A DNA stretch of 64,000 nucleotides, taken from the IMG/VR virus record IMGVR_UViG_3300001200_000009. One strand, written 5' to 3'. The DNA comes from a virus. This document shows, one piece after another, positions 1 to 64,000 of this stretch. The translations under genes and the position numbers were made by a program. The notes beneath the pieces are model-generated. The model was not told the DNA's origin and did no database searches. It saw nothing but the letters and a program-made list of their open reading frames with translations. How positions within the stretch are numbered: position 1 is the first letter of the stretch; every line of letters begins with the position of its first letter.

Positions 1-349
1 TTGGCTTTTCTACGCGTGAAATCGCAATGAAGCCCTTCGACTTGGTAAGATTACCGTCGAAGCTGACTCGTGCATACGTTCCAGGACGCGCACCGATTTC
101 GGTATAGTTGAAAAGTTTGGCTGGTATGGTAAACCACACCCTCGTACCTTGTTCATGTTCACTTAATATTTCTCCATTCTGAGAGTATAATTGGCATGGG
201 GACTTCAGTCTAAACCCATTAGCATACTTGTAATTATCAACTTCAGTTGGCGCATAACAGGTCCGTAGACCGCCGCGTGCATAATGTTCGTTGAGCTTGG
301 TCGGAAAATTCATTGCAGAGAAAGCAGGACCAAAATCCTGATTACTCAT
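1..349 (-). CDS. Hypothetical protein, partial (runs off window start)
   Basis: Hand-translated ORF MSNQDFGPAF...RVEKP, open to position 1; AAGGA SD; early promoter at about 378-407. Confidence 0.7.
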   Translation of the reverse strand, partial: MSNQDFGPAFSAMNFPTKLNEHYARGGLRTCYAPTEVDNYKYANGFRLKSPCQLYSQNGEILSEHEQGTRVWFTIPAKLFNYTEIGARPGTYARVSFDGNLTKSKGFIAISRVEKP

Positions 350-377
350 TAACATTCCTTTGTTATCTTGTAGTTAT

Positions 378-416
378 ATTATAACATACTAAAACAAAGA
401 CGTAAACGTATAAATA
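378..416. promoter_or_regulatory. Back-to-back early promoter (minus: GTTTAC..TATAAT) and T4-type late promoter (plus: TATAAATA 409-416)
   Basis: gtaaac at 402-407, attata at 378-383, tataaata at 409-416. Confidence 0.75.
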
Positions 417-420
417 TTAG

Positions 421-924
421 GTGTTCATCGTATATCAGACAACAAATATGCTTAACGGCAAAATCTATGTAGGCGTCCATAAACTGGCAACAGATAGAAT
501 ATTTGACACTTATCTTGGGTCAGGTGTAGCTATTTCTGCTGCTATAGAATCTAAAGGCGTAGAGAACTTTAGACGAAAAACTCTATACGAGTTTGAAAAT
601 AGAGAAGATGCATATTCAAAAGAAGTCGAAATTGTGAATGAAGATTTTGTAGCTAGGCAAGACACATATAATCTAACTACTGGCGGTTTAGGAGGTCAGG
701 GTTGGTCTCAATTGACAGATACACATAAATCCAATATTTCAAAAGCTAGAACTGGAATGAAATTGTCTAAATCACATATAGCCAATATGTCTAAAGCTAA
801 ATTTCAACCTATTTCTATGGAAGGTGTTGTTCACGAATCTAAGAAGGCTGCAGCCACGTTTTATGGCGTTACTCCTCAAACTATTTCTAAATGGATTAGA
901 ACTAACAGCCCTAAAATCGATTAA
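421..924 (+). CDS. Free-standing GIY-YIG homing endonuclease (Seg-like)
   Basis: IVYQTTN..NGKIYVG, YLGSG, NUMOD3-like and HTH-like tail; antisense to neighbours. Confidence 0.9.
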   Translation: MFIVYQTTNMLNGKIYVGVHKLATDRIFDTYLGSGVAISAAIESKGVENFRRKTLYEFENREDAYSKEVEIVNEDFVARQDTYNLTTGGLGGQGWSQLTDTHKSNISKARTGMKLSKSHIANMSKAKFQPISMEGVVHESKKAAATFYGVTPQTISKWIRTNSPKID

Positions 925-1079
925 AATGAGTTCAAAAACCTCGCCAATTCTTCAGCTTCGGACTTGGTTCTGTCCCGAATCATGATTTGGTTGCCCATAA
1001 CTACTGCATAGGCATCGGTCATTATTTTACCGCCATTGGTAGTTTCCATATGACCCTGAACGACTCTTGCTTTGCTCAT
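921..1079 (-). CDS. Hypothetical protein (likely start MSKARV)
   Basis: ORF; ATGA overlap with an upstream 52-aa ORF at about 1076-1234. Confidence 0.55.
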   Translation of the reverse strand: MSKARVVQGHMETTNGGKIMTDAYAVVMGNQIMIRDRTKSEAEELARFLNSF

Positions 1080-1230
1080 TTCTTTTTCTTCATTATGATA
1101 TTCAGCCACTGCTCATATGTGTATTCTTCCTTGAAGCGGCTATTCTCATAGCATGTTCTCATATAGGATTCCTCACGAGCAACAGCTTTGGCATTTTCTT
1201 TTCGCATTACCCATGCACAGAGTCGTTTAA

Positions 1231-1875
1231 TCATGCGAAATCCTTATTGCATTCCATGTTGCGGACGTCATCTCTATTTGCCATGTCCCAATCGTAATTG
1301 AGCATGTAGTTATGCGAGTTACCATCGAGATTATATCGCTCTTTGGAACAAGAGACCTTAACAAAAGTCCGCATTCCCTCATACTCATGGTCTTGGTTGG
1401 TGCGATGGACTTCTTTGGCTTGTAATCTTAAGAGTGAATGATTGGGGAATAGATGAATCGATTTCTCTTGAACCTGTTCGTTCATGTCAATTAGAGACTG
1501 CGCATCATCGTCTGACAAGTCGAAAAATTGAAGAGCAAACTGAGTTGGACAATGAGAGTACCAAATATAGTTGATGTCATCAGTGCCAAACCCATCGATG
1601 TGCCAGCCTGGTCGTTGAGTCATCGAAGATGGAGTCACATAGGTATGCTTGACCGTTAGGTAAACATATCGACCTTTGACATCTTCTTCTCGTATCTGAG
1701 CCAAAAGAGGCTTGAGAAATTCCAGTCGAAGCGGTAAATTCAGGTCTCGCCAATCAGTTCCATCGTGTTCGGGAAATTTAACCGGTAAATACATGTAAAT
1801 CATCATCTCTTGACAATCTAACTGAATGTCTGGGCCGACAATTTCAGGCCATGAAGATGTTTCGGTGATAATCAT
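1231..1875 (-). CDS. Putative 2OG-Fe(II) oxygenase-like protein
   Basis: RPGWHIDG (HxD), distal EVHR His, and R-x-F-x-K in a beta-rich C-terminus. Confidence 0.5.
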   Translation of the reverse strand: MIITETSSWPEIVGPDIQLDCQEMMIYMYLPVKFPEHDGTDWRDLNLPLRLEFLKPLLAQIREEDVKGRYVYLTVKHTYVTPSSMTQRPGWHIDGFGTDDINYIWYSHCPTQFALQFFDLSDDDAQSLIDMNEQVQEKSIHLFPNHSLLRLQAKEVHRTNQDHEYEGMRTFVKVSCSKERYNLDGNSHNYMLNYDWDMANRDDVRNMECNKDFA

Positions 1876-2279
1876 TTTAGACCACGCTTTACTGCAACTC
1901 GATGATAACGACGATAATGGTCGTGAATTCTTCCGCGAGCGTCTGATGCGCTCATATGGAAAGGAAGATAGCTAGTGTTATCTAGCGCCGACTTTTCGCT
2001 TTCAAAAGCTTTAAGAATTTCATCATCGCTAAGATGAGCGATTGTAGCGTCTTCAGCATCGATGTTTGCCTGTTTTCTACGCTCTTCTTTAAGTTTGTAG
2101 ACGATATCGGCATACATTGCTTCAACATAATGGTCTTCGGGAATGGTGCCATATGAAGGACGTTTTCGTCCATATCCGTCTATCCAATTCTCTTGAATGC
2201 GGTTCATAACCTGACCAAACAACCACCAAGGATTAACATCGCTTGGGACGTCAACTGGCTTTCCATAATATGTCATCAT
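1872..2279 (-). CDS. Hypothetical protein (start MMTYYG)
   Basis: GGAG SD and early promoter (gtaaac 2321-2326). Confidence 0.65.
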   Translation of the reverse strand: MMTYYGKPVDVPSDVNPWWLFGQVMNRIQENWIDGYGRKRPSYGTIPEDHYVEAMYADIVYKLKEERRKQANIDAEDATIAHLSDDEILKAFESEKSALDNTSYLPFHMSASDARGRIHDHYRRYHRVAVKRGLK

Positions 2280-2369
2280 AATAAATCTCCTATTGACAGT
2301 ATATACTATTGGACAGAAATGTAAACATAAAAATGCACTGAAAATCAAAAGAAATTCAGTGCATTTATT

Positions 2370-2446
2370 TGGAACCCATGGATGGATTCTAACCACCTTC
2401 ATCCCCGTAGCATGGGGACGTTCTAATTGACATAAACTACACGGGC
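2370..2446 (-). tRNA. Atypical tRNA-like gene, anticodon GCT (Ser), short variable loop, T-loop TTAGAAT
   Basis: GCCCGTG/CATGGGT acceptor, TCCCC-ATGCTAC-GGGGA arm, encoded CCA. Confidence 0.55.
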
Positions 2447-2462
2447 ATAATTTTGTCTAATT

Positions 2463-2618
2463 TGGTAGGGCTGGCAAGGATTCTAACCTCCGTCCTCTAC
2501 AAGATACATTCTAGCTTATTCAAATAGTGGTTTTGGTGGTCTCCGGAAACTCCAACAACATATAGGCTTCTACTAGAGGTAGGGCTCATAGCGCTCTAAC
2601 TGACTGAGCTACAGCCCC
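2463..2618 (-). ncRNA. 156-nt tRNA-like RNA with enlarged anticodon domain
   Basis: GGGGCTG/CAGCCCT-ACCA, D arm GCTC/GAGC, T-loop TTAGAAT, CCTCTA/TAGAGG enclosing about 70 nt. Confidence 0.6.
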
Positions 2619-3152
2619 TCATAAAACTTCTTCTGGGTCAGCCCCAAGAAGGACCTTCATTTGATTTGCGTATTTTGTGTAACGCTTGAGATTACCTTCC
2701 TTGATGCAGTTTTCCATGTTGAATAGCATGTCTGCTTTTTTGACGCGTAGAGCCATTTCGTTTTCTCGTATGGCTACCAGATACACGTCGATGATTGTGT
2801 CTTCGGTCTTTGTAAGATATGCAACCGCGATAACGATGTCCTCGTCAAAGCCTAATTCTCTAAGGCCTTCAAAGGTTAGTTCGTCCGAATCTTCGACAGC
2901 GTCGTGAAGGTAAGCGACTGCTTGACATTTTAGGTCTTGTTGGGCTCTGATAAAATCATTGGCTACCCACCCGCGAAGAATTGGACGAGATGTCATAAAT
3001 GAGTCTATCGTCTTTTGAACAACTCCTTCCACATGGTAACCAAAATAATCGAAGTCACCATATTTCTGGTCCTTATGAACATATCGAGCAACATGCTCTG
3101 CTAATTTGATTTGTGTGTTTGTGCGAATCTCTTCTACTGAAACTGAAAGCAT
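2619..3152 (-). CDS. HD-domain hydrolase (RelA/SpoT HD-like)
   Basis: YFGYHV, AYLHDAVED, VKKADMLFN motifs. Confidence 0.8.
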   Translation of the reverse strand: MLSVSVEEIRTNTQIKLAEHVARYVHKDQKYGDFDYFGYHVEGVVQKTIDSFMTSRPILRGWVANDFIRAQQDLKCQAVAYLHDAVEDSDELTFEGLRELGFDEDIVIAVAYLTKTEDTIIDVYLVAIRENEMALRVKKADMLFNMENCIKEGNLKRYTKYANQMKVLLGADPEEVL

Positions 3153-3160
3153 AACGTCTC

Positions 3161-3406
3161 CTAACTAATATCTTCTGTCGTTAACACGGTCCTAAACTCA
3201 TCAGTTGCGCCGGAAAAAATATTCACAGACGATATAGAGTTTTTTCTAAGTATTCCTAAAGCATCTGCTTCTGATAAGGCAACTTCTATTGTGCCTTGAC
3301 TATCACAGATATTCCATCCAGGATAAGTGAATTTATGTAAGAATTCTTTTATGTGAAGGGTTCCATTCTTCGAGGCCTGTCGTATAATAATGTCTTGTGC
3401 GTTCAT
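3161..3406 (-). CDS. Hypothetical protein
   Basis: GGAG SD, early promoter (gtaaac 3449-3454). Confidence 0.6.
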   Translation of the reverse strand: MNAQDIIIRQASKNGTLHIKEFLHKFTYPGWNICDSQGTIEVALSEADALGILRKNSISSVNIFSGATDEFRTVLTTEDIS

Positions 3407-3465
3407 AATAAATCTCCTATTGATAGTATATACTATTCAAGAAGCAATGTAAACGATTAAATGAT

Positions 3466-3539
3466 TGGTTGACCCCGGAGGAATCGAACCTCCATCTTCT
3501 GGCTCAAAACCAGACGTACCTCCATTAAACTACGGGTCA
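3466..3539 (-). tRNA. tRNA-Gln(TTG)
   Basis: Cloverleaf, TCTGG-TTTTGAG-CCAGA, CCA. Confidence 0.93.
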
Positions 3540-3540
3540 A

Positions 3541-3614
3541 TGGAGGTACGTATGGGATTCGAACCCACGTAACTGGATTTGCAATCCAGCGCGTCACCAC
3601 TCCGCCAACGTACC
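3541..3614 (-). tRNA. tRNA-Cys(GCA)
   Basis: CTGGA-TTGCAAA-TCCAG, CCA. Confidence 0.93.
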
Positions 3615-3628
3615 TATAAGAAACCTAT

Positions 3629-3703
3629 TGGCTCAGGTGGTTGGATTCGAACCAACGACACACCGGTTAACAGCCGGATGCTCTACCACTGAGCTACACC
3701 TAA
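3629..3703 (-). tRNA. tRNA-Asn(GTT)
   Basis: CCGG-CTGTTAA-CCGG, CCA. Confidence 0.93.
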
Positions 3704-3843
3704 GCGAATAGGTTTCTAGTTAAGACTAGTTTTGTTGTCGGAAATTTTGACAAGGAGACAGATTGCTATTTGAAGCATTACTATGAGATACAGTATTTGT
3801 CATCGACTTGTCCTTTCGAATTTAGAGTCTCGCGACTATTGAT

Positions 3844-3919
3844 TGGTTGCGGGTCTTGGATTTGAACCAAGGGTTCGGGGTAATGAACCCCGCGTGTTAC
3901 CAGACTACACTAACCCGCG
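3844..3919 (-). tRNA. Initiator tRNA-fMet(CAT)
   Basis: C1:A72 mismatch, consecutive G-C pairs in the anticodon stem CGGGG/CCCCG. Confidence 0.88.
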
Positions 3920-4332
3920 ACAGTAATTTATTTATATGATTTCTTCGGTGTTTTCCAAAGCTTTTTCAATTTCAGGATGAAGAGGTTTCGCGTTCCATGT
4001 CCCTATTGCGACAGCAATTGAAGCTAAAGCTCCGAGTAACATAACAATTTGAATCATTCTTCATCCTTTATTCTGTTTATAGTATCACACCGGTCTGAAA
4101 TGTAAACGACTAATGTGATAATTTTTCAAGCTCTGCGCGAATGTATTCTCGAAGAGTATAGTTCCCAATCATGACTCGCTTAGGAGCTTGACGAGGATAT
4201 TGCTCCAAGTCTTTCCCTCTCGCTGGTCTGAAAACGATTTGACCTCGCTTGGGTCGCATTCAAATTCTGTACCACAAGAGCTACAGGTACCGATATAGAC
4301 CTGTTTTGTCGCTACTCCAGCTTTGAGTATTC

Positions 4333-4572
4333 TCATTGGAATTGCTTCCTGACTTCGGCTAAAGAAGGACCATCAAGAATAAGACATCTTTCGCCGTAAC
4401 TAATCTTACCACGTCTAGTAGAAACACCATCCCAATCAGGAGGAGTTACAACAATTTGCTTATCGCCATGAACTTCCATAACCATTCGTAGTCCGCCAAA
4501 TCCCCAAGCACTAGAGCCTGAATAGATAATGATATCGCCGGGTTGAATGTCTCGGTCTAAATAGTCTTTCAT
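4333..4572 (-). CDS. Hypothetical protein
   Basis: MKDYLDRDIQPGD phage-type N-terminus; coupled to nadV. Confidence 0.65.
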   Translation of the reverse strand: MKDYLDRDIQPGDIIIYSGSSAWGFGGLRMVMEVHGDKQIVVTPPDWDGVSTRRGKISYGERCLILDGPSLAEVRKQFQ

Positions 4573-6002
4573 TAGTATGTCCTATCAGCTAGGGCTCTAA
4601 CATCAGCAAACTTTGGTTCGTACGCTGGAGTTAATCGCCGCTTGTTGTACGCGTAGATTGTCGTAAAGATATTGTATGGAACATCAGCCGTTTGGGTTAG
4701 CATTCCAACCGTTGGCTTTACTTGATGCTCGCCTTTGGCATTGACGAAGAAGATATGACCTTTCTTAGAGGTTTTCTTTCCGCTTGCTGGATTCTTGAAG
4801 ACATCAATCCAAGTTTTTCCATCTCGACTCCATGCATTACATTTCATCGCGAATTTTAGAGTGTCTCGATTGACCTTCTGTAGAAGACCGCCACCCATAC
4901 CGAATACGATATTTGACGCCGCAAATTTAAGGTCCTTAAGCATTTCGAGTATCATTGCAAGGTCGTTTGAGTCGATTCCATCTCCTTGCAGGACGCGAAT
5001 GTAATCGGGTAGAACCTTGTAACCTTGTTCGTTGGTCGTAGTACCGAATTTGTCGGCTAAGATTTCAACCATTTGAACTGGAACCAAGATTGGGTCGCCA
5101 GAGTCAGGACGAGCTACGAATCTAGAACCACGGTCTCCAAGAGCAATGACCTTATCTTTGAGATGGGTGCCAATATATTCAGACACAGCTCTTACGTCGT
5201 TATAACTGTCGATAACGCATGACGTAATGGCTCCATCCGGACATTGGTCAATCATTTTCTCAAGGAAGTCGCGTTCACCATCTTCGCCATTGATTGTTGT
5301 AGTACTATGCTCGGTAGCGATAACACTAAAGGCTGCCATATCCTCGCCATAATACTCTTTGGCGTATTCGAGAGCAACGAAAGTGTCGGTACCCATAAAG
5401 CCTGCTGCTAAATGAGCCATACCACCAATTGCAGCTGACTCGTTAGATGAAACACCACGAGCTCCAAAATCATGAAGCATGAATTGCGCGCCTTCGGTAG
5501 AACCGGTAGTTTCAAGGAGATATTTCTCGATTGTTTTACGGTCGCGAAGGGACTTGGAGGCGATTGTGGTTGGGTACCAAATTGCTCTAAGTAGGGCAGT
5601 TTCGATATAGCTTACAAGCCATGGAACCATTGGGTCGGTGTTAACGACTTGGAAGAGTGGAGTACCAAGCGGTACGACCTGGCCTTCAGGAATTGCTTTG
5701 ATTACAATTGGAAGGTAGCCATTATGCTCTTCAACGATGTATTTCCAACCATCATAATTGAACGGTACGCCATGAGCTTCAACTCGTTTCTTGGCATATT
5801 CTACATCTCGCATAGTAATCTGAATTGACAGAACATCGCGAACATAGACTCGCATGCCGAAGTTCATGACACGAGTTAGTTTAGGGTCTGAAGTCCCTCG
5901 AGCTTCGCCATAGGACGAAATGTATTTTGCGTCAGCCGGATACTGGAGAAAATGCCCCATTTTGTAGCTGTCCGCATTTAGGATGGGATGGTGAATGTTC
6001 AT
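4572..6002 (-). CDS. nadV: Nicotinamide phosphoribosyltransferase
   Basis: ADSYKMGH, LHDFGARG, ATEHS, RPDSGDP, LQGDG, FGMGGGLLQ motifs. Confidence 0.95.
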   Translation of the reverse strand: MNIHHPILNADSYKMGHFLQYPADAKYISSYGEARGTSDPKLTRVMNFGMRVYVRDVLSIQITMRDVEYAKKRVEAHGVPFNYDGWKYIVEEHNGYLPIVIKAIPEGQVVPLGTPLFQVVNTDPMVPWLVSYIETALLRAIWYPTTIASKSLRDRKTIEKYLLETTGSTEGAQFMLHDFGARGVSSNESAAIGGMAHLAAGFMGTDTFVALEYAKEYYGEDMAAFSVIATEHSTTTINGEDGERDFLEKMIDQCPDGAITSCVIDSYNDVRAVSEYIGTHLKDKVIALGDRGSRFVARPDSGDPILVPVQMVEILADKFGTTTNEQGYKVLPDYIRVLQGDGIDSNDLAMILEMLKDLKFAASNIVFGMGGGLLQKVNRDTLKFAMKCNAWSRDGKTWIDVFKNPASGKKTSKKGHIFFVNAKGEHQVKPTVGMLTQTADVPYNIFTTIYAYNKRRLTPAYEPKFADVRALADRTY

Positions 6003-6090
6003 AAATTTTCCTTATTTGTTGCATTATATACTAGTTCTACAGCTTTGTAAATATAAATATTTGTATAATGTGATAAAGGTCTCTAAGTAA

Positions 6091-6663
6091 ATGTATTTTC
6101 TTTACGTAACAACAAATAATATCAACGGCAAAAAATACGTGGGGCTATGCTCTATGAAAAAGAAAAATTGGAAAACCTACTTAGGGTCTGGTAAAATCTT
6201 AAAAAGAGCCATATCAAAATATGGAAGAAAATCTTTTTCCAGAGAAATTATAAGCTATTACGATAACCTAGAAAATGTAATAAGTGCGGAGAAAAATTTT
6301 ATATTAGAAAATTCATGCCATCTACGAGACGATTGGTATAATATAGCAGTGTCTTTTACAACGCAAGGATTCAAAGGTAAAAAGCAGTCAGAGTACCATA
6401 AAGAAGTTATGCAAACCCTCTTAACTGGAGTAAAACGTTCTAAAGAAAGCATAAGAAAACAAAAGAAAACAAGGCTAGAAAGAGCAAATGATTACTCATA
6501 TCAAAATCATAGTCCAGAGCAGCGTTTAGCTGCAAGTAAGGTTGGCAAATCCAATAAAGGTAGAAAGCACCTTAAAAAATTATGTGAGCACTGTGGAAAT
6601 CATTACGGGCCTGCGCCTTTTGCAAGATTTCACGGAAATAATTGCAAACAGAAGCCTACTTAA
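6091..6663 (+). CDS. Free-standing GIY-YIG homing endonuclease
   Basis: FLYVTTNNINGKKYVG, YLGSG, C-terminal CEHC; TATAAATA at 6052-6059. Confidence 0.9.
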   Translation: MYFLYVTTNNINGKKYVGLCSMKKKNWKTYLGSGKILKRAISKYGRKSFSREIISYYDNLENVISAEKNFILENSCHLRDDWYNIAVSFTTQGFKGKKQSEYHKEVMQTLLTGVKRSKESIRKQKKTRLERANDYSYQNHSPEQRLAASKVGKSNKGRKHLKKLCEHCGNHYGPAPFARFHGNNCKQKPT

Positions 6664-7912
6664 GCATTTCTTGAATTATAAAATAATGGTCTTCGAAAAA
6701 TTCGGTTGGGTTCATGTCGTCAACATGCATCCAAATGCAGTTAGAAGCGTCGTCGGCCGCTTTGACGTATGGTAACTTGCGATTAGCTGGTAGCTTGTCA
6801 TCCCATAAAGAGAATTCCGAAACTTGAGTATACATTCGTCCTCTTAATGAACGACCGGGATAATCAAAGGTGCGAGTCTTATATTTAATTTGGGCATTGT
6901 CTAACTCTGCGTCAGTTAAACGTATTCCAGTTTCTTCTCTTAGCTCTCGAATGGTAGCCTTTGCAAGAGTTTCATGCGCATCGACATAGCCACCAGGCAG
7001 AGCAAGTAATCCTTTACCAGGAGCATTTGCTCTTTCGACTAGTAGGACATTTTTGCCAGCACGAACAAGAGCATCGACTGTTTGGAAGGTTGGAGGATAG
7101 GGAGCCTTCTCCCATGATTTCTTGTGACCTTCGTAGAAGTCATACTCGTCCCGCATTGGCTTAAAGAGTTTGCCAGCCATGAAACGCTGAATTTGCAACC
7201 AACTTCCTTCTGGAACCTGCTTAAGGAACCGTTCTGATTGTGCTTTGAATTCTTTTTCAGACGTTTTTAGACCATATCCTGCAAACATCATCTCACGAAT
7301 TCCAGTTGCATGCATGCCATCGTTGAGTTCGCCACAGTCGACAAAATCAAATGGTAGCAAGTCAAGGTAATAAGAAGATATGTCAGATTTGTGACCAACG
7401 AGAACAATATCTTCGGGAGCTTCAAACGCTTGAGCCGCCTTAACTATTTGGTCTACCCAATCTGAATCGCTGTATGGACTATCAACGATTGGTTGAATGG
7501 TTACAACGTTTTCATCGCCAGGATGTAGGCAATTTTCAATCATCATTTTACGCTCTTCGAACGTAAATGGATTTTTTGGAGTTCTAGCTGAATCGGTAGA
7601 ACCAACAAGAACTAAGACTTTTTCAGCCTTAGCTTGGGCAGTAAAGATAATAGACAGATGCCCTCTATGAAAGGGCTGGAATCGACCTATTACGACCGCT
7701 AATTTGTGGCAAACTTCTTCGTCATGTCCAGAGTCCTCTTTGACGGCTGATAGGCGTTCGGCAATTTCTTCTTCATCGAACCCAAGAAATTTCATTTGAG
7801 CTGCATAGAGCTCGTCGTTAAATTGAGTATCGCTGACCAGTGGATTACCATACAGCCATTCGTTTTCGATTCGTTCGACTTGGTCTTCCCAAAGTCTCTT
7901 TGACTTGCTCAT
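6656..7912 (-). CDS. Bifunctional NMN adenylyltransferase / Nudix hydrolase (NadM-Nudix, NatV-like)
   Basis: GRFQPFHRGH, KNPF, Nudix box GGYVDAHETLAKATIRELREETG. Confidence 0.93.
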   Translation of the reverse strand: MSKSKRLWEDQVERIENEWLYGNPLVSDTQFNDELYAAQMKFLGFDEEEIAERLSAVKEDSGHDEEVCHKLAVVIGRFQPFHRGHLSIIFTAQAKAEKVLVLVGSTDSARTPKNPFTFEERKMMIENCLHPGDENVVTIQPIVDSPYSDSDWVDQIVKAAQAFEAPEDIVLVGHKSDISSYYLDLLPFDFVDCGELNDGMHATGIREMMFAGYGLKTSEKEFKAQSERFLKQVPEGSWLQIQRFMAGKLFKPMRDEYDFYEGHKKSWEKAPYPPTFQTVDALVRAGKNVLLVERANAPGKGLLALPGGYVDAHETLAKATIRELREETGIRLTDAELDNAQIKYKTRTFDYPGRSLRGRMYTQVSEFSLWDDKLPANRKLPYVKAADDASNCIWMHVDDMNPTEFFEDHYFIIQEMLK

Positions 7913-7920
7913 GAAGTCTC

Positions 7921-8205
7921 CTATGCGTTCATTGGTTCAGGCATGGCCGACACTACAGATAAACCAGCATCGAAAGCTGCCTGCATAGCATCGTCTTCGT
8001 CACGGAAGTTTCCGCCACGACGGATTTGAGCTACATCAGTCTGAAGACCAGTACGTGTGTTTGATTTGAAATCGCCGACAAAGAGATAGGAAAACTTCCG
8101 ATTCTCACCTTGCGAGATAAACAAGTCGCCAAAGAAGTAATGCTTTTTGTTAGCAGCCTCAAGGGTCAGCATAGCTGAATGGCGAAATGATGTGATTTTT
8201 TCCAT
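7921..8205 (-). CDS. Hypothetical protein
   Basis: GGAG SD, early promoter (gtaaac 8250-8255). Confidence 0.6.
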   Translation of the reverse strand: MEKITSFRHSAMLTLEAANKKHYFFGDLFISQGENRKFSYLFVGDFKSNTRTGLQTDVAQIRRGGNFRDEDDAMQAAFDAGLSVVSAMPEPMNA

Positions 8206-8258
8206 AGTAATCTCCGTTATGGGTACTTTATATCATACCGGTCGGCAATGTAAACGAT

Positions 8259-8885
8259 TTATTTTAATTTTCTTCCTTTGAACCAACCATCTGGAATATC
8301 GCCTTTCCACTTTTTGGCTTCAATTCCATTGTTAATCCATATAGTTCCAAATGAAGGATTATTGTTCCCTAAGTTTTTGGATTTTCTCATTTTAGCTTTT
8401 GTTTCTTCTGTATGGGTTTTACCTTTAAACCCATTAACAAACGTTCCATTTTTTAGTCTATCGTTTTGACGCTTTAAAAGCCTTTTGTAGTTTTCTAATC
8501 TGTATTTTTTATCGTTTTTTATTCTATTGGCATGAATTTTGCCTGCCTGCTTACCAGCCGCGAGAGCTATACTAGAATCGTTGAATCCTTTTGCTAATCC
8601 GTTTTGATTAACATAACCCCAACCCCCTTTGCCTCCAGGACAAAGATTATATGTGTCTTCTCTAAGACAATATTCTTCAGTTACTATTTCGGCTTCTTTG
8701 GCATTCATTTCTTCTTCGGTATTAAACACAAACAATATTTCTTTTGAGAAGGCTTCTAACCCATGCTTTGCTATAGCCCTTTTTAGATATTTGCCTGAGC
8801 CCATATATCCATCATCAAGACATAAAGTTTGATGCTTCCCAATATATTCCTTGGGTCCTTTAATTTTATAGACAGTATAATGAAT
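8259..8885 (-). CDS. GIY-YIG homing endonuclease (SegB-like), probable ATT start
   Basis: In-frame HYTVYKIK..YIGKH..YMGSG extends upstream of the called Met; GGAGG 5 nt before ATT; in-frame TAG upstream. Confidence 0.82.
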   Translation of the reverse strand: MHYTVYKIKGPKEYIGKHQTLCLDDGYMGSGKYLKRAIAKHGLEAFSKEILFVFNTEEEMNAKEAEIVTEEYCLREDTYNLCPGGKGGWGYVNQNGLAKGFNDSSIALAAGKQAGKIHANRIKNDKKYRLENYKRLLKRQNDRLKNGTFVNGFKGKTHTEETKAKMRKSKNLGNNNPSFGTIWINNGIEAKKWKGDIPDGWFKGRKLK

Positions 8886-8889
8886 TGTG

Positions 8890-8945
8890 GCCTCCAGATT
8901 ATAAACTAGTCTTATGGTCTGCTAGTATTTATAATCTGGAGGCCC
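8890..8945 (-). promoter_or_regulatory. RBS-sequestering hairpin containing a TATAAATA late promoter
   Basis: Inverted repeat CCTCCAGATTATAAA..CTAG / CTAG..TTTATAATCTGGAGG. Confidence 0.8.
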
Positions 8946-8949
8946 TATG

Positions 8950-9024
8950 TAGACCCGGGTGGATTTGAACCACCGCAAGACGCCGGTTATCAGCCGACCG
9001 CTCTAACCACTGAGCTACGGGTCT
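8950..9024 (-). tRNA. tRNA-Ile(GAT), no encoded CCA
   Basis: GTCGG-CTGATAA-CCGGC. Confidence 0.9.
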
Positions 9025-9028
9025 ATAT

Positions 9029-9121
9029 TGGCATATCAGGCTGGAATCGAACCAGCAAAGAGATTAACTCATGAGTACTCGGGCCCAGTCTCATTGAACT
9101 TACCATTAGTTCAACTGATAT
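9029..9121 (-). ncRNA. 93-nt atypical tRNA-like RNA, anticodon not assignable
   Basis: ATATCAG/CTGATAT-GCCA, D arm GAAC/GTTC, T arm GCTGG-TTCGATT-CCAGC; irregular anticodon arm. Confidence 0.6.
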
Positions 9122-9122
9122 A

Positions 9123-9199
9123 TGGTAGTGGAGGGCAGGTTCGAACTGCCGACCTCAGAATTATGAGTTCTGCGCTCTCACCAACTGAGCTACTCCACT
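9123..9199 (-). tRNA. tRNA-Met/Ile2(CAT)
   Basis: CAGAA-CTCATAA-TTCTG, CCA. Confidence 0.88.
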
Positions 9200-9207
9200 C
9201 TGGGTTT

Positions 9208-9297
9208 GGTAGGGGCACCGGGATTCGAACCCGGATAAACCGCTAATCTGGCGCTACGGGATATAAATCCGCTGCTTTACCCTTAAGCTATACCCCC
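9208..9297 (-). tRNA. tRNA with TAT anticodon (Ile-AUA) and long variable arm
   Basis: GCGGA-TTTATAT-CCCGT, class II variable arm, canonical T arm, CCA. Confidence 0.7.
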
Positions 9298-9311
9298 GAA
9301 GGGTTACAGCT

Positions 9312-9683
9312 TTATATGTCTGTCAAGTCTTTAAACTTGGCGAGAACTTTACGAGCTTGCTCTGCTTCGGAGTTAAGGTCTGCCTTTAGTCGCTCATTTG
9401 CGGCTTCAGCATCCTTAGCCTTGGCGTCTGCTGCAGAGTCAACTGCGTCGCGTTTTGCCTTGATTTTAGCTTCTTTTGCGGCTAAGGCATCAGCTTTACG
9501 GGCGCGTTGAGCTTCGGTTTTTGCAATAGAAGCCTCTAGAATAGCATCAGCGGCGTCTTGCTCTTCATCGATTTGACGAAGGTTTTCGGCAAGTTCATCT
9601 GAAATCTTGAGGAAAACTTCAATCACTTTGTTTGTCGCTCGACGACGGCGTAGCCGTAGTTTCCGCAGGATTAGGTCTAGCAT
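9312..9683 (-). CDS. Ala-rich coiled-coil hypothetical protein
   Basis: ORF with AGGA SD. Confidence 0.7.
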   Translation of the reverse strand: MLDLILRKLRLRRRRATNKVIEVFLKISDELAENLRQIDEEQDAADAILEASIAKTEAQRARKADALAAKEAKIKAKRDAVDSAADAKAKDAEAANERLKADLNSEAEQARKVLAKFKDLTDI

Positions 9684-9695
9684 AATGTATTCCTG

Positions 9696-10079
9696 TTATC
9701 TGTAAGATTTATACTTACGTTTACCATTGCCGATATTTTTAGCTCTATGTGTGTCCGTTTGACAATGACAGTTAGGACAAACAAATTCTGTGTTTTCTAT
9801 ACAGTTGTTGAGTGCATCACCATCAATATGATTAACCTCTAAAACTAATGGCTTTCCTTGCCAAATACCTGGATTAAAACATACTGAACACGAATATCCT
9901 TTATGTTCTATTAGCAGATTTCTGGTCCACTCTCCAGTTCTATAGAATAATGATTTCCCTACATATTTTCCGTTAAGATAATTTTCTCTTTTCGTAGCAC
10001 TTTGAAATGCCTGTTGACATTTGTTGCTACAATAAGAAGAATTAGTAGTTTCTTCATTACAAAATTTACAATTATTCAT
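9696..10079 (-). CDS. HNH endonuclease
   Basis: CSVC, LEVNHIDGDALNN, VCPNCH; TATAAATA just upstream. Confidence 0.88.
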   Translation of the reverse strand: MNNCKFCNEETTNSSYCSNKCQQAFQSATKRENYLNGKYVGKSLFYRTGEWTRNLLIEHKGYSCSVCFNPGIWQGKPLVLEVNHIDGDALNNCIENTEFVCPNCHCQTDTHRAKNIGNGKRKYKSYR

Positions 10080-10123
10080 GCTTATATTTATAAGCTACCG
10101 ATTGTAAATCGTTTGGTTTAAGT

Positions 10124-10200
10124 TGGTAAGCACGGTGGGATTCGAACCCACGATCAGGGATTAAAAGTCCCCCGCTTTAGACCAACTAAGCTACGGGCCT
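10124..10200 (-). tRNA. tRNA-Lys(TTT)
   Basis: GGGGA-CTTTTAA-TCCCT, CCA. Confidence 0.9.
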
Positions 10201-10204
10201 GTAG

Positions 10205-10516
10205 CTAGCGTTTTAACTTTTCGCAGGAAACGGTTCCAGCTTCGTAATTGCTCAGATATGACGTGTCTGACGTATAGAAGCGATACTGAGTATAAGTCGA
10301 GCCGTTTTCAGTCTTACAAGTGAAAACTTCTGGTTCAACTGTCGCCATAATTCGTTCTGCGCGAGCGATAGATTCCTGTGTAGGTGCATTTTCCCGAGCT
10401 TGAACCAAAGATTCGGCATAGGCTGGATTATCTGCACTAATCGCTGTTTGAGCCATGGCTGGAGCCGCAGCTCCGCATGACGCGATAAATAAAGCGGCTA
10501 AGAGAGTTTTTCTCAT
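10205..10516 (-). CDS. Secreted/periplasmic hypothetical protein
   Basis: N-terminal signal peptide MRKTLLAALFIA..AMA. Confidence 0.7.
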   Translation of the reverse strand: MRKTLLAALFIASCGAAAPAMAQTAISADNPAYAESLVQARENAPTQESIARAERIMATVEPEVFTCKTENGSTYTQYRFYTSDTSYLSNYEAGTVSCEKLKR

Positions 10517-10604
10517 TGTGTGTCCTGTTAGTGAAAGTTGTTTTAATTGATAGGTCGATTATATACTAAACGAACGGTAATGTAAACAACTAATGTGAAT
10601 TTAT

Positions 10605-11660
10605 TTATAAGAAATTTGCGAGTGTATTTGAAGTTTTTGCTCTAGCCACTCTTCGTTTCTGGCTACGTTTCTCATCATCTCGTATCTGCATATAGACTCC
10701 GAACTGACAACAGAGAACTTCGGTGCCATAATACTTCAGACTGTCTTGAGGGTCTTTGAAAAGTCCCTTACCTTCATGCATGATATTATAGGCGTCTGGA
10801 TGAAACTTTACCCCGTCTGTAAGACCTACTGCGTCAGCATTTTCTCGAAGAAAATACACAGCTTCGGCTAGATGTTTGTTTGGCACATCAGGCCAGAGTT
10901 GTTTGATGGTCCATACGGCACCAGGTCCAGGAGCCACAAAGCGTTGGTCGTGATGATACTTTAGCTGGGGAAGGACAGACGTCGAGGTCGCTGCGTGAAA
11001 GCCATAATAATCGCCGATACCAGGCAACTTCTTAAGAATTTTATATGTCTCATTGAGGTGGTCCGAATCTAAGAGGCCCTGAACAGTTCCATTATCTTCG
11101 AAACTTGCGACCCATTCAATGACGTCAATAGTGTTAAACGGCCTATTGGGGTCTGCATATTTACTTCGACAAAAGTTTCGTGAAGCGGTTTGGATAGAGG
11201 TATGAAGCTCAGTTGTTCCCCATATTGGCTGGCCGCTTGCCTTAGCTTTGAGCACGTTTCGTCGAAGTTCATCGAGATATTTGGGTTCGGAAAGAGCCCT
11301 ATCGAAATCAACAAATCCATTTGGGGTTTGGGTGATGGCTTCATGAACTCCACGAGCTCCATAAAAATGGGATATGAGCGTATTGCCAAGAATTGACAGA
11401 AAGCTCATATCCAGTTGTGAGATTACGGTCCCGATAAACCGCATTCGGTCGTCGAGTGTAATCGTCGGATGGAAATATTCGACATCTTCATGTAAGCCAA
11501 AGCAGTTGGACCCATCCCTACGGACAGATTCGTATTCTTCGGTAATGAAAGACCGCTCTATGCAGGCACGTTGGTTAATCTTGCGAAGGAACCAATTGAA
11601 TTCCAGCATAAGGTCTTTGTCGTATTTCCACCAGTCGTAGTTGTAGCTAGGGGAATTCAT
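10605..11660 (-). CDS. aGPT-pyrophosphorylase / amino acid:DNA transferase-like HhH protein (DNA hypermodification)
   Basis: HhH LKKLPGIGDYYGF, VAPGPGA motif, C-terminal EVLCCQF. Confidence 0.65.
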   Translation of the reverse strand: MNSPSYNYDWWKYDKDLMLEFNWFLRKINQRACIERSFITEEYESVRRDGSNCFGLHEDVEYFHPTITLDDRMRFIGTVISQLDMSFLSILGNTLISHFYGARGVHEAITQTPNGFVDFDRALSEPKYLDELRRNVLKAKASGQPIWGTTELHTSIQTASRNFCRSKYADPNRPFNTIDVIEWVASFEDNGTVQGLLDSDHLNETYKILKKLPGIGDYYGFHAATSTSVLPQLKYHHDQRFVAPGPGAVWTIKQLWPDVPNKHLAEAVYFLRENADAVGLTDGVKFHPDAYNIMHEGKGLFKDPQDSLKYYGTEVLCCQFGVYMQIRDDEKRSQKRRVARAKTSNTLANFL

Positions 11661-12039
11661 GCCTTACGTTTTCTTTCTCAACAAGGTCTGAAATCACCAT
11701 AATGACTTCAATCCATGGACATTCTTGCTTGATGATTTCGCCTTGAACTGGGTCATCTTCGTAATGGACAACCAACTCTGGATATCCGGCGTTTACAAGC
11801 TCATTTAGAATTTTGGCTTTGTGGTAACCCGAAGACTCTCTAGTCTTCTCTTCGAAATATACTGGGTTCATCCACATAGGATTATAAATGCCTTTAGACT
11901 CTAGCATTCGTCGAGTTTCAGTTTTCTCTTGGAATGAACGACCAGTGATGATAATATCTTGAGGGCGGGGCTTTAAACCAGGGACACGAGGCCCCTGATA
12001 AATTACGCCGTCAATATCATATGAGGCTACTACATCCAT
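11647..12039 (-). CDS. Small HAD-superfamily phosphatase
   Basis: YDIDG, ITGRS, K, EDD motifs. Confidence 0.8.
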   Translation of the reverse strand: MDVVASYDIDGVIYQGPRVPGLKPRPQDIIITGRSFQEKTETRRMLESKGIYNPMWMNPVYFEEKTRESSGYHKAKILNELVNAGYPELVVHYEDDPVQGEIIKQECPWIEVIMVISDLVEKENVRHEFP

Positions 12040-13253
12040 TATGGATGGGCCGATTCATGAACGTACTGGACTTTACCATTGATTTTGGTAATTGAATAGC
12101 CAGTAGGAATTTCGCCGTTTGCAAGCATTTCGCATTCGTTATAGGCTTGACCTGGACGCATATCGACTGGAGGTGTCTTTTGAGTCCAAGCTGATGGACC
12201 AATCAGAGGTCCAACGATATCCAAGTCTCTAGCGGCCATCACGTAACGAATAGCATCGATTACAACCCCAGCTGAATTCGGCGAGTCTTGGCAAGATAAG
12301 TCAGCCGTGAATTCGAACGGTGCACCGCCGAATATGGTCCCTTTGATAAGCCACGAAGCACGTTTATTATCTCCCAAGGCTGGGAAGTATTTGGCTGGTC
12401 CTGCTGCGAGGGAATTTGGTTTCGTTTCGACATCGGCAATCTCATTCTGTTTTCGAATTACGTTCTCTTTCGAGATTTTCTTTGACGCCAACCGTGATTG
12501 GTCTTGCATGTTCAAGAAGTCTGTGTTACCACCAACGTTGTCTTGGTAATGGACATCAACAGTCCCACCACGTTTAATGAACAGCTCTTGTAGAACAGCC
12601 GAGATAATCGAAGCGCCAATTTGAGAACGCATATCATCACCAATCGCTGGAATTCCAGCTTTGATAAGCTTTTGCTGATATTCTGGATTAGACACAATGA
12701 ATTCTGGAATACAGTTAACGAATGGTACCTTTGCTTCGATACAAGCGTCTAGATAGAATCGAGTTGCGTCATGAGAACCGACCGGAAGGTAGTTGAGAAC
12801 AACATCAACCTTATTGTCTTTGAGCTCTTGGATGAATTCTTTTTGACGGCGAGATTGCTCTTCGTCTCCGGTAATGTAGGCTCCTGTTGATAAAGCGAAA
12901 GACTCATCATCAGGATAAGAACCGTCTACCATGTGTTTACCTACACCATCAAGAGCTGGACCACAGATAACATTTACGTCTGTTGTGCAAACGTTTACGA
13001 TATCATCGGTGTTAACACCAAGGTCAATAGCGCAGTTTGGTTTCATGTAGATTGCATCGGCCAGAGGTTGACCAACTTTGCGAGCATCAATATCATATGC
13101 AAGAACGAATCGAATATCCGTTGGAGCATATCCTGAGATTTTTTCAAATCCAAGACCTTGAAGCGGGGTCTTATGAGAAAGCGCAACACCCTCGACAAGA
13201 GACTTTGCGCAGTTTCCGACGCCAATGATGGCGACATTAATGAGTTTTGACAT
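12039..13253 (-). CDS. ino1: myo-Inositol-1-phosphate synthase
   Basis: IGVGNCA, NYLPVGS, GDDMRSQIG, NVGGNTDFLNM, DSPNSAG. Confidence 0.95.
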   Translation of the reverse strand: MSKLINVAIIGVGNCAKSLVEGVALSHKTPLQGLGFEKISGYAPTDIRFVLAYDIDARKVGQPLADAIYMKPNCAIDLGVNTDDIVNVCTTDVNVICGPALDGVGKHMVDGSYPDDESFALSTGAYITGDEEQSRRQKEFIQELKDNKVDVVLNYLPVGSHDATRFYLDACIEAKVPFVNCIPEFIVSNPEYQQKLIKAGIPAIGDDMRSQIGASIISAVLQELFIKRGGTVDVHYQDNVGGNTDFLNMQDQSRLASKKISKENVIRKQNEIADVETKPNSLAAGPAKYFPALGDNKRASWLIKGTIFGGAPFEFTADLSCQDSPNSAGVVIDAIRYVMAARDLDIVGPLIGPSAWTQKTPPVDMRPGQAYNECEMLANGEIPTGYSITKINGKVQYVHESAHP

Positions 13254-13423
13254 TATTTTCCTTATATCAGTTGGTTTATAGTGGCAAATTTGTCTGGAAT
13301 AGAGTAGGCCACTTTTTACTATTTTATCACAATTTTATCAATAAGTAAACTGATAAAATATAAATAATTTGTCGACCACGATAGTACTATATCTGCCGAC
13401 ACTAAGCTAACTAGGAGCATCAG

Positions 13424-13951
13424 GTGATTTATTTATATCTCAAAACCCACAACAAAACCGGCCTAAAATATCTAGGCAAAACAACTAGTAAGGACCCGTT
13501 CAAGTATAGAGGTTCGGGTCTTTATTGGAAGCAGCATTTATCAAAACATGGTAATGATGTAGATACCAAAATATTAGGTGAATTCGATTCTGTTAAAGAA
13601 GCCAGAAAAGAAGGAATAAGGCTTTCTAGATTATGGAATATTATAGATTCCGATGAGTTTGCAAATCTTATGGAAGAAACTTGTGATGGAACTGTGGGTA
13701 AGGGGCGTAAAATGACTTCAGAGCATAAAGCCAAATTGTCTAAATCTCATTCTGGAGAAATTCATACCGAAGAAAGAAAAACAAATGTCTCTAGAGCCTT
13801 AAAGGGCAAGAAGAAATCTGAAGCTCATAAAAATCTTATGAAAGAAGGAATGAGATTGGCAAAGCTAAATCCGTTACCAGACAAATGCCCTAAATGCGGA
13901 TTTCAAACTAAGTGGACAACCTCGTTAAGGAGACACTTAAAGCGATGTTAG
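13424..13951 (+). CDS. Free-standing GIY-YIG homing endonuclease
   Basis: YLYLKTH..GLKYLGKT, YRGSG, NUMOD3-like repeats; TATAAATA 13359-13366. Confidence 0.88.
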   Translation: MIYLYLKTHNKTGLKYLGKTTSKDPFKYRGSGLYWKQHLSKHGNDVDTKILGEFDSVKEARKEGIRLSRLWNIIDSDEFANLMEETCDGTVGKGRKMTSEHKAKLSKSHSGEIHTEERKTNVSRALKGKKKSEAHKNLMKEGMRLAKLNPLPDKCPKCGFQTKWTTSLRRHLKRC

Positions 13952-14000
13952 TCCAGGCGGAGCGCTACACAAAGATTTACATCATCTTCGGTTGCTTCCA

Positions 14001-14414
14001 TCATGCTGTAGCAGAAACTCGTGCATCGACTTGGTCTAAGAAGACCACGCGCTTTGAAGGTAGAGTAGCTGATAGGCCAGTGGATTCTCGTTCGGCATTC
14101 ATCGACTGAGATTGAGTATCAAGCGCTTGGACAGACATCGCATTTTTCCATGCGTTGTTATAGCCGAAGCCTTGAAGTTTAAACCCGACGCCAGATTGGG
14201 CAAGTTCTTGACCCCAAATGGTACGAGTATGGTAGGTGTAGCCCGGTTGGGCATAGAAGAACATTCCAAGGAAGAATGCAATCGCTGTAGCAACGCCCAC
14301 CGGAATACGGATAAGCTTGAACAGGTTTTGCTGAGAAGTATTAGAACTCTTCTTGGCTAGGAACGTCAGGGCGAAGATTGCAACAATCCCCGCAATCACT
14401 ATAAACAATGACAT
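14001..14414 (-). pseudogene. N-terminal fragment of an SPFH/band-7 membrane protein
   Basis: Two TM helices then YAQPGY..RTIWG..FLDQVDA; stops where the SPFH core should continue; no continuation in other frames. Confidence 0.45.
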
Positions 14415-15136
14415 AGGTTTTCCTTAAGTTTGTGGTGCCGGAATGGCGTGTTTAGTATAATCTATTCGGTGGTGGTTGTAAACGTTTAATTCACTTTTTA
14501 ATCTCCCTCTTCATTCCAAAGCATTTCAAGTATTTGTTCTTCGATGTCCGCCTCGGATAGACCATCAAAGTGTTCTGGATGTTCTCGTGCCGCCTTCAGG
14601 TAGCTTGCAATTGCTTTTTCGAGAGCGTTTTCGATTTGGCGTTTAGCCTCTTGTATTTTACGTTCGAGACTCATTAGTCGCACCCATAAGTTTCTACCGA
14701 GTCGTTCGCAACGATTTCACAATTGTCATGAATTTTCTCGACGCTATAGTTTGGATAAGCCTGTATCATATTTGATGTGCAGGCTTTGTAGGTCATTTGT
14801 GCCATCGGACATTCGGAATCGATTGTCATTGTTTTGGCTTCAAGGTTGATGATAACCTCTTCAACAGGCGGGACGACAGGCTCAGCGCAGGCTGTAAGGG
14901 CCAATAGTCCCAATGATAGAAATGCTAGTCTCATGCTGGACTCCAGTGTGTTAGCGTGCCCTTTGATAGATAGCGATAAACACCATCCGGGTCGGTGTAG
15001 CGATGGACAAAGCCAAGAACGGCGTCTGTCTTTATCACGTTCTGATAACGAATTGGACCTTGTGGAGACACCTGCCATCCAGTAAACGGTGATGGCGTCT
15101 TCTTATTGATAGGCAACAATTCAATCTCAGTGGCCA

Positions 15137-15769
15137 TTAGTATTTCTCTTGAAGAGCAAAAGCAAGCTCATGGTATTGACCATCGAGCGTAGATGCCTTT
15201 GAGAAATTGCGAATGTCAAGGAAGTCCTTTGCAGTCATCTTTGAGACGTAGTCGAGCTTTTGAATAGCTTGACGCGCAATAGCATCCCGAGATGAATAAA
15301 CCTGTTCAAAGAACGACTTAAACTTAGAGTCCGCATGAACCGCTTCGTTGTTACGACGAGCATAGGCGTAACGAAGCCATGGAATACCAAGCCATTGAGC
15401 ACGAGAAACTGCGCCGTTACGTGAGCCACAGTCATAGAAGTTTACACCACGAAGAGCAGCATCAATTAGAAATTGATAGTCCGTCTCAACGATAAAACGC
15501 CATAATAGTTTTTGCTCAAGATGGGTGGATTGCATTCTCACAAGGCGAGGGTCATCGACTTCGTCAATAAACTCTAAACCATTCGTAAGGTTTAGATAAG
15601 GGACGCGCTCGATTTCTGCTCTCTCGTCGAGAGGGAAGAGGTCTTTGTCTTCGATTTTAGTTGTGGTAGGGGCAGCTTCTTTTGAGAGAAGTGCGGCTAG
15701 TTCAGGCAGGATTTGGTCCCTACTTACTAGTCTAAGTTCACCGTTGGGGTGTAGTTCGTAGATTTGCAT
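15137..15769 (-). CDS. Hypothetical protein
   Basis: 210-aa ORF, GGAG SD. Confidence 0.7.
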   Translation of the reverse strand: MQIYELHPNGELRLVSRDQILPELAALLSKEAAPTTTKIEDKDLFPLDERAEIERVPYLNLTNGLEFIDEVDDPRLVRMQSTHLEQKLLWRFIVETDYQFLIDAALRGVNFYDCGSRNGAVSRAQWLGIPWLRYAYARRNNEAVHADSKFKSFFEQVYSSRDAIARQAIQKLDYVSKMTAKDFLDIRNFSKASTLDGQYHELAFALQEKY

Positions 15770-16059
15770 GCTCGACTCCTAAATTGGCAAATAGCAACAG
15801 AAGATGCAGAACTGGAACCAAAACCATTTGACTTTATGTTTCATAATATTCTCCATTCATAATAAGCTTATATACTATTGGAGCGTATTTGTAAACGATT
15901 AGTTTCGAGTTTTGATGAATTCTTTTGCTTCAATTTCGGTGTCGAAGTCTTTTTGGAAATGGTCTGGATACGTACGTGAGAAGACTCTCCAGACTACCTT
16001 GCCTGGAGAGAGTGTAGAACCTTTAAGGAGCTTGTAGTGAAATTCGGGTAATTCAGCCA

Positions 16060-17142
16060 TTAGTACTCCCAGCGTGTTTCACCGAACATTTCGGCAAGTT
16101 CATCCACGCGGTCTTGTTTGATAAGACGCTTGTTCATGTAGTCCATTATGACCTGCATCGGAGAATAATTTCCTCGCTCTCGCATTTTGAACCAAAGTCC
16201 TTGAAGGGGCTTTGCTACTTCCTTGAGTACGAACATCGCAAAGTCCTTTTGACTCAATAGAGCATACATATCGCAGTCGGTGTCAGCTTCGATAGCCACA
16301 CGACTCATGACTTCATGGAAGCCTTTGATGTATTCCTTCAATCGCTCGCGGTCTTCTTCGTTTACCGACGCCACAAGGTCATCCACCACGCCTTCGAAGA
16401 TGCAACGAATCACATTGATTTCGCGTTCAAGCATAGCCTTTGCGCGATGAAGGGTAACGTACTCATCGGCCTTAATTTTGATACGGTGACCGTTAGGCCA
16501 AACAACTACGACACCTTCGTCTCCTTTTAGAGCTTTAACCCGTTCAAGAAGTTCTTGTGGGGTTTCATTCATACCTTGCCAGTCAAGACCAATATATTCG
16601 CCTGTTTTCATATGTCGAACAGCTAATAATTGCAATTGTGGCTTTTCATATTTTACTACAATCCTATTATTTGGAGAAACGAATTCATACAGCGGAGTAT
16701 ATCCGTTAAGAATATAGCTTAGCATTTCAGCTTCAAGATTTGGCGTCATTGCGGTGTCATAAGCTAATTGAGCTTGTTCAGAAAATCCTGCCCTAGTCAT
16801 AAGTCTTATTTGTTTTGGACCGTATGGTAATAAAACTGGATGAATCATTGAGCCATCCCATTTCGTCTCTACTGAAGCAACTATGTCCCAATCAAGTTCG
16901 TCGATTCCTTGCTTCTCAAAGAGATTAAAGAACTTGTGGAATGGTCGAGCGATGATGTTACCATCGAGGTCGAATTTAATGCCACGAGCTTCAAGCGCTT
17001 CCGGAATATCGAAAGTTGTTGGTGTCACGAATTGATAATTGATGACTTGGAAGCCTTCTTCCTCTTTGACATTAAGAGTAATTCCCTCAACGTCTTGGAC
17101 AAATGGCCAAATATCGTCGATGTGATTGATGACTTTAAACAT
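16060..17142 (-). CDS. RNA ligase 1 (T4 RnlA-like)
   Basis: EARGIKF, KFFNL, TKWDGS, LYEF..NRIVV, EGVVV, IKIKADEY. Confidence 0.9.
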   Translation of the reverse strand: MFKVINHIDDIWPFVQDVEGITLNVKEEEGFQVINYQFVTPTTFDIPEALEARGIKFDLDGNIIARPFHKFFNLFEKQGIDELDWDIVASVETKWDGSMIHPVLLPYGPKQIRLMTRAGFSEQAQLAYDTAMTPNLEAEMLSYILNGYTPLYEFVSPNNRIVVKYEKPQLQLLAVRHMKTGEYIGLDWQGMNETPQELLERVKALKGDEGVVVVWPNGHRIKIKADEYVTLHRAKAMLEREINVIRCIFEGVVDDLVASVNEEDRERLKEYIKGFHEVMSRVAIEADTDCDMYALLSQKDFAMFVLKEVAKPLQGLWFKMRERGNYSPMQVIMDYMNKRLIKQDRVDELAEMFGETRWEY

Positions 17143-17575
17143 TGCGCATCTCCTTTTGCATGCGGTCATATAGAACTACGTTAACACACGAAGCGAGGTT
17201 CATGCAAAACGATGTAGGTATTTGCACGACATGGTCGGCAGGTCTAAGAATTTTAGGTCCAAGTGTTCCATCTTCAGGTCCAAAGATATAAAGAGCGCGT
17301 TCTGGATGGACGAAATCAACCAATGAGACCGAGTCAGGGACTATATCAATGGCTACCAAAGATACACCGAGCGGTTTCGAATAGATGATGTCTTCGACCC
17401 ACATTGTGTTCGTGTCTTTCCACGAATTTCTAGTGTCAGTTCGCATTTTGTTGCGGGCAAATCTATCGCCCGAAAACATTACTAAATCAGCATCATAACA
17501 TCCAGCAGCTCGGAGAATACCTCCCGCGTTGGATGGAAACTTGATGTCTTTCGCGGCTATTCCACAAAATCCCAT
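17135..17575 (-). CDS. SpoU/TrmH-family RNA methyltransferase
   Basis: NAGGILRA, YIFGPEDG, IPTSFCMNLA SPOUT motifs. Confidence 0.85.
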   Translation of the reverse strand: MGFCGIAAKDIKFPSNAGGILRAAGCYDADLVMFSGDRFARNKMRTDTRNSWKDTNTMWVEDIIYSKPLGVSLVAIDIVPDSVSLVDFVHPERALYIFGPEDGTLGPKILRPADHVVQIPTSFCMNLASCVNVVLYDRMQKEMRNV

Positions 17576-17760
17576 AATATAATCTCCATTATGGAATTCT
17601 TATATCATAGTCGGGTAGAATTGTAAACGACTAAATCACCAAATCCGAAATAGCATTAACGACTCTAAGCGCGTCATTATGATTTACGTCGTCATTGTCT
17701 ACAAAGACTCGAACATCGCCTATCCATATGACTATGCGCTTATCCCATTCGTTAAAGGGT

Positions 17761-18135
17761 TCAACTAGAGGTTTCGTCATTTTCTTCCCTTGGGCGCATT
17801 GCATAGGCAATTGTTATGCAACACAGTATGAATATCGTAACTGGCCAAGCAATATAAGCTAAAACAGACGCGACAGCTAGTCCAAATAAGCAAGCCGCCA
17901 GAAATAATATCAAGCTTATCAGTTTCCAAGTAGACCAAGCTAGATTAACATTTGTTGGAGCGAAATCCAATTTGTAGAGCTTTAGAAATTCAAATGGATA
18001 AAATCCAGAGGTACTTCGGATTGAATTATCGTAACTTCGTCTAGTCACCTTATTCCGAAATAATCCCATTCGAAGATTATAACAAAGGTCTTCTATTTTC
18101 GATGGTTCTTCGGCTACTACGGCAGGTTCAATCAT
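17761..18135 (-). CDS. Membrane protein
   Basis: Two hydrophobic segments. Confidence 0.6.
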   Translation of the reverse strand: MIEPAVVAEEPSKIEDLCYNLRMGLFRNKVTRRSYDNSIRSTSGFYPFEFLKLYKLDFAPTNVNLAWSTWKLISLILFLAACLFGLAVASVLAYIAWPVTIFILCCITIAYAMRPREENDETSS

Positions 18136-18581
18136 GGCTTAAGTCTCATATGTTGGGTTACAGTTGACAGAATTTTGTTGCTCTTCATGCCGAAGATATA
18201 GAAGGCCGTGACCTCTTCTCGAAGCATAAGCTCGTTTGTGATTGGATTAAACCATGGGTAGGTTGGGTCTGTCACTCGAGAATAGGTGATACCGTGGTCA
18301 CCATCAGTATGGTTATTGAGGTAATGTTCGATTGCAATGATGTCTTCAAGAGACCCATCAAGGTTAATCTGAGTACCAAATCCATCAGCTGCCTTTAGCC
18401 ATTCATCAACTTTCTTTGTCGGTTTCTTCACACCAACTGCAGTATCATACACAAACTTCGAAGCAGCGTGACCTGAGTGTGCCTCTGCCTTGCCTGAATT
18501 CATTGATGGAATGTCGTTACGAACGATTACAAAGAGAACTGGATAATCGTTCTCAGTAGGGTCAATATATTCAATTGCCAT
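18132..18581 (-). CDS. Peptidyl-tRNA hydrolase 2 (PTH2)-like
   Basis: VIVRNDIPSMNSGKAEAHSGHA resembles the PTH2 R-x-D..M..GK...Q..HA motif. Confidence 0.6.
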   Translation of the reverse strand: MAIEYIDPTENDYPVLFVIVRNDIPSMNSGKAEAHSGHAASKFVYDTAVGVKKPTKKVDEWLKAADGFGTQINLDGSLEDIIAIEHYLNNHTDGDHGITYSRVTDPTYPWFNPITNELMLREEVTAFYIFGMKSNKILSTVTQHMRLKP

Positions 18582-18927
18582 TTGTTTTATCCAGTGCGGT
18601 TGTAAACAGTTGAGCCATATCAGCGCCCATACGAGCTCGTAGTTGGCCAAACTCGTAGACATGTATCATCACGACCGAGCCGTCTTCATGCTCTTCGTCG
18701 AAGGCATTGATTTGGACGTTTCTGCCAAAGAAGTTGTCTCCTTCTCGCAAAAACGTTTGAAGGTCAACTAGTGCGTGTTCACTTAGCGCACCATAGATAG
18801 TGTTATTGTAGGTCAGATGATATTGCATCTCATCCCACTCGTCAATACCAGGACGGCGAGTCGTGTAAGCCGCAAGCTTGATGCCTGCTGCCAATAACTT
18901 AAATGGATTTCTAAACGTTTCAGCCAT
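18571..18927 (-). CDS. Hypothetical protein
   Basis: ORF with AGGA SD. Confidence 0.6.
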   Translation of the reverse strand: MAETFRNPFKLLAAGIKLAAYTTRRPGIDEWDEMQYHLTYNNTIYGALSEHALVDLQTFLREGDNFFGRNVQINAFDEEHEDGSVVMIHVYEFGQLRARMGADMAQLFTTALDKTNGN

Positions 18928-19674
18928 TTGAATTTCCTGTGAATTTGTCGATTTCTTTTACGACACCTTCGGTAATCGTCTTACCAATTTTGGCGTAATG
19001 AAACGGTGGCATTTTAATAATTGTCATCTTTCCACAACATCCTTAAGTTATGAGCAGAGCTCATTTGTCGGTTAAGGCAAGCTTAACCTCCAATTTCAAA
19101 ATTTTTGTTTTGACGATTTTCTTAAGTCGCCATTATTAGCCATTATAACAAAATTTACAATATCTGTAAACGATTAAACCTCAATTTACCCATTATAATG
19201 TCTTCATGTCGAAACGGCATTCAACGATTTCAAACTCAAAGCTTGAAGCAAATCGAAGATTGTTGTAATGCTGTTTAATTGCAATAGCCTCTGGAAGAGT
19301 ATCATAAAGAAATGGCTGGCCTTTTCTTGAAAAGCTTATAGCTCCAGGGTGACAGAACTTACCTTCATTTTTAATAGCATATGCAATCATGTCGAAGCCA
19401 ATATGCAATCATTTACAGAATAACCTTGCATAATTGCTGCAAGAAGCAAAACCATAAGAGGTTCGCTATTACCAATATGAGTTCTAGCGTGGGTGGCAAT
19501 TTTAGTTCTATCTGATGTTGAGAACTGAGTTCCTCTGGCCGTCATCATAATACGGTGTAATTGTCTAATCGTAATTAACATAGTAAATCTCCATTTTACT
19601 ATTATAGCATATACTATCGGGCCGGAAAGTAAACAATAAAATGCACCAGAACTAAAAATAATTCTGGTGCAGGT

Positions 19675-19740
19675 ATTGCGTAATCATACACTCACAACTA
19701 TTCATGTGTGAGCCAGGGTGAATCTCGCAGCCGGAGTGTA
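19675..19740. ncRNA. Repeated structured RNA candidate, copy 1
   Basis: ATTGCGTAATCATACACT..AGGGTGAATCTCGCA..GGAGTGTA shared with 63301-63375. Confidence 0.6.
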
Positions 19741-19753
19741 CGAATCACCAGTG

Positions 19754-20059
19754 CTAAGTGGTTGATTTAGTGTAACTTTTCCATGACGCTAAAAGATGTT
19801 GACGAACTGAGCTAATAGAATCATTAACGATATCAGTCGCCGCTCTTAAGTCAAGGTCAGTTTCATCACCATATTCTGCTGTGTACGTGATATTAGAGTC
19901 AATAGGATAACCGTCTTTTACCAATATCATTTTGATTTCTCGCTTAACAGTCTTCTCAAATGTGTTGGTGGTTTCATAAACTCTTGAAATGCTCACTAAA
20001 GTTTGCAGGTCTATACACGCTATAGAGTCTTCATCGTAATCCCAAATTTGCTCGGCCAT
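19754..20059 (-). CDS. Hypothetical protein
   Basis: ORF coupled to its neighbour. Confidence 0.6.
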   Translation of the reverse strand: MAEQIWDYDEDSIACIDLQTLVSISRVYETTNTFEKTVKREIKMILVKDGYPIDSNITYTAEYGDETDLDLRAATDIVNDSISSVRQHLLASWKSYTKSTT

Positions 20060-20445
20060 TAGAATAAATTCCCAAAGTTTTCGGCGTTGGTTGTTGGAAC
20101 ATCCGGCAAATACTCTTTACAGAAGTCTCTAAGCATATCCCAGTCTACCCAACGAGAGGTAGGTTCGGCAAATAGAATTTTCTTGCCATTGATTTGAGCC
20201 GTCCAAAATGTGAACATTACGATTCGACCCTTCTTAGGTTTCCCAATATAGCCAAGGCATCGGCCTATTCCGCTATTGTTGGACTTCCAATCGTAACCGA
20301 ATTCCTTGGTGCATGTTAACCAAAGAGCGCTCTTCTCGTATGACGTAGTTTCACAGACTCCTTCAACGCCCTCCAAAAATCTTTTGAAGTTGATTTCGTC
20401 TTGTTCTGCGTATGCAGCCGCGAGACTCATGTCTTTAGAATACAA
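20059..20445 (-). CDS. Hypothetical protein
   Basis: ORF in operon. Confidence 0.6.
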   Translation of the reverse strand: MYSKDMSLAAAYAEQDEINFKRFLEGVEGVCETTSYEKSALWLTCTKEFGYDWKSNNSGIGRCLGYIGKPKKGRIVMFTFWTAQINGKKILFAEPTSRWVDWDMLRDFCKEYLPDVPTTNAENFGNLF

Positions 20446-20678
20446 GCAGCACCGACGATTTCAATGAATTCGCCTGACTTGTCTACAAATTGAACGCCAG
20501 CCGGAAGAGCTTCGACCATTCCAGTTGATTGACCCTTATAGATGAGTTCGCCGCCAGAGTAGCATTCAACGGTTCGACTATCACCAAAGGAACCAAAGTT
20601 CGCGCGAGTCGTGTCCGTACAGGCTGATACGGATAGAGCGGCTAGAATAGCCAAGCCTGTCAATAGTTGAGTTTTCAT
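20427..20678 (-). CDS. Putative lipoprotein
   Basis: Lipobox-like SVSAC. Confidence 0.7.
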   Translation of the reverse strand: MKTQLLTGLAILAALSVSACTDTTRANFGSFGDSRTVECYSGGELIYKGQSTGMVEALPAGVQFVDKSGEFIEIVGAACILKT

Positions 20679-20958
20679 AATGTAGTCCTTCTTTGGTTGG
20701 TGGTATTATTCTGAGACTAGTTCTTCTTCTAGTCCTTTGAAATCTTGTGGTAGAATGTCGTGTTCATAGTCTTCTACATGGATAGAGTGTGTGGCACTTC
20801 CGCCATCAGATGAGGTGTTGATGACTGTTTTTGAAATGAACCATCCATTAACAGTGCGTATAACAAGTGTGGTGGATGTATATCCATATCCGCGTTTTTT
20901 GAATAGCCATCTCATGATGTTGCTCCACTTTTAGAATTATATACTTATAAATAACTTC

Positions 20959-21576
20959 ATGAGCATAATATACCAAACTACTAATAATGTAAACAACAAA
21001 ATTTATATAGGCGTCCACAGTGGAAATGACCCATCTTATTTGGGTTCAGGAAAATTGCTAAAACAAGCTATTAGAAAATATGGCAAAGCTGCGTTTACAC
21101 GAACAGTTCTCTATGAATTCGATACAATTGAACAGGCATTCGCTAAAGAGGCTGAAATAGTCAATGAAAATTTCATAGCCAGAGACGATGTTTATAACAT
21201 AATGCCAGGCGGAAAAGGAATGGTTGCTGGACCTCTAAATCCTAATTATGGCAAAAGGCAGTCAGCTGACTGGATAGCGCGTAGAACTGCTTGCCATAAA
21301 AATAAAGTAGTAACCGAAAGGCAAAAGCAAAAACAATCTCTTGCCATGACCGGCAAAATAAGAAGCAAAAAGTCTAGAGCAAAACAAAGTTCTTCGATAT
21401 CAGGAAAACATCACTGGAATTATGGCCAAACACACTCCGAAGACACTTTAAAAAAGATGAGGGCTTCAGCATTAAGACAAAAGAAAATCACCTGTCCTCA
21501 CTGTAAGAAAACAGGTGATAAAGCAAATATGAAGAGATGGCACTTTGATAATTGTAAGTCTATTTTTCGACCTTGA
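20959..21576 (+). CDS. Free-standing GIY-YIG homing endonuclease
   Basis: IIYQTTN..KIYIG, YLGSG, CPHC; TATAAATA 20946-20953. Confidence 0.9.
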   Translation: MSIIYQTTNNVNNKIYIGVHSGNDPSYLGSGKLLKQAIRKYGKAAFTRTVLYEFDTIEQAFAKEAEIVNENFIARDDVYNIMPGGKGMVAGPLNPNYGKRQSADWIARRTACHKNKVVTERQKQKQSLAMTGKIRSKKSRAKQSSSISGKHHWNYGQTHSEDTLKKMRASALRQKKITCPHCKKTGDKANMKRWHFDNCKSIFRP

Positions 21577-22660
21577 GTATCAAATAATGTGGCGCGAAGC
21601 GGAATGAGCATTCGCCGGCCTTGGTTGTCAGAGCTTTCCAAGCCTTATCGCGACTGATGGATGAGCCCTTCGTAAATTTGCCAACATCTTGCTCTGGCTT
21701 CCGAAGCTTTTTCTTCTCGCCTTTGGCAACATTGATAAGCGATGCACCTTTCGCAGAGAAGCCACCAGCTTTAGCCGTGAAGCACATGATTTCGCGATAT
21801 TTGGTACTATACACCCAGATTTTTGGTGCACCGACGATTTCGACAGGGTGAAGGCTTCGTAGCTTAAGGTCTTTGTCTTCCGCCTGAAAGCGAATTGACT
21901 TGACGACTTTATCAGCAGCTGGAGCCTTTTTTGCTCGCTTGGTTCGGTTTGCGGCTTTTTTGGCGGTCGACTCGAAGACGATGTCGTTGTAAATCTCATG
22001 CATAATGGTGTAGTAACCTTTATGGTTCTTGATATGAGAATATCCTTCGCGAAGGTCCGCAGTTTTCTTGAACACCAGCTCATGAAGCTCGTCGATAAGA
22101 GGTTTGAGCTCTGATACAAGAGTCTTCATGTCATCGTCTGAAAGACCATGACGAGCCTTTAGGCTTTTGGCAGAAAATCCATGTTTGCCGCGTTTTTCGA
22201 TGCAGCGCCATTGTAGCTCTTCAATTTCGTCGGAGGCAAGTTGCATTGCAGCTTCATGTTTTGCAGCTTTTTGACGAGCCGAACGGGCTTTTTCTTCATC
22301 TGAAGCCGAAACTTTTTGATGCTTCGGAGCGTATTTGAGAAATTCAGCGCGAAGAGCTCTGAAGTGGTCCATTGAATGGGTTGGGAAAACACATTTGCGA
22401 GTTAGTTGGCGACAATATTGTCCAAAGGCTGGAACGACATAGTTCTTATCCATCTTTTCGATGAGCGCAAGAACTGCAGTATCGTTTTCGTCTTTTGCCC
22501 ACTTCTTGACCCACTTGACGATGTTGTCCATTGAGAGATGATAAGCATACCACGAACGGGCCCAACGACGCGCTTGAGGATTTTCAATATAATTCGTACC
22601 TACGGGGACTTCGTCGCCATAGCCTTGTTTGTCAAGGATTTTGTTTGATTTTTTAGCCAT
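21560..22660 (-). CDS. Basic hypothetical protein
   Basis: 366-aa Lys-rich ORF. Confidence 0.75.
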   Translation of the reverse strand: MAKKSNKILDKQGYGDEVPVGTNYIENPQARRWARSWYAYHLSMDNIVKWVKKWAKDENDTAVLALIEKMDKNYVVPAFGQYCRQLTRKCVFPTHSMDHFRALRAEFLKYAPKHQKVSASDEEKARSARQKAAKHEAAMQLASDEIEELQWRCIEKRGKHGFSAKSLKARHGLSDDDMKTLVSELKPLIDELHELVFKKTADLREGYSHIKNHKGYYTIMHEIYNDIVFESTAKKAANRTKRAKKAPAADKVVKSIRFQAEDKDLKLRSLHPVEIVGAPKIWVYSTKYREIMCFTAKAGGFSAKGASLINVAKGEKKKLRKPEQDVGKFTKGSSISRDKAWKALTTKAGECSFRFAPHYLILKVEK

Positions 22661-23015
22661 TATTTTGTCTCCATAAGGTCTGCTAGAGTAAAATGTTCGC
22701 CATTACCAAAAGGCCGAATTTTAGTTTCTGGGTCCGTTAGAATGACATAGTTAGACATAAAGATAGCTATGTAACCATAAGAGCATTTCCATACACACGC
22801 ATAGCGAACTTTAGAGTCAGGAATGACTAATGCTCCAATAGGTTCACTACTTGTAGCAATCTTTTCGATTTCTTCTTCAGTAATATTCATTGTAAATCTC
22901 CATTTTACATATCTAGTCTATACTATTTTATCGCGTTTGTAAACATAAAAATGCACCCCGACGAAAATAAATTCATCGAGGCGCACGAGCGCTTTAATGG
23001 AGATTTATGCGCACT

Positions 23016-23678
23016 CTATTCGGGAGTTTCAGTAAGCAATTGAGCATTGCCTGTTGGTTCACCAAAAGCTTCGGTAAGAACCTTACGACCTTTAAGTTCT
23101 TTTATCGCCATTTTAGACTTAGTGTCTACACCAACCACTCGAGCCATATCATTACCATCAACAAGGATTATATCGCCTTTGTCGACCTCGCCCTCTTTAG
23201 AGATATATGAATATTTGCTGCTGTTTCGGTCAGTAACAAATTTGATGTCAACAGTATATGGTACGACTTCAGTTAAATCGGCAGATTCAAAAAAGACGAT
23301 TTCACCGGTTCCGCTGATTTCAAAAACGACTTTACCTTCGCGGTTTAGTCCGATTTTGGTACCAACTCTAGGCTTGTCTTCGTTGGTTTGAAATAGTGTT
23401 TTAGTCATAGTAGTCTCCGTTGTGTATTCTTGATAATTGTTTCTTTGAATGCCTAGATTTTCTCTTAAGAGAACATTAAGGCCTTCTTTTTGAGTTCTGT
23501 TCAATGGGCCAGTAAATGGTTTGAACGCGTTAACCGGTCGGTGTTGGATATTTTTAGTGGTACAATATTTTCCATAAAGCCAACCACCGCTACCACGTCC
23601 ATTTATCTCTAAAACTAGAATCGGTGATTTACCACCAACTCTGCGAACTAAGTCACCGACCTTGAATTGTGTCGCCAT
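23016..23678 (-). CDS. Hypothetical protein
   Basis: 220-aa ORF, FKVGDLV start. Confidence 0.7.
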   Translation of the reverse strand: MATQFKVGDLVRRVGGKSPILVLEINGRGSGGWLYGKYCTTKNIQHRPVNAFKPFTGPLNRTQKEGLNVLLRENLGIQRNNYQEYTTETTMTKTLFQTNEDKPRVGTKIGLNREGKVVFEISGTGEIVFFESADLTEVVPYTVDIKFVTDRNSSKYSYISKEGEVDKGDIILVDGNDMARVVGVDTKSKMAIKELKGRKVLTEAFGEPTGNAQLLTETPE

Positions 23679-24700
23679 TAAGTTTTCCTTAAGTCAATTA
23701 CTTTAACGAAGTCAAAGCCATCCCCGTTTAGAGCATGTTTCTTTGACGCATTAAAGGTGTTGTGATGCTTCGTAATGATAGCCTCAGATGTGCGCCCAGG
23801 TTCACTAAGTTTTGGACCTTTGTGGAAGCTATCAATCTTGTCAATCAGAGGACGGTCAATAATGACGTATTCGACATCGACATTACCATCTTCAGCTCCG
23901 ATTGACTTTAAGATACCAACACGGTCAGCGCGCTTAATATTCGTGGCGTCATAGATAACATCTAATCCACCCGCAATATGAGCCTTAGCAATGTTAGTCG
24001 CGGTCAAATGAGTCGAACGAATTCCAGAATGAGTGTACGCTTGACGGTCACACCATTCGGTTTCAGAAGGATATTGAGCTTGGCGAATTTCGTCAGTTGA
24101 CACTCGAGTACCTCCACGAGCGCCATTTAATTGATACCACAACGTTTTACCAGCTCCCGAAGGACCAATCAACATAGTCAACTTTGGTTTACGAGGAGCA
24201 GTAGCTTTTGGCTTATCGAAATCTCCTGGAGCGATTTGAGCGCAAACAACTCCATTACGTCTCCACATGTCAACGACCTTTTGACGGTCATCGAAAATCA
24301 TGTCAGGTTGGACATCTTCAGCATCCAACCATTGGCGCTTAAGAATATCGTCTGGAATGTAATTGCCTTGTGGACGCATATTGACCAAGAATTTATTCAT
24401 ATCATGACGAACATCTCCGCCAATTCCGCCTTCAGAAGCGTAATCTAGCAATGGAAGAATATGAAGTTTCATCCATTCGATTGTCATATCATAGGAAATA
24501 GCCGAAGCGCCGCTCCAAATTTCTACACGGTGGCCAGCATTTACAAGGTCAGCAAAAACTTGAATGACTGGCCAGACTGGTTCGTCCTTATCACAAGACA
24601 AGAAGAACTTATCCCATTGATTGGCTCCATCAGCCACAAGAGGACGACGATGCGTGATGTCACGAAGAGTTCCATCTAAATCAAAAACGTAATAGCTCAT
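23678..24700 (-). CDS. Polynucleotide 3'-phosphatase / 5'-kinase (PseT-like, phosphatase first)
   Basis: FDLDGTL and MIFDDR (HAD), then LIGPSGAGKT and DATN (P-loop kinase). Confidence 0.85.
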   Translation of the reverse strand: MSYYVFDLDGTLRDITHRRPLVADGANQWDKFFLSCDKDEPVWPVIQVFADLVNAGHRVEIWSGASAISYDMTIEWMKLHILPLLDYASEGGIGGDVRHDMNKFLVNMRPQGNYIPDDILKRQWLDAEDVQPDMIFDDRQKVVDMWRRNGVVCAQIAPGDFDKPKATAPRKPKLTMLIGPSGAGKTLWYQLNGARGGTRVSTDEIRQAQYPSETEWCDRQAYTHSGIRSTHLTATNIAKAHIAGGLDVIYDATNIKRADRVGILKSIGAEDGNVDVEYVIIDRPLIDKIDSFHKGPKLSEPGRTSEAIITKHHNTFNASKKHALNGDGFDFVKVIDLRKT

Positions 24701-24799
24701 TTGAATTCCTTATTTCTATTCTTTATATACTATTGGGTAGCAGAGTAAACGATAAAATTCACTTTTAATGAATTATTTTTGAGTATTCACTTTTAATGA

Positions 24800-25342
24800 C
24801 TACCACTTAGTTTCAGTTGGACCAAGATGAGTCATGTCGATAGTCTCATACTTATCCCGTATCCAATCACGCTTTTCTTTGTTTGTTAAAGCGTTAAATA
24901 TCTCTACGTCTGGTCCAGAAATACCAACAATTTCTTTATCTCTATAAAGAGTGTCACCTAAATACAAGAAGTCTTTATCAGAAAAATTGACCTTAAAGGT
25001 TTCAACAGCTGGACCGGCAATATCCTTCTTATCGAAGAATCGACCAGTTAATTGACCCTTTTCGAAATCTCGAAATCTATGGTCATGCTCCTTTTTATTG
25101 AGCAAAGCCGCTTGACGAGCAGTAAGTTCGTATTGAACATCAATATTTTCCGGTGTATACAATGATGTAGAACTTATAGAACTTACTGTACCACGCTTAG
25201 CACTCATGTAGTTAACATGCTTCGAACAGACTTCAAGTTTAGCATACCAATGTTCAGCCTCGACTGAAAATCCCATAAATGTCGATATTTTTAATCTTAC
25301 AGCCCAAGGACCCTTAACTTCGATAGCATCTAAATCTATCAT
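24800..25342 (-). CDS. Hypothetical protein
   Basis: 180-aa ORF, GGAG SD. Confidence 0.65.
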   Translation of the reverse strand: MIDLDAIEVKGPWAVRLKISTFMGFSVEAEHWYAKLEVCSKHVNYMSAKRGTVSSISSTSLYTPENIDVQYELTARQAALLNKKEHDHRFRDFEKGQLTGRFFDKKDIAGPAVETFKVNFSDKDFLYLGDTLYRDKEIVGISGPDVEIFNALTNKEKRDWIRDKYETIDMTHLGPTETKW

Positions 25343-25577
25343 TGTGAATTCTCCATGTCGTCGATAGCTTTTTGAAGAGCTACGCCTTCAGAACTTGTAC
25401 TTACGAATTCGCAATCATGCCGCTCTGGGTCATCGCTAAAAAAGCCGCACTCTTTTAATAGCTCTTTTGCGGCTTTAAGAAGGGCTTGTGTTTTGGCTTC
25501 ATTTGTCATAATAATCTCCAAGTGTATCATGTATTGAACAACTGGGTGCTCTAATGTTCAATACATGATACATATTT

Positions 25578-26231
25578 CTAGTTAACGAGGTACACGAGAC
25601 CTTGCTTAACATCATAGTCGCAATCAGCTTGTGTGTAAGCCGTGTTCTTGAGAACGAACTCAAGAGTTGGTGAGCGACCTTTTTTCTTACGCGGCTCGCA
25701 GAAGTCATAAGCCTCTTGACGACGGTCATATTTTGGACCGCTTCGACCAGTTGGACGACGACGAAATACGATGCGATTTCCACCAGCATCCGCAACTTCT
25801 GGTGCGTTAAGAATTTCGTGTAAGGAATGGACGAATGCTTTTGTCTTACCGCGACGTGAGTTAACGTCGATGATGACTCCATCACGCATTACAAAGGCGT
25901 GAGATTCGATTGTGACAAAGAAGGTTCCAACCGGATATTCATCGCGAATATTGGCAAGAGTTTTACCTTTACGGCGGTAGGATTCGACCATATCGCCCGT
26001 AATACGACATTTACGTTCGCATTTGACGTGTTCCATCGGGACTTTAACTTCTTTGAGCTGAAGTCCGAGGTCTTGAGCGGCTTGGGTCCATTTATAGTTG
26101 GCCATGCCTTTGTTGTCGACATAACCATTAGCGTCGAACGCTTTGAAAATGTCTTCATCAGGAAGTTGGGTAATAAGCTGAACTGCAACGAGCGTGCAAT
26201 TCTTTTTCATTGATTTGATAGTTCGTTTCAT
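25578..26231 (-). CDS. Hypothetical protein
   Basis: Start MKRTIK after ATGGAGATT; early promoter 26278-26283. Confidence 0.7.
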   Translation of the reverse strand: MKRTIKSMKKNCTLVAVQLITQLPDEDIFKAFDANGYVDNKGMANYKWTQAAQDLGLQLKEVKVPMEHVKCERKCRITGDMVESYRRKGKTLANIRDEYPVGTFFVTIESHAFVMRDGVIIDVNSRRGKTKAFVHSLHEILNAPEVADAGGNRIVFRRRPTGRSGPKYDRRQEAYDFCEPRKKKGRSPTLEFVLKNTAYTQADCDYDVKQGLVYLVN

Positions 26232-26825
26232 AATAATCTCCATTTAATAAGGAGACTATATACTATCCGGCAGAAATGTAAACAGCTAAATTCAATTTAA
26301 TTTGTCGAGAATCCACATGGCAACTTCAAGTGCATGCTCTTTGTTTTTTAGAATTTTGTTTGCGCATAATCTTCGAGATTCATTTTCTACTAGAAGGCCT
26401 CGAACCTCAAACATTTCTGGAGGCTCCCCGCCTGCATGGCCTTCTTCAAATACTTTGTTAAGATTACCAAAATACGTGTCATTGTCAGACTTAGAAGTCA
26501 TGTGAGCTGCTCTAGAATCCATGATGCAAGAGCAAGGGCCTCTTCAGGGCGGTCTTTAACTTCGCTCTGAGAAATAGAGAATATGGCACCATTAAATGTT
26601 TCTTCCGCAAGCATTAACTCATGGTTCGGATATTCTTCAATCCATGGAGCCCATATAGGAAGTTCGGCAGCCTTTTCGTTTATTACATCTATGGTCGACT
26701 TGTCTTCTTCGTCTTCATCCCAAGTAGTCGTTATTCCGGCATCTTCCATGTATTGTTTAACTGTAGACATATCGATAGTACCGCGATTCTGCATGTCTAC
26801 CAATTGTCTTAATTTATCGAGGTCA

Positions 26826-27266
26826 TCATTTTCCATCGAGCTCATTTCTCCAAAATTCTTTTATATCTAATCGAGCTGCAGCGCAAAGAGCCTCAAAGAT
26901 TGGTTCTTTGAGGACTTCTGGCATCTCACCTGTATCGTCCCATATTTCTGCTTGGTCCATCCACCAGTTGATATGCCCAGGAACCGTCCTATAGCAAAAG
27001 GCATCAAAGAAACTTTGAATGTCTCCATGATAGGCCTTATAGCATAATTCTACGGTTTCACGAGTTGTATTTTCTTTGAAGAATCCACGTTCCCATGATT
27101 TTGGCTTATCATGAACGTTGGGATATTTTTCTCGATATTCTTCAAAGGACATAGGCTCATAAAAATAGTTGTGTATTTCTTCTGAATAATATCGCACAAA
27201 CCCATCGTCTAATCGGTCTTGAACTCTAGCTCTTATTCTAGGATTAAGCACGCGCTTATTAAACAT
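26826..27266 (-). CDS. Hypothetical protein
   Basis: ORF in operon. Confidence 0.6.
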   Translation of the reverse strand: MFNKRVLNPRIRARVQDRLDDGFVRYYSEEIHNYFYEPMSFEEYREKYPNVHDKPKSWERGFFKENTTRETVELCYKAYHGDIQSFFDAFCYRTVPGHINWWMDQAEIWDDTGEMPEVLKEPIFEALCAAARLDIKEFWRNELDGK

Positions 27267-27714
27267 GCTTCACACGAATTTCATCAGGTATGTATTCGTC
27301 CCATGGAGTATAGTTTAAGTCAAAATCGTAATAACCCCAATCTCCGTCGGATTCTCCAAAGAAGAACCAAGTCCAACACCATGGACTCCAATATTCTACT
27401 CGATGAATTACAGATTTATCCATCGTAAATGTTTGACCAAATCTATGGGTGATAGACCTAGAATGAGATTTCCAAATATCAGGCCAAGCGCTCTTATAAA
27501 GACGCTGTTCTCTATAGCTTCCGGTTAATACGAAACTTCGCATAGTTTTCCATCTATGCTTATGAAACATACCTAGCGGTTCCGGTTTTAAGAAATGGTG
27601 GAGGTATGAATTCTTTGTGACTCGTATTTGCTGAAGTAGAATTCCACCGTCCATAGCGGGAATTTCACGACATCTATCAGGAAAGAGTTTTTCAACTAGA
27701 CTGTAAAAGCTCAT
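27259..27714 (-). CDS. Cupin-like hypothetical protein
   Basis: HKH..W..SFVLTGSYRE, IHRV..WTWFFFG. Confidence 0.55.
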   Translation of the reverse strand: MSFYSLVEKLFPDRCREIPAMDGGILLQQIRVTKNSYLHHFLKPEPLGMFHKHRWKTMRSFVLTGSYREQRLYKSAWPDIWKSHSRSITHRFGQTFTMDKSVIHRVEYWSPWCWTWFFFGESDGDWGYYDFDLNYTPWDEYIPDEIRVKHV

Positions 27715-28073
27715 AATCTTCTCTTGGCACGATTACAACTTCCATTGTTTGGAGCTTATAATCTTTGAAGCGGTTGAATTGTGAATTTATATTGGCCTTA
27801 GCTCCTTGCAAAGAGAATATCTTTGCCGACTCTAGAAATATTGTGAACACATTCTTTGACTTGCTAAGGTAAAATCTTTTGCCACTAGCATCATTGTCGT
27901 AATATATGACACAATTACTCAATTGATTTTATGCTTCTCTATTCGCCAGCCTTCACTACTAGGCTTACCTCTAATATAGTCTTCAGCGTCTTTTTTCTTT
28001 TTAAATGTAGTGATATGCACAGCATAATCATAATATCGGTTTGGGTTACCGTAAACCATAAACATCTTTGCCA

Positions 28074-28799
28074 TTATATTTCAATTACCTTTAATTCATA
28101 TGGGCCATTCATTCTGTCCATGACGGCTCTCTCATGACGATATCCATAGGGGTTAGCAACGACTCGAGTGTCACCAATCATATAGTCGACCGGATTATGG
28201 ATGTGTCCATGTCCCCATAGGGCTGGCTTCTTCTCACGAATAAATTCATCAAGATTTGAGTGGAAGCAACAGTTAAGTTGGTCGCCAATGAATTGCTGGA
28301 CTACGCCTTTAAAAGAGGGAGAATGATGGGTAAATACGAGGTCGCCTTCTCGGACAACATCTCTTAACCATTCCATAGTGGTTAGATATTCATCAAGTGC
28401 TCGACCAGAATTCCAGTCTGCTATCCATCGAACATCATTAAGATAGAGGTCGTAGAGGTTTCGGTGATGAGGAAGGGTAAGGTCTGTCCATAAGGTTGCT
28501 AGATGAACCTTATATCCATTGACCTCAATCGTGTCTCGATTGTAACAGGACCCTTCACCATCAAAGATGTCGACATTCACGACATCGAAATCATGCTTGT
28601 AATACTCGTGATTACCAGGAATATAGGCAATTTTTTCGTATCCATAGGTCCCATTATCAATTTTCTTCTTGATTTTGTATGGGTCACCAATATCTCCGGC
28701 CATAACATAAAGGTCGACCGGGTCATCTTGAGGACTAATTGGGACTAGGGTTCCTGTGTCGCTATGGACATCAGACGTAAGAGCTATTTTCACCAGCAC
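28074..28799 (-). CDS. Calcineurin-like metallophosphoesterase
   Basis: SDVH, AGDI, PGNHE, THH, GHIH. Confidence 0.9.
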   Translation of the reverse strand: MLVKIALTSDVHSDTGTLVPISPQDDPVDLYVMAGDIGDPYKIKKKIDNGTYGYEKIAYIPGNHEYYKHDFDVVNVDIFDGEGSCYNRDTIEVNGYKVHLATLWTDLTLPHHRNLYDLYLNDVRWIADWNSGRALDEYLTTMEWLRDVVREGDLVFTHHSPSFKGVVQQFIGDQLNCCFHSNLDEFIREKKPALWGHGHIHNPVDYMIGDTRVVANPYGYRHERAVMDRMNGPYELKVIEI

Positions 28800-29122
28800 C
28801 TCGTTGTCGGTTTTTCAGAAATACGCTTCCGACGAATACGCGTCTTACCGTCTTCAAATGTCTCTTTCACGTCTTGATAGGTAATCTTTACATATTGGTC
28901 TCCACGACAGAAGAGAGAAAAAGTGTCTCTTTGACGAGGGTCATATCGGTAATATTTGGAATAGCGATAATTTCGATTGAATTGATTGTCGCAATATCCT
29001 CGATAGGTGCAGTGCTGAACTTCGGTTCGAGTGTATGTCTCACCAACCGGTTCTTGACTTATCGGAGATACTGTAGCGCAGGCAGCCAAAAATCCTGCAG
29101 TTATGGCTAAGAGAGTTTTTCT
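28790..29122 (-). CDS. Putative lipoprotein
   Basis: Lipobox FLAAC. Confidence 0.65.
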   Translation of the reverse strand, partial: RKTLLAITAGFLAACATVSPISQEPVGETYTRTEVQHCTYRGYCDNQFNRNYRYSKYYRYDPRQRDTFSLFCRGDQYVKITYQDVKETFEDGKTRIRRKRISEKPTTRCW

Positions 29123-29466
29123 CATTTTTTCCATCCATGACGTGTAGCATTAGCTAGACACTGTTTCTTTGTAGACCATTTGCGGTGGGATTTTTGAAAG
29201 ACTTTATTGTCGCGGAATACCGTCCATTGCCACTCACCGCCAATTGAGACGATTTGCCAATCAAATGGTTTACGTTTTCCGTTAAGGCCAAAGACGCTAG
29301 CGTGGTTTTCGCACCAAGCTTTTCGAGCAAATGTCTTATAAGACTTGCCGACCATGACGCCTCCACGAGTGCGCCTAACCCAAATCCAACCGTTCCAATC
29401 TTGGGAACGTTCGAAGGTCCATTTATCCTTAAGCCCATCTTTCCAATGGTTTCTATTCCAGAACAT
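29122..29466 (-). CDS. Tandem YegP/DUF1508-like repeat protein
   Basis: Two W-x-W..S...Y/W..K..C..(N/H)A repeats. Confidence 0.45.
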   Translation of the reverse strand: MFWNRNHWKDGLKDKWTFERSQDWNGWIWVRRTRGGVMVGKSYKTFARKAWCENHASVFGLNGKRKPFDWQIVSIGGEWQWTVFRDNKVFQKSHRKWSTKKQCLANATRHGWKK

Positions 29467-29514
29467 AAAGTCCTCCTATAGTCTTATATCATAATATGAG
29501 TCAGATGTAAACGA

Positions 29515-30756
29515 TTAAGTGTCTCTTTTTTCACCATAAAAATGCTTGGTGACGCCAAAGCGAGGGATGCCATCAGGAGTAAGCTCTTGGTATTTAATCG
29601 TGACAGGCTGTCCGATGTATTTCTCTTTGTTCGCTAGAAGGTCAGCGCAGTATTCCATCGTACCGGTAATTCCAGCTCCGGCTGTTGTGTCGCCCACTTT
29701 AAAGGTTACTCGTTTGGCTTTGCCTGTCCAGTTGCCTTTACCTTCGACGATATCGACAACTTCGTATTCTTCATCATAGCATTTCTTGACCTTCCAAAGA
29801 GAGCGTGAACGCTTCTGTTCGTACGGAGATTTTTGGAATCTAACCATGATGCCTTCATAGCCATCTTCGAGAGCTCCATCTAATTTAGCCATTAGTTTAT
29901 CGTAATTTTTATGCACTACAGTCGTGTCTACAACAACAATCGGATGACCAATATCCTGGATGAGAGGGAAGTATCGATGAAATCTATCGTAAAAAGACAA
30001 TTCAGGAGCATCACCGTCAAAGAAGTCATACACATGAATTTGTAGAATTTCAGCGGCTTCATCAAGGTCGGCTTGTTCAGGTTTTGACTTTTTAGCTAAA
30101 CTAATTATTTTATTAAATCCTACTGGTGTAGATTGCATTTCTGGTGGGAGCTTAGCCATCAATGCATCAAACTCTTTATCTGTTTCTAACTCTATTTTTT
30201 CAGCAGCTAGCATAACTTCATGATTATAAAGTTCGCCATCAATCACCAGATTTGGATGAGATGTAAAGATATGTTTGACAGCCTCGTAAAGGTGAGCCGA
30301 GGTGTGGAATGGTTTACCGCTACGAGCAAATACGCCCTCTTTACGGATGATACAGCGAAGACCATCGAACTTGGGTTGAATGATTACTTCGTCCTCGTCT
30401 TTGAGATATTTCTTATACCACTTTGCACGCTCTTCTTCATCATCTGGGTCTGCCGGAAATCCATTAGCCAACATAGGTTTAAAGGCACGAGTCTTTGGGT
30501 CTTCAGCAGTATCTGCCCAATCTCTGTCACGCTTAGAGTCGTATTTAGATTTGGCCTCGGCTATAGCCTGTTCGTGAGGTGTAGTAGCATTGGCACGACC
30601 AACATTTTTAGCTTCACAGGTCGTCCATTCGGAAATCATTTCCTTACCGCCTTCGATGCCTGTATGAGAGCGAAATTTGCCATCTTCATGGATTTCTAGA
30701 AAATAGAAGCGCTTACGACCCTTAGAGTCGATTTTGTAAAGTGTTTGCATATTCAT
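29515..30756 (-). CDS. ATP-dependent DNA ligase (T4 gp30-like)
   Basis: KPMLA, QPKFDGLRC, DGELY, YEGIMVR, LWKVK. Confidence 0.93.
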   Translation of the reverse strand: MNMQTLYKIDSKGRKRFYFLEIHEDGKFRSHTGIEGGKEMISEWTTCEAKNVGRANATTPHEQAIAEAKSKYDSKRDRDWADTAEDPKTRAFKPMLANGFPADPDDEEERAKWYKKYLKDEDEVIIQPKFDGLRCIIRKEGVFARSGKPFHTSAHLYEAVKHIFTSHPNLVIDGELYNHEVMLAAEKIELETDKEFDALMAKLPPEMQSTPVGFNKIISLAKKSKPEQADLDEAAEILQIHVYDFFDGDAPELSFYDRFHRYFPLIQDIGHPIVVVDTTVVHKNYDKLMAKLDGALEDGYEGIMVRFQKSPYEQKRSRSLWKVKKCYDEEYEVVDIVEGKGNWTGKAKRVTFKVGDTTAGAGITGTMEYCADLLANKEKYIGQPVTIKYQELTPDGIPRFGVTKHFYGEKRDT

Positions 30757-30949
30757 AGTGTCAAAGCCTTTGCCATTGTTAGTTTGTGATTGAGGTCATC
30801 TAACTCTTCGTCGAATGACCAATCTATTAGTAGTTGAGCCAAATCTCTTATTGCATCACCCGCCATATGAAGTTGAGCCTGCAGAACAGAAATATCTTGC
30901 TTTAGATTATCGTTTTCAGCTTTGACCTTACCAAGCTTCGTGTCATTCA

Positions 30950-31258
30950 TTAAAGAAAATCTTCCAATTTAGCTTCGGAATTACCTTCATGCCAAGCCCA
31001 AAACAATTTATATTTTGCATTGGAGCGATTAGCCATTCGTTCTCCGTCAAGATTTTCAGCAGTACTTGAAAAGAAAATTAAAGCCGCTAAAACATCGGCA
31101 ACTTCTTCTTCTTCAATACCAGCTTTAAGGCTACGGTTTCCCCAATAATCATATGACCCTTTTGTCATAGTAAGTTTAGACAACTCTACACCAAGCTCAT
31201 TCATTTCTTCTTGAAGCTTGGCTAGGCCAGGAAATTTATCATCGCCAATAGCAAACAT
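30950..31258 (-). CDS. MazG-like NTP pyrophosphohydrolase
   Basis: KLQEEMNEL, EEEVADV. Confidence 0.75.
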   Translation of the reverse strand: MFAIGDDKFPGLAKLQEEMNELGVELSKLTMTKGSYDYWGNRSLKAGIEEEEVADVLAALIFFSSTAENLDGERMANRSNAKYKLFWAWHEGNSEAKLEDFL

Positions 31259-32379
31259 TAGACTGCGGTAACTTCTTTAGCGTATTTTGCGACTTGAGCA
31301 GAGATGATTTTAGAAGCCTTTTTCCAATCGACACCAAGCTCTTCGATGTCGTTGACACCTTCCTTCTTAATGTCTTGAAGCATCCAAACAACCAGTTGTC
31401 CAATTTGCTTGCGCTCAAGTTCTCCGCCATTCGTGAGCTCGTGGACACCTTGCTCAAGTCGAGGAGTAGTAACATATGCATTTGCGAAATCCTTGTCTAC
31501 CTTATTTGGAGGGTCGTATTTCTTCGGCATCTTAGACTTGTTCACGACAGCATGCTCTTCGGTCTTTGCTTTGAACATGAATTTTGAGGACTGACCAAGA
31601 AGTGTCAGAGTACCGGAAGCTTTAACGACTTGAACACCATAGAAGACCAGACCTTCTCCACAACCTTCGACACCAAATTTCTCTTTGATATAAGGGTCGC
31701 ATTTGCCAATAGGTTTAATGCGCTCGATGATGAGGTCAGTTGCCTCTGCTGCTTGGTCATTGTCAGTCCAATCGACTGTTAAGCCTTGAGTCCCGTACCA
31801 TGGAAGAACATTCATTCGCGCAGGAAAGGAAATGACCTCATTGCCACGGAGAGACAGCATTGCGGTGATAAAGTCTGGGTCGATAATCCACTGGAATTCG
31901 TTGTAGACCCCACCAATGATAGGAGACTGAGGATGAGGGTCGGCAGCCATCATACCACGACAGCCGAAGATAAAGAATTGTTTCTCAGGAATGGATGAAA
32001 CTGCATCCGATTTCTGAATTCCAGGACCAGCCCACTCGCCGTAGACATAGAAATCCGCAACGTCAGTAGCATATTGAGCCAGCCCAGCAAAGAATTCTTC
32101 GTTTGCTTTGACCCACAGTTCAAATCCGAAGTGACTAGACCCTTCGAGAGGGACATCGCTTTTTCGTTTTTGTGCAACCACAGTACCGTCTTTGGAGATA
32201 CGGACACACGCATTGGTACCATGCAGCTTGATTTTAGCCATGAAAGAAACTGGACCGACTTCCCATTTCATTCGGTCTACCGATTTTCGAGTGTCTCGAA
32301 TTTGACCTACCGATGGAAAGGCAAGAAAGCCCTTTGGTCTAAAGTTTTTTGGCGCTGTGCCGTCTTTGGTTTCAACCAT
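31258..32379 (-). CDS. RNA ligase, Rnl2-like family
   Basis: KIKLHGTN, YGEWAG, EGLVF, FKAK. Confidence 0.8.
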   Translation of the reverse strand: MVETKDGTAPKNFRPKGFLAFPSVGQIRDTRKSVDRMKWEVGPVSFMAKIKLHGTNACVRISKDGTVVAQKRKSDVPLEGSSHFGFELWVKANEEFFAGLAQYATDVADFYVYGEWAGPGIQKSDAVSSIPEKQFFIFGCRGMMAADPHPQSPIIGGVYNEFQWIIDPDFITAMLSLRGNEVISFPARMNVLPWYGTQGLTVDWTDNDQAAEATDLIIERIKPIGKCDPYIKEKFGVEGCGEGLVFYGVQVVKASGTLTLLGQSSKFMFKAKTEEHAVVNKSKMPKKYDPPNKVDKDFANAYVTTPRLEQGVHELTNGGELERKQIGQLVVWMLQDIKKEGVNDIEELGVDWKKASKIISAQVAKYAKEVTAV

Positions 32380-33039
32380 TGTGTTTCCTTATTGCTGTGT
32401 TGTAGCCATCAACGAAATCTCTTGCGCTTCGACCTTCGTTGATATCAAATGTTCGGATGACTTCATCGCCAACCACTATTTCAAAATCAAGGTTGCTATA
32501 ACCTTTATGCTTAGTCTCGATACGAGCGAGAAGTGTTTTATCCATCTTAATTTGGTCCACTGTTCTTGTTCATTTCTTCTACTGCCTCGCAGAACTCGAT
32601 GAGATGTTCAAGTTCTTCTACTCGGCCAACCAGTTCAGAAAGTCTAGCTGTGAGACCAAATGGCCTGTTTTCTTCACACAACTTTCGAGTGTTTTTAAGT
32701 CTAGTTCGAAGTTCGTCGACAAAATAGTCGGGAATGGGTTGTATCATTTTGAACTCATTGGCTTGTAGACGTGGATTGCAGGACCGTCGACAGACTCCAT
32801 ATAAGAATTGATGTCCATTTGAGAATGAAGGTGAAGGAGATATCCGCCTTCGTCATTGTGAATGATTACAATATCACCTTGAGTATTGACTCGAATGATA
32901 ACGTCTTTGCCATCATGAGTCGTATTCCAGGTTTGAAAATTACCTTTTTCGCTTGTTAATTCCATATCAATATCTCCATTTGATAGGTAGACTATATACT
33001 ATTCGGACAGATTTGTAAACAACAAAATCACCACCTGAA

Positions 33040-33325
33040 AAAGAAAAAGCCCAGCAACCGAAGTCACTGAGCACAATTCACGTCTGAATAGCGAAGAGCC
33101 TAGAAAGTCCTCATTTCTCCATATCCTTACGAGATACAGTCAAACTGACAATTTGATAAGACCGCTGCAGACGGCCAGGATTCATTTTCTCGAAATACTA
33201 CAACGCATTTCTCGTACATGCTGACATTATCTCGATAGAGGTCAGCGTTACGTACGGATTTCATATCCACTGCAGATTACAGGCGCAATGACTGTTCTGG
33301 TCTATGCAGACATTTCCTCTATAAA
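33040..33325 (-). ncRNA. Stand-alone structured RNA of about 280 nt (own early promoter and terminator)
   Basis: Promoter gtaaac 33351-33356; terminator GCTCAGTGAC-TTCG-GTTGCTGGGC-TTTTT; several internal helices; no ORF with a good SD. Confidence 0.5.
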
Positions 33326-33358
33326 GACTATATCATATTGGGATAGGTTTGTAAACGA

Positions 33359-33943
33359 CTAAACAAATAAATCTGTTTGAGCGCCTAGATGTTCGTTAAG
33401 AGCGTAATTGAGGGCTACAAAGTCAAGAGATTCGTCTTGAATATCGTCTCCATCTAGAGTGGCCGGAGAGTTACGATGAACTGTGACGCCAATTGGACCC
33501 CACTTCATTGTCTCTTTGTCCTTACCAAGAACCATACCGCCCGACATACCAACAACGACTGGCTCGGCTGGCGTTTTGATAGCCCCAATCCATAGACCTT
33601 CTTCGCGTTCCATATGAACCCAACCATGCCGAACTTCAAGATTACGCGAACCTGCCGGATATCCAAGACAGACAATTTCTTGACCAACATAAGGCTCAAT
33701 CAGAGCAGGACAAAGGTTGTCGAATCCATAAGATGAGATGTCCATGCCCTTCATGCGATGTTGCCATTTGTCGAAATGAGGAGTATCAGGCGGAGTATTT
33801 TGGGCACATTCATTTAGACAATGAGCTGCCGTGAAATAGCCTCCCCATCCCTTCCAATAAGAAATGAACGTTTGCTGAGTTTTTGAGTTATAGAATAGAC
33901 GCTTAACGTCTGGTTTGAAATCTTCCCAGTTGCTTTTTAACAT
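33359..33943 (-). CDS. Trypsin-like (S1) serine protease
   Basis: FTAAHC and GMSGG catalytic motifs. Confidence 0.8.
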   Translation of the reverse strand: MLKSNWEDFKPDVKRLFYNSKTQQTFISYWKGWGGYFTAAHCLNECAQNTPPDTPHFDKWQHRMKGMDISSYGFDNLCPALIEPYVGQEIVCLGYPAGSRNLEVRHGWVHMEREEGLWIGAIKTPAEPVVVGMSGGMVLGKDKETMKWGPIGVTVHRNSPATLDGDDIQDESLDFVALNYALNEHLGAQTDLFV

Positions 33944-34204
33944 GGTAGTAATTCTCCTTCGAATGCGGTAATCATGTCTACCGTAAAATCAGACGGTAAT
34001 GATGCAGAGGCTCTTGTTGGATAGAACACGACTTCCGGATAGTTGACTGTTGCGGGATGAGTGTCGACCATAATGGCGGTTTCAAGTCTGGCAAATGACA
34101 GACCTGGGTCAGCTAACGGTTCATCATACTCTACCGTAGCTCGACGAACCTTATCGCGTAAACGCGCGAAGGCGACCTTACGGTCTAATGTAGCAATGGG
34201 AGTT

Positions 34205-34561
34205 CTAGACATCAGCCGATGTAACGGCTTTTTCTACTGGCCAGTCCCAATCTCCAGGAATCTTACGCTTCGAACCACCATTTTCGTGGACGAAGTCGAA
34301 GAATACTTTTTGCGATGTAATGAGCGCGGTTTCGGCTTGAGTCAGTTCAATGGTTAGAACATTAGCCACCCATTCGATTCCAGCACCAGTTGTCTTACGA
34401 GCAATAAGATTTGAATTCACTGACTTACGTTCTCTGAAATCGGCTCTTAGGGTACCGCTCTGCATATCATGAGCGTCGATAAATTCTTGGGTATATTCGA
34501 TTTCGATTGTGCTATCGAAGCCAACGACCACAGGATTTACTTCAAAGGTTTTTGTTGACAT
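34205..34561 (-). CDS. Late hypothetical protein (possibly structural)
   Basis: TATAAATA at about 34581-34588; beta-rich. Confidence 0.6.
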   Translation of the reverse strand: MSTKTFEVNPVVVGFDSTIEIEYTQEFIDAHDMQSGTLRADFRERKSVNSNLIARKTTGAGIEWVANVLTIELTQAETALITSQKVFFDFVHENGGSKRKIPGDWDWPVEKAVTSADV

Positions 34562-34722
34562 TGTTACTCCGTTTCAGGAGTATTTATACGGATGGGACGC
34601 AAAGAAAACCCTCCTGTTCGATTGCTACTAACAATCTAGCAAGAGGTTTCTAAGCTAGCTACACTTAGGTGGAATCATTGCAATGACTCCTCATTCTTCT
34701 ATTATCTGGGACTCCTACTTCG

Positions 34723-34793
34723 CCAGCCCGCTTTACCACTAAGCTATAACCCCGGAATGCGGAATTAGGAAGAATCGAACTCCCGACGGCCAG
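34723..34793 (-). ncRNA. Circularly permuted tRNA-like module (YrlA-like topology)
   Basis: Order: T arm, TAATTCC-loop-GGGGTTA acceptor, D arm; closed by CTGGCC/GGCTGG. Confidence 0.75.
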
Positions 34794-34850
34794 TTTTTCA
34801 GAACCATTTAACTATTCTGTTATATACTACCGGTCTGGGTTGTAAACGAC

Positions 34851-35240
34851 TTATTTTATCTTTTTTCCATCAAAGCCAAATATCATCCATGGCTTACCCA
34901 AATTTTCCATCTGCTCAATCATATTACGAGTGCCGCCGGATTTGCCATCCCAGAATGTTATGAGTCCATCAGCGTATCGAGCCATGTCTTTATTTCTCAT
35001 ATGTCCAGCTGTATAGGGATTTCGTTCCCAATCTTCATTGGTTACCGGAAAGAATTTGAGAAATACTCGTGGGGTACGACGCGTGTCCATGAAAACTACC
35101 GGAGCTTGGTCAGCTCCTTTAGCTCCACCTGAAACGAATTGAATTTTACCGGGAATTTCATCTACTAGTTTAGTTAAGACTTCGTTAGACACATCGAAAT
35201 CTCGAAAATGCCTAGAGCCAGCAACTATGAGTTTAAACAT
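34851..35240 (-). CDS. SLOG-family protein (YspA/DUF2493-like)
   Basis: IVAGSR, SGGAKGAD, AGHMRN..MA, FWDGKSGGT. Confidence 0.85.
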   Translation of the reverse strand: MFKLIVAGSRHFRDFDVSNEVLTKLVDEIPGKIQFVSGGAKGADQAPVVFMDTRRTPRVFLKFFPVTNEDWERNPYTAGHMRNKDMARYADGLITFWDGKSGGTRNMIEQMENLGKPWMIFGFDGKKIK

Positions 35241-35754
35241 CTTCGTTGATATACAATTCGCTAGGAGGGTCAAGCAATAGCTGACGTTCTTCATCAGTTA
35301 GAGGTTCTATGTCTCCATAGCTCAATAGGTCGACAAAATCAAGAGCTCTATCGACTTCAACAAAAATTTCGGTTGGGATGTCTTTCATCTCAATCCAAGG
35401 ACTGTCACCACTAACGCCTGGAGCTAGAAAGCCTAGAACATAACAAGTACCATGGTAGGATTTTCTAAATGTAGCGGCAATTTCTTTCATTGCTCTTGCG
35501 CCATCATAGTCCTTATTTTTACCAAGGACTTTTTGAATATTGAGCATATGCTGCCAATTTTGGGATAGGTCTCGTCTACGCTCTATAAGAGCATCAATCA
35601 TTTCAGGAGTTACATCATAACTCGGAAACGCGTCGATGTCATATCGCCAAGACCAGTCAGACAGTTTCGTGTGGTGACTACCTGCCGTACAGTTTAACTT
35701 ACACCGTCCTGGTGGTCTTGGATTTGCATCAAGAAATCTTTGGCGATTACTCAT
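35233..35754 (-). CDS. Hypothetical protein (start MSNRQR)
   Basis: ORF coupled to the HD gene. Confidence 0.6.
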   Translation of the reverse strand: MSNRQRFLDANPRPPGRCKLNCTAGSHHTKLSDWSWRYDIDAFPSYDVTPEMIDALIERRRDLSQNWQHMLNIQKVLGKNKDYDGARAMKEIAATFRKSYHGTCYVLGFLAPGVSGDSPWIEMKDIPTEIFVEVDRALDFVDLLSYGDIEPLTDEERQLLLDPPSELYINEDV

Positions 35755-36298
35755 CAAACAATTCGTAATACTTAGACAAGAAGAGATGCTTAGCAGCTTG
35801 TGGGCTAAGACATTTGATTTCAACACCAAGGGCATCGAGCGCATCAGCTGCCCATACATTGCCGGAATCACTGAGAAGCACAGCTTTCTCATCGACAATA
35901 ATTCTACCATCCAGCAATTTAAGGTGAGGTAAGAGAGGCAATCGCAGACCGAATCTCTTGGCAACCACTTGTTCGATATGATTTTCGATTTCCTTGAACC
36001 GTGGTAGAATTTTCTTCAGTGGTGTAGGACAATCGCCCGTGTAAGCTTCACCAGCATCGTGTAGTAATAGGTCACGAAGGTCTTGAAGTGAATAGCCATT
36101 CATCGCTGCCCATATAACTAGGATAACACAATGTTCAGCAACAGAATAGAACCTATTGGTGTGGCCGTTGTATCGACACTGTTTGGATAGAGCGTTCGCA
36201 ATATCCTCGATGAGTATCATTTCTTCGGTAGGGTCGAGAAGGTCGAACTTTAGTCCGCTTCCAGTCTCAATCCAGTCGTTAGATTTAAGGTCTTTCAT
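35747..36298 (-). CDS. HD-domain 5'-deoxynucleotidase-like (YfbR/YfdR family)
   Basis: DIANALS..CRYNGH, YSVAEH, LLHDAGEAYTGD. Confidence 0.85.
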   Translation of the reverse strand: MKDLKSNDWIETGSGLKFDLLDPTEEMILIEDIANALSKQCRYNGHTNRFYSVAEHCVILVIWAAMNGYSLQDLRDLLLHDAGEAYTGDCPTPLKKILPRFKEIENHIEQVVAKRFGLRLPLLPHLKLLDGRIIVDEKAVLLSDSGNVWAADALDALGVEIKCLSPQAAKHLFLSKYYELFDE

Positions 36299-36464
36299 TA
36301 AGAATTCCATATCGCTGATAGCATAAAAATACACAGCAAGGTTATAGGAGATATTGGGCTTCCAAACCAATGTTCCATAAGTGTTGTAGATGCTGGCTTA
36401 TATTTACTATATAGGCCGCAATCAATTAAAAATAAGACTATGAGAACGATAATCCAAAAGATTG

Positions 36465-36848
36465 TCATACTTCAATCCAATCATAATTTTTCATGCCAAT
36501 TTTATTCTTGGCTACCCAAGCCTCTTGCATAGATTTTGGAGCTTTCTCGTAAATTACTGAGTTTGAAACTCTAAAGGCCATGATAGCCAATTGCTCGTAA
36601 TGGTCCATTGTCATTTGGACTATTTCTTCGGCTTGCTCTTCGGTACAAACAATTCTAACTGGAATCATTCGTTCGGCATATTCAATGCCTTTAGTTGAAG
36701 CCCATTTGCCGTAAGAAGGCTTCATGATGGTCAACCCACCCGAAATCTCCATGACTTTCTTGTCCCATTCGCGATGATAGGCGACCTTAACAGGCCGCCC
36801 GTCATTGAACATTGTTGGAACTAAAACTTCCCATAGCTGCTTAGTCAT
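36465..36848 (-). CDS. Hypothetical protein
   Basis: GGAG SD; early promoter 36892-36897. Confidence 0.7.
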   Translation of the reverse strand: MTKQLWEVLVPTMFNDGRPVKVAYHREWDKKVMEISGGLTIMKPSYGKWASTKGIEYAERMIPVRIVCTEEQAEEIVQMTMDHYEQLAIMAFRVSNSVIYEKAPKSMQEAWVAKNKIGMKNYDWIEV

Positions 36849-36902
36849 AATCTTTCTCCGTTAAGGGATTATAACATACCCATGGGAAATTGTAAACGTT
36901 TC

Positions 36903-37280
36903 TTATGCGCCTCGGATTTGACGTGCAAGGATAACTGAATCGCCTGGATTTAGCACTGTATCGCCAGAAACTTCATTTGGTCCGTTAAGACGAATGCTGT
37001 AACCAGCCGGGTTAATTTCAGCGGCTTCAAGAGTATCGAAAATTGTCATGCCAGGCTCAAGTGGAACATCAACGGTTTTACCCATTTCCGAGACTGTTAC
37101 GATTTCAATCGTATCGCTGCTTGAAGAACTTGCTTCAGTTTCAGGTGTTGGACCACCTTCAGTTGGCGCGGCATCTTCAATCATATCGGCAATTGTGTTA
37201 CCGCCAGAAGGTTGGTCTTGTAAGTCCATAATAGCTCCTAAGCTAGATGGTGCTTCGCGTGTTAGAGTTGGTGTCGTCAT
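36903..37280 (-). CDS. Ubiquitin-like (ThiS/MoaD beta-grasp) protein with acidic N-terminal extension
   Basis: PGMTIFDTLE..IRLNG..DTVLNPGDSVILARQIRGA; C-terminal RGA. Confidence 0.75.
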   Translation of the reverse strand: MTTPTLTREAPSSLGAIMDLQDQPSGGNTIADMIEDAAPTEGGPTPETEASSSSSDTIEIVTVSEMGKTVDVPLEPGMTIFDTLEAAEINPAGYSIRLNGPNEVSGDTVLNPGDSVILARQIRGA

Positions 37281-37289
37281 GTTGTTCTC

Positions 37290-37982
37290 CTAAGATGTTA
37301 AGACGAATAGCGGGTTTAGCGCCAAGATTTGCTCAAAGTGTGGAGCGTCGCCATCAGGCTTTTCGTTCCACTTTACACCCTGCATAAATCGAGTAACAGC
37401 TAGCGAGGATGTCATTCCAGCCGTTGCTCCAACAGTTGTCTTAGCACTACAAGCGCTTTCAACGGTTTCTTTATCATCAACCAATGTGTTGGTCCATCGT
37501 TTGATGTCTTCACGCTTGCAAGGATTAAATCCATACACTCGTAATTCTTCAATGCCCATCCGAACTTCGACGACGATTTCAGTCGTGAAGTTGTTCTTAA
37601 GCGAGTCTTCAAAAATTTCTTTTCGAGCCTTCATAGTGTCAACCGCAAGGAATACAAATTCACCAAGCTCGACGCCTTCGGTAATGTATTCGTTATGGGC
37701 AGTTACAGAAATGCCGGTCGCTTCTTTGATGCGAGCTTTCATAGCCGTAACCTTGGGTTTGCCTATGTCGCCAAGATAGAAATCTTGGTTGGCAATATTA
37801 TGCGATTCGACTTCATCGCCGTCCCATAGATGGATATTCTTAATGCCAAGTTTGGCTAATTCCATCGCAATCTTGGAGCCTACAGCTCCTACGCCGATTA
37901 CATCTACTCGCTTTTTCTTCATAAGGAACGCGGTATCAAAATGCAATACGTGGCGAGACGTATCTAATCTAGGCTTTGTCAT
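37290..37982 (-). CDS. E1-like ThiF/MoeB adenylase
   Basis: IGVGAVGS, WDGDEVESHNIANQ, GKPKV, LAVD, RM, ESAC. Confidence 0.9.
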   Translation of the reverse strand: MTKPRLDTSRHVLHFDTAFLMKKKRVDVIGVGAVGSKIAMELAKLGIKNIHLWDGDEVESHNIANQDFYLGDIGKPKVTAMKARIKEATGISVTAHNEYITEGVELGEFVFLAVDTMKARKEIFEDSLKNNFTTEIVVEVRMGIEELRVYGFNPCKREDIKRWTNTLVDDKETVESACSAKTTVGATAGMTSSLAVTRFMQGVKWNEKPDGDAPHFEQILALNPLFVLTS

Positions 37983-38904
37983 CTTTAACTTCTCCATTAG
38001 TTGATTTGACAGTTTCAGGTTTAGCATCAACAATTGGTTCTTCAACTGTTTCAGCTGGCTCTTCAAGAATAGCATCGATGATGTCATCAATGGATTCTTC
38101 TGACGGTCCGTCTTTTGGCGTAATCACAGTGGTTTTGCGACCACCCCAAGACCATACCCGTTTCTTGACTTTCTTATCAATCTCGGTTTTAGCCCACTCA
38201 GTGAACTCATTATTTTCATAAGGAGCGCCTTCGACTTCGATATCTGGATGATGAAGTATCTGACGAACAACTCCGCCTTTACCAAGAATATAGACGTGGC
38301 AAGACATGTCAGCGCGTTTGTTACCAATCACACGAATAAAGAATGAGTCAAGGCGTTCGATGAATTCATCTGTTTGGTTCTCATCAACACCACTCGGTGA
38401 AACGCCCATATTTACGTGAGAATGACCCCAGCATTTAAGCTTATTGATTTCTTTATGCCGACCAGTTTCAAGCATCTCATTGATAAGTAATGCAACACCA
38501 TCGATAGTCATGTCAGTCGTAGTCCCTGAACACTCTTGCTCTGGGACAAAAACATCTTCAATCACAAAATTGCCATCGTCCATCATGTCGCATGTAGCCA
38601 TCCAAGATACTTCGATTGAGCATTCTGCAATAAGAGCTTTCATTTTCAGAAATGCGTCTTTCTTGATTATGACTTTTGGCCCTTTACCAGGAAAACTTTC
38701 AATTCTGAAATACTCTCGTGAAGGACGCTTGAACACTCGCGGTTTCGTCACTAATTTAGGTAGATGAGGAACGATTGAGCGTTTTAGATTTTTTTCGGCT
38801 AGCGCCTCTATAGGAGTAACTACAGCTTCTGGTTCAGCAACTACCGGTTTGGTAGTCTCTGGAGGCGGAGGAGTCACAGCTAAATTTGGTGGTATAACTT
38901 TCAT
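37969..38904 (-). CDS. JAB/MPN metalloprotease (prokaryotic)
   Basis: CSIEVSW (E) and WGHSHVNMGVSPSGVD (HSH-x6-S-x2-D). Confidence 0.85.
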   Translation of the reverse strand: MKVIPPNLAVTPPPPETTKPVVAEPEAVVTPIEALAEKNLKRSIVPHLPKLVTKPRVFKRPSREYFRIESFPGKGPKVIIKKDAFLKMKALIAECSIEVSWMATCDMMDDGNFVIEDVFVPEQECSGTTTDMTIDGVALLINEMLETGRHKEINKLKCWGHSHVNMGVSPSGVDENQTDEFIERLDSFFIRVIGNKRADMSCHVYILGKGGVVRQILHHPDIEVEGAPYENNEFTEWAKTEIDKKVKKRVWSWGGRKTTVITPKDGPSEESIDDIIDAILEEPAETVEEPIVDAKPETVKSTNGEVKDDKA

Positions 38905-38908
38905 AATA

Positions 38909-40285
38909 TTAAGCCCTTGGGAAGTTGGAAATTCTTGCGCCCCATTGGTCGTCGGAGTCACAGCCTTTTTCAAAGAATGCTAAAATCAAGGTAAAGGCAG
39001 CCATGATTTCATAGTTAGATAAGTAAGCGGCAAGTTCATCTTGGATATTGCCTTGACAGATGTTGGTACCGCCTTCAAAGCTTCGACCACGACAATGCGG
39101 TAGAGTTGCATTATAATCCAAAGACTTGGCATAAACAACTCTATTTCCACCAAAGCCTAATTTGATTTCCAAACTACCAAGGTCATAATTTCTACGACGC
39201 TTGCGGTCATTGCCGGTTATTCTCTTTGTATGGATGGTTAGAACATCGTCTTTTATACTGACTGACCGCACCTTCGACGATTTTGTAATCTTGTCATAAT
39301 CATTCATAAAGCCAGCAACCGCATTTTCCGAGTCGCCAGACAATTCGAAGTTGGCTAGCTCTCTACGTTGTTTGAAGAGTTTAGCTTCGGCCTTACTAAT
39401 ATTGTTACGCAATTTGTCGGCCATTTTACCGCTTCGGACCACTCGTTGGGCAATGGCATTCTCAACGAATTTTCTAAGATTGAGCTTACGAGTGTTTTCG
39501 ATTCGACGCCTACGAGCTATTTCATCAGCTCTAGCTTTGGCTTCTGCAGCTTTTTTCTTAGCGGCTCTAGCTTTCAACTCAGCTTTATGTCTACGTTCAG
39601 CTTCCCGCATAGCTTCTTCTTCGGCTATACGTTGGCGCTCGGCAGCTTCTCTTTGAGCTTTCTTACGAGCACGTTCTTTGCGTTGCTTCTCGCGAATATT
39701 ATCGTTGGCTAATTTTACCCAATCGATATCGTCATTTAGATAATCACCAGCTTCTTGTAAAGCATCGATAAGAGCAGCAAGAGGAATATTTCCGTTAAGG
39801 ATAATGACACCATCACGAACAACTCCAGCTTTATTTTCAAGCGGATAATCGTGAACACTGAGGGATTTAATTTTATCGCGAATTAGACATAGTTGAATAG
39901 CATCGGGCGATTTTTCGACATCAATACGAGTTGACCATGTTTCTTGGCTGGTGAAGATGTCTACATCGCGCTCAACGATAGGCGTCAGATAAGAACTAAC
40001 AAGCCATTCAAAACGAGAGTCTTCGCTTTCAAGATTTGTTACTCTATGACGTAAAGAGATAGGATTAACGTCACAATCGTCAAGAGCAGCGTCAAGTTCA
40101 AAATATGCGGTAAGATGAGAGTCGCCATCTTTATCAACGTCGACCTTAATAAAGTCACGATTACAGACGCTGATGAATTCCAAAATCTGCGCTTCGGTCA
40201 AATCAGTCGAGCTGATATCGAAGTCAAACTTTTGCCGATAAATGGCTTTTGCCACACAGCTTATTCCGTAGGTCAAATCAGTCAT
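38909..40285 (-). CDS. Coiled-coil protein with C-terminal prokaryotic E2-like domain
   Basis: LPH..G..NICQGN resembles the E2 HPN..G.IC active site; first gene of the operon. Confidence 0.55.
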   Translation of the reverse strand: MTDLTYGISCVAKAIYRQKFDFDISSTDLTEAQILEFISVCNRDFIKVDVDKDGDSHLTAYFELDAALDDCDVNPISLRHRVTNLESEDSRFEWLVSSYLTPIVERDVDIFTSQETWSTRIDVEKSPDAIQLCLIRDKIKSLSVHDYPLENKAGVVRDGVIILNGNIPLAALIDALQEAGDYLNDDIDWVKLANDNIREKQRKERARKKAQREAAERQRIAEEEAMREAERRHKAELKARAAKKKAAEAKARADEIARRRRIENTRKLNLRKFVENAIAQRVVRSGKMADKLRNNISKAEAKLFKQRRELANFELSGDSENAVAGFMNDYDKITKSSKVRSVSIKDDVLTIHTKRITGNDRKRRRNYDLGSLEIKLGFGGNRVVYAKSLDYNATLPHCRGRSFEGGTNICQGNIQDELAAYLSNYEIMAAFTLILAFFEKGCDSDDQWGARISNFPRA

Positions 40286-40344
40286 GAGTGTCCTTGTTCA
40301 TAATAAAGTTATAACATATCGGTCGGTAAAGTAAACGACTAATT

Positions 40345-40686
40345 TTACTTTTTTATCCAACCTATGCTCAACACCCAACGAGTCTTTTTGCCCCAAATTT
40401 GGCTAACAGAATGAGTGTCTCTGTCTGGTCTAAAGAGTTTAAGTCTAGGCCAGTCAATTAGTATATTGTCGCAAATAAAGTCTCCACCAGATATAGGCTT
40501 ACGAAGAATGATATTTGCTCGATAGTGTTTGAATCCAGGGACAGGGTCTCGATGATTTCCAATGTAAGAGTCTTCCGGGAATTTCATTATCCAAACATCA
40601 AATGGAAGCTTAGGCGTCATGATTATCGGAAGCTTGAAGTAGCCTCCACCTTGTCTACCTTCTTGCCATGGAAGCTTAATCATGAT
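40345..40686 (-). CDS. 2OG-Fe(II) oxygenase-like protein
   Basis: HRD, GGDF, FRPD..THSV, RWVLS. Confidence 0.7.
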   Translation of the reverse strand: MMIKLPWQEGRQGGGYFKLPIIMTPKLPFDVWIMKFPEDSYIGNHRDPVPGFKHYRANIILRKPISGGDFICDNILIDWPRLKLFRPDRDTHSVSQIWGKKTRWVLSIGWIKK

Positions 40687-40845
40687 AGTCTGTTCTGCCC
40701 TGCTCGGCAAATGAAGCTGCTCTAGAATGAATTTCGCTTTCGCTTAACTTCGAGTCACTAAGATATTTTACCCATCGACGATAAAGCTTAGCCTCACGTT
40801 TTGTAGGTTGACGCGTATTTCTAAGAAACGAAAAATCGACTGACA

Positions 40846-41886
40846 TTACACTTTAACCGCGGTTTTGACTACTGTTAGAGGTGCCCAAGAATTTACCGAG
40901 CTGTCTCCACGTACGTTCCAATGATAGCTATGATTATGTCTCCATCCGTAATTCCAAGACCTTTCGAATCCGTGTTCGCTCAAAGCTTCAATCATTTTTC
41001 CAACTTTGCCGGGAATAGCATTGCCGTATCCAGACAGATGGTATTTACGAGTCATAATAGCTTGGTAGACAACATCTGGGTCAATGGTAAACTTTTCGCT
41101 CTCAAGAAGAATCATCTTTGGAGTCAGTTTGTTTTCCATGCGGTCGTATTTGATTTCACCTTCTTGAGAGATGTACGCAAAGCAATAGACCTTTTGCTTA
41201 TCAGAAGTTACGTCAACAATTTTAACTGGCGTGCAGTCATAGTCAGCAGTGTTACCCACGCCTTTGATATGATAGACATCTGACGTCTGAGAATGCTTAT
41301 AGACTGTGCCGGTTGTATGGTAATCCATCTCGTAACGACCAAGATAGACATATTGATTACCATGAGCATCGCGCAAATGGTCACCGATTTTCATCTTAGA
41401 GCCAGTAATCATTTGATTCCGCATTTCGGTCTCATTGGACATAGCCTCTTCATAGGGTTCTGAACCCTTTGGTAGGAGGATATGGTTGTTACCATCACGA
41501 CCCCATACGCACTCGTCTTGGATGATGCCGTTGACGACAGTTGTATAATTGAGAAGAGTGGAAATGTTGCCGGTGGGCACCTCAACCATGAAGCCACGAG
41601 GGTCCTTTACACGGAAGAGTTTATTCTGAGTAGACCATCGAGAGACAGAATCTCCGATAACGAAGCCCGTTGTTGGCTTATTGTCCAGCGAGAGTTCTTT
41701 TAGAGGTTCATCGAACTCTAGGTAGGTTCGAGTTTTGTTACACCATTTGCGGTATCCATCAGCCCATTTTCGACCAGTCGCTTTGCGCTTTTCAGTCGCT
41801 GCTTTTGGACCTTCATAGGTCATATACGCCAAGTTTTCTTCGCGATTACGACCGATTACTACCCAAAGCTTATCGTGTACTCTCAT
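40846..41886 (-). CDS. Hypothetical protein
   Basis: 346-aa ORF with AGGA SD. Confidence 0.75.
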   Translation of the reverse strand: MRVHDKLWVVIGRNREENLAYMTYEGPKAATEKRKATGRKWADGYRKWCNKTRTYLEFDEPLKELSLDNKPTTGFVIGDSVSRWSTQNKLFRVKDPRGFMVEVPTGNISTLLNYTTVVNGIIQDECVWGRDGNNHILLPKGSEPYEEAMSNETEMRNQMITGSKMKIGDHLRDAHGNQYVYLGRYEMDYHTTGTVYKHSQTSDVYHIKGVGNTADYDCTPVKIVDVTSDKQKVYCFAYISQEGEIKYDRMENKLTPKMILLESEKFTIDPDVVYQAIMTRKYHLSGYGNAIPGKVGKMIEALSEHGFERSWNYGWRHNHSYHWNVRGDSSVNSWAPLTVVKTAVKV

Positions 41887-41903
41887 AATATAAGTCCTAT
41901 GTT

Positions 41904-41980
41904 TGGCGTACCGAGAAGGATTCGAACCCTCGACACCTGGCTTCGTAGGCCAGTGCTCTGTCCAGCTGAGCTACCGGTAC
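41904..41980 (-). tRNA. tRNA-Arg(ACG)
   Basis: CTGGC-CTACGAA-GCCAG, CCA. Confidence 0.93.
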
Positions 41981-42036
41981 TAAATTCCTAATGCAGTATA
42001 TACTATTGGAGATGCTTTGTAAACGAAGTATAAAAT

Positions 42037-42522
42037 TTATTGGATATATTCGAAATTGGGGTCAACTCTTTGAATCCATGGCACTATTTTTTGTGAAGAT
42101 ATTCCAATAACTTTAGACGCTCTTGATTTCCAACCCCATTCACCAAATCTAATTTCTTTATTATTTTTGGCTATAGCCCATGCGGCCTTATCCTGTTTTA
42201 ACTTCTCAACATAGAAGTTAACCGTTGGTTTATGAGGCTTGAAATATTTTCTCTTACCTTTAGACCCTTTTCCTGCATAAGTATCGGTTTGGCTATGACA
42301 ATTTGGACAAAGAAATCTTAAATTCTCGATACGATGGTCAGTATGGGTGCCGTTAATATGGTCAAGCTGTAGTGAAAGCTTTTTTCCATTGTGCTCTCCT
42401 AAATTAGAACATTCCCCGCATTCATATGGAATAAGGCTATCTTCTATACATCTTTTTTTTATGTGGTGACGAGCATAATAGCTATTTTTAACAAATACTT
42501 CTTCGTTAGTATATTTTCTCAT
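42037..42522 (-). CDS. HNH endonuclease
   Basis: CGEC, LQLDHING...NLRFLCPNCH; TATAAATA upstream. Confidence 0.9.
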   Translation of the reverse strand: MRKYTNEEVFVKNSYYARHHIKKRCIEDSLIPYECGECSNLGEHNGKKLSLQLDHINGTHTDHRIENLRFLCPNCHSQTDTYAGKGSKGKRKYFKPHKPTVNFYVEKLKQDKAAWAIAKNNKEIRFGEWGWKSRASKVIGISSQKIVPWIQRVDPNFEYIQ

Positions 42523-42562
42523 TTGAACCTCTTTATTTTATTTATAAGGTTCAAATTCTAAA

Positions 42563-42638
42563 TGGCAAAGGAGGAGGGATTCGAACCCCCGACACTCGGA
42601 TTTGGAATCCGATGCTCTGACCACTGAGCTACTCCAAT
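42563..42638 (-). tRNA. tRNA-Trp(CCA), two U-U mismatches in acceptor stem
   Basis: TCGGA-TTCCAAA-TCCGA. Confidence 0.85.
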
Positions 42639-42741
42639 AAATTGGTTATTTGCGGAGGACCAGCGTTTGGCTTTATCAGTGCCGCGCTCTGTTCTTTATA
42701 ACGGAATCTTATATGGCTAACAGGCCTACCGTCTCCAATTT

Positions 42742-42837
42742 TGGTAGCAAAAGCTAAGAACCTGAGTGGGGTCCAACAGTTTTATAGACTCTCCAGCCTA
42801 TTCGTGTGCTCAAGGCTGACACGCCCGCCTTTTACTA
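42742..42837 (-). ncRNA. CCA-ending tRNA-like RNA with 8-9 bp acceptor stem
   Basis: AGTAAAAG/CTTTTGCT-ACCA; CAGCCT/AGGCTG hairpin; no canonical T-loop. Confidence 0.5.
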
Positions 42838-42841
42838 ATTT

Positions 42842-42916
42842 TGGTAGCCAATGAGGGATTCGAACCCCCGACGCAGACCGTGTAAAGGTCCCGCTCTTCC
42901 ACTGAGCTAATCGGCT
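42842..42916 (-). tRNA. tRNA-Val(TAC)
   Basis: GGACC-TTTACAC-GGTCT, CCA. Confidence 0.92.
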
Positions 42917-42924
42917 TTATTTTA

Positions 42925-43069
42925 TAGAGAGGACTACTTGAACGACGTCTTCTTCAAGGTTTCCTGTTACTAAGAGTAAAGAGTGGGAATCGAACCCACC
43001 TCGCTTCACGCACAGCTTTTGACTGCAGAGTGTCCACTTCTCAATATCTTTAGACTCCCTTAGTCTCTA
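42925..43069 (-). ncRNA. tRNA-like core embedded in a long closing stem (no CCA)
   Basis: T arm GGTGGG-TTCGATT-CCCACT; TGCAG-TCAAAAG-CTGTG; ACTAAG/TTAGT and TAGAGA/TCTCTA closing stems. Confidence 0.55.
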
Positions 43070-43072
43070 ATT

Positions 43073-43636
43073 CTAGTACGCCCACAACATCAAAGGATTT
43101 TTGTGAACCAAGCCGCTCATAACATGCCACTCATGTTTAACATGACATGGAGTTATCATAACGTGACGACCGTTTTTAGTTGCATATTCATATGGCGGCT
43201 TAACGTGGTCGTATTTGTTATATTGGGCATCTTCAAAATGTTTCCAAGCTTGATATTCTTCTTCGGTGTCGCAGTCAACTAACCAAAGCTTTTCATCTTT
43301 AACAGCATTTGACTTCTGCATAAGAGCAGTCGTCCAACGATTCTCAAGATGGGTGTAGAACCTCAAAGGGTCTTGGTCATATTCAGAATTAAGTTGAGCT
43401 AGTCGAAACGAACGAACAGCCTTTACAAGGTCTCTTGGTTCGGCCGAAACGTAAAGTCTCTGATTGTCACCCTTACGTTTCAAAAGACTTTCAAGCTGGC
43501 GGTCGAATTCCTCGACGTTGTTCGAAACTCTTAAGATTGTAGGCGCTCGTTCAGCCTCATCTTTGTTACGAGATAGAAGGTGAAGGACTCTAACGCCTTC
43601 CTTAAAAGACTGTGGATGTTCAAGTACTGTTGTCAT
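43073..43636 (-). CDS. Hypothetical protein
   Basis: LLSRNKD..WLVDCDT..TKNGRH; early promoter upstream. Confidence 0.7.
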   Translation of the reverse strand: MTTVLEHPQSFKEGVRVLHLLSRNKDEAERAPTILRVSNNVEEFDRQLESLLKRKGDNQRLYVSAEPRDLVKAVRSFRLAQLNSEYDQDPLRFYTHLENRWTTALMQKSNAVKDEKLWLVDCDTEEEYQAWKHFEDAQYNKYDHVKPPYEYATKNGRHVMITPCHVKHEWHVMSGLVHKNPLMLWAY

Positions 43637-43838
43637 AATGTCTCTTATATCATAGTTCGTTTAGGATGTAAACGATTTATTTATCCTAATCCTAAATATC
43701 CTTTAAGGTAAGAAATTCTTCTTTTTATTTTTGGGCACTCAGGGCAAATATGACTATCCCAACCTCCACATCGAGAGCAGTCAGTTTTTTCTAATCGTCT
43801 TAACTCATAAAAGGCTTGTAATTTTTCTGTGTCTGAAC

Positions 43839-44426
43839 TCATAATTTTCTTCCTTTGAACCAACCATTCGGAATATCGCCTTTCCACTTCTTGGCCTTAA
43901 TTCCATTGTTAATCCAAATAGTTCCAAATTGAGAATTTTTGGAACCCTGATTTTTTGATTTTCTTAATTTTTCTTTTGTCTCTTCACGATGTTGGCGTCC
44001 TGTCCAACCGTTATTTTTAGTCAAAGGCATTTTACCTTCTTCCCAAGTTTTCTTTAATCTATTCGAACTGGCTTTACGTTTTAAATCTGTTGAATTAGCT
44101 GCTAAAGCCCCTAGACTATGCCCGCTTAAACCGTTTTGGTTGATATAGCCCCAACCCCCTTTACCTCCTGGACAAAGATTATAGGTGTGGTTACTTTTAC
44201 AATATTCTTCTGTTACAAGCTGAGCTTCCTTGGTGTTCATGTCTTCTTCAGAATTCAACTTGTATAAAATCGTCTTCTCGAAATTTTCTATTCCATGCTT
44301 CTTAATTGCTCGCTTTATTAGTTTACCCGAGCCCATATATCCATCATCAAGGTCTTGTGTTTGATGCTTACCTATGTAAACTTTGCCATTGATTTTATTC
44401 TTGATTCTGTAGATAATGTAGTAAAT
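43839..44426 (-). CDS. GIY-YIG homing endonuclease, paralog of 8259-8885, probable ATT start
   Basis: YYIIYRIKNKINGKVYIGKH..YMGSG upstream of the called Met; GGAG 6 nt before ATT. Confidence 0.82.
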   Translation of the reverse strand: MYYIIYRIKNKINGKVYIGKHQTQDLDDGYMGSGKLIKRAIKKHGIENFEKTILYKLNSEEDMNTKEAQLVTEEYCKSNHTYNLCPGGKGGWGYINQNGLSGHSLGALAANSTDLKRKASSNRLKKTWEEGKMPLTKNNGWTGRQHREETKEKLRKSKNQGSKNSQFGTIWINNGIKAKKWKGDIPNGWFKGRKL

Positions 44427-44430
44427 TATA

Positions 44431-44485
44431 GTCTCCAGATTATAAACTAGTCTTATTGTCTGCTAGTATTTATAATCTGGAGACT
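44431..44485 (-). promoter_or_regulatory. RBS-sequestering hairpin with TATAAATA, near-identical to 8890-8945
   Basis: GTCTCCAGATTATAAA..CTAG / CTAG..TTTATAATCTGGAGAC. Confidence 0.8.
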
Positions 44486-44490
44486 CTATG

Positions 44491-44567
44491 CGCGGATAGC
44501 CGGACTCGAACCGGCGCTAAATACAGAGGGTGGAAGCCTCCAGCTCTACCAACTGAGCTATATCCGC
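44491..44567 (-). tRNA. tRNA-Gly(TCC), no encoded CCA
   Basis: GGAGG-CTTCCAC-CCTCT. Confidence 0.85.
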
Positions 44568-44977
44568 TTAATTTTGATGTCGTGATAAAAATCCATGGCA
44601 CCTGGCCCAAGAATACTCATCACATGATTTTCGTTGTTTGCTTCGATGACTTTATATTCCCATACTCCGTTGTAAAATAATTCAACTTGATATGCTCTGA
44701 GCCTGTCATTTCGATTCTTACCGAGATGGTATTTACCGCATCGTGGACAAACATAAGGAGAGAAATGGTTTCCGTATTTTCTCTGCATCGAAGCTGCCGC
44801 TTTAGTCGAAGTTTCAAGAGTGTTGTACCCAACCTTCTCTCTACCAGAATAGGTGTAATGTGCTCGCTCTGAGAACATACCCCATGCGTTTCCGGTAATA
44901 AAGAAGTTCTTGATGAACCTCTTAGGAGGGCCCTGAGATTTCAGAGCCCTCCACAAATATCGTGGTTTAATTTTCAC
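44558..44977 (-). CDS. Hypothetical protein
   Basis: YVCPRCGKYHLG motif. Confidence 0.6.
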   Translation of the reverse strand: MKIKPRYLWRALKSQGPPKRFIKNFFITGNAWGMFSERAHYTYSGREKVGYNTLETSTKAAASMQRKYGNHFSPYVCPRCGKYHLGKNRNDRLRAYQVELFYNGVWEYKVIEANNENHVMSILGPGAMDFYHDIKIKRI

Positions 44978-45362
44978 GTGCGATTTGAGATGCGAGCTTC
45001 ATATCAGCTCTAGCACCAAACTCTCGTTTTACGGCACCCATAATGTTACCAATTGGGCCAGGCGTGTTTGCGATGTACGCTCGCAATTCTTCTTCAGAGA
45101 CCATTTGGGGTCTTAACGATTGGAGAAATTCGTTTTCTGCTTTTGCAACTGGAGCTAGTTTTCTTTGAGAAATGACTATTTCGTTCGACGCAATAAGCTT
45201 CTTAATGACTGACTGAACTTCATCTTCGGTAGACTCTCGATTTCCTTCTCGTTTGCCAACCTTTTCACATTCGGCAATGACAAAAGAAAAGAATGATGTA
45301 GGTTCCTTTGCTCTTCGAGCAGAGTCTAATTCCATTCTAAGCGATAAAAGAGTTGTTGACAT
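44967..45362 (-). CDS. GatB/YqeY-domain protein
   Basis: EDEVQSVIKKL, LRPQMVSEEEL, GNIMGAVK...ADMKLAS. Confidence 0.75.
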   Translation of the reverse strand: MSTTLLSLRMELDSARRAKEPTSFFSFVIAECEKVGKREGNRESTEDEVQSVIKKLIASNEIVISQRKLAPVAKAENEFLQSLRPQMVSEEELRAYIANTPGPIGNIMGAVKREFGARADMKLASQIAREN

Positions 45363-45365
45363 AAT

Positions 45366-45744
45366 TTATTCCTTGGTTGCCTTGTAGGCGTTGATTGTAC
45401 CGTTGAGTTTTCGTTCGAATTTTCTTGAACCACCATTAGTATCAGGATGATATTTCTTTAGCAGTTGATTGTATCTCTTTTTGATAGTCTTGTCATCTGC
45501 ATTAAGGGGTAGACGCAAGTATTTTAAAGCTCGTTGCCTTCTTGTCAGCTTAGAATTTACAGGTTTTTGCTTTTCGTTTTCTCTGGGTTTGTCGTCTTTC
45601 AGCTCTTTGTTCGCTTCTAGCCCTTCTTCGTAAATGCTCTTTATGTCTTCGCATATGTTCGGCGTTGACGACGAAGGAATCTATACTAAAGATATCGTAC
45701 TCTTTGCTGTAAAGCAAATCATCTTTATGTGTAGAGACAACCAT
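45366..45744 (-). pseudogene. Frameshifted DnaJ-domain gene (J-domain in the +1 frame)
   Basis: Hand translation RALKYLRL..IKKRYNQLLKKYHPDTNGG..INAYK; no start codon in that frame upstream of the J-domain. Confidence 0.65.
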
Positions 45745-45789
45745 TGTTCTATTCTATCATAATTTCATGGCTTTGTAAACGATTTATTT

Positions 45790-45864
45790 TGGCGCTAAAG
45801 GATGGACTCGAACCACCGACTTCCGCGCTCCAAACGCGGAGCTCTACCACTGAGCTACACCCTG
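45790..45864 (-). tRNA. tRNA-Pro(TGG) with largely unpaired acceptor stem (possibly pseudo)
   Basis: CCGCG-TTTGGAG-CGCGG; CAGGGTG versus CTTTAGC. Confidence 0.7.
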
Positions 45865-45869
45865 TTGTA

Positions 45870-45944
45870 TGGTCCTAGGCAAGAGATTTGAACTCAATCC
45901 TCCAGATTCACAGTCTGGCCGTCAACCATCGACATCTACCTAGG
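45870..45944 (-). tRNA. tRNA-His(GTG), A73, no encoded G-1
   Basis: CCAGA-CTGTGAA-TCTGG. Confidence 0.88.
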
Positions 45945-45949
45945 ATATT

Positions 45950-46025
45950 TGGTGGACCTAGTCGGATTCGAACCGACAACCTTCTCCGTGCAAGGGAGTT
46001 GCTCTACCGTTGGAGCTACAGGCCC
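45950..46025 (-). tRNA. tRNA-Ala(TGC)
   Basis: G3:U70; loop CTTGCAC. Confidence 0.92.
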
Positions 46026-46035
46026 GTATATTATT

Positions 46036-46128
46036 TGGCAGAGAGTATGGGATTCGAACCCATGAGACCCCGATTGAGGTCCTCTAAGTTAGCAACCTAG
46101 CGCCTTAAACCACTCGAGCCAACTCTCT
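46036..46128 (-). tRNA. tRNA-Ser(GCT)
   Basis: CTAGG-TTGCTAA-CTTAG, long variable arm, G73. Confidence 0.92.
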
Positions 46129-46140
46129 GCGAAATAATAA

Positions 46141-46214
46141 TGGCGACTCATAAGGGACTCAAACCCTTTTCTCCGACTAGACAGGCCGGGGTAATATCCA
46201 TATACGAATGAGCC
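46141..46214 (-). tRNA. tRNA-Asp(GTC)
   Basis: CCGGC-CTGTCTA-GTCGG, CCA. Confidence 0.88.
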
Positions 46215-46248
46215 AAATTACTGATGCCCAGCGGAAGCGGTACGATAA

Positions 46249-46342
46249 TGGCGGAACCGGAGAGATTCGAACTCTCATACCTCTAGGGCCTACTGTTTTC
46301 AAGACAGCTGCCGTTACCCAGAATCTTTCGGCTTACGGTTCC
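46249..46342 (-). tRNA. tRNA-Ser(TGA)
   Basis: GCTGT-CTTGAAA-ACAGT, long variable arm. Confidence 0.9.
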
Positions 46343-46616
46343 TTGATTTATATGTTGGTAGTTGACTATCACAGTTGCTACAAACGAATCTTAAATTGTT
46401 TAGTCTATTATCATTATTGATTCCATTTATATGGTCTAAAATGAGCGGCATTTTCATACCTCTCCATATAGGTCCCAAATTACATATAGCACATTCATAC
46501 ACGATAAGCGCTTGCTTTATAATTCTTTCCTTTAATCGATGACGAGGATAAGTGCTTTCTGCGACAAAAACCTCTTCATCTGTTTTTCTAGCTCCATATT
46601 GATTTACCTTTTTCAT
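46314..46616 (-). CDS. HNH endonuclease (start MKKVNQ)
   Basis: CAIC, LILDHING..NLRFVCSNC; TATAAATA and AGGAG upstream. Confidence 0.85.
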   Translation of the reverse strand: MKKVNQYGARKTDEEVFVAESTYPRHRLKERIIKQALIVYECAICNLGPIWRGMKMPLILDHINGINNDNRLNNLRFVCSNCDSQLPTYKSRNRKPKDSG

Positions 46617-46866
46617 ATAACGTCTCCTTAGATTCGTTATATTTATAGGAAGCGGTTTCTGGTACCGCTTCCGCAAAGACATCAGTATTGGTTAGTGCTG
46701 TGAAGGGTTGCCCTCCGCTGTCGCAACACTACGACTTTGCATAAGGACCTACACGGTCCTCGGACTTATATTATTCACGATGTAAAAATAGCGGTTAGAG
46801 GTTAATAAAAAAGCGACTTAGAGATGACTCTAGCCGCACGAAATGAGATATGCAATAGAGTCTACA

Positions 46867-46957
46867 TGGTATGGAAGCCCGAATCGAACGCACGCGGGTC
46901 AGTTCCTGTGGCTGGTGACCACGAACTAAAGACTGTATGTGACGTTACGTTTTGCAT
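46867..46957 (-). ncRNA. Degenerate CCA-ending tRNA-like RNA behind a late promoter
   Basis: TATAAATA 46964-46971; TTCGATT loop; TTCCAT-ACCA end; terminator at about 46807-46836. Confidence 0.4.
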
Positions 46958-47173
46958 TACTTTTATTTATACTCCGTTTCTGGACAATTCCAAATTATTT
47001 TAACTCAACCTCGTGGATATGTAAATCCTCTTGGCTGTTGAACTCATATGCTTCGAAGGCCTCTTTAGCCTCTTCACGAGACTTATAGACCCCAAGTATT
47101 TCGTTAGGACCTGAAAGCTGGTCATAATGGTTGACCATTTGTGCAACAAAAACTTTCATGTCCATCTCCAATT

Positions 47174-47445
47174 TGGTGGGCGGTGTCAGATTCGAACTGA
47201 CCGCTCTAGAAGCCGTCGTACCTGCGTTAACGGACCATCCCATAATTTAAGTGAGGGGCCATTCAGAGCAAACTCTTCGTGGGTCCTAGACCGTAGCCGT
47301 TTGGCCGGAATTTCTTCCGATTACCTCTATTTCTTTTAGGGGAAGTTAAAGCTCCGGGAGACCCATGATGTGCCTATGCATTCGAGGTTTTACGTTTTCG
47401 CTACCCTGCTACCGAGTCGACGGATTCAAGATAATCTGACCGCCT
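47174..47445 (-). ncRNA. tRNA-Leu(CAG)-like halves separated by a 190-nt structured insert
   Basis: AGGCGGT/ACCGCCC-ACCA, D stem GATT/AATC, GTCG/CGAC, T arm GTCAG-TTCGAAT-CTGAC; joining gives CT-CAG-GT. Confidence 0.55.
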
Positions 47446-47666
47446 CTTATTACTTTAACTTCGCCTAAAAGAAACATATGAGTAAAAGCTCAAAGTTAAC
47501 GATAACCAATCGAAGCTTATTCTCGGGATGGTTAATCCCTACCTTAGCTCTCTGAAACTTTACTAATATGTTTCCTTTATTCTCTATTAGTATAAACTAT
47601 TGAGAATGCTTTGTAAACAAAAAAATCACCACAAAGTGAAAAAGTTTTGTGGTGATTGAATTTAGC

Positions 47667-47762
47667 GAGACAAATCCTAAAGCTGGAGCTTTAATATGTG
47701 GGCATCGAGTTTGACGTCGTAGCCCACGGACGTGTTAGAAGTAAGCGTTTAGATAGCGTCTC
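47667..47762 (-). ncRNA. GCUAU/GAUUU motif RNA, copy C
   Basis: GAGAC/GTCTC, GCTAT/GATTT loop, CTAAA/TTTAG, CGCTTACTTCTA. Confidence 0.7.
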
Positions 47763-47770
47763 TATGGGGG

Positions 47771-47962
47771 TTATGAACAGGTCTTTACAGTCCCGTCAGG
47801 ATTATACATTACGCTAGCTCCATTACGAAACTGAACGTACTTGACGCCTTCAACGCAGTGATATGATTCACCAGTTACGCTAGCATCGATTGAAGCTCCT
47901 ACACCGCAACCAGATAATAGCAATGCTGAGCCAATCATGGCCGCTGTTAGTAATTTTTTCAT
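47771..47962 (-). CDS. Small lipoprotein
   Basis: Lipobox LSGC. Confidence 0.7.
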   Translation of the reverse strand: MKKLLTAAMIGSALLLSGCGVGASIDASVTGESYHCVEGVKYVQFRNGASVMYNPDGTVKTCS

Positions 47963-47964
47963 GA

Positions 47965-50139
47965 TTAGTCCTCAATATGGTCGATGTATTTATCCATGAA
48001 CTCATCGACGTTAGTGTCAAAGTCGAATACTACATCTGCATTCGAACGCTCATCTACTTGCTGTGAACCGCTTCCAAGTACTACCATTTCAGCAATCCAA
48101 CCTAGAGTTGGCTTCTTGTCAGGCATTCCAAGGAATAGCTCGGCATATTGCTTAAGGGTTTCGATATTACCCTCAATGTTACGAGAACCTTCACCAGACG
48201 AGTCAAGGTAGATGATTTTCTCATTCACCAAGTCGAAGATGAGTGGCATAACATTCCGAACTGGTTGGTCAAGAACGAACTTGGACTCAACAGTCGCTGG
48301 TTCAAAAAGTTCTCCCGAACCTAGCTTAGCTCGTTTCATGAAGCCTGCAAAGCAATTCATTGTGCTGAATGGCTCTCCAGAATATGAAAGGATTTGTGGA
48401 ACTACATAACGAGCTCCGCCTTTCAGAAACTTCGAAACGTTAAAGTCGATATATTCGGTAGCTCCATTCCAGCCAGACGTAATGTCTCCAGAATGGACAG
48501 CTTCGAATTCGCCGCGAAGATTGGTGTATGACACTTGAACAACTTGGTTCCAGTTCTCGTCGTAAGCTGCCATAGAAAGGTCAACATCACGAGCTTTCGA
48601 CCAGTGGACGAATAAACGAACCACTTCTTTATGGTCAAACGGAATCGCGCTACCTTTTTCGATAGGTGTAGACGAATCGGAGTCTCCACGCTTGTTGTAT
48701 GGAAGAACACGACCAAACAGGTCAGGGTCAATCCAGACTTTACCTAGTGAAGGCATCTTGGCGTATTGAGATAGCAAATGTCCATAAATTCGATTGCAAA
48801 CTGAGTCGCAGATTCGTTGAGCAATTGGAGCTCGATAATCTTCCGCGAACTTTACCGAATTACGAGTGCCCTTAGGAATAAAGAAGCGTTTGTCATCCGA
48901 ATTCCGATTACGGAAGTGGTAATACAATTGCATCAGAACTCGGTTCTTTACGTCTGGCATAATTTCATAGAATGCCGAAAGAACTTTGTCTGGGTCGCTA
49001 GAGTGATGAGTTGCCTCAAATCCAGCTTTCATCATTTCATCGCCAAATTTCGAACCAGTAGCTTTTGGAGGTTTTGGACCTCGAACAAGAGCGTCAAGAT
49101 GGCGAGCAAATAGGGTTGGACGCGACTTCATTAGTTTTGCGTCAAAGGGCTTAGTGCCTTCTAACATACCATGAAGTTGACGATTGAATGTCCATACAGA
49201 CTTAGGCGCGTTACGAAGAACGTGATACGCTTGAGCAGTTTTTGGATAGCGTGATGAACGACGTGGAGATGCAGGATGGATGTTCTCGCCAAGACGTAAG
49301 AACTTCTCACGATGACGAAGCAAATCTTCTTCGATGTTACTCATGCTTTCGAGCAATTCAAACACTAAACGACGTTGAGGCGATTTCAATTTGAATCGAA
49401 CCTTTGTCGACAGCGAAGTGTCAGCCTTGTTGTCGGTTAGATAGGCCGCGATGCGTAGAACATCAACCGCTCCAGACATTTGAGTCTGTAGGATTGCAGA
49501 AATTCGAGGGACTGGCCACTTCGAATCGAACAAGAGACCAGCAACAATCGGCAAGTTCTCTTTGTAGATTAGGCCTTTGATATCGGCCGCCCCAATTTTA
49601 TCAAGCGTATCGCGAACTAGAATTTTTTCTTTGCGCGATAGCGATGTTTGGGAATTCAACTTTTCGTTGATAACTTTCGCCATATCGTCTTCAGTAAAGA
49701 AGGTAAGGACCTTAAGGTCTACTGGCTCGTTGAAGGTAATTCCAGAGCTTGGAGGTACGACACCACGGTCTGACACGAATGTCCACTTGTTAGTTTGGGT
49801 ATTGAAGCCCATTCCAATACCTAGTCCAAGACCATAAGTCTCGGTAAGCGCGTACGAATACATGTCTGGAATATCGTTGGGGAAAGTTGGGAATAGAATA
49901 TTGTGGGCTACATCAGCACCAGTTAATTCTTTGGCAGTCTCAACAAAGTTAGCGTAGAACGAAAGTAGTTGAGATTGGTCTGATAGGAACAATGCGGAAA
50001 TCAGCTTTCCGTCTGGCTTATAGCCAAATTCGACCATCTGAGATACGATAGCACCAATCAAGCCTGTATTGCTTTTGTCGTAGACCTTTAAGGCTGGAAT
50101 AAAGAATACTCCGCCTAGTAGCGAAATCGTATTTTTCAT
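47965..50139 (-). CDS. Large Ter-system-type protein: alpha-helical N-region plus C-terminal TerD-like domain
   Basis: RPTLFARHLDALVR; FVHW..DVDLS..HSGDITS..ATEYIDF TerD-like motifs. Confidence 0.65.
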   Translation of the reverse strand: MKNTISLLGGVFFIPALKVYDKSNTGLIGAIVSQMVEFGYKPDGKLISALFLSDQSQLLSFYANFVETAKELTGADVAHNILFPTFPNDIPDMYSYALTETYGLGLGIGMGFNTQTNKWTFVSDRGVVPPSSGITFNEPVDLKVLTFFTEDDMAKVINEKLNSQTSLSRKEKILVRDTLDKIGAADIKGLIYKENLPIVAGLLFDSKWPVPRISAILQTQMSGAVDVLRIAAYLTDNKADTSLSTKVRFKLKSPQRRLVFELLESMSNIEEDLLRHREKFLRLGENIHPASPRRSSRYPKTAQAYHVLRNAPKSVWTFNRQLHGMLEGTKPFDAKLMKSRPTLFARHLDALVRGPKPPKATGSKFGDEMMKAGFEATHHSSDPDKVLSAFYEIMPDVKNRVLMQLYYHFRNRNSDDKRFFIPKGTRNSVKFAEDYRAPIAQRICDSVCNRIYGHLLSQYAKMPSLGKVWIDPDLFGRVLPYNKRGDSDSSTPIEKGSAIPFDHKEVVRLFVHWSKARDVDLSMAAYDENWNQVVQVSYTNLRGEFEAVHSGDITSGWNGATEYIDFNVSKFLKGGARYVVPQILSYSGEPFSTMNCFAGFMKRAKLGSGELFEPATVESKFVLDQPVRNVMPLIFDLVNEKIIYLDSSGEGSRNIEGNIETLKQYAELFLGMPDKKPTLGWIAEMVVLGSGSQQVDERSNADVVFDFDTNVDEFMDKYIDHIED

Positions 50140-50162
50140 GATAATCTCCATCATAATATTAA

Positions 50163-50230
50163 AGCGTCAAATCCTAAAACTGAGTTTTTTCAGAATAAAA
50201 GTTAGAAGGAAGTGTTTAGATAGCGACGCT
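50163..50230 (-). ncRNA. GCUAU/GAUUU motif RNA, copy D (5' leader of the TerD-like gene)
   Basis: AGCGTC/GACGCT, GCTAT/GATTT, CTAAA/TTTAG; early promoter 50271-50276. Confidence 0.7.
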
Positions 50231-50294
50231 ATTCTGTATTTGAGATTATAATATCATACCGGTCTGGCATGTAAACGATTAAATTCATTTTTGG

Positions 50295-50372
50295 TTAAAA
50301 TAGTTTGATAAGCGCTGTGTTGTTCAGAACTCGTCTAGCACGTCTACGACGGCGTCTCATAAGTGTTGACAT
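50295..50372 (-). CDS. 25-aa arginine-rich peptide MSTLMRRRRRRARRVLNNTALIKLF
   Basis: AAGGAG SD 5 nt before ATG; fills the gap between genes. Confidence 0.6.
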   Translation of the reverse strand: MSTLMRRRRRRARRVLNNTALIKLF

Positions 50373-50472
50373 TGATTACTCCTTTTAGTCAATAGAGTAA
50401 TAATTTATCACAATTATGAGTGAAAGTGAATATCCATTTGGGTATAGCTCATATGACCAAATGGACTAGCTC

Positions 50473-50832
50473 TTATTTCTGTATTAGAATTGCGTTAGTT
50501 CCGTTTTTAGAGACCACGTATGACCCTGCTAAAATGGTTACAGCGCTTGGAGCAAAATCTGGGTCAACTGCCCCAGACGAATATGAAGTAATACCCGCGC
50601 CTGTAGCTCCAATTGCAGACTGCAAATCGCCAACAGTCTCTAAACCATTGGTGTTAAAGGCAATTACATTGTTTGGATGAGCTCCTAGAAATTGAGTTGC
50701 AGTCTGACCACCTGGCAAATTCAAATTTCCAAAATTAGAAATTTGAGGCTGGACTGCATTTACTGTTTGTCCCTCTGGAGCCGCAGTAGTCGGAGCTGTA
50801 AAGAATCCTGAGTTAAAGAAAAAATTAGACAT
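50473..50832 (-). CDS. Late hypothetical protein (Gly/Ala/Thr-rich)
   Basis: Coupled to 50832-51152. Confidence 0.65.
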   Translation of the reverse strand: MSNFFFNSGFFTAPTTAAPEGQTVNAVQPQISNFGNLNLPGGQTATQFLGAHPNNVIAFNTNGLETVGDLQSAIGATGAGITSYSSGAVDPDFAPSAVTILAGSYVVSKNGTNAILIQK

Positions 50833-51152
50833 TAGTAAAGCAGTTCTGCATCTACCGCGCCAGCAGTTGACACTAATCTAATTGCCGAAACTTTTGCAGG
50901 AATAACGTCCATTGAATTTACGGTTACGTCTCCTTTACCCCAAGGTAACCAAACTGCAGTATCTGCAGCGATTTTTTCCGGGCTAGAAATTGTAAATTCA
51001 ATTCTTCCAGTAGCAGCTGTGGCTGGATAAACCCCAACTGAGACGTAGCTTAATTGATTTTCTTGAAATTGCCAAGGCTCTGATGTCCCTGGAGCGGCTA
51101 AGTCGATAGTTACATATCTATTACCGCTAGATTGGCTTGTTGTAATTGGCAT
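50832..51152 (-). CDS. Late hypothetical beta-rich protein
   Basis: TATAAATA at about 51172-51179. Confidence 0.65.
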   Translation of the reverse strand: MPITTSQSSGNRYVTIDLAAPGTSEPWQFQENQLSYVSVGVYPATAATGRIEFTISSPEKIAADTAVWLPWGKGDVTVNSMDVIPAKVSAIRLVSTAGAVDAELLY

Positions 51153-51189
51153 TGGTACCCCTTAAAGGGATATTTATACCCTGTTATTA

Positions 51190-51522
51190 CTAGTTGGCCA
51201 ATGTTATGACTCTATCCAGCCCAATCGCAATTTCTGCTACTAAAGTTTCTGGTTTATAGTCTGTTCGAATAGAGCACGAAGCCATTTCCATGACTGTTTT
51301 TGGATGTTCAAACTTGAGTTGCTCCTCCCATGATACTGCCGAAACAGCTCTGGCAGCTGGAATACCACCATCGTTCATGTGGAGAGGAGCAAGCTCGCCT
51401 AAAAATGTAAGAGATGGGTCTTCGAGATTTACAAGACCAAATGAAATCATATTGTAGTCGAGAGGATGAGGTCCATCCGATTCAACGTCAAGTACGAAAT
51501 GTCGAGACCAATCTTGCGGCAT
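51190..51522 (-). pseudogene. Truncated DnaQ-like 3'-5' exonuclease
   Basis: ExoI motif LDVESDGP..MISFG; ExoII/III motifs not seen. Confidence 0.5.
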
Positions 51523-51801
51523 TAGACTGTTTTAGCTGTCGTGCCGTAGAAATTATCTAGGCGTTTGGAAAAAGCTTCAACGTCAGCGCTAAGAGCGTTA
51601 AGGTCGAACCGGTCGTTTTCAAGGTCAGCTTCTAAGCGAAGAAGGTCTGATTGGAGGTCTTCATAAGTATCAGTTTGCATTGTATAGTCCTAATAAGAGT
51701 GAAAGATGAGATGAGCAGAGGCTCCTCTATGATGGATATGACCGCGAGGGAATCCCATATAACCCATCAAGGCGTGCTCATCTCTTATTATGGACTATAT
51801 A

Positions 51802-52278
51802 CTATTCGGTAAGGTTTGTAAACTGATAATTTTCAAAAAGGTGAAATAATCTGTTCTCTATTTTACAGACTTCGAGGGCAAGGTCTCTTAGTTCGACGGC
51901 TCGATTGTCTGAATCATGGGTGTTGTCTACATAGTGGGCTATCTCGTGTATGAACCCGTAATCGCCAAGAACTTCGTCTACCGTCAGTACTCCAGACTTG
52001 AGGCCAATAAACCCAAGAAATGTTGCAGCATGAAGAGCCTTATCGATTTCGTCGTCTAGCAGATATCTCCACACGCAAATGGGTTTAAACGAATCTTTGG
52101 CTCCATATCCATCGTACTTTTCATCAAGCCCTCTTTTCTCTATCATCTCTTCGACATCTTCGTCGTTTGAAACGAATCCAGACCCAAACCAATGAGTGTC
52201 TCCTCTAGCGTCAACTTGAGGGTATTTGCAGATGTGATACTTAGCTGACATCGAATTCCTCAAAGCTTCGCTTATCAT
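51802..52278 (-). CDS. Hypothetical protein
   Basis: 158-aa ORF. Confidence 0.6.
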   Translation of the reverse strand: MISEALRNSMSAKYHICKYPQVDARGDTHWFGSGFVSNDEDVEEMIEKRGLDEKYDGYGAKDSFKPICVWRYLLDDEIDKALHAATFLGFIGLKSGVLTVDEVLGDYGFIHEIAHYVDNTHDSDNRAVELRDLALEVCKIENRLFHLFENYQFTNLTE

Positions 52279-53992
52279 TTTCAGACTTGAATTCGTTCTC
52301 TACCTCGGCTAAAACTCCTTGTGCAGAGTCAAGTTCATAGAGTCGCATGGTAGGTTTGTCGACCCCAATCATGAACCTCAATTTCTCGTTCATGTCTTTG
52401 TATCTATTTTTCAGCTGCTTACAGAGATACTGGCCTTGCGCCGCGAGTTCTTCGGTTTGCATAACCGCAAGGAAAAAGTCAGACGTGGCCGGTAGTCCGA
52501 ACGATTCGGATGTATTGGCCAAATCGATATCGCTGTTGTTGTAACCATCACGGTTTGTCTGAGTGGCTGACACGATTGGAAGCCAGAATTCAACACCAAG
52601 TCCGCGAAGTTCTTCGGCAATAGATTTTACCATCTCGTACGTGGACGCTCCAGCGCGTAGGCGCGTAGATGACATAAGGTTAAGGTAGTCCACAAATATG
52701 ATTTTTGGAACGAAGTTTTTCTTGAGCTTCAAATCCTGTAGGAGAGCTCGAAAGTGATTGACTCCAGCGGCGCCAGCTGGATATTGTTTGATGATAAGGT
52801 CACCATTGGTCTTGGACTGGAGGCCTCCAACCTTGTGGGTAAGCGCTTCGATTTCATGGTCATCAAAATCGTTGAGGTTAATTCCCAATAGGTTTGCATC
52901 GATACGCTGGGCGATTTTGTGTTCAGCCATCTCAAGAGTAATGTAAAGGACATCATGTCCCATCGATAAAGCGGCGGCAGCCATGTGGGACATGATTAGG
53001 GATTTACCAACCCCAGTATTATGAGAGACAATACCATCAGTGTAGTATTTTTTTGACTCGCCTTCGATGCGAACATCGACAATCGGAATTTCTTCGCCAG
53101 TTTTATGGACTGTCGTCTTAGACCAGCCAGCAATAGTCATCACATGCATTTCGCCAAGCATTTCGATAGTCTGTGCCGATTGCCAGCCTGTCGTTGTCAT
53201 GACCAAATGGTCTTTGTTGCATGAGAGTTGAATACCATTGGCCGTAGTCATGACATATTCTTCATAACGACCAAGCTCGAGATATTCTTCAACGAGCTTG
53301 AACCCGTCTGGTCCTTCGACACGAACTTCATATCCGTTTTCTATGAAGGTGGGAACTTCGGCAATGATAGCAACAAATGGGTCTTCATCGTTGAGTTTGA
53401 TTTTGACCTTCGTAATTGGCGAAACGCATGAAGCCATAATGACATTCAATGAACCGGGCTCGAACCCGCCACCAGTAATTTTATTGAAGACTTCGAGGTC
53501 GAATGGTAGTTTATCCACCTGTTCTCTTAGCATTTTGAAGCGCTCTTCGGCGTCTTTAAAGTAATCATGTCCGATTGAAGCATCGAAGGTTACGCCGAGC
53601 GCGTCTTGAAGCAGTCCTGGAATGGAACCCTTCGAACGCTTAGTGTCTTTACCAAGAATGATATTGTAGGATTGGGCAATCGCAATTTCGATGGCTCGTG
53701 ATTGGCACCACGATTCGGTCTTGTCCATAATCCAATCGGCATCGGAAGTTACGTCAATAGTGAACACATCATGCAGAATGCTTGTGTCAGCGCCTACTTC
53801 TTCAAGTTCAATTCTAAGGGCGTTTTGCGATGGGAGTGCATTGAATTTCTGAACATAGTCGACGACACGCTCAAAGGTGTCTCTTGCTTCATTGTTAAAA
53901 TATGATTTGCGAATAAATGGGATGACTTTTCGCATATAGTCATCGTTTCTTAGCAAATTCGCTAAGATGGTAATCTCTAGGTTGTCTGTCAT
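52241..53992 (-). CDS. 41: Replicative DNA helicase (T4 gp41-like) with a mini-intein
   Basis: Spliced Walker A MAS|TGVGKS, ITLEMAE, IFVDYL, SATQTNR, QLKNRY. Confidence 0.93.
   Translation of the reverse strand: MTDNLEITILANLLRNDDYMRKVIPFIRKSYFNNEARDTFERVVDYVQKFNALPSQNALRIELEEVGADTSILHDVFTIDVTSDADWIMDKTESWCQSRAIEIAIAQSYNIILGKDTKRSKGSIPGLLQDALGVTFDASIGHDYFKDAEERFKMLREQVDKLPFDLEVFNKITGGGFEPGSLNVIMASCVSPITKVKIKLNDEDPFVAIIAEVPTFIENGYEVRVEGPDGFKLVEEYLELGRYEEYVMTTANGIQLSCNKDHLVMTTTGWQSAQTIEMLGEMHVMTIAGWSKTTVHKTGEEIPIVDVRIEGESKKYYTDGIVSHNTGVGKSLIMSHMAAAALSMGHDVLYITLEMAEHKIAQRIDANLLGINLNDFDDHEIEALTHKVGGLQSKTNGDLIIKQYPAGAAGVNHFRALLQDLKLKKNFVPKIIFVDYLNLMSSTRLRAGASTYEMVKSIAEELRGLGVEFWLPIVSATQTNRDGYNNSDIDLANTSESFGLPATSDFFLAVMQTEELAAQGQYLCKQLKNRYKDMNEKLRFMIGVDKPTMRLYELDSAQGVLAEVENEFKSENDKRSFEEFDVS
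53018..53428 (-). mobile_element. 137-aa mini-intein (no endonuclease)
   Basis: Starts CVSPIT, block B SCNKDH, ends VSHN before Thr. Confidence 0.9.
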
Positions 53993-54026
53993 GTTATATT
54001 ATATCATTGTTGGACGCGAATGTAAA

Positions 54027-54317
54027 CTAAGAAGATAGAGTAAAGAACTCTTCGGTTAGAATTTCGCGTAGGACCCGTTCGAAGTCAGCTATGTCGGTAA
54101 CTTCGCCATAAGGGTCTTCTAGGATATTGTAGGTGAACGTAAGGTCTGGCCTTCGTAGCAGCCTCTTCTTAAGCTGAAGAGTGTCATAACGGAATACTAC
54201 CGAGCTGTATTTGCCCGATAGTATTCTAATGTTGTAATGATGGTCTGTGTAAGAAGGCTCTAGAATATAGTCTTCTTTAGCTTTCATCTTCTGCCTCGGC
54301 AGCTTCCATGATTTCAC
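54027..54317 (-). CDS. Hypothetical protein in the T4 gp40 position
   Basis: Lies between uvsX and 41. Confidence 0.5.
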   Translation of the reverse strand: MKSWKLPRQKMKAKEDYILEPSYTDHHYNIRILSGKYSSVVFRYDTLQLKKRLLRRPDLTFTYNILEDPYGEVTDIADFERVLREILTEEFFTLSS

Positions 54318-55386
54318 GAGCAGCCATTAAAGCTTTTGAGTCAAGTTTGAATTTACGCTTGATAGCCTCATTGAAATCCGTGTCACGGAAGATGTCTTCC
54401 CAAAACTCTGGATTTTCAGTTGCTGAACGACGGAAGTTTTTACCATTCGGATGGTCCGAGTCTAGTACTTCTCCGGTCTCCATGTCGACCTTACAGAACC
54501 AGCCGTTTTTAGGCTTAGCGCAGTAGCCAAGTTCGAGTGCGATATCCAACAGCCCTGAATGGGTCATTACACCGCCATCAAAGGTAACGATAATCGGAAT
54601 TTTAACTTTCTCTTTGATGTAACGTGACTTCTCGAGACGAATGTTAAAGCTATAACCAGCGACCAGGTCTGTAGACTTGGTGTCATCTTTGATTTGTGAA
54701 CGTGTGATATTCCAAATGATGTCAGGCGAGAATGTAGCTTTCTTACCACCACCAATATTTAGGCTGTAGGAGTTTCCTGGACCGTCATAAGCATGGTTGA
54801 TAATCCACATTGGGATGCCGAAATTTTTGACGTAAGGCGTAATCGAACGGAACCATGAAGTTACGGCTTTAGCACGACGACCGGCATCTGCTTTCAATTC
54901 ACCATTTTCTCCGGCAGTTACTTCTTCTTTAGACGCAAGGTTACCAAGCGAGTCGACTCCAACGAAGATATTGTCTTCCGCGAAGTTGAGCTTTGTAAAG
55001 ATAGACATCGATTCAAGATGAAGCTCTTCGACATTCATGACTGGAATATGGAAGAATCGTGTCTTGTCGATTCCTGCATTGTCCAGCATCTCTTCGGTCG
55101 CGCCGTTTTCTGAGTCAAAGAATACAAAAATAGCTTCCGGATATTCACGTTGCCAAGCAGCACCGGCCATAAGAAGGAAGTTAGTCTTAAATGTACGAGA
55201 GTCACCAACAAGCATTACCATATCGGTACCTACTCCACCTTCAAGGGCATCGCCTCTTAAGGCAATATTGAGTTCAGGAGAGTCAGTGACGGCGACTCCT
55301 TCACGTCTTACGATTTTTGCTTCGCCAAATGCTCCACCACGGGAGTTCTTATGCGAAGCTTTTTTGAGTCTGCTAATTGCTGACAT
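54277..55386 (-). CDS. uvsX: RecA-like recombinase UvsX
   Basis: GDSRTFKTN, FFDSENG, DSLGNLASKEE, KSRYIKEK. Confidence 0.93.
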   Translation of the reverse strand: MSAISRLKKASHKNSRGGAFGEAKIVRREGVAVTDSPELNIALRGDALEGGVGTDMVMLVGDSRTFKTNFLLMAGAAWQREYPEAIFVFFDSENGATEEMLDNAGIDKTRFFHIPVMNVEELHLESMSIFTKLNFAEDNIFVGVDSLGNLASKEEVTAGENGELKADAGRRAKAVTSWFRSITPYVKNFGIPMWIINHAYDGPGNSYSLNIGGGKKATFSPDIIWNITRSQIKDDTKSTDLVAGYSFNIRLEKSRYIKEKVKIPIIVTFDGGVMTHSGLLDIALELGYCAKPKNGWFCKVDMETGEVLDSDHPNGKNFRRSATENPEFWEDIFRDTDFNEAIKRKFKLDSKALMAAREIMEAAEAEDES

Positions 55387-55388
55387 TA

Positions 55389-56459
55389 TTACTCCAAAAA
55401 TGCAGAAAGGTCATTTGCTTTAGGCTCACCTGTCCAATAAGGATATGCAGCACGCGCTAAATGAACGCTTCTTGGTTTTTCCATATATTCGAAGGACAAT
55501 TCCTTCTTCTCATTGATATAGTGTTCCCATGGATTCACAAACTTTATCCGTGGGTTATTCGCTGCGGCATTCTCAAGCGCTTGGTTGAAAACGTCTTTAA
55601 TATGATTTCGTTCTTCCCATGTGCCCCAATATGGTTCACCTTCGTAATAGCCAGATTTAGGCAATTTACGGGATACGTCTTCAATAGGAAGAGCTGCAAT
55701 GAGTGTTACATTGCAATCTTGTTCTTCGATAATTTGAGCCGCTAGTTTTGCATAGGCTTGAGTCAGCTTTAAAGTCTTGACTGTTCGTTCGTCTTTCGAC
55801 TTCGTATCTCGAGCTAAGTGGTGCCGAATGTCGATATTGCCAAAATAGAGTTCAACTTCTTGGATAGGCGCACATGATTTTTCACGATACTCTTTGACAA
55901 GCTCGGACAAATTCTTTGAATTGTCCTTCATAGAACCAAATAGAGTACGGAATGGAACTTGCCATACAGTCCAACCAGGTCGATAGAGAGATATTGAGTG
56001 CGAATCACCAAGGACCAGTTTGTTCTTTGCGAATGGGGTCCAAGGCTCGGGAATGGTTTTCATTGTTCGAATAGACTCCCAATTTTCATAGTCTATTCCA
56101 GCAAGGTTGGGATGATTTTGGTCGCCTTTGGCGCGGTCTAATAATTGACCGACATAGTCAGGCATCTTCATCTCAAGAGAGATGATATTGTCAGGGTCGC
56201 AACGCGACAAAGAGGCTATTGAATGGGGTTTAAAGGCGGTAATCCCGCCGAATAAATTAAGTCCTCCGCTATAATCGCCATGATAAACAACAACAAGGTC
56301 ATATTCTGTTAACTCCAGTTTTGAGCCCACATCGATGTCGACTTGCGCTTCAGGATAACCCTCACGAAAAACTTCAGCATAAATGTAGGCCTTTGCAGAA
56401 CGATGAGAATAAGGTGATTTGGTAATGCCCTGCATAGGGGCGGTAACTACGATTTTCAT
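55389..56459 (-). CDS. Unknown 356-aa enzyme in the T4 beta-gt position (SGNH-like C-half)
   Basis: VLGDSH, YFGNID, terminal SVH; directly upstream of uvsX. Confidence 0.55.
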   Translation of the reverse strand: MKIVVTAPMQGITKSPYSHRSAKAYIYAEVFREGYPEAQVDIDVGSKLELTEYDLVVVYHGDYSGGLNLFGGITAFKPHSIASLSRCDPDNIISLEMKMPDYVGQLLDRAKGDQNHPNLAGIDYENWESIRTMKTIPEPWTPFAKNKLVLGDSHSISLYRPGWTVWQVPFRTLFGSMKDNSKNLSELVKEYREKSCAPIQEVELYFGNIDIRHHLARDTKSKDERTVKTLKLTQAYAKLAAQIIEEQDCNVTLIAALPIEDVSRKLPKSGYYEGEPYWGTWEERNHIKDVFNQALENAAANNPRIKFVNPWEHYINEKKELSFEYMEKPRSVHLARAAYPYWTGEPKANDLSAFLE

Positions 56460-56959
56460 TTGGCTAAAATGTACTCCATAATAAATTTGACGCCATCGTT
56501 ATCGCCAGTCGTTTCTTGGAACTCATAGTCACCAAGCATATTGCGGATGTCGTCGTCAAGTTTCTTAGACTGTTCTTCGTCATGAACCCGTCCATAGGTA
56601 GCAAACGGCTTGGTACGATTCAAAAAGAAGTTGATGTTATCAGAAGAGCGGGCTTGGAAATCTCCATGAATCGCTCTTCTGAGGATGATATTGTCCGTGT
56701 ATGCCGCGCAAAGGAGGGTTGGACAATCGGTGATGATGTAATCGACTTTGCCGATAAGACGCTGAATTCTCCATGTTTGAACACCCCACACATATGAAGG
56801 ACATTTGAGCGCTTCAGGATTGGAGTATGCAAGGTCCTTCGCGAATTCGGTTACGAGTTCACATTGTTCTGCATGGTCTTTAAAGGAGGCGAATAATTTA
56901 GAAGCAGTAGTCGATTTGCCAGCCCCAGGGCCAGCGAATAGGTTGATTATTTTCGTCAT
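56456..56959 (-). CDS. P-loop kinase (NadR/AAA_28-like)
   Basis: FAGPGAGKST, EFAK, ITDCP. Confidence 0.75.
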   Translation of the reverse strand: MTKIINLFAGPGAGKSTTASKLFASFKDHAEQCELVTEFAKDLAYSNPEALKCPSYVWGVQTWRIQRLIGKVDYIITDCPTLLCAAYTDNIILRRAIHGDFQARSSDNINFFLNRTKPFATYGRVHDEEQSKKLDDDIRNMLGDYEFQETTGDNDGVKFIMEYILAK

Positions 56960-56997
56960 TGATATATTATAACATCTCTGTTTGTGGAAGTAAACGC

Positions 56998-57357
56998 TTA
57001 TTTTTGAATGTGGCGATTATTTTCAATCTCGTTCTTAATCCACTTAGCATCGCCGTCGTGGTCAACGCTAACGATTTCCTTAAAGCCTGTCATAAGGATG
57101 TGAATTTCAGCCTTGTCTGGAAAGTAGAAATAACCAGATTGGGTGATAATCATATCACCGTTTTCGAAAGCCTCAACATAGGTTTCCCAGAAATCATCGT
57201 AGGTCGATTTCATTTCTTCACGGTTTTCGCATTCAAAAACCGGTTTGTTGTCGACGAGCTTAAAGGTAATCTTATGGCTTTTCAAGCGATTGCCAAAGGG
57301 CTTCTTCTTATTGACGATAAACCAGTCTTGGCTAAGAAGGATTCTATCCTGGGTTGG
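56998..57357 (-). CDS. Hypothetical protein
   Basis: Probable start MPTQDR. Confidence 0.55.
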   Translation of the reverse strand, partial: PTQDRILLSQDWFIVNKKKPFGNRLKSHKITFKLVDNKPVFECENREEMKSTYDDFWETYVEAFENGDMIITQSGYFYFPDKAEIHILMTGFKEIVSVDHDGDAKWIKNEIENNRHIQK

Positions 57358-58108
57358 CATTATATCTCTTACGTTGGCGCTCTTTCCAGTCATCTGGGAC
57401 TTCTTCCTCTTCGTTATCTCCAATTCGCCAATCAAACATCGCATCGTCAACGTCGTTGTGAGGAGGACTATAAAATTGACCCAGTCCTCTTGGTTCTACG
57501 CTAAACACCGTTGGAATATTTATGGTCTTGGGGATAAATGGATGTCTATAAGGATGTGCATGCTCTGGATGTCCGCAAGCATTACAAATAGCAGTAGGCG
57601 TAGACGCTGGAGATTTAAGAGTCTCTTTAAAGCTTTCAACGAATTCATCTATCGTAGATTGGTCTGGCGTTTCGGCATATTCAGTCATGATGACTCCACC
57701 ATATTCAAAGATTTTTTCAGACTTTCGCTGAGACTCTTCCCATCTAGGGTCATCATGAATATCCATAAAGACGACATGCTCAACACCCGCGTTCACGAGT
57801 TTTCCAGCGCATGAAGAGCAAGGAGCTAGCCCATAAATATAGACAGTCGAACCTTCAAGCGATACACCATTTTTGGCAGCATTGATGATTACGTTTTCTT
57901 CGGCATGAATAATGTGAACATACTTGACTTCACGATTATCGAGATATTCAGCTGTATCGGGCAATCCTTTCGGAAGTCCATTATATCCTTGTGCCAGAAT
58001 ACGACGGTCTTTTACAGCAACCGCTCCAATTTGTTTTGAAGGGTCTTTAGACCAAGTTGAGATGAGTTCGGCCATCTCCATAAACCGTATGTCCCATTTG
58101 TTAAGCAA
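57344..58108 (-). CDS. dCMP deaminase with C-terminal extension
   Basis: SKDPS, GYNG, HAEEN, APCSSC. Confidence 0.88.
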   Translation of the reverse strand: MLNKWDIRFMEMAELISTWSKDPSKQIGAVAVKDRRILAQGYNGLPKGLPDTAEYLDNREVKYVHIIHAEENVIINAAKNGVSLEGSTVYIYGLAPCSSCAGKLVNAGVEHVVFMDIHDDPRWEESQRKSEKIFEYGGVIMTEYAETPDQSTIDEFVESFKETLKSPASTPTAICNACGHPEHAHPYRHPFIPKTINIPTVFSVEPRGLGQFYSPPHNDVDDAMFDWRIGDNEEEEVPDDWKERQRKRYNANPG

Positions 58109-58496
58109 CTCGTACTCTCCCGTTTGTTAGTGTTGTGTGACCAAGTTTTTCGGTCCATTCGCGCCATGTGTCAATCCATGGACCTCTAAAGGATAAGACC
58201 CAGCTTGACCCGATTGAACGAACCTTATGCATCTTTTCTCTTGGTGTATAGATAGGTTTCCAAGATGGTCTATATCTCCGTTCAAATCTGGGAAATTTGA
58301 AATCCTCTTCCATCAACGAATGGCCTTTGAGATACCAAGAGATGGCATTAAAGGCGTGGGTATGAAATGCTTCTCTAGACCCGTGATGAAAATTCAGAAG
58401 CACAATCGAAAATGCTGGTTTCAGCTCGATTAGGAAATATCCATCAACACACGAATCTTTACCGCCGTCTTTTGCTTTCTGAAAAAATCTAGCCAT
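58101..58496 (-). CDS. Cupin-like hypothetical protein
   Basis: FHTHAF..MHKV..SWVLSFRGP. Confidence 0.6.
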   Translation of the reverse strand: MARFFQKAKDGGKDSCVDGYFLIELKPAFSIVLLNFHHGSREAFHTHAFNAISWYLKGHSLMEEDFKFPRFERRYRPSWKPIYTPREKMHKVRSIGSSWVLSFRGPWIDTWREWTEKLGHTTLTNGRVRVA

Positions 58497-58702
58497 TAAA
58501 CCGCAGCTCTTACGAAGCAGTCTTTTGCTTCAAGAAGTTTTTGAAGACCTAGGGCAGCTTGTTCGGCTTGAGCGCCAGAAGAGCCCTTGAAATTACTATA
58601 CATCCGATTAGCAAGTTCGCCAAAAGGCTGGCTAATAGTCTTAAGATGCGGTGGAAGATGTTCATAAGCGAAAAATTCTATTGGTGTTGTTAGCGTAGCC
58701 AT
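58496..58702 (-). CDS. Small helical protein (FxYxHLP..KLLEAKD..VRA)
   Basis: Start MATLTT, coupled to the gp42-like gene. Confidence 0.7.
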   Translation of the reverse strand: MATLTTPIEFFAYEHLPPHLKTISQPFGELANRMYSNFKGSSGAQAEQAALGLQKLLEAKDCFVRAAV

Positions 58703-59358
58703 TAAGCTTCCTTTACTAAATTGAAGTGGCGTTCGTAGACATGAAGGGAACCGACTTGCCAAAAGATTTCTCCTTGTTCGACTCCAAGGTCAGCGCAAAG
58801 GTCTTTATGAACATGGTCTGCCCATGCAAAGTCGTTTTTATATCCGAAAATGGCGTCATTTGACCGCATTTGAACAATAGCATCGAGGCTTTGCCCATTC
58901 CATAGATATTGATGAGCATTGGTGCAAACAAAATCATTCATGCCGTTTTCAAAAGCATCGACATGCATGGTTGGTCTTTGATAAATCATAATCGCCCGAC
59001 GAGAGTCGATATTGTCTTCAAGGGCATTTAGCGCTGCCGTGTACTGGTGTCCGTTCTCTTTAGAGTAAATACACCATCCGTAATTTGAATTGATTTTGCC
59101 GTCTTTATCCGCAACGCTCTCCCAAATTGCTGGTGTTTTACCTGGAATATCGGCGACTTGTCTAGATTTGGACAGATACCATTGGAGTTCTCGTTCGATA
59201 TATTCATTGGGCTTCCCGAAGATTGTGTTTTCATCAGCAATAAATGAGGCGCCTGGAATTTCAAGCATCTTACAGCCAGTTTTATCTGTCTTAAATTGCT
59301 CATCTTCTAGCATAGCTATAAACGTATCGCGAATGTTATGTACTGATGGCTTAAACAT
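58702..59358 (-). CDS. Thymidylate-synthase-fold dCMP hydroxymethylase/hydroxylase (T4 gp42-like)
   Basis: NSNYG, SRRAI, VCT, MRSNDAIFGYKND (Asp at the TS Asn177 position), GSLHVYERH. Confidence 0.8.
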   Translation of the reverse strand: MFKPSVHNIRDTFIAMLEDEQFKTDKTGCKMLEIPGASFIADENTIFGKPNEYIERELQWYLSKSRQVADIPGKTPAIWESVADKDGKINSNYGWCIYSKENGHQYTAALNALEDNIDSRRAIMIYQRPTMHVDAFENGMNDFVCTNAHQYLWNGQSLDAIVQMRSNDAIFGYKNDFAWADHVHKDLCADLGVEQGEIFWQVGSLHVYERHFNLVKEA

Positions 59359-59938
59359 TGGTGAACTCCACAAACTTTGCGACTTCAACATAAAGGTCTT
59401 CGAGCGACCCATTGTTGTCTATGAAATATCCAGCATAGGTCTTTGGAATATCGAAACTGGATTTCGGTTCGAGCTCATGGCGGTCAGAAGCATCGACCCA
59501 TACGATGTAATCAAATAATCCTTGCTTGATACACTCTTGAAGTTCAGCAAGTCGTCTCATTCCGCAATAGATGTCTCCACCGCGTAGAACGTTTTTAGCG
59601 TGCGCGCAAGGGTCGTCTTTGTTAAATGTTGCGATGGCTTCGAACCAAGTTGGGCGATGCCTGCCGCGGTCTTCGAAGCAGTCCATCGCAGACTTATAGC
59701 CTTCGTTTGGAAGATAATTTTTCCAAATCCATTCAGCAATTAGAATGCTAGAAGGATTAAATGCGAAGTCGTGCTTGTCTCTAAGAATTTCGCTGACTGT
59801 ATCTTTACCATGTCGGGCATGGCCAAGGATTAGAATTTTGGGTTTTGAAGAGCGTTCGTCATAAACGATATGCTCCGGATAATCGGTTGGGACATCAATT
59901 GTCAATCGCTCAACCGTAAGCGTTGTGTAGTCTATCAT
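59351..59938 (-). CDS. Deoxynucleoside monophosphate kinase-like
   Basis: ILGHARHGKDTV, GMRR..E, IDNNGSLEDL; early promoter 59991-59996. Confidence 0.75.
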   Translation of the reverse strand: MIDYTTLTVERLTIDVPTDYPEHIVYDERSSKPKILILGHARHGKDTVSEILRDKHDFAFNPSSILIAEWIWKNYLPNEGYKSAMDCFEDRGRHRPTWFEAIATFNKDDPCAHAKNVLRGGDIYCGMRRLAELQECIKQGLFDYIVWVDASDRHELEPKSSFDIPKTYAGYFIDNNGSLEDLYVEVAKFVEFTNV

Positions 59939-60063
59939 TAGAACCTTAATATTGGGGTATAGACCTATTATATCATTTTTCGTTAGTGATGTAAACATAT
60001 AAATAAAAATGCGTCCACGATGTGCAACCATCCGACGCTCTAATACTAAAGGGAGTAATCAGC

Positions 60064-60525
60064 ATGGTTATTTATACCGTCTACAAGACCACCAATCTCA
60101 TCAATAATAAAACCTATATCGGTGTTCATAAAACAATGGACCCTAATGACTCGTATTTAGGGTCCGGCGAAGCTATCAAAGCTGCAATAAAGAAATATGG
60201 AAGACATAATTTCTCTAAAGAAGTTTTGTTCTCGTTCGATAATTCTGCCGATATGTTGGCCAAAGAGGCCGAGTTGGTAGAAATCAATGAGAATACATAT
60301 AACCTAATCAAAGGCGGCGGAAGTTATAGCGAAACTTCCTATAAAATTACTGAATCACATCGTAAAAATCTTTCTAAAAGTCTAACCGGTAGAAAGCTCT
60401 CAGAAGAGACTAAAGCTAAAATGAGGGCTTCAGCTGGTCATAGAAGAGGTAAGAAGAATTCTATTGAACACAATCTTAAAATTTCTAAGACCTTAAAAGA
60501 GAAGGCAAAGCATTCCAATTTTTAG
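60064..60525 (+). CDS. Free-standing GIY-YIG homing endonuclease
   Basis: YTVYKTTN..TYIG, YLGSG, NUMOD3; TATAAATA 59998-60005. Confidence 0.9.
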   Translation: MVIYTVYKTTNLINNKTYIGVHKTMDPNDSYLGSGEAIKAAIKKYGRHNFSKEVLFSFDNSADMLAKEAELVEINENTYNLIKGGGSYSETSYKITESHRKNLSKSLTGRKLSEETKAKMRASAGHRRGKKNSIEHNLKISKTLKEKAKHSNF

Positions 60526-61033
60526 CTGTTGGATGAAATGAAGTTAAGACCTTGGCAATCGTTGAGTTATCCAATATTCCGTATTGCTGCACTTGTGTAA
60601 ACGAGTAATTTAAGACACTGCCGTAAGCGGTTTCTTTCAGTTGAAACATTCGTCTCTGGTCTTGGGGTACTTCGTATACCCTTATTGTCGATTGGTCTGA
60701 GGCAGGAACCCGAACGATGATTAGCCTATCTACCGATGTAATTTTACGCTCTTGACTGGCTTCGATTGAATAGACTCTTTCCTTCATGAATGGGAAAATA
60801 GTCTTGACCTCGTAAGTTTGCCCTTGGACTGTGCCGTCTTTTTCAGAGTCCCACCAATCTTCGGTCATTTGGACATCGCCATCATATTCATGCCAAAGCA
60901 TTTCAAAGGCGATTGCCTCTCCAATAATACCTTGTTTAAGAATGTCGCCCTTACGACCCGTGGGCTTAACTTCCTGTAAAGCTCGGGTTAATTCTTTTAG
61001 TGTCTCATCGCGGACAGTCGTAAGCTTAATCAT
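60485..61033 (-). CDS. Putative PD-(D/E)xK nuclease
   Basis: GIIGEAIA..KDG..YEVKT. Confidence 0.5.
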   Translation of the reverse strand: MIKLTTVRDETLKELTRALQEVKPTGRKGDILKQGIIGEAIAFEMLWHEYDGDVQMTEDWWDSEKDGTVQGQTYEVKTIFPFMKERVYSIEASQERKITSVDRLIIVRVPASDQSTIRVYEVPQDQRRMFQLKETAYGSVLNYSFTQVQQYGILDNSTIAKVLTSFHPTAKNWNALPSLLRS

Positions 61034-61424
61034 TATTAAGGAAGCTCAAATCGATTTCATCTTCGTCAAAATCTCCAGATTCTACTCTAGCTTGGGCTCT
61101 TTCTCTAGCTTTTCTAAGAACTGTCATCTCAGAGCTAATGCTCATCAAAGCTTTGAGGTGAACTTCGGTCACCTTATGCCTATATGATTTCGCGATTTTG
61201 GTGTGTATAAACATATGGCAAAACTTGCAAAGCGTCACTCCATTGCTTACTGTAAATCTAAGAAGAGGATGATATTTGGCGCTTCGAATATGATGGGCTT
61301 CGCGTGTCTGTCGGTCTCCACAGCATTTACATACTCCGTCTCGACGGATAACGTAAATTTTCCAAAGCCTATAAGCCTTAGTTCTGCGCCAGTGTTTAGT
61401 TATAGGGGGAAGAGTGATAGTCAT
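61026..61424 (-). CDS. HNH endonuclease
   Basis: CKCC, EAHHI..SNGVTLCKFCH. Confidence 0.85.
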   Translation of the reverse strand: MTITLPPITKHWRRTKAYRLWKIYVIRRDGVCKCCGDRQTREAHHIRSAKYHPLLRFTVSNGVTLCKFCHMFIHTKIAKSYRHKVTEVHLKALMSISSEMTVLRKARERAQARVESGDFDEDEIDLSFLNND

Positions 61425-62353
61425 TACATATTGCCGTATACGAATTCGAGTGCTCGATTCGCTTCTTTAATTATTGGTCTTGTTTTGAACCGATTTTTCT
61501 GATAACGCTGGTCAATTTGGCGGACCAGAGTTTCGAGTTCTTCAGCAGTAATCGGATAGCCCTTTTTGACCGCAATGCCGGCGATTGAACACATCAACTG
61601 GAATAAGAATCGGTAACGTCCATCATTGAGCGCTGCATATTCCATCACCAATTCTTCGCGTACGAACGGACAGTCACGATAGTCTGTCCATTGGAACGTT
61701 TTAGTAAGAGTAGCTTTACGCTGATTGAGAATTTCTTCTTTCAGCTGTGGCGGTAGATTGTCAAAAAAGTTAGATGCGGTTGGAGTATATTCGTGACGAC
61801 TCATTAACTCTTTAGGGTCTAAGATTGGACCTTTATTTGTGAAGATGAAATTGTAGGCGTCTGGATATTGACCTGGAATGTAATACATCCGTGAAAGGTC
61901 TTTTGTCGATTCGTCTCCTTCTCCCAAATACTCTTGATTGAGTGCGAACCAAAAATGACTGATGTCATCACGATGGACAGGTTCGGTAAGAGGAAATACT
62001 AGTCTGAATTTAGGATGTTCTTTGGTTGAAGAAGCAGTTGAATAGCAGACGTAGTAGTTGTCTTGAATTCCTGCTATGAGCTCGTCGTATGAGCATTCAT
62101 AGTCATCAACATCGAGCGCGGCCCAACTACACCATTCCATGACATTACGATTTGCTCGAGTAGTCCCTTCCTCATAGGATGCAGGACTTATTAGAGGAGC
62201 ATCGCCCTTTGAAGGCTTCTCGCCCTTTGGAGTTTTGCGGGTCCTCTTCTTATGAAGGGAATAGAGTAAATCCTCGAGTCCTTGAAAGTCCTCAAAGAGC
62301 ATGGTCTTATGCGTCTTATTGTCGAAGATGTTTTTGAATATGGTGAGTTGCAT
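61424..62353 (-). CDS. Primase-polymerase (AEP)-like protein
   Basis: LISPA, ALDVDD, YSTASS..PKFRLVFPL. Confidence 0.7.
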   Translation of the reverse strand: MQLTIFKNIFDNKTHKTMLFEDFQGLEDLLYSLHKKRTRKTPKGEKPSKGDAPLISPASYEEGTTRANRNVMEWCSWAALDVDDYECSYDELIAGIQDNYYVCYSTASSTKEHPKFRLVFPLTEPVHRDDISHFWFALNQEYLGEGDESTKDLSRMYYIPGQYPDAYNFIFTNKGPILDPKELMSRHEYTPTASNFFDNLPPQLKEEILNQRKATLTKTFQWTDYRDCPFVREELVMEYAALNDGRYRFLFQLMCSIAGIAVKKGYPITAEELETLVRQIDQRYQKNRFKTRPIIKEANRALEFVYGNM

Positions 62354-62602
62354 TGAAGTCCAAAAAGGCTAGGTCCGAAGACCTAGCAAGTTTAAGGGGA
62401 GAATGTGCAAAATCGACTTCCGCACTTGTATATTATAATCTATTTCGAATGGAATGTAAATACGAAAAATCCTCCTAATCAAATGAATTAGGAGGACTTA
62501 ACGGAGGATAACCAATGGAGATGATTTCCTCAAGGCCACCTTACGGCGACTCCACCATCCGACTTTTGGGAGATAAGAGGTGTCGGAGGACCTCTATTTT
62601 GA

Positions 62603-62734
62603 AGAGTCAAATCACGCTGCTAAAAAGGCGCTCTACCACTGAGCTATCCTCCCATAAAGGTGGGAGGAGTGGGATTCGAACCCACGACCCGCTGCTCCGA
62701 ATGCAATAGAAGTAAGCGAACATATAGCGACTCT
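62603..62734 (-). ncRNA. GCUAU/GAUUU motif RNA, copy B, with permuted tRNA module (62628-62692)
   Basis: AGAGTC/GACTCT; T arm, TCCTCCC-loop-GGGAGGA, D arm. Confidence 0.8.
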
Positions 62735-62741
62735 ATTTTAA

Positions 62742-62880
62742 AGGACTAAATCATACAGCTAAAAAGGCTCGGTGCGTTTACCATTTCGCCACCCTCCGCA
62801 TGGTTAGCCGAGGGGCAGGACTCGAACCTGCAAATACCGAGTTTGACAATATTAGAAGTAAACGTGTATATAGCAATCCT
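62742..62880 (-). ncRNA. GCUAU/GAUUU motif RNA, copy A, with permuted tRNA module (62768-62841)
   Basis: AGGATT/AGTCCT; CTCGG, T arm, CCCTCGG-loop-CGGAGGG, D arm, CCGAG. Confidence 0.8.
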
Positions 62881-63064
62881 ATTCTTTATATCCTAAATAA
62901 ACTTTAGCATGCCATTCGATAAATTCTTCGATTTCATTGCCGCTTTTGATGAATGTTTGAAGCTCATCATAGTCCCAGAATTCACCTAAAGTTTCAGGAA
63001 TAGTAAACTCATTATCTCTCATAAGAGTCAAAAAAGCTTTAAATCTTTCTGTTTTGATAGCCAT
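62879..63064 (-). CDS. Hypothetical protein
   Basis: Small ORF immediately upstream of copy A. Confidence 0.55.
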   Translation of the reverse strand: MAIKTERFKAFLTLMRDNEFTIPETLGEFWDYDELQTFIKSGNEIEEFIEWHAKVYLGYKE

Positions 63065-63300
63065 TAGAACAAATCCATTTCAGCGAAAAACATGTCGCCA
63101 TGGAATTCAGAAACTTCAAATTCCTTATCAGCTCCCATAAAGTGAACCGTAAATTTGTCACCAACTTTAGTTGCTTGACCCGAAATAATGTCTTTTTGAA
63201 AGAATTTGATAGGCATGTAATATCTCCATTTTACTATTCTAGTATATACTATGGAGCTAGAATGTAAACAACAAAATGCATTTTATTTCTGGAGACATTG

Positions 63301-63375
63301 ATTGCGTAATCATACACTTCAAATAAATCTGCTTAAGCTGAGGGTGAATCTCGCACCCGGATGCATCGGAGTGTA
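63301..63375. ncRNA. Repeated structured RNA candidate, copy 2
   Basis: Same conserved blocks as 19675-19740. Confidence 0.6.
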
Positions 63376-63393
63376 TAGGCTAAATGATTGAAA

Positions 63394-63828
63394 CTACACC
63401 CTTTTATTTGACTTAGTTTCCATCTCTTTAAACAGTCCTAGATTGTCAAGATGGCTCGGACCTACCCAGCCCTCTGGTTTCGTTAGGTCAGGCAATCCAA
63501 GAGGATTTGGTCGACCTTCCTTGATGCCAACTTCCTTTGAGTTGTTGGCTTTATGGACAGCATCCCAAGCCTTTTGAGAGTCTACGCCAAAATGGTCCAG
63601 AGTACCAGCTGCAACCACAATAAGGTCAATCAGCCCGTCTACAACCTCGTCAGCATTAAACTCTAAGCCTCCATACCCAGTAGCCAATTCAGTTTCATTA
63701 AGCTCTTCCTTGAGTAAGTCAATTCTGAAATCCAAAAGGTCTAGTTTGGTGTCGAAATCCATTTTCTCGATGGACTCATTGAAGCCGTACTTGTCGTACA
63801 TAAGGGCAATGTCAGTAAAAATCGTCAT
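63394..63828 (-). CDS. MazG/PRA-PH-like dNTP pyrophosphohydrolase
   Basis: LLKEELNE, EVVDGLIDL, VHKANNSK, KPEGW. Confidence 0.85.
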   Translation of the reverse strand: MTIFTDIALMYDKYGFNESIEKMDFDTKLDLLDFRIDLLKEELNETELATGYGGLEFNADEVVDGLIDLIVVAAGTLDHFGVDSQKAWDAVHKANNSKEVGIKEGRPNPLGLPDLTKPEGWVGPSHLDNLGLFKEMETKSNKRV

Positions 63829-63893
63829 TAAATTTCCTTGTTATGTAATATTATATCATTTCTTTTAAGGGCTGTAAACTGATAAATATTATT

Positions 63894-64000
63894 ATGTTAT
63901 ACACAGTTTATAAGACCACTAATTTGGTTAACGGTAAGATTTATGTAGGTGTTCATAAAACGAACAATCCTAATGATTCATATTTAGGGTCTGGTAAAGC
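63894..64000 (+). CDS. GIY-YIG homing endonuclease, partial
   Basis: MLYTVYKTTNLVNGKIYVGVHKT..YLGSGK. Confidence 0.85.
   Translation, partial: MLYTVYKTTNLVNGKIYVGVHKTNNPNDSYLGSGK

Follow-up and report, generated by a model that had tools for sequence, protein, structure and literature searches.

A duplicated early-promoter cassette of a T4-like phage carries a candidate folded RNA element in the 3' UTRs of two unrelated genes

Introduction

T4-like phages harbor promoter-early stem-loops (PeSLs), repeated intergenic units that reach from an upstream stop codon to a ribosome-binding site and, as described, combine a promoter with one stem-loop and occur in dozens of copies (PMC2839356, PMC4122927). 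Hammerhead ribozymes occur in phage intergenic regions (PMC3088659), and theta ribozymes, which are HDV-like, small, pseudoknotted and present in tRNA-rich phage genomes, have been described in phages as well (PMC10879173). In addition, Rfam holds orphan phage motifs, candidate structured RNAs with short conserved blocks and variable loops in intergenic phage DNA.

Here, we analyzed a ~70-nt element of an uncultured T4-like phage (genome 159 kb) within a 64,000-nt stretch of its DNA, referred to as the window. A first-pass annotation had described two distant copies of three identical blocks, each copy between a stop codon and an early promoter and behind unrelated genes, and had proposed a pseudoknot that it could not match to a ribozyme or riboswitch class.

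Results

The element is part of a duplicated intergenic cassette

The element is present in exactly two copies and nowhere else in the 159-kb genome. The 18-, 15- and 8-nt blocks lie where they had been annotated and are fully identical between the copies (41/41 positions; Table 1). The copy pair scores E = 9e-17 in a self-BLAST of the genome, repeated 18-mers were absent from shuffled genomes, and an independent Logan assembly has the same sequence at both loci. Placement behind a stop codon (TAG on the minus strand in both cases) of unrelated genes and ahead of an early promoter was likewise borne out. While the location was correct, the blocks had been written on the non-transcribed strand: the flanking genes are on the minus strand, so the motif RNA is the reverse complement of the blocks as first written.

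What the first-pass annotation had missed is that the two copies, real as they are, belong to a larger duplication. The repeated unit is the entire ~190-nt intergenic cassette, from the motif through the promoter and ribosome-binding site. Among 44 early-promoter-like sites, the promoters of the two cassettes are the most alike pair (85% identity versus a median of 47%), with the -10 box of copy 1 being one base weaker and below the cut-off of the promoter scanner. Weak homology extends about 25-55 nt further upstream (P = 0.03 for the upstream 60 nt tested), and a 13-nt stretch next to copy 1 is possibly the 5' extension of the duplicated unit. Because both copies stem from one cassette duplication, they are not independent evidence.

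Table 1 Coordinates of the two copies and their surroundings in the window
Feature	Position	Strand	Remarks
Copy 1, whole motif	19675..19743	- (sense)	3' UTR of orphan 101-aa ORF
Copy 1, 8-nt block	19733..19740	-	With 19741-19743 forms the 5' strand of P1 (19734-19743)
Copy 1, 15-nt block	19715..19729	-	Starts with UGCG (5' strand of proposed 4-bp P2); pyrimidine tract at end
Copy 1, variable 22-nt segment	19691..19714	-	6-bp hairpin overlapping P1
Copy 1, 18-nt block	19675..19692	-	Most of P1 3' strand (19684-19693), short linker, CGCA (proposed P2 3' strand)
Copy 1, terminator-like hairpin	19642..19671	-	Intrinsic type, 13 bp, U-rich tail; copy 1 only
Copy 1, early promoter and leader	19582..19634	-	-35 box GTTTAC 19634-19629; GGAG ribosome-binding site; part of duplicated cassette
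Copy 1, 13-nt stretch	19753..19765	-	11 positions match 63379-63391; contains stop codon of upstream ORF
Copy 1, upstream gene	19754..20059	-	Orphan 101-aa ORF, last gene of early operon
Copy 2, whole motif	63301..63377	- (sense)	3' UTR of NTP pyrophosphohydrolase gene
Copy 2, 8-nt block	63368..63375	-	P1 5' strand is 63370-63377
Copy 2, first variable segment	63356..63367	-	Exceeds copy 1 segment by 9 nt; palindromic insert
Copy 2, 15-nt block	63341..63355	-	Can alternatively close 5-bp hairpin with 63354-63358
Copy 2, variable 22-nt segment	63319..63340	-	Equal in length to copy 1 segment; 11/23 positions identical; lacks a stable hairpin
Copy 2, 18-nt block	63301..63318	-	P1 3' strand 63311-63318; CGCA 63303-63306
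Copy 2, early promoter and leader	63217..63269	-	85% identity with copy 1 promoter and leader
Copy 2, upstream gene	63394..63828	-	MazG-like NTP pyrophosphohydrolase (PF01503); own early promoter at 63878

One long helix is plausible and a crossing helix is possible

On the sense strand, the outer blocks can pair to form P1, a helix of 10 bp in copy 1 and 8 bp in copy 2. In both copies P1 runs past the identical block via different flanking bases, which form G.U pairs on the sense strand, and its pair probabilities are 1.0 and 0.6-0.9 on this strand, while P1 appears on the opposite strand in copy 2 only. In copy 2, the sense strand has a C.A mismatch within P1, at a single position, and shared helices as long as P1 arose in 3-6% of shuffles (P about 0.03-0.06). 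P1 has modest to moderate support.

Both crossing complementarities of the first-pass annotation are indeed present. However, while P1 is a plausible long helix, the proposed P2 (UGCG/CGCA) consists of only 4 invariant bp, lacks covariation and has a local hairpin as a competitor. Two mutually exclusive folds can be drawn for the 15-nt block. Since shuffling the conserved bases also yielded a crossed pair of a long and a 4-bp helix in about 5% of cases, a pseudoknot via P2 is possible but short of demonstrated. The hairpin annotated in copy 1 exists as well, but it overlaps and competes with the 6-bp helix of the proposed pseudoknot; it is not significant (P = 0.08) and is unstable in copy 2. 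The copies available for comparison are two paralogues with invariant core helices, and neither core helix contains compensatory changes. Overall folding was no better than that of shuffles (z from -1.35 to +0.85).

Searches for homologues and targets

The first-pass annotation could not match the motif to a ribozyme or riboswitch class, and searches of Rfam 15 likewise gave nothing relevant, whether run with the window and the remaining genome (gathering threshold) or with the individual copies (E up to 10). Exact patterns that differed in which part of the motif was relaxed gave match numbers at chance level in IMG/VR, as did pattern scans of JGI metagenomes and GTDB. No match over 40 nt was obtained with blastn against INPHARED, and covariance models found no homologue in related loci and 46 whole phage records, mostly picked for carrying a related gene. 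The core words of the motif were not found in the literature. Judged by capsid protein, the nearest relatives (82% and 91%) are short contigs that lie far from the motif. For a neighboring gene, a 78% relative was found in a different gene context, and none of the close relatives covers the two loci. As no homologues were found, the reach of the element is, for now, one phage lineage.

Several candidates were rejected. L104 and the L102/L103 group contain core words and a short P1-like pairing, but lie within protein-coding ORFs and were discarded for this reason; L001/L247 shares 16 nt, but is a hairpin located behind a capsid-like gene, on the opposite strand, and lacks the other blocks. A link to a four-copy GCUAU/GAUUU motif was dropped, as only a 9-mer is shared and the partner strand is absent from copy 1. 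Likenesses to T-box, group II domain V, SAH, SAM-II and type III antitoxin RNAs were dismissed because they concern one copy or a few bases only.

No partner or target of the element was found in the phage genome: the longest antisense match is 9 nt (chance mean 9.5), and the 8 nt that match a His-type tRNA in its anticodon arm also fall short of that mean. Stop-codon read-through was discarded, with copy 1 having another stop two codons past the TAG, and no ORF is common to both copies on either strand.

The blocks are more conserved than their surroundings

The spacers differ considerably between copies, with 11/23 identical positions between the 18- and 15-nt blocks and 19/41 up to the -35 box, and even the promoter pair, despite being constrained, shows 15% differences. 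When the matches were shuffled along the cassette, two such identical runs had P = 0.0028, in a test that presumes independent changes. The difference between the blocks and the spacer between two of them makes selective constraint on the motif likely. Moreover, the 9-nt insertion sits between blocks and leaves P1 intact.

The same data bear on the possibility that the element is an unselected relic of the cassette duplication with chance helices. Its variable parts would then have been rewritten by a few block events (9-nt indels and template switching at near-palindromes), and a recent duplication, or a subsequent gene conversion of recent date, would account for the identity of the blocks. 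The cassette-wide homology with the closest promoter pair of the genome, the crossed helices in shuffles and the empty database searches fit this explanation, as do the differences, which concentrate at hairpins and palindromes found in one copy only, and the known recombination between such cassettes in T4-like phages (PMC2839356). In contrast, the blocks exceed the adjacent functional promoter region in conservation, their clustering is significant under the assumption above, and the relic explanation would still have to account for the origin of 70 non-coding nt that contain an 8-10-bp helix in each copy. We consider a relic rather unlikely, but the most probable of the alternatives.

Alternatively, the blocks could be DNA sites ahead of two early promoters at which a protein of the phage or the host binds, acting as activator, repressor, replication or recombination sites, with RNA pairing being incidental. 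The 18- and 15-nt blocks keep a constant 38-bp start-to-start distance, are placed 40 and 31 bp ahead of the -35 box and travel with the promoter, and invariance without covariation is the pattern expected of a protein site. On the other hand, the third block shifts by 9 bp between copies, as does the distance to the promoter, none of the blocks is by itself palindromic or a direct repeat, only 2/44 promoter-like sites have the element, and the G.U pairs lengthen P1 mainly on the transcribed strand. We consider a DNA site unlikely.

Ribozyme and riboswitch features

A marine T4-like phage might also cut its early transcripts with this element, as a self-cleaving ribozyme of an undescribed class or as a far, strand-rearranged and core-rewritten variant of the hammerhead. 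The predicted cut just after the stop codon would set the 3' end of the upstream message. The element is small, recurs in intergenic DNA behind stop codons and has an invariant core flanked by variable loops, which fits the habit of small phage ribozymes. Furthermore, the order of helix strands on the sense strand is that of type-SGC hammerheads, and a 7-nt linker, AUGAUUA, takes the place of CUGAnGA with a possible A3-U8 pair; in the type-SGC set, all other critical core positions are reported to be perfectly conserved (PMC10085705). In the element, however, C3, G8 and A14 are changed in the hammerhead mapping, and a stem III with a cleavage triplet is impossible in register. CUGAnGA is absent on either strand (AUGAUUA differs at positions 3 and 8), the candidate stem II is followed by GAGA instead of GAAA, matches to which fall outside the motif, and the U16.1 needed for an A15.1-U16.1 pair is not provided by the bases ahead of stem I.

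Intact hammerhead, twister, pistol, hairpin and HDV cores are absent from both strands. For twister, pistol and hairpin, word patterns (Rfam models were used where existing) gave a single GAGGG, on the plus strand of copy 2 and absent in copy 1. The UUCAC stretch in the 15-nt block resembles an HDV-like L3 loop, but the linker ahead of the last helix strand lacks the catalytic C required by the HDV fold, and neither strand forms a nested double pseudoknot with a catalytic C first in J4/2. The tRNA adjacency of theta ribozymes is missing, as the distance to the nearest tRNA-like gene is about 500 nt for copy 2 and several kb for copy 1. Copy 1, in addition, already has a terminator 3 nt downstream. 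We consider self-cleavage unlikely for this element.

This terminator raises the alternative of a riboswitch or attenuator, in which a ligand-bound core would toggle between pseudoknot and local hairpin and thereby control terminator read-through. The mutually exclusive folds of the 15-nt block and the closeness of copy 1 to the terminator, whose 5' arm could pair with an upstream 6-mer, agree with such a switch. However, a scan of the copy 2 locus revealed no terminator, hence an aptamer overlapping an expression platform is not found in every copy. A fresh early promoter directly follows both copies, which leaves little for a riboswitch to control, Rfam riboswitch matches were nil even at loose thresholds, and the flanking genes share no pathway. 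We regard this as a very remote prospect.

Discussion

The element probably folds and does something. Tentatively, we favor an orphan, non-catalytic folded RNA module at early mRNA 3' ends that was copied together with a promoter cassette. The ~190-nt cassette of motif, spacer, early promoter and ribosome-binding site would have been duplicated, or homogenized by recombination, in this phage lineage, similar to what happens to PeSL cassettes in other T4-like phages. On the minus (sense) strand, its upstream part would be transcribed as 3' UTR of the early message before it and form a small folded RNA, in which P1 (8-10 bp) closes a domain with the invariant 15-nt core, while the 3' tail may pair back to the core via 4 bp, or the core may form a 5-bp hairpin instead. 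A protein or RNA may recognize this domain through its invariant unpaired bases, and the domain may stabilize the message end or be released as a small stable RNA. P2, transcription through the element and a binding or stabilizing role are our inferences. As copy 2 has no terminator, the element would not be a 3'-terminal domain there unless the transcript is processed. The phage has other unusual non-coding RNAs (a permuted tmRNA and tRNA-like modules), which we counted in favor of an RNA module; the restriction to two paralogous copies without homologues counted against it.

New small catalytic or ligand-binding RNA classes are rarely found, and the candidate is short enough for one in vitro transcription test. 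If it is a relic instead, it calls for caution, as one duplication within a genome can mimic a conserved RNA family.

Like the orphan phage motifs in Rfam, the element consists of short conserved blocks and variable loops in intergenic DNA, but it matches no Rfam 15 family and has no covariation support. With the non-circularly permuted type-SGC hammerheads (HRIMA-1; PMC10085705), it shares the crossing-strand order, the short linker between the strands of stems I and II, and UGA and a final A within the 7 nt of this linker, but not the core residues and stem III. HDV-like and theta ribozymes (PMC10879173), small and pseudoknotted RNAs of tRNA-rich phages, resemble the motif as proposed, but in the motif 22 nt are inserted at the point where P3 should lead into P1, and a tRNA borders neither of the copies.

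PeSLs share with the element a repeated unit between stop codon and ribosome-binding site and orphan-gene neighbors. Both cassettes have an AT-rich stretch upstream of a sigma-70-like early promoter, followed by a ribosome-binding site and start codon, and in copy 1 a terminator-like stem-loop of 13 bp with a U tail is found, while copy 2 has none. PeSLs serve as recombination points in gene shuffling; here, two homologous cassettes lie between unrelated genes, at loci not covered by any close relative. In contrast to PeSLs, only two cassettes exist here and a conserved 70-nt module precedes the promoter part. If this module is indeed a non-catalytic folded RNA, the copying of T4-type promoter cassettes can take an RNA module along, which would be new to the descriptions of PeSLs.

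Two motif copies in a duplicated intergenic cassette

All three identical blocks (18, 15 and 8 nt) that the first-pass annotation had reported at two places were recovered, and they are identical in both copies. Self-BLAST aligned copy 1 with copy 2 at E = 9e-17 and shuffled genomes held no repeated 18-mer, which excludes a chance origin of the repeat; an independent assembly agreed base for base across 1.5 kb at both loci. No third copy turned up in the genome with relaxed patterns or with two RNA models. The copies indeed follow unrelated genes and sit between a stop codon and an early promoter. On the minus strand, the distance from the TAG of the upstream gene (an orphan 101-aa ORF for copy 1, a MazG-like NTP pyrophosphohydrolase for copy 2) to the first block is 13 and 18 nt, respectively, and that from the last block to the early promoter 40 and 31 nt.

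Homology between the copies extends past the motif through the spacer, promoter and ribosome-binding site (74% over 156 columns in self-BLAST), and weakly upstream of it (25-55 nt, P = 0.03). Among 44 promoter-like sites genome-wide, the two cassette promoters also form the closest pair: they match at 85%, the second-best pair at 74%, with a median of 47%. Because homology spans the cassette and its promoters form the most similar pair, both copies derive from a single duplication or conversion of the whole intergenic cassette, and therefore are not independent witnesses. The cassettes differ in length at three points, each by 9 nt (before and after the 8-nt block and before the -35 box); no reading frame shared by both accounts for these differences.

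Coordinates of the motif copies and of other features (window numbering unless a contig or locus is named)
Feature	Position	Strand	Remark
Motif copy 1	19675..19743	-	
Motif copy 2	63301..63377	-	
Long hairpins upstream of two homing-endonuclease genes	8860-8949; 44401-44490	-	late promoter (TATAAATA) in 5' arm, ribosome-binding site in 3' arm
tRNA genes (ARAGORN)	9029-9121 + 9207-9297	-	tRNA-Leu with 7-nt insert; long tRNA with UAU anticodon
Early promoter on the reverse strand of GIY-YIG genes	20959-21000; about 69449 and -17383 (elsewhere in the genome, window numbering)		
First of these promoters	20993		heads operon ending in copy 1
GCUAU/GAUUU internal-loop helix	62600-62880; 47667-47765; 50140-50232	-	four copies
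Permuted two-piece tmRNA gene	G000:C1:50698-51118 (contig of this record, outside window)	-	alphaproteobacterial type
The same tmRNA gene in L208 numbering	L208:11145-11527		
Two strong hairpins, unrelated phage	L247:1513-1640 (IMGVR_UViG_3300029705_000082)		between capsid-like gene and following gene

Likely constraint on the blocks and the predicted fold

Within the cassette, the blocks are identical at 41/41 positions, compared with 11/23 in the 22-nt segment that separates two of these blocks and 19/41 in the spacer to the -35 box, so that they are better preserved than the promoter region beside them. Two identical runs of 18 and 15 had P = 0.0028 when matches were shuffled along the alignment. 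The test presumes independent changes, and patchy gene conversion or a small number of block events located at near-palindromes could produce a similar pattern. Since the runs are this rare and the blocks outlast their neighbourhood, selection on the motif is likely, and an unselected relic of the duplication is rather unlikely. A protein-binding site in the DNA is improbable: the first two blocks do keep a fixed 38-bp spacing in both copies, but block three and the promoter each move by 9 bp from one copy to the other.

On the sense strand, the 6-bp helix of the first-pass annotation forms part of a longer one (P1), 10 bp long in copy 1 and 8 bp long in copy 2; it gains pairs from flanking bases, which are not the same in the two copies but pair in both via G.U. 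On the opposite strand these pairs become A.C mismatches, one inner position favours that strand, and P1 forms on the plus strand only in copy 2. Sense-strand pair probabilities were 1.0 and 0.6-0.9, and shuffling the conserved bases gave an equally long shared helix in 3-6% of cases, modest support for P1 as a predicted helix. Constraint on the blocks has moderate support, as has P1.

The pseudoknot proposed earlier can be drawn, as the two complementarities cross, but is not demonstrated: its second helix (P2, UGCG with CGCA) has four pairs that are invariant between the copies and so offer no covariation, and the block carrying one P2 strand can instead take part in a 5-bp hairpin (loop of 7 nt) whose stem is perfectly paired in copy 2 and has a single C.C mismatch in copy 1. 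When the conserved bases were shuffled, about 5% of the permutations gave a long helix crossed by a 4-bp one. The zero probability that the folding program assigns to P2 does not count against this helix, as pseudoknots lie outside what the program can model. For the variable-segment hairpin, copy 1 fell short of significance (P = 0.08) and copy 2 had no stable form; whole-sequence folding energies were ordinary. Identity of the blocks, their position and their joint duplication are thus established, whereas P2 and a function for the motif are what we infer.

Comparison with known RNA classes and search for homologues

A check against Rfam 15 gave nothing, in agreement with the earlier failure to match a ribozyme or riboswitch class; a riboswitch is very improbable. 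Intact core words of hammerhead, twister, pistol, hairpin, HDV and T-box were absent from both strands of the motif. The nearest resemblance is to type-SGC rearranged hammerheads (PMC10085705), which share its order of helix strands; where they have CUGAnGA, the motif carries the 7-nt linker AUGAUUA, in which positions 3 and 8 keep their complementarity, and U3-A8 is a natural covariation of hammerheads (PMC3088659). The motif cannot be counted among them, since it does not keep A14 and no stem III carrying the cleavage triplet can be formed. Theta ribozymes require a catalytic C and as a rule adjoin a tRNA (PMC10879173); the motif lacks that C and neither copy abuts a tRNA. A new self-cleaving ribozyme is as improbable as the DNA site.

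Pattern scans of IMG/VR, metagenomes and GTDB yielded only chance-level matches, the few promising ones lying within coding sequence or lacking the other blocks, and neither INPHARED blastn nor covariance models on related loci and 46 phage records gave a true match. As the scans require exact words, and would miss a family with a slightly altered core, and no close relative spans the loci, this absence is weak evidence. Locus L247 has 16 nt in common with the motif by chance. The GCUAU/GAUUU helix, joined to rearranged tRNA-like modules in a Y-RNA-like layout, shares one 9-mer with it. No RNA family could be built around the motif.

Phage setting and relation to known systems

The virus record (159 kb) holds a T4-type major capsid gene with 57% identity to its best cultured relative; the closest uncultured relatives (82% and 91%) are both short contigs. 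Nearly all window genes lie on the minus strand. The permuted tmRNA of alphaproteobacterial type, whose tag ends in AANDNFAFGELARVA, points to a marine alphaproteobacterium as host, and ARAGORN lists about 19 tRNA genes. Of the 13 GIY-YIG endonuclease genes, 3 have initial codons whose opposite strand spells a consensus early promoter. T4 blocks early translation by a hairpin with a late promoter in its 5' arm and the ribosome-binding site in its 3' arm, and the hairpins ahead of both homing-endonuclease genes follow this design.

Overall, the odds lean slightly towards the motif being some sort of functional structured RNA. Our tentative reading is a non-catalytic folded module on the sense strand, copied together with the promoter cassette, whose invariant unpaired bases would serve for recognition and which would either stabilise the preceding early message at its end or come off as a small RNA. 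The element is real, uncatalogued and lineage-restricted, and might still prove a new RNA class. The cassette has the same layout as the promoter-early stem-loop (PeSL) cassettes of T4-like phages (PMC2839356, PMC4122927), although the terminator-like hairpin is present in copy 1 and absent from copy 2. It is best placed among known kinds, as a PeSL-like cassette with an orphan phage RNA motif.

Follow-up and report, generated by a model that had tools for sequence, protein, structure and literature searches.

A minus-strand locus between positions 34813 and about 34601 is a conserved, structured gene for a non-coding RNA of an uncultured T4-like phage, as evidenced by its sequence elements, its membership in a promoter family, its conservation and its covariation; expression of the gene is predicted from its flanking signals. 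The phage is represented by an IMG/VR virus record of 159 kb (88% complete), of which the 64-kb stretch of DNA analysed here (the window) is a part. Among the sequencing runs listed for the locus there is no RNA run; they comprise three DNA runs from a single algae metagenome, its likely source, and one run with a small share. Two homologous loci were identified, one truncated (L131) and one of full length (L182). The RNA is predicted to consist of two domains: a sealed tRNA mimic, in which the two acceptor strands are joined by a short loop and which is mounted on a stem of its own, and a four-way junction ending in an intrinsic terminator. From its sequence, we read the RNA as a tRNA mimic of YrlA type on a new scaffold.

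Architecture and boundaries of the RNA gene

All elements named in the initial annotation, from the promoter through the U-run, were confirmed on the minus strand by checking their coordinates. The individual parts of the mimic were assigned from the sequence, the hairpins H3 and H4 from sequence and folding, and helix P from folding of the window and of L182. The features of the locus are the following.

34819-34847, minus strand: early promoter of T4 type, with GTTTAC at 34847-34842, a 17-nt spacer and TATAAC at 34824-34819
34799-34813, minus strand: 5' leader AGUUAAAUGGUUCUG, providing the 5' strands of S1 (34813-34809), S2 (34806-34804) and S3 (34803-34799)
34794-34798, minus strand: 5' side of the internal loop, AAAAA, between handle and closing stem (AAACC in L131, AAAA in L182)
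34723-34793, minus strand: sealed tRNA mimic, from the YrlA core match and covariation over three homologues
34793-34788 with 34728-34723, minus strand: closing ('anticodon') stem CUGGCC/GGCUGG
Between the 5' strand of the closing stem (ends 34788) and the T arm (starts 34784), minus strand: variable loop GUC
34784-34768, minus strand: T arm GGGAG-UUCGAUU-CUUCC
34767-34761, minus strand: acceptor 3' strand UAAUUCC
34760-34754, minus strand: acceptor-sealing loop GCAUUCC
34753-34747, minus strand: acceptor 5' strand GGGGUUA, forming a 7-bp stem that includes G3.U70 and G4.U69
Between the acceptor 5' strand and the D arm, minus strand: U8 A9
34744-34730, minus strand: D arm GCUU-AGUGGUA-AAGC, then G26
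34700-34722, minus strand: conserved 23-nt 3' block CGAAG-UAGGA-GUC-CCA-GA-UAAUA, with the 3' side of the internal loop, the 3' strands of S3, S2 and S1, and the GUC bulge
34601-34699, minus strand: 3' domain, a predicted four-way junction of P, H3, H4 and H5
34699-34694, minus strand: GAAGAA, pairing with the U-tail as helix P
34690-34671, minus strand: H3 hairpin GGAGUCAU/AUGAUUCC
34668-34650, minus strand: H4 hairpin CUAAG/CUUAG
34646-34610, minus strand: H5, two-tier terminator hairpin, with the U-run 34608-34601 after it

The promoter belongs to a large family. A scan of the whole 159-kb record for GTTTAC-N15-18-TANNN[TC] returned 47 matches on the minus strand, together with 9 loose and unrelated ones on the plus strand. 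Nearly all of the 47 carry an extended consensus that consists of an A/T-rich part upstream, GTTTACa, and 'tagta' or 'atga' preceding TATAAT, and about 45 sites have the form GTTTAC-N17-TATAAT, all of them on the minus strand. Copies on the minus strand are found, for example, at window positions 407, 2326, 3454, 33020, 33356, 36897, 40336, 63269 and 63879, and their TATAAT is often followed by aAUAG. Since the site at 34847 fits this family, we regard the promoter as well supported, and the RNA is inferred to start near 34813. A matching promoter is found at the equivalent position ahead of the RNA in both L131 and L182.

The RNA so delimited has a length of about 212 nt (34813 to about 34601, minus strand), and its full-length natural variants span 212-218 nt. 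At its 3' side the two-tier hairpin (34646-34610) is followed by GUUUUCUUU, and the U-run 34608-34601 marks the 3' end. Directly past this terminator, at 34588-34581 on the minus strand, lies TATAAATA, the late-promoter word of T4; the next gene begins with an ATG at 34561, and its SD is buried by a hairpin (ACUCC...GGAGU, minus strand, window 34561-34600). Because the two-tier hairpin and U-run are followed by a late promoter that belongs to the next gene, the RNA is taken to stand alone and not to be a leader. The proposal of a stand-alone RNA is supported by the promoter family at one end and the hairpin with U-run at the other, and the locus would be transcribed as an independent early unit of about 212 nt. 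We note that TATAAATA is equally placed in L182 (1230-1266), and that a late promoter combined with an SD-burying hairpin resembles the T4 e/soc/I-TevI style of late-only translation.

Within the mimic, the nucleotides of the tRNA elbow are complete, comprising U8-A14, G18/G19 with the T loop, and the 15:48 pair. The leader, 20 nt long up to the closing stem, pairs with the 3' block through S1 (AGUUA/UAAUA), S2 (UGG/CCA) and a putative S3 (UUCUG/UAGGA, from RNAalifold), and by virtue of this pairing the module is carried, like that of Y RNAs, by an imperfect stem of its own. Under the closing stem there are a purine-rich internal loop and a GUC bulge that is invariant, and the 3' block is near-invariant between the window and L131. 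The module had been described as heading the RNA; it does not simply do so, as the leader pairs with a block on its 3' side. The three hairpins themselves and the U-run are present as described; folding additionally closes them into a four-way junction by means of helix P. In vivo the mimic presumably takes the L-shape of a tRNA.

Homologues, covariation and folding

A search for homologues yielded L131 and L182, both of which reside on contigs from macroalgal-surface metagenomes, have a shared gene neighbourhood and keep the helical architecture. L131 is a 1.4-kb JGI contig that was found by a search of a large protein index and encodes a YAcAr/SLOG protein 57% identical to that of the window; promoter and RNA directly follow this gene, and the contig ends within the 3' domain. 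L182 is a second contig from the sample of L131, found by searching with the upstream protein of L131. Its RNA is flanked by a SLOG gene (50% identical to that of the window) and a trypsin-like gene. The latter (window 33359-33943, minus strand; L182 1264-1848) encodes a protein of 194 aa that matches Trypsin_2 weakly and is 75% identical between window and L182; downstream of the RNA, this gene is the conserved neighbour. It is located two genes further on in the window than in L182, as the window has an insertion of two small ORFs, 34205-34561 and 33937-34212, between the RNA and the trypsin-like gene. A homologue of ORF 34205-34561 follows an NAPRTase gene in contig L129. When five flanking ORFs were scanned against Pfam, only YAcAr and the weak Trypsin_2 match were returned, and no DUF7873 neighbour.

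A model (R1) that was built from the window and L131 only, with L182 left out of building, finds L182 over its full length (61.5 bits, E 6e-13). No further homologue of the RNA was recovered through direct scans of IMG/VR for close relatives of the two flanking ORFs, which gave no match, beside IMG/VR relatives of the trypsin-like gene, or in GTDB genomes. Likewise, exact-block scans of IMG/VR gave chance coding matches or none, a scan of the JGI metagenome collection gave two chance matches, and R1 run over 131 fetched loci detected tRNA-like cores only, none of these searches adding a member to the family. Next to the genes for more distant SLOG and trypsin-like homologues there is no gap large enough for the RNA.

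Identity between window and L131 is 85.5% for the RNA, compared with 65% for the SLOG coding sequence next to it and 52% for the region further upstream. Between window and L182 the identity of the RNA is 63%, about equal to that of the coding sequences, and the fold is kept. In an alignment of the three sequences over 35 pairs, fitted to the model and consisting of macroalgal-surface metagenome sequences throughout (n=3), 98.1% of the cells are paired and 8 pairs show a double-sided change. None of 500 shuffles reaches the observed level, and partners slid by 1-3 columns leave 37-54% of cells paired with 0 or 1 double change; as only three members are known, these statistics rest on few sequences.

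Inside the module, with the tertiary pair included, 22 of 23 pairs are standard in all three homologues, the exception being 3:70, where L182 has a non-standard pair. Both partners have changed in the closing stem, in the T stem (A-U to G-C), in the D stem (U-A to C-G), at three pairs of the acceptor, in S2 and at 15:48. The Levitt pair 15:48 is switched from G:C to A:U in L131; a G:C/A:U switch at this position has been reported for YrlA (Chen et al. 2014, PMC4201824). In S2, L182 has CGG/CCG for UGG/CCA, that is, one compensatory U-A to C-G pair, and S1 shows three one-sided compatible changes, with UGGCU as the 3' strand in L182. Helix S3 (UUCUG/UAGGA) contains a C.A mismatch in L182 and is left as unsupported.

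Applied unguided to the raw pair of window and L131, RNAalifold returns the cloverleaf together with the leader/block helix, and the unconstrained minimum-energy fold of L182 is the whole proposed architecture. The single-sequence minimum-energy fold of the window is a rod and not a cloverleaf, with the proposed fold 0.6 kcal/mol above it. The tRNA-like fold claimed earlier is thus recovered from L182 and from RNAalifold, but not from the window's single-sequence minimum. The 3' domains of window and L182 each fold to P, H3, H4 and H5 (z of -4.0 and -4.2, with none of 200 shuffles reaching this stability). Three pairs of the H5 stem are changed on both sides, and sequence changes in H3 and the terminator leave the structure intact. 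The best-conserved primary sequence is that of the leader and block around the module; H3 and H5 vary freely.

These comparisons bear on a further reading of the locus, namely that it is a decaying remnant of a tandem tRNA duplication. The T arm and acceptor of one copy would have been joined to the acceptor and D arm of another, and the product would be functionless or a passive part of the SLOG 3' UTR or of the leader of the next gene. Junctions of adjacent tRNA genes have an equal linear order, and the only DNA match to the module in phage databases is such a junction, between tRNA-Ser and tRNA-Ala of Mycobacterium phage DyoEdafos (L179, 65831-65886; 88% identical over 55 nt). R1 also matches many tRNA gene junctions, and the phage is rich in tRNAs and odd tRNA-like RNAs. 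Yet the RNA has its own promoter and terminator, past which a separate late promoter serves the downstream gene; conservation of the RNA exceeds that of the adjacent coding sequence (window versus L131); and none of the phage's tRNAs is closely similar to the module. The compensatory changes across helices and at the tertiary pair largely refute a remnant, which we regard as barely credible. The DyoEdafos match is attributed to generic tRNA similarity. As an aside, this junction illustrates that tandem tRNA genes can seed, or pass for, permuted modules.

Relation to YrlA and other tRNA-like RNAs

The best Rfam match of the RNA is to the tRNA-like core of YrlA (RF02553, positions 26-82 of 114; 22.8 bits), with an E-value of 0.021 on a 601-nt stretch and of 0.0013 on the whole 159-kb record; the match is confined to the core and does not reach the YrlA gathering score of 69 bits. 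YrlA RNAs are tRNA-like bacterial and phage Y RNAs that are bound by Ro60/Rsr (PMC4201824; bioRxiv 10.1101/312249). Further traits of YrlA are modification by TruB and DusA and a Ro60/Rsr (TROVE) gene adjoining it on the same strand. The RNA described here has in common with YrlA the order of stem strand, variable loop, T arm, sealed acceptor, D arm and stem strand, the full set of elbow and tertiary-pair nucleotides with a covarying 15:48 pair, the position of the module atop an imperfect stem built from distal sequences, and the variable size of acceptor stem and loop. [quoted passage not shown] The order of arms, the match to the YrlA core and the covariation together substantiate the earlier view of the locus as a third permuted tRNA-like module, with a sealed acceptor.

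No TROVE/Ro60 or RtcB gene was found in the 159-kb, 88%-complete record. A candidate Rsr motif (GNCGAAN0-1G) was rejected: it is present only in the window (GGCGAAG), with GGCAAAG in L131 and GGCAAG in L182, and is located 3' of the module, whereas that of YrlA is near the 5' end. The start of the block, CGAAG, is accordingly unconserved (CAAAG in L131, CAAG in L182).

The same phage carries modules of a handle type (window 62603-62880). They have the sealed tRNA core in common with the RNA described here (R1 matches module 2 at 43.6 bits, over the core only), as well as the phage, the strand and promoters of early type. A search with the pattern GCUAU...UUACUUC finds the four known handle copies in the phage and, at up to 3 mismatches, none near 34600-34850. 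The absence of the GCUAU/GAUUU handle reported earlier is therefore confirmed, and the module is placed on a different scaffold. In contrast to the handle-type modules, the locus has no GCUAU, UUACUUC, GAUUU or ACAGCAA, its flanks share nothing with theirs, and its RNA is longer, has a second domain and does not adjoin a TerD-domain gene. Besides 16 tRNAs detected by ARAGORN in the phage record, which mostly encode CCA, the phage also carries several odd tRNA-like RNAs.

Sealed-acceptor modules are common in phage tRNA regions and arrays, as seen in a scan of IMG/VR for the T-loop-to-D-arm pattern. Among about 120 fetched loci, 12 outside this phage have 7/7 complementary acceptor positions. 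The sealed tRNA mimics at the scanned loci are on other scaffolds, and the scaffold of the present RNA is found at none of them. A flank motif GUUACUUC is found in at least 5 of the 12 (L097, L030, L056, L074, L113) and another, CUAACAGCA, in two (L084, L087), with neither seen in L099, L014, L048, L096 and L055. Against the YrlA model in full length, L097, L113, L030 and L074 reach 30-45 bits, which is less than its cutoff, and GOLLD RNAs are found near the modules of L014 and L096.

In circularly permuted tRNA genes of the type known from Cyanidioschyzon merolae, the 3' half of the tRNA is encoded upstream of the 5' half. The locus resembles these genes in that the 3' half precedes the 5' half and both are joined via the acceptor ends, but differs from them in having no CCA, no anticodon-loop halves and no bulge-helix-bulge, and in outer ends that continue into the S1-S3 handle. 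By inspection of the sequences, a 7-nt anticodon loop could not be rebuilt consistently over the three homologues; CUGAAAA in the leader was likewise inspected as an anticodon loop and dismissed, its flanking pairing being unconserved. To our knowledge, the splicing endonuclease needed for the permuted-tRNA pathway is absent from bacteria.

T4 itself encodes two small stable RNAs of unknown role in its tRNA region, RNAC and RNAD (Uzan and Miller 2010, PMC3014915). These are likewise small non-coding RNAs of a T4-like phage with ties to the tRNA world; unlike the RNA described here, they are located inside the tRNA cluster and co-processed with tRNAs. We liken them by description and not by sequence.

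Acceptor stem and possible roles of the RNA

The G3:U70-equivalent pair of the module, which had been called Ala-like, is present in the window, but not in its homologues. Pair 3:70 is A-U in L131 and a non-standard A.G in L182, and G4.U69 of the window is A4-U69 in L131. In L182 the acceptor stem spans 8 positions, and two neighbouring pairs in it are non-standard, A.G at 3:70 and G.A at 2:71. The acceptor-sealing loop differs in length (7, 5 and 6 nt among the homologues) and in sequence. Past the acceptor strand, both the window and L131 have a G in place of A, and CCA is encoded in none of the three homologues. The module is without a close match among the tRNAs of the phage, so that an origin from one of these was also discarded, and the phage tRNA-Ala is among the least similar. 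As G3:U70 is unconserved, A73 is missing in window and L131, CCA is missing in all three and tRNA-Ala is dissimilar, we reject a conserved alanine identity, and Ala-like as a functional identity of the module is not supported; the sealed tRNA mimic RNA is probably not a chargeable alanine tRNA.

A Mycobacterium smegmatis YrlA with a 7-bp acceptor is cleaved by RNase P and receives CCA in vivo (PMC4201824). By analogy, cleavage by RNase P is possible for the RNAs of the window and L131, whose acceptors also have 7 bp. The A.G and G.A pairs in the acceptor of L182 render a conserved RNase P site doubtful.

The same YrlA precedent is one reason to consider a two-piece, chargeable tRNA- or tmRNA-like RNA. 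RNase P would cut the loop, trimming and CCA addition would follow, AlaRS would recognise G3:U70, and the 3' piece would add a function. Two-piece tmRNA genes of alpha-proteobacteria and cyanobacteria resemble the locus in several respects: the acceptor 5' strand comes after the T arm and the acceptor 3' strand, a G3.U70 pair is present as in the window, and a longer structured 3' part follows the module. The second Rfam match is indeed to the permuted cyano_tmRNA, although it is weak (16.6 bits). The locus departs from two-piece tmRNA in its full, canonical D stem, which is unlike that of the tRNA-like domain of tmRNA, in having no A73-CCA (G follows the acceptor strand in window and L131, while phage tRNAs mostly encode CCA), in a G3:U70 pair that is unconserved (A-U in L131, A.G in L182), and in having no tag reading frame. 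ARAGORN at default settings returns nothing at the locus; a 'permuted tmRNA' call at relaxed settings was discarded as implausible, its coordinates running past the segment and its tag lying inside the terminator. The phage moreover already has a one-piece tmRNA candidate elsewhere. Taken together, we consider a chargeable RNA very unlikely. The one-piece candidate is located outside the window (G000:C1 50698-51300, minus strand) with the tag AKTVYAANDNFAFGELARVA*, and a second ARAGORN call overlaps it.

Coding readings fared no better. A 22-codon ORF from an AUG in the leader was rejected, the AUG being missing in L182, as was a 7-codon ORF in H3 with GAGGAG-N8-AUG, whose SD and AUG are not kept in L182. 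Since H3 keeps its structure and changes its sequence, there is no conserved reading frame, which also speaks against a chargeable tmRNA-like RNA. SD-like GGAGUC repeats were considered as binding sites and dropped, their second copy being lost in L182.

Our best explanation of the whole is an early non-coding RNA of two domains that carries a YrlA-type tRNA mimic and acts like a Y RNA, and we see about an even chance that it is correct. Its mode of action, by analogy that of a Y-RNA-like protein-binding tether or decoy, is put at even or just below. In this scheme the tRNA elbow would engage a host factor that recognises tRNA, e.g. RNase P, TruB/TrmA, the CCA-adding enzyme, PNPase or a tRNA-directed defence protein, while a second partner would be bound by the 3' junction together with the conserved stem and bulge. 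The RNA would be made early in infection, at the time of host take-over and counter-defence functions, and it would be neither a translating nor an alanine-accepting tRNA.

The roles of the two domains may also be reversed, such that the module is a processing or stability device, with RNase P or tRNA-binding proteins defining the ends or protecting the RNA, and the 3' domain is the effector, which would sequester proteins or base-pair with other RNA. Both full-length copies have a strongly structured 3' domain (z about -4) of conserved layout; protection from nucleases has been discussed as a role of the tRNA module of YrlA (Chen et al. 2014, PMC4201824); and the M. smegmatis YrlA cut by RNase P has a 7-bp acceptor, as have window and L131. 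The conservation of primary sequence, however, peaks in leader and block and not in H3 or H5. Apart from one 13-nt match at chance level, the 3' domain has no complementarity of at least 13 nt to the rest of the genome, and the 8-position acceptor of L182 with its A.G and G.A makes a conserved RNase P site doubtful. We therefore consider a processing device rather unlikely.

A more far-reaching form of the tether or decoy would be a Ro60-independent class of phage 'Y-like' RNAs, made early, whose elbow captures a host tRNA enzyme or defence protein and whose stem, bulge and junction recruit a second factor, possibly the syntenic YAcAr/SLOG protein or the TerD-domain protein of the phage (47965-50139). 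We offer this generalisation as a speculation that is more probably wrong than right by a good measure. If true, such a Ro60-independent Y-like RNA would re-route host RNA metabolism or disarm a defence.

For reading loci of this kind, the tempting alanine identity is corrected: G3:U70 is an accident of lineage. The roughly 45 early promoters on one strand provide a ready map of the early transcription units of the phage, and the three natural variants of the RNA form a compact test case for what the elbow binds in early infection. Mimicry of tRNA by Y RNAs has so far been tied to Ro60/Rsr. Here, the sealed core is found on an unrelated, covarying scaffold in an 88%-complete record with no TROVE gene, and other scaffolds are present in the same genome, which supports the view that the sealed tRNA elbow is portable and is combined by phages with a variety of RNA bodies.

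Follow-up and report, generated by a model that had tools for sequence, protein, structure and literature searches.

An early-type operon of a T4-like phage with the predicted components of a ubiquitin-like protein-conjugation pathway

Can a lytic phage carry, in a single transcription unit, every component of a ubiquitin-like (Ubl) protein-conjugation pathway? The question is raised by four tightly coupled open reading frames on the minus strand (40285–36903) of the window, that is, the whole stretch of 64,000 nucleotides that was analysed from IMG/VR virus record IMGVR_UViG_3300001200_000009. To our knowledge, bacterial Ubl conjugation has been demonstrated experimentally only recently, and only as anti-phage host immunity (CBASS priming and Bil). 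We put at roughly 70% the probability that the four genes constitute a self-contained Ubl protein-conjugation pathway within one early unit of a T4-like phage, an estimate that rests on sequence comparison and predicted structures. The features of the operon are as follows.

40308–40336, minus strand: T4-early-type promoter (GTTTAC, 17 nt, TATAAC) just upstream of gene 1, assigned as the driver of the operon
38909–40285, minus strand: gene 1 (P0001), open reading frame for an E2-like protein of 458 aa; ATG with AAGGA ahead
39701–40285, minus strand: gene 1 residues 1–195, N-terminal domain, delimited by the lack of a match in the N-termini of the family
39329–39700, minus strand: gene 1 residues 196–319, R/K/E/A-rich helical linker, delimited by composition and a helix match
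38912–39328, minus strand: gene 1 residues 320–458, UBC/E2-like domain (His397 at 39095–39097; Cys410 at 39056–39058)
37969–38904, minus strand: gene 2, JAB/MPN+ metallopeptidase of 311 aa (HSH-x7-S-x2-D at 38383–38424)
37290–37982, minus strand: gene 3, single-domain ThiF-type E1 of 230 aa (Cys178 of ESAC at 37449–37451)
36903–37280, minus strand: gene 4, Ubl of 125 aa; AGGAG 6 nt upstream
36906–37115, minus strand: gene 4 residues 56–125, beta-grasp core, preceded by acidic disordered residues 1–55
36909–36911 and 36906–36908, minus strand: Gly124 and Ala125, the C-terminal residues of gene 4
36868–36897, minus strand: second early-type promoter just past gene 4, marking the end of the transcription unit

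The flanking promoters belong to a motif, GTTTAC-N15-20-TATAAY, that occurs 11 times in the window, all on the minus strand, against 0.11 copies expected by chance. The sequence-only reading of this DNA had described four tightly coupled genes behind their own early promoter and a new promoter directly after the last gene, and both statements hold, with motif copies at 40336–40308 and 36897–36868. As read from the letters, the JAB gene most likely starts at the ATG at 38904, 4 nt past the gene 1 stop, rather than at an upstream TTG, and the E1 gene most likely at the ATG at 37982, with GGAGAAG ahead, so that its start overlaps the end of the JAB gene by 14 nt. Early timing of expression is inferred by analogy with T4 promoters; the sequence was matched in no RNA run and only in DNA from the probable source sample, an algae metagenome, and neither expression nor biochemical data exist.

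The observed gene order is not peculiar to this locus. The order E2, JAB, E1 is kept in all 13 of the other distinct loci examined, which comprise phage contigs and CPR bacterial chromosomes, with the E2-like gene and its invariant Cys and His always first; 11 of these loci extend far enough to reveal what follows, and in 10 of them a Ubl gene lies directly downstream of E1. In searches for related loci, a narrower alignment returned one IMG/VR locus, and a CPR-type alignment returned nine genome loci. Since the cassette is also found in CPR chromosomes, where it sits among housekeeping genes, it is neither exclusive to phages nor a phage invention. Megablast and tblastn searches of 50,697 phage records with the operon, the E2 protein and the family member P0012 gave no match; for the JAB protein, the single match was to an unverified gut contig. 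More distant versions of the cassette occur in crAss-like and Flavobacterium phages; hhalign found no relation between the E2-like profile and the 420-aa proteins of FpV4 and Kehishuvirus.

The E2 assignment had been singled out as the weakest link. At the level of sequence, comparison of the gene 1 protein with Pfam, PHROGs, PADLOC and NCBIfam gave nothing meaningful, and a word-index homology search with the E2 region returned only the query itself. An exhaustive HMMER search places residues 320–458 in a family of 61 members that lies outside the coverage of Pfam: none of 52 members matched UQ_con or Prok-E2_A-E at E up to 1, and the family profile found no match among PDB sequences. The proposed fold check has now been run. 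An AF2 model from the single sequence was too poor for use (pLDDT 55), whereas a model of residues 320–458 built with the alignment reached pLDDT 92.7. Its elements run helix, four strands, loop, three helices, which satisfies the definition of the UBC/E2 fold as an N-terminal helix, a four-strand antiparallel meander and C-terminal helices. The best match in VIA-align is UBE2S (Z 7.7, 121 residues aligned, rmsd 3.8), and about 40 of the 50 entries listed are UBC/UEV/RWD proteins. Similarly, the Foldseek lists are dominated by E2s, with weak E-values of 0.05–0.5, and the AFDB fold-cluster match (TM 0.78, E 6.7e-6) bears the automatic name “UBC core domain”. Bacterial Cap2, BubB (Z 6.5) and a CBASS E2 are among the closest solved folds. 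Z-scores of at most 7.7 and Foldseek E-values of 0.05–0.5 fall in a range that can reflect a common arrangement alone.

Careful inspection of the family alignment adds a second line of evidence. Pro-His and Cys-x-Gly motifs are invariant across 52 sequences (alignment A1) and fall after strand 4 and before helix 2, the position expected of an E2 active site; Pro-His precedes the Cys by 13 residues and, in contrast to an HPN-like motif, is not followed by Asn. The location of His397 and Cys410 is known from the alignment and the order of elements in the model, without residue-level superposition or coordinates; catalysis by the pair is inferred. A UBC/E2-like fold of the gene 1 C-terminal domain is therefore supported by predicted fold and motif position, not by sequence homology. 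The motif LPHCRGRSFEGGTNICQGN, which had been placed at the very end of the protein, is present, but it spans residues 395–413 and stops 45 residues short of the C-terminus.

Upstream of this domain, gene 1 divides into two parts. When compared with the N-termini of the other 60 members of the family, residues 1–195 show no match, and the module of some 200 aa shared by those 60 is barely detectable here (E 0.5), suggesting that this N-terminal domain is peculiar to this phage. The linker is rich in charged residues and alanine (R23, A23, E18 and K17 of 125 residues), and its last 80 residues match the helix that precedes the E2-like domain in the family (E 4e-11). The earlier description of gene 1 as a coiled-coil protein thus survives as an R/K/E/A-rich helix, which could form a coiled coil or, equally, a single alpha-helix spacer; the variable part is the N-terminal domain and not the helix.

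Gene 2 is assigned as a JAB/MPN+ metallopeptidase by its family, its single sequence falling below Pfam detection. The profile of its family (alignment A2) matches Rpn11/PSMD14 at E 7e-6 and also CSN5, the Atlas structure matches carry the JAB/Prok-JAB families PF01398/PF14464, and E98, H161, H163, S171 and D174 are invariant across 36 sequences. Both parts of a JAB/MPN+ definition, the E...H-x-H-x7-S-x2-D zinc site and the MPN fold, are satisfied. The sequence-only reading was right to call a JAMM protease and miscounted its spacing: HSH is separated from the Ser by seven residues, as in canonical JAMM (HSH-x7-S-x2-D), and not by six.

The ThiF E1 called from GxGAxG, DxD and ESAC is confirmed: gene 3 matches Pfam ThiF (PF00899) with 71.6 bits (cut-off 28.1, E 7e-20) and carries GVGAVG, DGD and ESAC, and its PDB matches are ThiF, MoeB, MccB and Uba1. 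GVGAVG, the Asp residues and Cys178, the one invariant Cys, are unchanged throughout alignment A3. The Arg of the nucleotide-binding motif N-x-x-R-Q is absent from the family: the nearest ThiF-type protein of known structure reads NLNRQ, and the family has HNIANQ, in which the Asn at the Arg position, Asn65, is invariant. This departure may weigh against the conjugation reading. A PRTRC system was considered and rejected, the PRTRC_ThiF equivalog score being 51 bits against a cut-off of 144.75.

The best PADLOC matches of the E1 are CBASS Cap2 E1-E2 models (7e-17 to 1e-8). Together with the presence of Cap2 and the CBASS E2 among the structural neighbors of the E2-like domain, they bring up a counter-defence role, in which the phage enzymes would act on host Ubl-type immunity (Type II CBASS priming or Bil) without an autonomous tagging cycle, for example through a JAB that strips host conjugates or an E1 and E2 that divert host substrates. 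However, the Cap2 matches extend no further than the Rossmann half of the E1, which is generic; in nearly every locus long enough to show it, the cassette includes a Ubl of its own whose C-terminal motif is conserved; and in the CPR chromosomes such a role makes little sense. We give it very little credence.

The assignment of gene 4 rests on moderate evidence. Residues 59–125 match a ThiS structure cluster (TM 0.90 by hit) as well as RnfH and Mut7-C beta-grasp clusters, a match computed on the low-confidence model of the whole protein that Atlas itself provides; Pfam, PHROGs, PADLOC and NCBIfam yielded nothing meaningful for this protein, and a word-index homology search found one relative only. 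The protein had been described as a beta-grasp protein ending RGA with an acidic extension of 60 aa; it does end IRGA, while the extension is closer to 55 aa. Near the C-terminus, an Arg/Lys-Gly is conserved across loci; the next residue is Ala or Asn, after which the protein either stops or continues for one or two residues or into further domains. Relatives end RG-A, RG-AN, RG-N or RG-NRC or are tandem repeats, and one viral contig encodes a head-to-tail di-Ubl with both units ending SIRGA. A beta-grasp fold with a conserved C-terminal Gly that becomes available after processing, as a Ubl modifier requires, is therefore met at this moderate level.

The same components also occur in systems that do not use an E2. 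What archaeal SAMP/UbaA/HvJAMM1, Thermus TtuB/TtuC, ThiS/ThiF, MoaD/MoeB, QbsE/QbsC/QbsD and CysO/Mec have in common with the phage genes is an E1 of the minimal ThiF type, a JAMM peptidase and a beta-grasp protein whose C-terminus bears a Gly. JAB proteins are known to trim capped sulfur carriers (QbsD/QbsE, Mec/CysO), and Thermus TtuB combines the roles of sulfur carrier and protein modifier. That a JAB, an E1 and a C-terminally capped beta-grasp protein are also found in sulfur-carrier pathways is a point against the conjugation reading. The beta-grasp protein, trimmed by the JAB and adenylated and thiocarboxylated by the E1, could instead donate sulfur, for example for thiolation of the phage's many tRNAs or for a cofactor, leaving the UBC-like domain as a non-catalytic scaffold. 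The ThiS family provides the closest structure clusters to the Ubl, the window holds 16 tRNA genes, and the best NCBIfam matches of the E1 are ThiF/ThiS adenylyltransferases, although all ThiF/MoeB scores fall far under the family cut-offs. In contrast to the E2-less systems, which are linked to sulfur-transfer enzymes, the phage cassette starts, in all loci examined, with an E2-like gene whose Cys and His are invariant, and its tandem and domain-fused Ubl precursors fit the biology of a modifier. Searches of the 159-kb phage record for rhodanese (PF00581), cysteine desulfurase (PF00266) and PP-loop (PF01171) proteins were negative, with control genomes positive; on these searches, the phage lacks the linked sulfur-transfer or cofactor-synthesis genes that define a ThiS/MoaD-type sulfur-carrier pathway, and the earlier remark that the operon has no sulfur-transfer genes extends to the whole record. 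No thiazole or molybdopterin gene was found in the record either, ThiG and MoaE being without a separate search, and the host could supply the missing enzymes. Overall, we regard sulfur donation as quite improbable.

The conjugation pathway favored here would proceed in four steps: (I) the JAB would mature the tag at the conserved Arg-Gly-Ala terminus, probably removing it from targets as well, (II) the minimal ThiF-type E1 would adenylate the C-terminal carboxylate of the tag and form a thioester on the crossover-loop Cys178, (III) the tag would be handed to Cys410 in the UBC-like domain of gene 1, and (IV) it would be transferred to a target amine, most likely a lysine. The target may be recruited by the variable N-terminal domain, held off the catalytic domain by the long charged helix. 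Every chemical step is inferred, as are the cleavage position (after Gly124 or Ala125), the target and the biological role. A complex prediction of E1, Ubl core and E2 domain reached 0.09, short of the mark of 0.32, and weighs neither for nor against the pathway; the gene-by-gene reading of E2-like protein, JAB, E1 and Ubl as one conjugation/deconjugation unit is consistent with all available computational tests.

Several bacterial systems invite comparison with this unit. As in Type I/II BilABCD, the ISG15-like anti-phage operons of bacteria (Chambers et al.; Hor et al.; PMC10557695), Ubl, E2, JAB and E1 are separate genes, and some relatives have tandem beta-grasp Ubls. In Type II Bil, up to nine residues come after a universally conserved Ubl Gly, with E. 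aridi BilA ending Gly97-Ala98 (PMC10557695); the RG-A to RG-NRC ends of the phage relatives parallel these precursors, and a conserved Gly with trailing non-conserved residues implies maturation by the JAB. The two differ in gene order, in the long E2 N-terminal extension and lytic phage carrier seen here, and in the active site: E2s of the 6d group (Type I Bil) have no upstream His and rely on a downstream one, and in the Type II protein E. aridi BilB, Cys138 is paired with downstream His151 (Iyer et al. 2006; PMC10557695), whereas here Pro-His lies upstream of the Cys, as in classical E2s. No sequence-level match to Bil was found, and an E1 of 230 aa with one ThiF domain fails the Bil architecture (PMC11601596).

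Type II CBASS Cap2/Cap3 shares the single-domain E1 with a crossover-loop Cys, the E2 with upstream His and Cys, and the JAB partner. However, E2 and E1 are fused in Cap2 and separate here, and the substrate is a beta-grasp Ubl rather than a CD-NTase; no CD-NTase (SMODS) match exists in the whole phage record, and membership was rejected on these grounds. Bub/6E (DUF6527) operons likewise encode a bacterial Ubl pathway that has diverged; it includes a protein of the E2 fold, along with precursors of the Ubl and proteins with multiple Ubls (PMC11601596). In 6E operons, the E1 is typically fused to a JAB or another N-terminal domain and the E2-fold domain lacks a catalytic Cys (Iyer et al. 2006); the stand-alone JAMM peptidase and invariant E2-like Cys found here rule out Bub membership. 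Having failed the defining tests, the cassette stands outside Bil, CBASS Cap2/Cap3 and Bub.

The comparison with Bil also bears on what the pathway is for. With the same chemistry, the cassette could be a Bil-like weapon, carried by the phage and by CPR bacteria, that tags the proteins of competing phages, providing superinfection exclusion and leaving the host unmodified; the only characterised stand-alone Ubl/E2/JAB/E1 operons (Bil) do defend by tagging a phage tail protein (PMC11601596), the CPR copies among housekeeping genes agree with such a role, and the E2 protein varies in its N-terminal part, as a recognition module under conflict would. Yet the operon is found in the early arm of a lytic T4-like genome, among replication and nucleotide genes, and not in a defence island or a prophage, no PADLOC system model fits it beyond generic E1 and JAB matches, and evidence for a target is lacking. 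We consider a defensive use unlikely, though it keeps more weight than either of the other two alternatives. The fuller proposal, that a lytic T4-like phage runs a complete E1-E2 Ubl conjugation/deconjugation cycle early in infection, covalently tagging host (possibly defence) proteins or its own, is held only tentatively, at somewhat under even odds.

We found no description of a lytic-phage E2/JAB/E1/Ubl cassette in the literature, coverage of which was incomplete and cannot prove absence. If the fuller proposal is correct, no ubiquitination-type cascade belonging to a virus would have come before it in the prokaryotic world, and a phage with a full set of tag, E1, E2 and peptidase under an early promoter would mean that the phage side of the conflict has this chemistry as well. 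Mechanistic work would gain a minimal cascade, with an E1 of 230 aa and an E2 domain of 140 aa, and a cassette common to large phages and ultra-small CPR bacteria would bear on the spread of E1-E2 cascades before eukaryotes. Genome annotation misses such systems because the E2-like family, of at least 61 clusters, is unrecognised by domain databases; the E1s of related phages carry the label “thiamine biosynthesis protein”.

The four minus-strand reading frames proposed by the sequence-only reading are real and all present in the sequence, confirming its observation of a four-gene set. The genes and the promoter motifs flanking them are arranged as follows.

Layout of the cassette (window coordinates)
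40336-40308, minus: promoter motif directly upstream of gene 1
40285-38909, minus: gene 1, E2-like protein, 458 aa, read from sequence
From ATG 38904 (most plausible start), minus: gene 2, JAB, 311 aa, 4 nt past the gene 1 stop
From ATG 37982 (most likely start), minus: gene 3, E1, 230 aa, GGAGAAG ahead, 14-nt overlap with the JAB end
37280-36903, minus: gene 4, Ubl, 125 aa, AGGAG ahead
36897-36868, minus: next promoter motif, directly downstream of gene 4

The motifs named in the sequence-only reading were likewise all found, with two details to be corrected: the JAMM motif has its canonical x7 gap and not x6, and LPH...ICQGN, described as the end of the protein, lies 45 residues upstream of the gene 1 C-terminus. 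GTTTAC-N15-20-TATAAY has 11 copies in the window (378-63879), all of them minus-strand, where 0.11 would be expected by chance. The T4 early promoter consensus is GTTTAC/TATAAT, and calling the cassette “early” is therefore an inference by analogy. We note that this T4-early-like set divides 378-63879 into short minus-strand transcription units.

The E2 call had been considered the weakest, and the AlphaFold and Foldseek check suggested for it was run. A word-index search with the E2-like region returned no relatives; exhaustive HMMER with residues 310-458 yielded a family of 61 cluster representatives, of which 13 fall under 1e-10. In a 52-sequence alignment T, G, H80, C93, G95 and P139 (alignment numbering) are invariant and P79, F120, D129 and G132 nearly so, giving the consensus PH-x(4-13)-G-x2-C-L-G-N ... 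F-L-E-S-x-N-x2-D-x-W-G ... W-P. No member matches a Pfam E2 model, and no PDB sequence matches the family profile. AlphaFold2, supplied with this alignment, models the domain with pLDDT 92.7 and pTM 0.86 as a helix, four long strands, a loop and three helices. The top match in an exhaustive structural comparison is UBE2S (Z 7.7, 121 residues, rmsd 3.8), and about 40 of the 50 matches listed are E2, UEV or RWD proteins, with BubB (9eav), Cap2 (7to3) and a CBASS E2 (8hsb) as bacterial neighbors. E2s also dominate the Foldseek lists for PDB and Swiss-Prot, but with E values of only 0.05-0.5. Family members among the AFDB clusters appear at TM 0.75-0.83, one of them automatically named “UBC core domain-containing protein”, and the independent Atlas model retrieves UQ_con, Prok-E2_B and Prok-E2_D at TM about 0.55. 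The invariant His and Cys sit between strand 4 and helix 2, the location of the E2 active site. We therefore conclude from the predicted structure that the C-terminal domain of gene 1 has a UBC fold, as the earlier call required, while homology at the sequence level is unproven. This domain most likely bears a catalytic Cys-His pair, the geometry of which likewise remains unproven.

Upstream, Arg, Lys, Glu and Ala make up 65% of residues 196-319, a stretch that may be either a coiled coil or one stable helix. An N-terminal module of about 200 aa (G-x-F-x-I-x2-W-S-x-P ... W-G ... V-A-E-L-x2-N-x-L-Y-I) without a Pfam match is common to most family members and is doubled or tripled in the longest (among proteins P0025, P0047, P0053, P0045, P0048, P0049 and P0054). 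The window's gene 1 matches this upstream region only in the helix adjoining the E2 domain (E 4e-11); the rest of its N-terminus is unrelated to other members. The combination of a variable head with a conserved catalytic domain suggests, by inference, that the head serves target recognition.

Gene 3 scores 71.6 bits against Pfam ThiF (cut-off 28.1) and matches ThiF, MoeB, MccB, PaaA and Uba1 in the PDB; its PADLOC matches, to CBASS Cap2 E1-E2 models, are confined to the Rossmann half, and it meets no NCBIfam equivalog cut-off. The protein consists of one domain and lacks CxxC zinc pairs. A comparison of five cassette E1s shows no variation in the Gly-rich loop, several Asp and Cys178 of the ESAC motif; the other Cys varies. 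Cys178 immediately precedes the conserved VG-x-TA helix, the crossover-loop site of the MoeB/ThiF cysteine. HNIANQ of the cassette E1 (residues 60-65, window 37787-37804) contains a family-invariant Asn at the place of the Arg in the nucleotide-binding NLNRQ of the nearest solved ThiF-type protein, with unknown consequence for ATP use.

As a single sequence, the JAB is barely detected by libraries (PADLOC JAB, 0.011). Its relatives number 76, and E98, H161, S162, H163, S171 and D174 are invariant in a 36-sequence alignment whose profile reaches Rpn11/PSMD14 at 7e-6 and also CSN5. Structure neighbors in the Atlas carry the JAB and Prok-JAB families. Gene 2 is an active-looking JAMM peptidase, its chemistry still to be shown.

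The Ubl sequence gave no library matches. In the Atlas model, residues 59-125 match beta-grasp clusters of ThiS (TM 0.90 by hit), RnfH and Mut7-C; residues 1-55 are acidic, rich in Pro/Ser/Thr and missing from most relatives. Across loci the tail reads [RK]-G with Ala or Asn next.

Ubl C-termini in the window and at other cassette loci (L-numbers)
RGA stop: window Ubl, protein P0063, L001
RGAN stop: L007
RGN or KGN stop: L014, L015
KGNC: L017; RGNRC: L003
KGN leading into another beta-grasp-like segment, then a helical domain: L020-L022
Head-to-tail di-Ubl, SIRGA at the end of both units: L012, 6385-7450 (IMG/VR UViG_3300002054_000014)

In the Saccharibacteria Ubl, ...KIKGN is fused to another beta-grasp-like segment with a long helical tail behind it. 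Between its stops, the E1 frame of L012 spans no more than 193 codons; the N-terminal part with the nucleotide loop may therefore be absent, frameshifted or misassembled.

These tails behave similarly to those of Type II Bil, where as many as nine residues come after a Gly that is universally conserved; the Gly97-Ala98 end of E. aridi BilA blocks ATP binding, an indication that the final Ala has to come off (PMC10557695). The residue after the Gly is Ala in the phage branch and Asn in the CPR branch (the bacterial group including Saccharibacteria and Paceibacterota). Its conservation would fit a P1' requirement as well as a last residue that is itself functional, and whether the mature end is Gly124 or Ala125 is undecidable computationally.

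A beta-grasp protein beside an E1 could also belong to a sulfur-carrier pathway, the missing steps being supplied by host enzymes. This alternative is weakened by the E2-like gene with its invariant Cys, present every time, by the poly-Ubl and fusion precursors, and by the absence of PP-loop, rhodanese and cysteine desulfurase genes from the 159-kb record. The earlier assignments of a JAMM protease, a ThiF-type E1 and a beta-grasp protein ending RGA all hold, and the interpretation of the cassette as a putative conjugation system is supported as far as sequence and fold analysis reach; none of its chemistry or biology has yet been demonstrated. Whether its targets are host proteins, the phage's own proteins or rival phages is open.

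The order E2-like, JAB, E1 is kept in all 13 other distinct loci long enough to judge, and the Ubl directly follows E1 in 10 of the 11 extending far enough (exception L016, a CPR locus). Besides viral contigs, the loci include CPR chromosomal contigs (L020, Saccharibacteria, 1.2 Mb; L015, Paceibacterota, 0.74 Mb; also L016), with housekeeping neighbors such as endonuclease V, M50 peptidase, HU and RNase Y. Two branches are distinct: phage (E1 identity 63-66%, Ubl end GA) versus CPR (42-45%, end GN).

Membership in the known systems was ruled out: CBASS by the lack of a CD-NTase in the phage record and by separate E2 and E1 genes, Bil by the single-domain E1 and an E2-like His upstream of the Cys, Bub by the stand-alone JAMM peptidase and the retained E2-like Cys, and PRTRC by a score far under cut-off. 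Nor does the architecture match any of the five E1/E2/JAB operon types (6a-6e) of Iyer et al. 2006, where the only example from phages is the Ubl-JAB pair of lambda/T1 tail assembly. In the literature covered by full-text search, which is incomplete and so no proof of absence, no paper describes a phage E2/JAB/E1/Ubl cassette of this kind.

The source is a large T4-like phage. The window spans positions 74074-138073 of a 159,446-bp IMG/VR virus record (estimated completeness 88%), carries nearly all its genes on the minus strand, and encodes a UvsX-like recombinase, gp41-type DnaB helicase, ATP-dependent ligase, NAMPT, NMNAT/Nudix protein, HNH endonuclease and 16 tRNA genes. The phage is present as DNA in a sample labelled “algae metagenome” and is absent from RNA runs.

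No isolated phage in the searched phage collection carries this E2-like family. A related but distinct cassette lies beside replication genes in Flavobacterium phage FpV4 (L005:628-5730) and crAss-like Kehishuvirus “tikkala” (L006:258-5466). Its first gene has a beta-grasp-like N-terminal part ending ...KSGG or ...KSGA that runs into another domain, followed by a protein of 420-428 aa bearing GYMHSH...C, a JAB (“metalloprotease”) and an E1 annotated “thiamine biosynthesis protein”. Aligning the E2-like profile with these 420-aa proteins by hhalign gave no sequence link, but crAss-like and 420-aa phage proteins are among the BFVD fold matches to the E2-like model. Finally, an unverified gut phage contig (MT835544.1, L023:901-6000) carries a JAB that matches the family profile at E 2e-73, and an E1, with a 514-aa protein bearing PQPH-x5-C-x-RG and a small ORF upstream, and a reverse-transcriptase-like ORF (YADD motif) downstream.

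What the first reader, a model, noticed from the sequence alone, without database searches (positions are those of the whole stretch)
47174..47590. About 400-nt RNA: structured leader, split tRNA-Leu(CAG)-like halves, 190-nt insert and a 22-bp switch helix
Seen: removing 47225-47414 (5' exon ends in U, insert ends in G, as in group I introns) gives a class II cloverleaf with loop CU-CAG-GU and A73, which is Leu-like. However, it has A1:C72, C8 and no D-loop GG. The insert has helices in P3/P4/P5/P6/P8-like order (TGGGTC/GACCCA, CCGGAG/TTCCGG, CTTCC/GGAAG, GCC/GGC, AGAG/CTCT), but I could not find a canonical P7 G-binding site. A 21/22 inverted repeat (47330-47351 vs 47453-47474) lets the upstream leader invade the insert. 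The leader itself forms a long hairpin (GAAACATAT/ATATGTTTC) after an early promoter (47613-47618). Inference: a divergent or regulated self-splicing intron, or a new large tRNA-capped ncRNA.
Basis: partly seen in the sequence, partly recalled or inferred. Interest (0 to 1): 0.72.

Follow-up and report, generated by a model that had tools for sequence, protein, structure and literature searches.

The report
Phage tRNA-ended RNA with gating leader
An uncultured T4-like phage makes a roughly 410-base RNA: a rod-shaped leader followed by a 272-base RNA whose two ends close like a tRNA. It is neither a tRNA interrupted by a self-splicing intron nor a tmRNA, and its function is unknown.

Summary
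- an early-type promoter (47618-47589);
- a 140-nt leader that folds into a long rod;
- a 21/22 helix between leader and core;
- a 272-nt RNA (47445-47174) whose ends close into a tRNA-like acceptor/T arm with an encoded ACCA.

The intron reading is not supported. The Rfam group I model finds nothing here, and no P7 turned up. The proposed cloverleaf is 8.5 kcal/mol worse than a tmRNA-style fold, in which parts of the 'D arm' and 'variable arm' and the 'anticodon stem' merge into one 14-bp (12/14) helix.

It is not a tmRNA either. It has G3:C70 rather than G3.U70, no credible tag and no model hit. The phage also carries a true permuted tmRNA elsewhere.

One ~90% identical fragment from a marine metagenome keeps most of the leader and the start of the core nearly unchanged. 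The 5' tRNA-like strand changes heavily: the 'D stem' is lost, while three covarying pairs keep a local hairpin that sequesters the acceptor 5' strand.

Best reading: a tRNA-ended structured ncRNA with alternative folds gated by its leader. Only one lineage is known, and there are no expression data.

The parts
47589..47618 (-). Early-type promoter: -35 GTTTACA (47618-47612), 17-nt spacer, -10 TATACT (47594-47589). The start site is inferred near 47582-47585.
   Evidence: One of 26 sites on the minus strand. It is nearly identical to the promoter in front of tRNA-Arg at window 42024.
47619..47657 (-). Intrinsic terminator of the upstream unit: a 12-bp perfect stem followed by seven U. It makes the finding a separate transcription unit.
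   Evidence: repeat I5.
47446..47585 (-). 140-nt leader that folds into a long imperfect rod.
   Evidence: -39.5 kcal/mol, z = -4.9; plus strand only -27.2. Positions 47444-47527 are identical in the marine relative.
47550..47579 (-). 5' arm of the leader rod.
   Evidence: repeat I1 (30-nt arms, 80% complementary).
47466..47495 (-). 3' arm of the leader rod. It shares 47466-47474 with strand A.
   Evidence: repeats I1 and I2.
47525..47539 (-). Apical hairpin of the leader (GGGAU-UAACC-AUCCC).
   Evidence: In the relative, one pair changes on both sides (A:U to G:C) and two single changes give A.C on this strand.
47453..47474 (-). Strand A of the 22-bp long-range helix. It lies in the leader, 7 nt before the tRNA-like 5' end.
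   Evidence: Unchanged in the relative.
47330..47351 (-). Strand A', the partner of strand A, in the middle of the core RNA.
   Evidence: 21/22 complementary, with one CxC.
47174..47445 (-). 272-nt core RNA with tRNA-like ends.
47439..47445 (-). Acceptor 5' strand AGGCGGU (A1 faces C72).
47174..47184 (-). Acceptor 3' strand ACCGCCC, discriminator A (47177) and encoded CCA (47176-47174).
47185..47201 (-). Canonical T arm: a 5-bp stem with G53:C61 and the loop UUCGAAU.
47418..47431 (-). 5' strand of the 14-bp P2-like helix.
   Evidence: repeat I4 (12/14); fold -78.6 against -70.1 kcal/mol for the cloverleaf.
47205..47218 (-). 3' strand of the P2-like helix.
47419..47444 (-). Alternative local hairpin H5: GGCGG (47444-47440) pairs with CCGUC (47423-47419) and sequesters the acceptor 5' strand.
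   Evidence: the 5' half alone folds this way, -8.0 kcal/mol; the relative has GCUGG/CCAGU, so three pairs change and pairing is kept.
47219..47417 (-). 199-nt internal domain. It holds a conserved 5' segment (47416-47373), a 9-bp long-range helix (47368-47360 / 47285-47277), strand A', a GAAA-tetraloop hairpin (47319-47306), a small hairpin (47305-47296), an AGAG/CUCU hairpin (47276-47265) and a hairpin at 47260-47232.
   Evidence: (repeat I12). The relative has only one listed change between 47372 and 47417.
46995..47165 (-). 56-aa DUF7336 gene. Its GGAG Shine-Dalgarno sequence starts 4 nt after the CCA and its ATG 8 nt after it. It is in the same transcription unit.
46314..46682 (-). HNH homing-endonuclease-like gene, next in the unit.
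   Evidence: phrog_10822, E = 7.7e-28.
46249..46342 (-). Class II tRNA-Ser(UGA)-like gene with an oversized D loop, then tRNA-Asp, Ser and Ala. ARAGORN and Rfam at the gathering score both miss it.
   Evidence: It visibly matches L007:3637-3729, by eye and not by alignment.

Best explanation
The locus encodes a stable, tRNA-ended structured non-coding RNA. It is the first product of an early transcription unit that continues into two small genes and a tRNA cluster.

Shown by the sequence:
- A strong early promoter starts a transcript of about 410 nt.
- Its first 140 nt form a rod-like hairpin.
- The last 272 nt close end to end through a 6-bp acceptor stem (plus A1.C72), a 14-bp P2-type helix and a canonical T arm, and end in an encoded ACCA.
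- So the RNA has the layout of a tmRNA or a 'tRNA scaffold': an acceptor/T minihelix with a ~200-nt multi-hairpin domain in place of the anticodon arm.

Inferred:
- The minihelix serves as a maturation and stability module. RNase P would cut at the 5' end, and the CCA end and T loop would be handled like those of a tRNA.
- The internal domain is the working part.

Three helices compete for the same strands:
- the base of the leader rod against the 22-bp leader-core helix (they share 9 nt);
- the local hairpin H5 against the acceptor stem and inner P2.

From this I infer an ordered or gated folding path. Rod and H5 form first during transcription. When strand A' appears, it can invade the base of the rod from a 13-nt toehold and build a nearly continuous 43-bp duplex. 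That is long enough for a double-strand-specific nuclease such as host RNase III. The tRNA-like closure would form once the leader is removed, or alongside the helix as a pseudoknot.

The cellular target of the internal domain is unknown. Whether the RNA is aminoacylated is also unknown. Its discriminator is A73, but G3.U70 and the D-loop GG are missing and position 1 is mismatched.
For: Promoter family and strand.
Terminator just upstream.
Leader stability and strand asymmetry.
22-bp helix. It is part of the minimum-energy fold of the full transcript (-121.1 kcal/mol, against -103.6 when the tRNA-like closure is enforced).
Closure of the ends: expected 0.0014 times by chance.
Fold with the P2 helix: -78.6 kcal/mol, within 3.3 of the unconstrained minimum and 8.5 better than the cloverleaf.
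ARAGORN reads the same tRNA-domain layout once its threshold is relaxed.
Encoded CCA: most of this phage's tRNA genes encode it too.
Relative in a marine metagenome: 47444-47527 are identical and only one change is listed in 47372-47417. There are 6 substitutions and 7 deleted bases in 47418-47443. Hairpin H5 is kept through changes at three pairs. G.U pairs in H5 fit the minus strand only.
A second RNA of the same phage (2618-2463) also has tRNA-like ends, an inserted domain and an internal 9-nt copy of its own 3' acceptor strand.
Against: There are no expression or processing data.
The only relative covers the leader and the 5' quarter of the core. The acceptor stem, P2 and the 22-bp helix therefore have no comparative support.
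The one helix with covariation (H5) competes with the tRNA-like closure.
The 272-nt RNA alone is not more stable than its shuffles (z = -1.0), and its unconstrained minimum-energy fold disrupts the T arm.
Two single changes in the apical leader hairpin give A.C mismatches on the minus strand.
The sharp boundaries of conservation could reflect mosaic exchange near a homing endonuclease gene rather than selection on the RNA.
The phage encodes no RNase III of its own.
Confidence: 0.5

Rival explanations
1. A class II tRNA (Leu-CAG-like) interrupted between positions 33 and 34 by a ~190-nt intron. The intron would be self-splicing (a degenerate group I) or removed by proteins, and splicing would be controlled by the leader.
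For: A U precedes the proposed 5' junction and a G ends the insert. A cloverleaf with loop CU-CAG-GU, a variable arm and A73 can be drawn. No tRNA-Leu was found in the genome by the default scan. The phage has an Rnl2-type RNA ligase.
Against: Intron_gpI gives no hit at the locus at E <= 10. Published screens pick up bacterial tRNA group I introns at 18-20 bits with this model (bioRxiv 10.1101/2020.01.27.920355).
No P7 turned up, and P1 is only about 3 bp.
ARAGORN rejects the spliced product at a 70% threshold.
The cloverleaf needs A1xC72, C8, no GG and A31xA39, and it is 8.5 kcal/mol worse than the P2 fold.
The relative deletes the D stem.
The genome has no RtcB.
Confidence: 0.08
2. A second, divergent one-piece tmRNA that rescues ribosomes with an unusual tag or amino acid.
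For: It has the tRNA-like domain plus a long P2 helix. With its threshold at 80%, ARAGORN calls a tmRNA at exactly 47174-47445, with the tag GRNSGQTATV.
Against: The pair is G3:C70, not G3.U70.
The proposed tag lies inside a GAAA-tetraloop hairpin and lacks a hydrophobic Ala-rich end.
I found no convincing PK1.
None of the Rfam tmRNA models hits the locus at E <= 10.
The phage already has a permuted tmRNA scoring 76 bits, with an alphaproteobacterial-type tag.
Confidence: 0.07
3. The conserved leader rod is the functional RNA: an early sRNA, or an RNase III processing and stability element for the tRNA operon, like the leader of the T4 tRNA cluster. The tRNA-like part would then be a decayed tRNA or minihelix kept only as a processing signal that frees the downstream mRNA and tRNAs.
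For: The leader is the best conserved and the most stable part. A related contig has the same type of promoter, followed by a 215-nt leader (the leader-plus-tRNA-like stretch is highly structured, z = -5.4) placed directly in front of a tRNA-like gene. The Shine-Dalgarno sequence of the next gene starts 4 nt after the CCA. RNase III processing of the T4 tRNA leader is recalled from memory (Pragai and Apirion 1981) and was not checked here.
Against: It does not explain why a 199-nt internal domain is kept, with its start conserved in the relative, nor why the leader is 21/22 complementary to the centre of that domain.
Confidence: 0.2
4. The 22-bp inverted repeat acts in DNA, as a protein-binding palindrome, a recombination site or a remnant of a mobile insertion, and the RNA pairing is incidental.
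For: It is a near-perfect 22-bp inverted repeat 101 bp apart, close to an HNH endonuclease gene.
Against: No other copy occurs in the window or genome. I saw no target-site duplication. One arm lies in a transcribed, conserved leader, and the segment between the arms carries one half of a helix set whose other half lies outside. The only database match to the 22-mer is an isolated 39-nt stretch in an unrelated contig, consistent with chance.
Confidence: 0.05

Closest known systems
tmRNA (SsrA): tRNA-like domain plus P2 helix plus internal domain
   Same: The two ends form a 7-position acceptor stem and a canonical T arm with CCA. There is no D stem or anticodon loop in the favoured fold. A long irregular helix leads into a large internal domain. 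The size (272 nt) is in the range of small tmRNAs.
   Different: G3:C70 instead of the alanine determinant G3.U70; A1.C72; no credible resume codon, tag or pseudoknot ring; no covariance-model match. The same genome has a real two-piece tmRNA.
Bacterial tRNA genes with group I introns in the anticodon loop (cyanobacterial tRNA-Leu, Azoarcus tRNA-Ile, Agrobacterium tRNA-Arg)
   Same: tRNA-like halves are separated by about 190 nt. U lies before and G at the end of the proposed insert.
   Different: No catalytic core (P7, and the P3-P8 and P4-P6 architecture) is detectable. The exons do not make an acceptable tRNA. The insert starts after position 33.
YrlA / bacterial and phage Y RNAs (Rfam RF02553), tRNA mimics bound by Ro60
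   Different: In YrlA the ends lie in the Ro-binding stem and the tRNA-like part is internal. Here the ends are the acceptor stem with CCA. There is no RF02553 hit at E <= 10 in 46900-47900, and I did not see the GCUAU/GAUUU handle.
Leader of the phage T4 tRNA cluster, and T4 stable RNAs C and D
   Same: It is early transcribed, sits at the head of a tRNA cluster in a T4-like phage, and has a structured leader that could be cut by RNase III. T4 also makes stable non-tRNA species from its tRNA region.
   Different: There is no sequence similarity. The T4 facts are from memory and were not checked here.
3' tRNA-like structures of plant RNA viruses (TYMV, BMV)
   Same: If the 22-bp helix and the tRNA-like closure coexist, the acceptor stem is formed across a pseudoknot at the 3' end of a longer RNA.
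   Different: This is a DNA phage and a separate small transcript. The likeness is only of topology.

Membership tests
Group I intron | Match to the catalytic-core covariance model (Rfam RF00028) | tested here: not met
   No hit at the locus at E <= 10, either in a 1-kb search or in the whole genome. The best hits in the genome, 9.9 and 8.1 bits, lie elsewhere.
Group I intron | P7 guanosine-binding helix between P3/P8 and the 3' end | tested here: not met
By inspection, no P7 pairing turned up.
Group I intron | U-1 in a G.U pair of P1, and a terminal G | tested here: inconclusive
   The U and the G are present, but only about 3 bp of P1 can be drawn.
Group I intron | Self-splicing with GTP and Mg2+ | not testable with these tools
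   No RNA runs were listed.
Intron-containing tRNA | Joined exons form a tRNA that tRNA finders accept | tested here: not met
I tested 728 junction combinations. The Rfam tRNA model gives no hit.
Intron-containing tRNA | D stem and D-loop GG conserved among relatives | tested here: not met
   There is no GG. The relative lacks 7 nt of this region, so no D stem can form.
tmRNA | tRNA-like domain: acceptor stem, T arm, CCA, no anticodon arm, P2 helix | tested here: met
tmRNA | G3.U70 alanine identity pair | tested here: not met
   G3:C70.
tmRNA | Resume codon and a tag reading frame with a proteolysis signal, preceded by PK1 | tested here: not met
   There is only a call at the 80% threshold, and its tag GRNSGQTATV lies inside a hairpin.
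tmRNA | Match to the tmRNA covariance models (RF00023, RF01849, RF04321 and relatives) | tested here: not met
   The same models find the true tmRNA of this genome.
YrlA / Y RNA | Match to RF02553 and a Ro-binding stem formed by the RNA ends | tested here: not met
   No hit at E <= 10 in the 1-kb search. The ends form an acceptor stem.

The most novel reading that the evidence does not exclude
This is a leader-gated, bistable tRNA mimic. The RNA switches between an open form, held by a 43-bp rod made of the leader and the centre of the core, and a closed form with a tRNA-like CCA end. Cleavage of the rod by a double-strand-specific nuclease would remove the leader and nick the core. That would give a two-piece tRNA-like RNA held together by the acceptor and P2 helices. 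This is a non-permuted route to the kind of two-piece architecture known from alphaproteobacterial tmRNA. A second RNA of the same phage also carries an internal copy of its own acceptor 3' strand, which hints that such acceptor decoys are a design principle of a family of phage tRNA-bodied RNAs.
Probability: 0.2. Interest if true: 0.75.

Novelty: new variant of a known kind. Interest (0 to 1): 0.5.

Why it matters
Phage tRNA clusters are usually read as sets of tRNAs. This locus, like several others in the same genome, shows that a T4-like phage also uses tRNA parts as end caps for larger structured RNAs of unknown function. These RNAs come from strong early promoters, so they would be present from the first minutes of infection.

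If the alternative folds are real, the RNA would be a natural case of a tRNA-like end being hidden and exposed by a built-in leader. That is relevant to how phages handle RNase P, RNase III, CCA-end surveillance and host defences that target tRNAs. It would also be a natural counterpart of the engineered 'tRNA scaffold' used to stabilise recombinant RNAs.

The immediate practical result is negative but useful: this locus should not be annotated as an intron-containing tRNA-Leu or as a tmRNA.

Tried and rejected
- Rfam at the gathering score over the whole window, and by E-value over 46900-47900: only chance-level hits (RAGATH-27 23.5 bits against a 76 cut-off, and others).
- Default ARAGORN, with and without its intron option: nothing at the locus.
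- Homologues by DNA: none in 50,697 phage records.
- Exact-pattern scans:
  - none in IMG/VR for the 3' 29-mer, the leader 22-mer or the core motif;
  - none in 185,579 species genomes for the core motif or the T-arm/acceptor end;
  - the JGI metagenome scan gave one isolated 39-nt match in an unrelated contig, which I take as chance.
- Homologues through neighbouring genes:
  - the 729-aa neighbour has no close relative in IMG/VR, and its best relative in the protein collection is 53% identical;
  - that relative's contig, L007, has no similar RNA by blastn or nhmmer;
  - the contexts of three more distant homologues show no comparable intergenic RNA, and for a fourth (P0003) no DNA could be read;
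  - the DUF7336 neighbour has no relatives at all;
  - UvsX finds one 5.5-kb IMG/VR fragment, and cultured phages are at most 42% identical.
- The second ARAGORN 'tmRNA' in the genome (C1:51026-51300) is not a paralogue. It shares only the 3' end of the true tmRNA and otherwise runs through what appears to be coding sequence.
- RNA-seq evidence: no RNA holder was listed in either run search.
- Phage-encoded RtcB, RNase III and CCA-adding enzyme: not found.

Full report
SETTING. The window is part of a 159,446-bp IMG/VR contig of an uncultured T4-like phage. Its source sample is an algal-culture metagenome. Its UvsX is at most 42% identical to that of any cultured phage. Almost all genes, 16 ARAGORN tRNAs and 26 copies of a GTTTAC[A/T]-N-TATAxT early-type promoter lie on the minus strand. 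The finding is therefore read on the minus strand, from 47618 down to 47174.

WHAT IS THERE.
- A perfect 12-bp stem followed by seven U (47657-47619) ends the upstream unit.
- A promoter follows directly: GTTTACA, 17 nt, TATACT (47618-47589). It is nearly identical to the promoter in front of tRNA-Arg at window 42024.
- The first ~140 nt of the transcript (47585-47446) fold into a long imperfect rod with arms 47579-47550 and 47495-47466. The fold is -39.5 kcal/mol, z = -4.9. The complementary strand gives only -27.2 kcal/mol, which fits a minus-strand RNA rich in G.U pairs.
- Then come 272 nt (47445-47174) that end in a canonical T arm, the strand ACCGCCC, A and CCA.
- Four nt after the CCA comes GGAG, and four nt after that the ATG of a 56-aa DUF7336 gene. 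An HNH endonuclease gene, a tRNA-Ser(UGA)-like gene and tRNA-Asp, Ser and Ala follow.

THE TWO ENDS CLOSE. AGGCGGU (47445-47439) pairs with ACCGCCC (47184-47178) at six of seven positions; A1 faces C72. Seven nt further on, 47431-47418 pairs with 47218-47205 at 12 of 14 positions (repeat I4), and that helix ends 3 nt before the T arm. An acceptor match followed at the right distance by such a helix is expected 0.0014 times by chance in the 481 nt upstream.

With this helix the 272-nt RNA folds at -78.6 kcal/mol, 3.3 above the unconstrained minimum. In the better fold, the 3' strand of the 'D stem' and the 5' strand of the 'variable arm' are the outer part of one helix. This is the layout of a tmRNA tRNA-like domain with P2. 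ARAGORN draws the same layout once its threshold is lowered to 80%.

NOT A GROUP I INTRON IN A tRNA.
RF00028 gives no match at the locus at E <= 10, either in a 1-kb search or over the whole genome, where the best hits (9.9 and 8.1 bits) lie elsewhere.
- A published screen recovers thousands of bacterial tRNA group I introns with this model at thresholds of 18-20 bits (bioRxiv 10.1101/2020.01.27.920355).
- No P7 turned up.
- The P4/P5-like pairs compete with a local GAAA-tetraloop hairpin (47319-47306).
- Only about 3 bp of P1 can be drawn.
- I joined every 5' end from 47430 to 47405 with every 3' start from 47240 to 47213. ARAGORN calls none of them a tRNA at thresholds of 90% or higher. Its calls at 85% use other junctions.

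NOT A tmRNA.
- The third pair is G:C, not G.U.
- The only tag ARAGORN proposes lies inside the tetraloop hairpin and has no typical end.
- No tmRNA model matches.
- The genome has a genuine permuted, alphaproteobacterial-type tmRNA at contig position 50746-51128, scoring 76 bits for tmRNA_permuted and 60.9 for alpha_tmRNA. Its tag contains ANDNFA.
- The two RNAs are not paralogues.

THE LEADER-CORE HELIX. Positions 47474-47453 in the leader and 47351-47330 in the centre of the core are 21/22 complementary. Nothing similar occurs elsewhere in the window or genome, nor in shuffles. The leader strand shares 9 nt (47474-47466) with the 3' arm of the rod.
- In the full transcript the minimum-energy fold uses this helix (-121.1 kcal/mol). 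Enforcing the tRNA-like closure costs 17.5 kcal/mol in a nested model.
- If the helix displaces the base of the rod, one strand (47495-47453) is paired over 43 consecutive positions, first with the 5' arm of the leader and then with the core.
- This is a plausible substrate for a double-strand-specific nuclease. That step is inference. The phage has no RNase III of its own, so a host enzyme would be needed.
- The helix and the closure could also coexist as a pseudoknot. I could not evaluate that.

THE ONE RELATIVE. Contigs of a marine metagenome run include a 219-nt piece covering 47372-47595 at about 90% identity and low depth.
- Positions 47444-47527 are identical.
- Only one change is listed in 47372-47417.
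- The stretch 47418-47443 has 6 substitutions and 7 deleted bases.
- Rebuilt from the listed differences, the relative's 5' end begins AGCUGGA, then ACGAAAGAA forms a loop, then comes CCAGUC. The four-pair 'D stem' cannot form.
- In both phages the acceptor 5' strand can pair with the segment that follows the loop: GGCGG/CCGUC here and GCUGG/CCAGU in the relative. Three of the five pairs differ and all stay paired, with G.U pairs that work only on the minus strand.
- The 5' half of each RNA folds this way when taken alone.

So the only helix with comparative support is a local hairpin (H5) that hides the acceptor 5' strand. The closure itself has statistical and thermodynamic support, but no comparative support yet. 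In the apical leader hairpin, one pair changes on both sides and two single changes give A.C on the minus strand. This is mixed evidence, and it rests on a single contig of low depth.

CONTEXT.
- A contig whose 729-aa homologue is 53% identical (L007) has the same type of promoter. A 215-nt leader follows (leader plus tRNA-like gene fold with z = -5.4), and then directly the tRNA-Ser(UGA)-like gene and tRNA-Asp.
- In this window the tRNA-Ser(UGA)-like gene lies at 46342-46249.
- Compared with that contig, the 272-nt RNA, the DUF7336 gene and the HNH gene look like an added block. I did not test this further.
It is a second case of an 'acceptor decoy' in a tRNA-ended RNA.

VERDICT. The intron reading is not supported. 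I read the locus as a tRNA-ended structured RNA whose fold is gated by its leader, with confidence 0.5. The function of the internal domain, the processing steps and any charging remain unknown. The evidence comes from one lineage and includes no RNA data.

Noticed in passing
Outside the window: contig position 50746-51128, minus strand (L004:746-1128): The phage encodes a genuine circularly permuted (two-piece, alphaproteobacterial-type) tmRNA: Rfam tmRNA_permuted 76 bits and alpha_tmRNA 60.9 bits. Its tag contains ANDNFA. This points to an alphaproteobacterial host.
   Followed up: partly
window 46249-46342, minus strand: A class II tRNA-Ser(UGA)-like gene with a 17-nt D loop, G73 and an encoded CCA. 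ARAGORN and Rfam at the gathering score both miss it. It visibly matches L007:3637-3729 (by eye, not aligned) and sits just before tRNA-Asp in both phages. The end of the HNH gene overlaps its 5' end.
   Followed up: partly
window 2463-2618, minus strand: A 156-nt RNA with tRNA-like ends and about 90 nt in place of the anticodon arm. AGCCCUACC occurs both right after the D arm and at the 3' end, so the acceptor 5' strand has two possible partners. The finding shows the same logic with hairpin H5.
   Followed up: partly
window 9029-9121, minus strand: A 93-nt tRNA-like gene with a perfect 7-bp acceptor stem, a T arm and CCA, lying between tRNA-Ile and tRNA-Met. ARAGORN calls it tRNA-Leu(GAG) only when a 7-nt 'intron' is allowed.
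   Followed up: no
window 46314-46682, minus strand: A free-standing HNH homing-endonuclease-like gene (phrog_10822, E = 7.7e-28) inside the RNA/tRNA operon. It may explain mosaic boundaries of conservation around the finding.
   Followed up: no
whole genome, minus strand: There are 26 GTTTAC[A/T]-N-TATAxT promoters on the minus strand and 1 on the plus strand. A subclass with AATAGTATATACT precedes RNA genes (window 2326, 3454, 42024, 47618, 63269).
   Followed up: partly
L007:3418-3740: In the related contig, the tRNA-Ser-like gene is clamped by about 9 extra pairs between its 5' leader and its 3' trailer, including the CCA. A 215-nt leader precedes it, and the leader-plus-tRNA-like stretch is highly structured.
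   Followed up: no
window 31258-32379, minus strand (contig position 106033-106317): An Rnl2-type RNA ligase domain (PF09414, 38.5 bits) in a 376-aa open frame. No RtcB, RNase III or CCA-adding enzyme was found in the contig.
   Followed up: no
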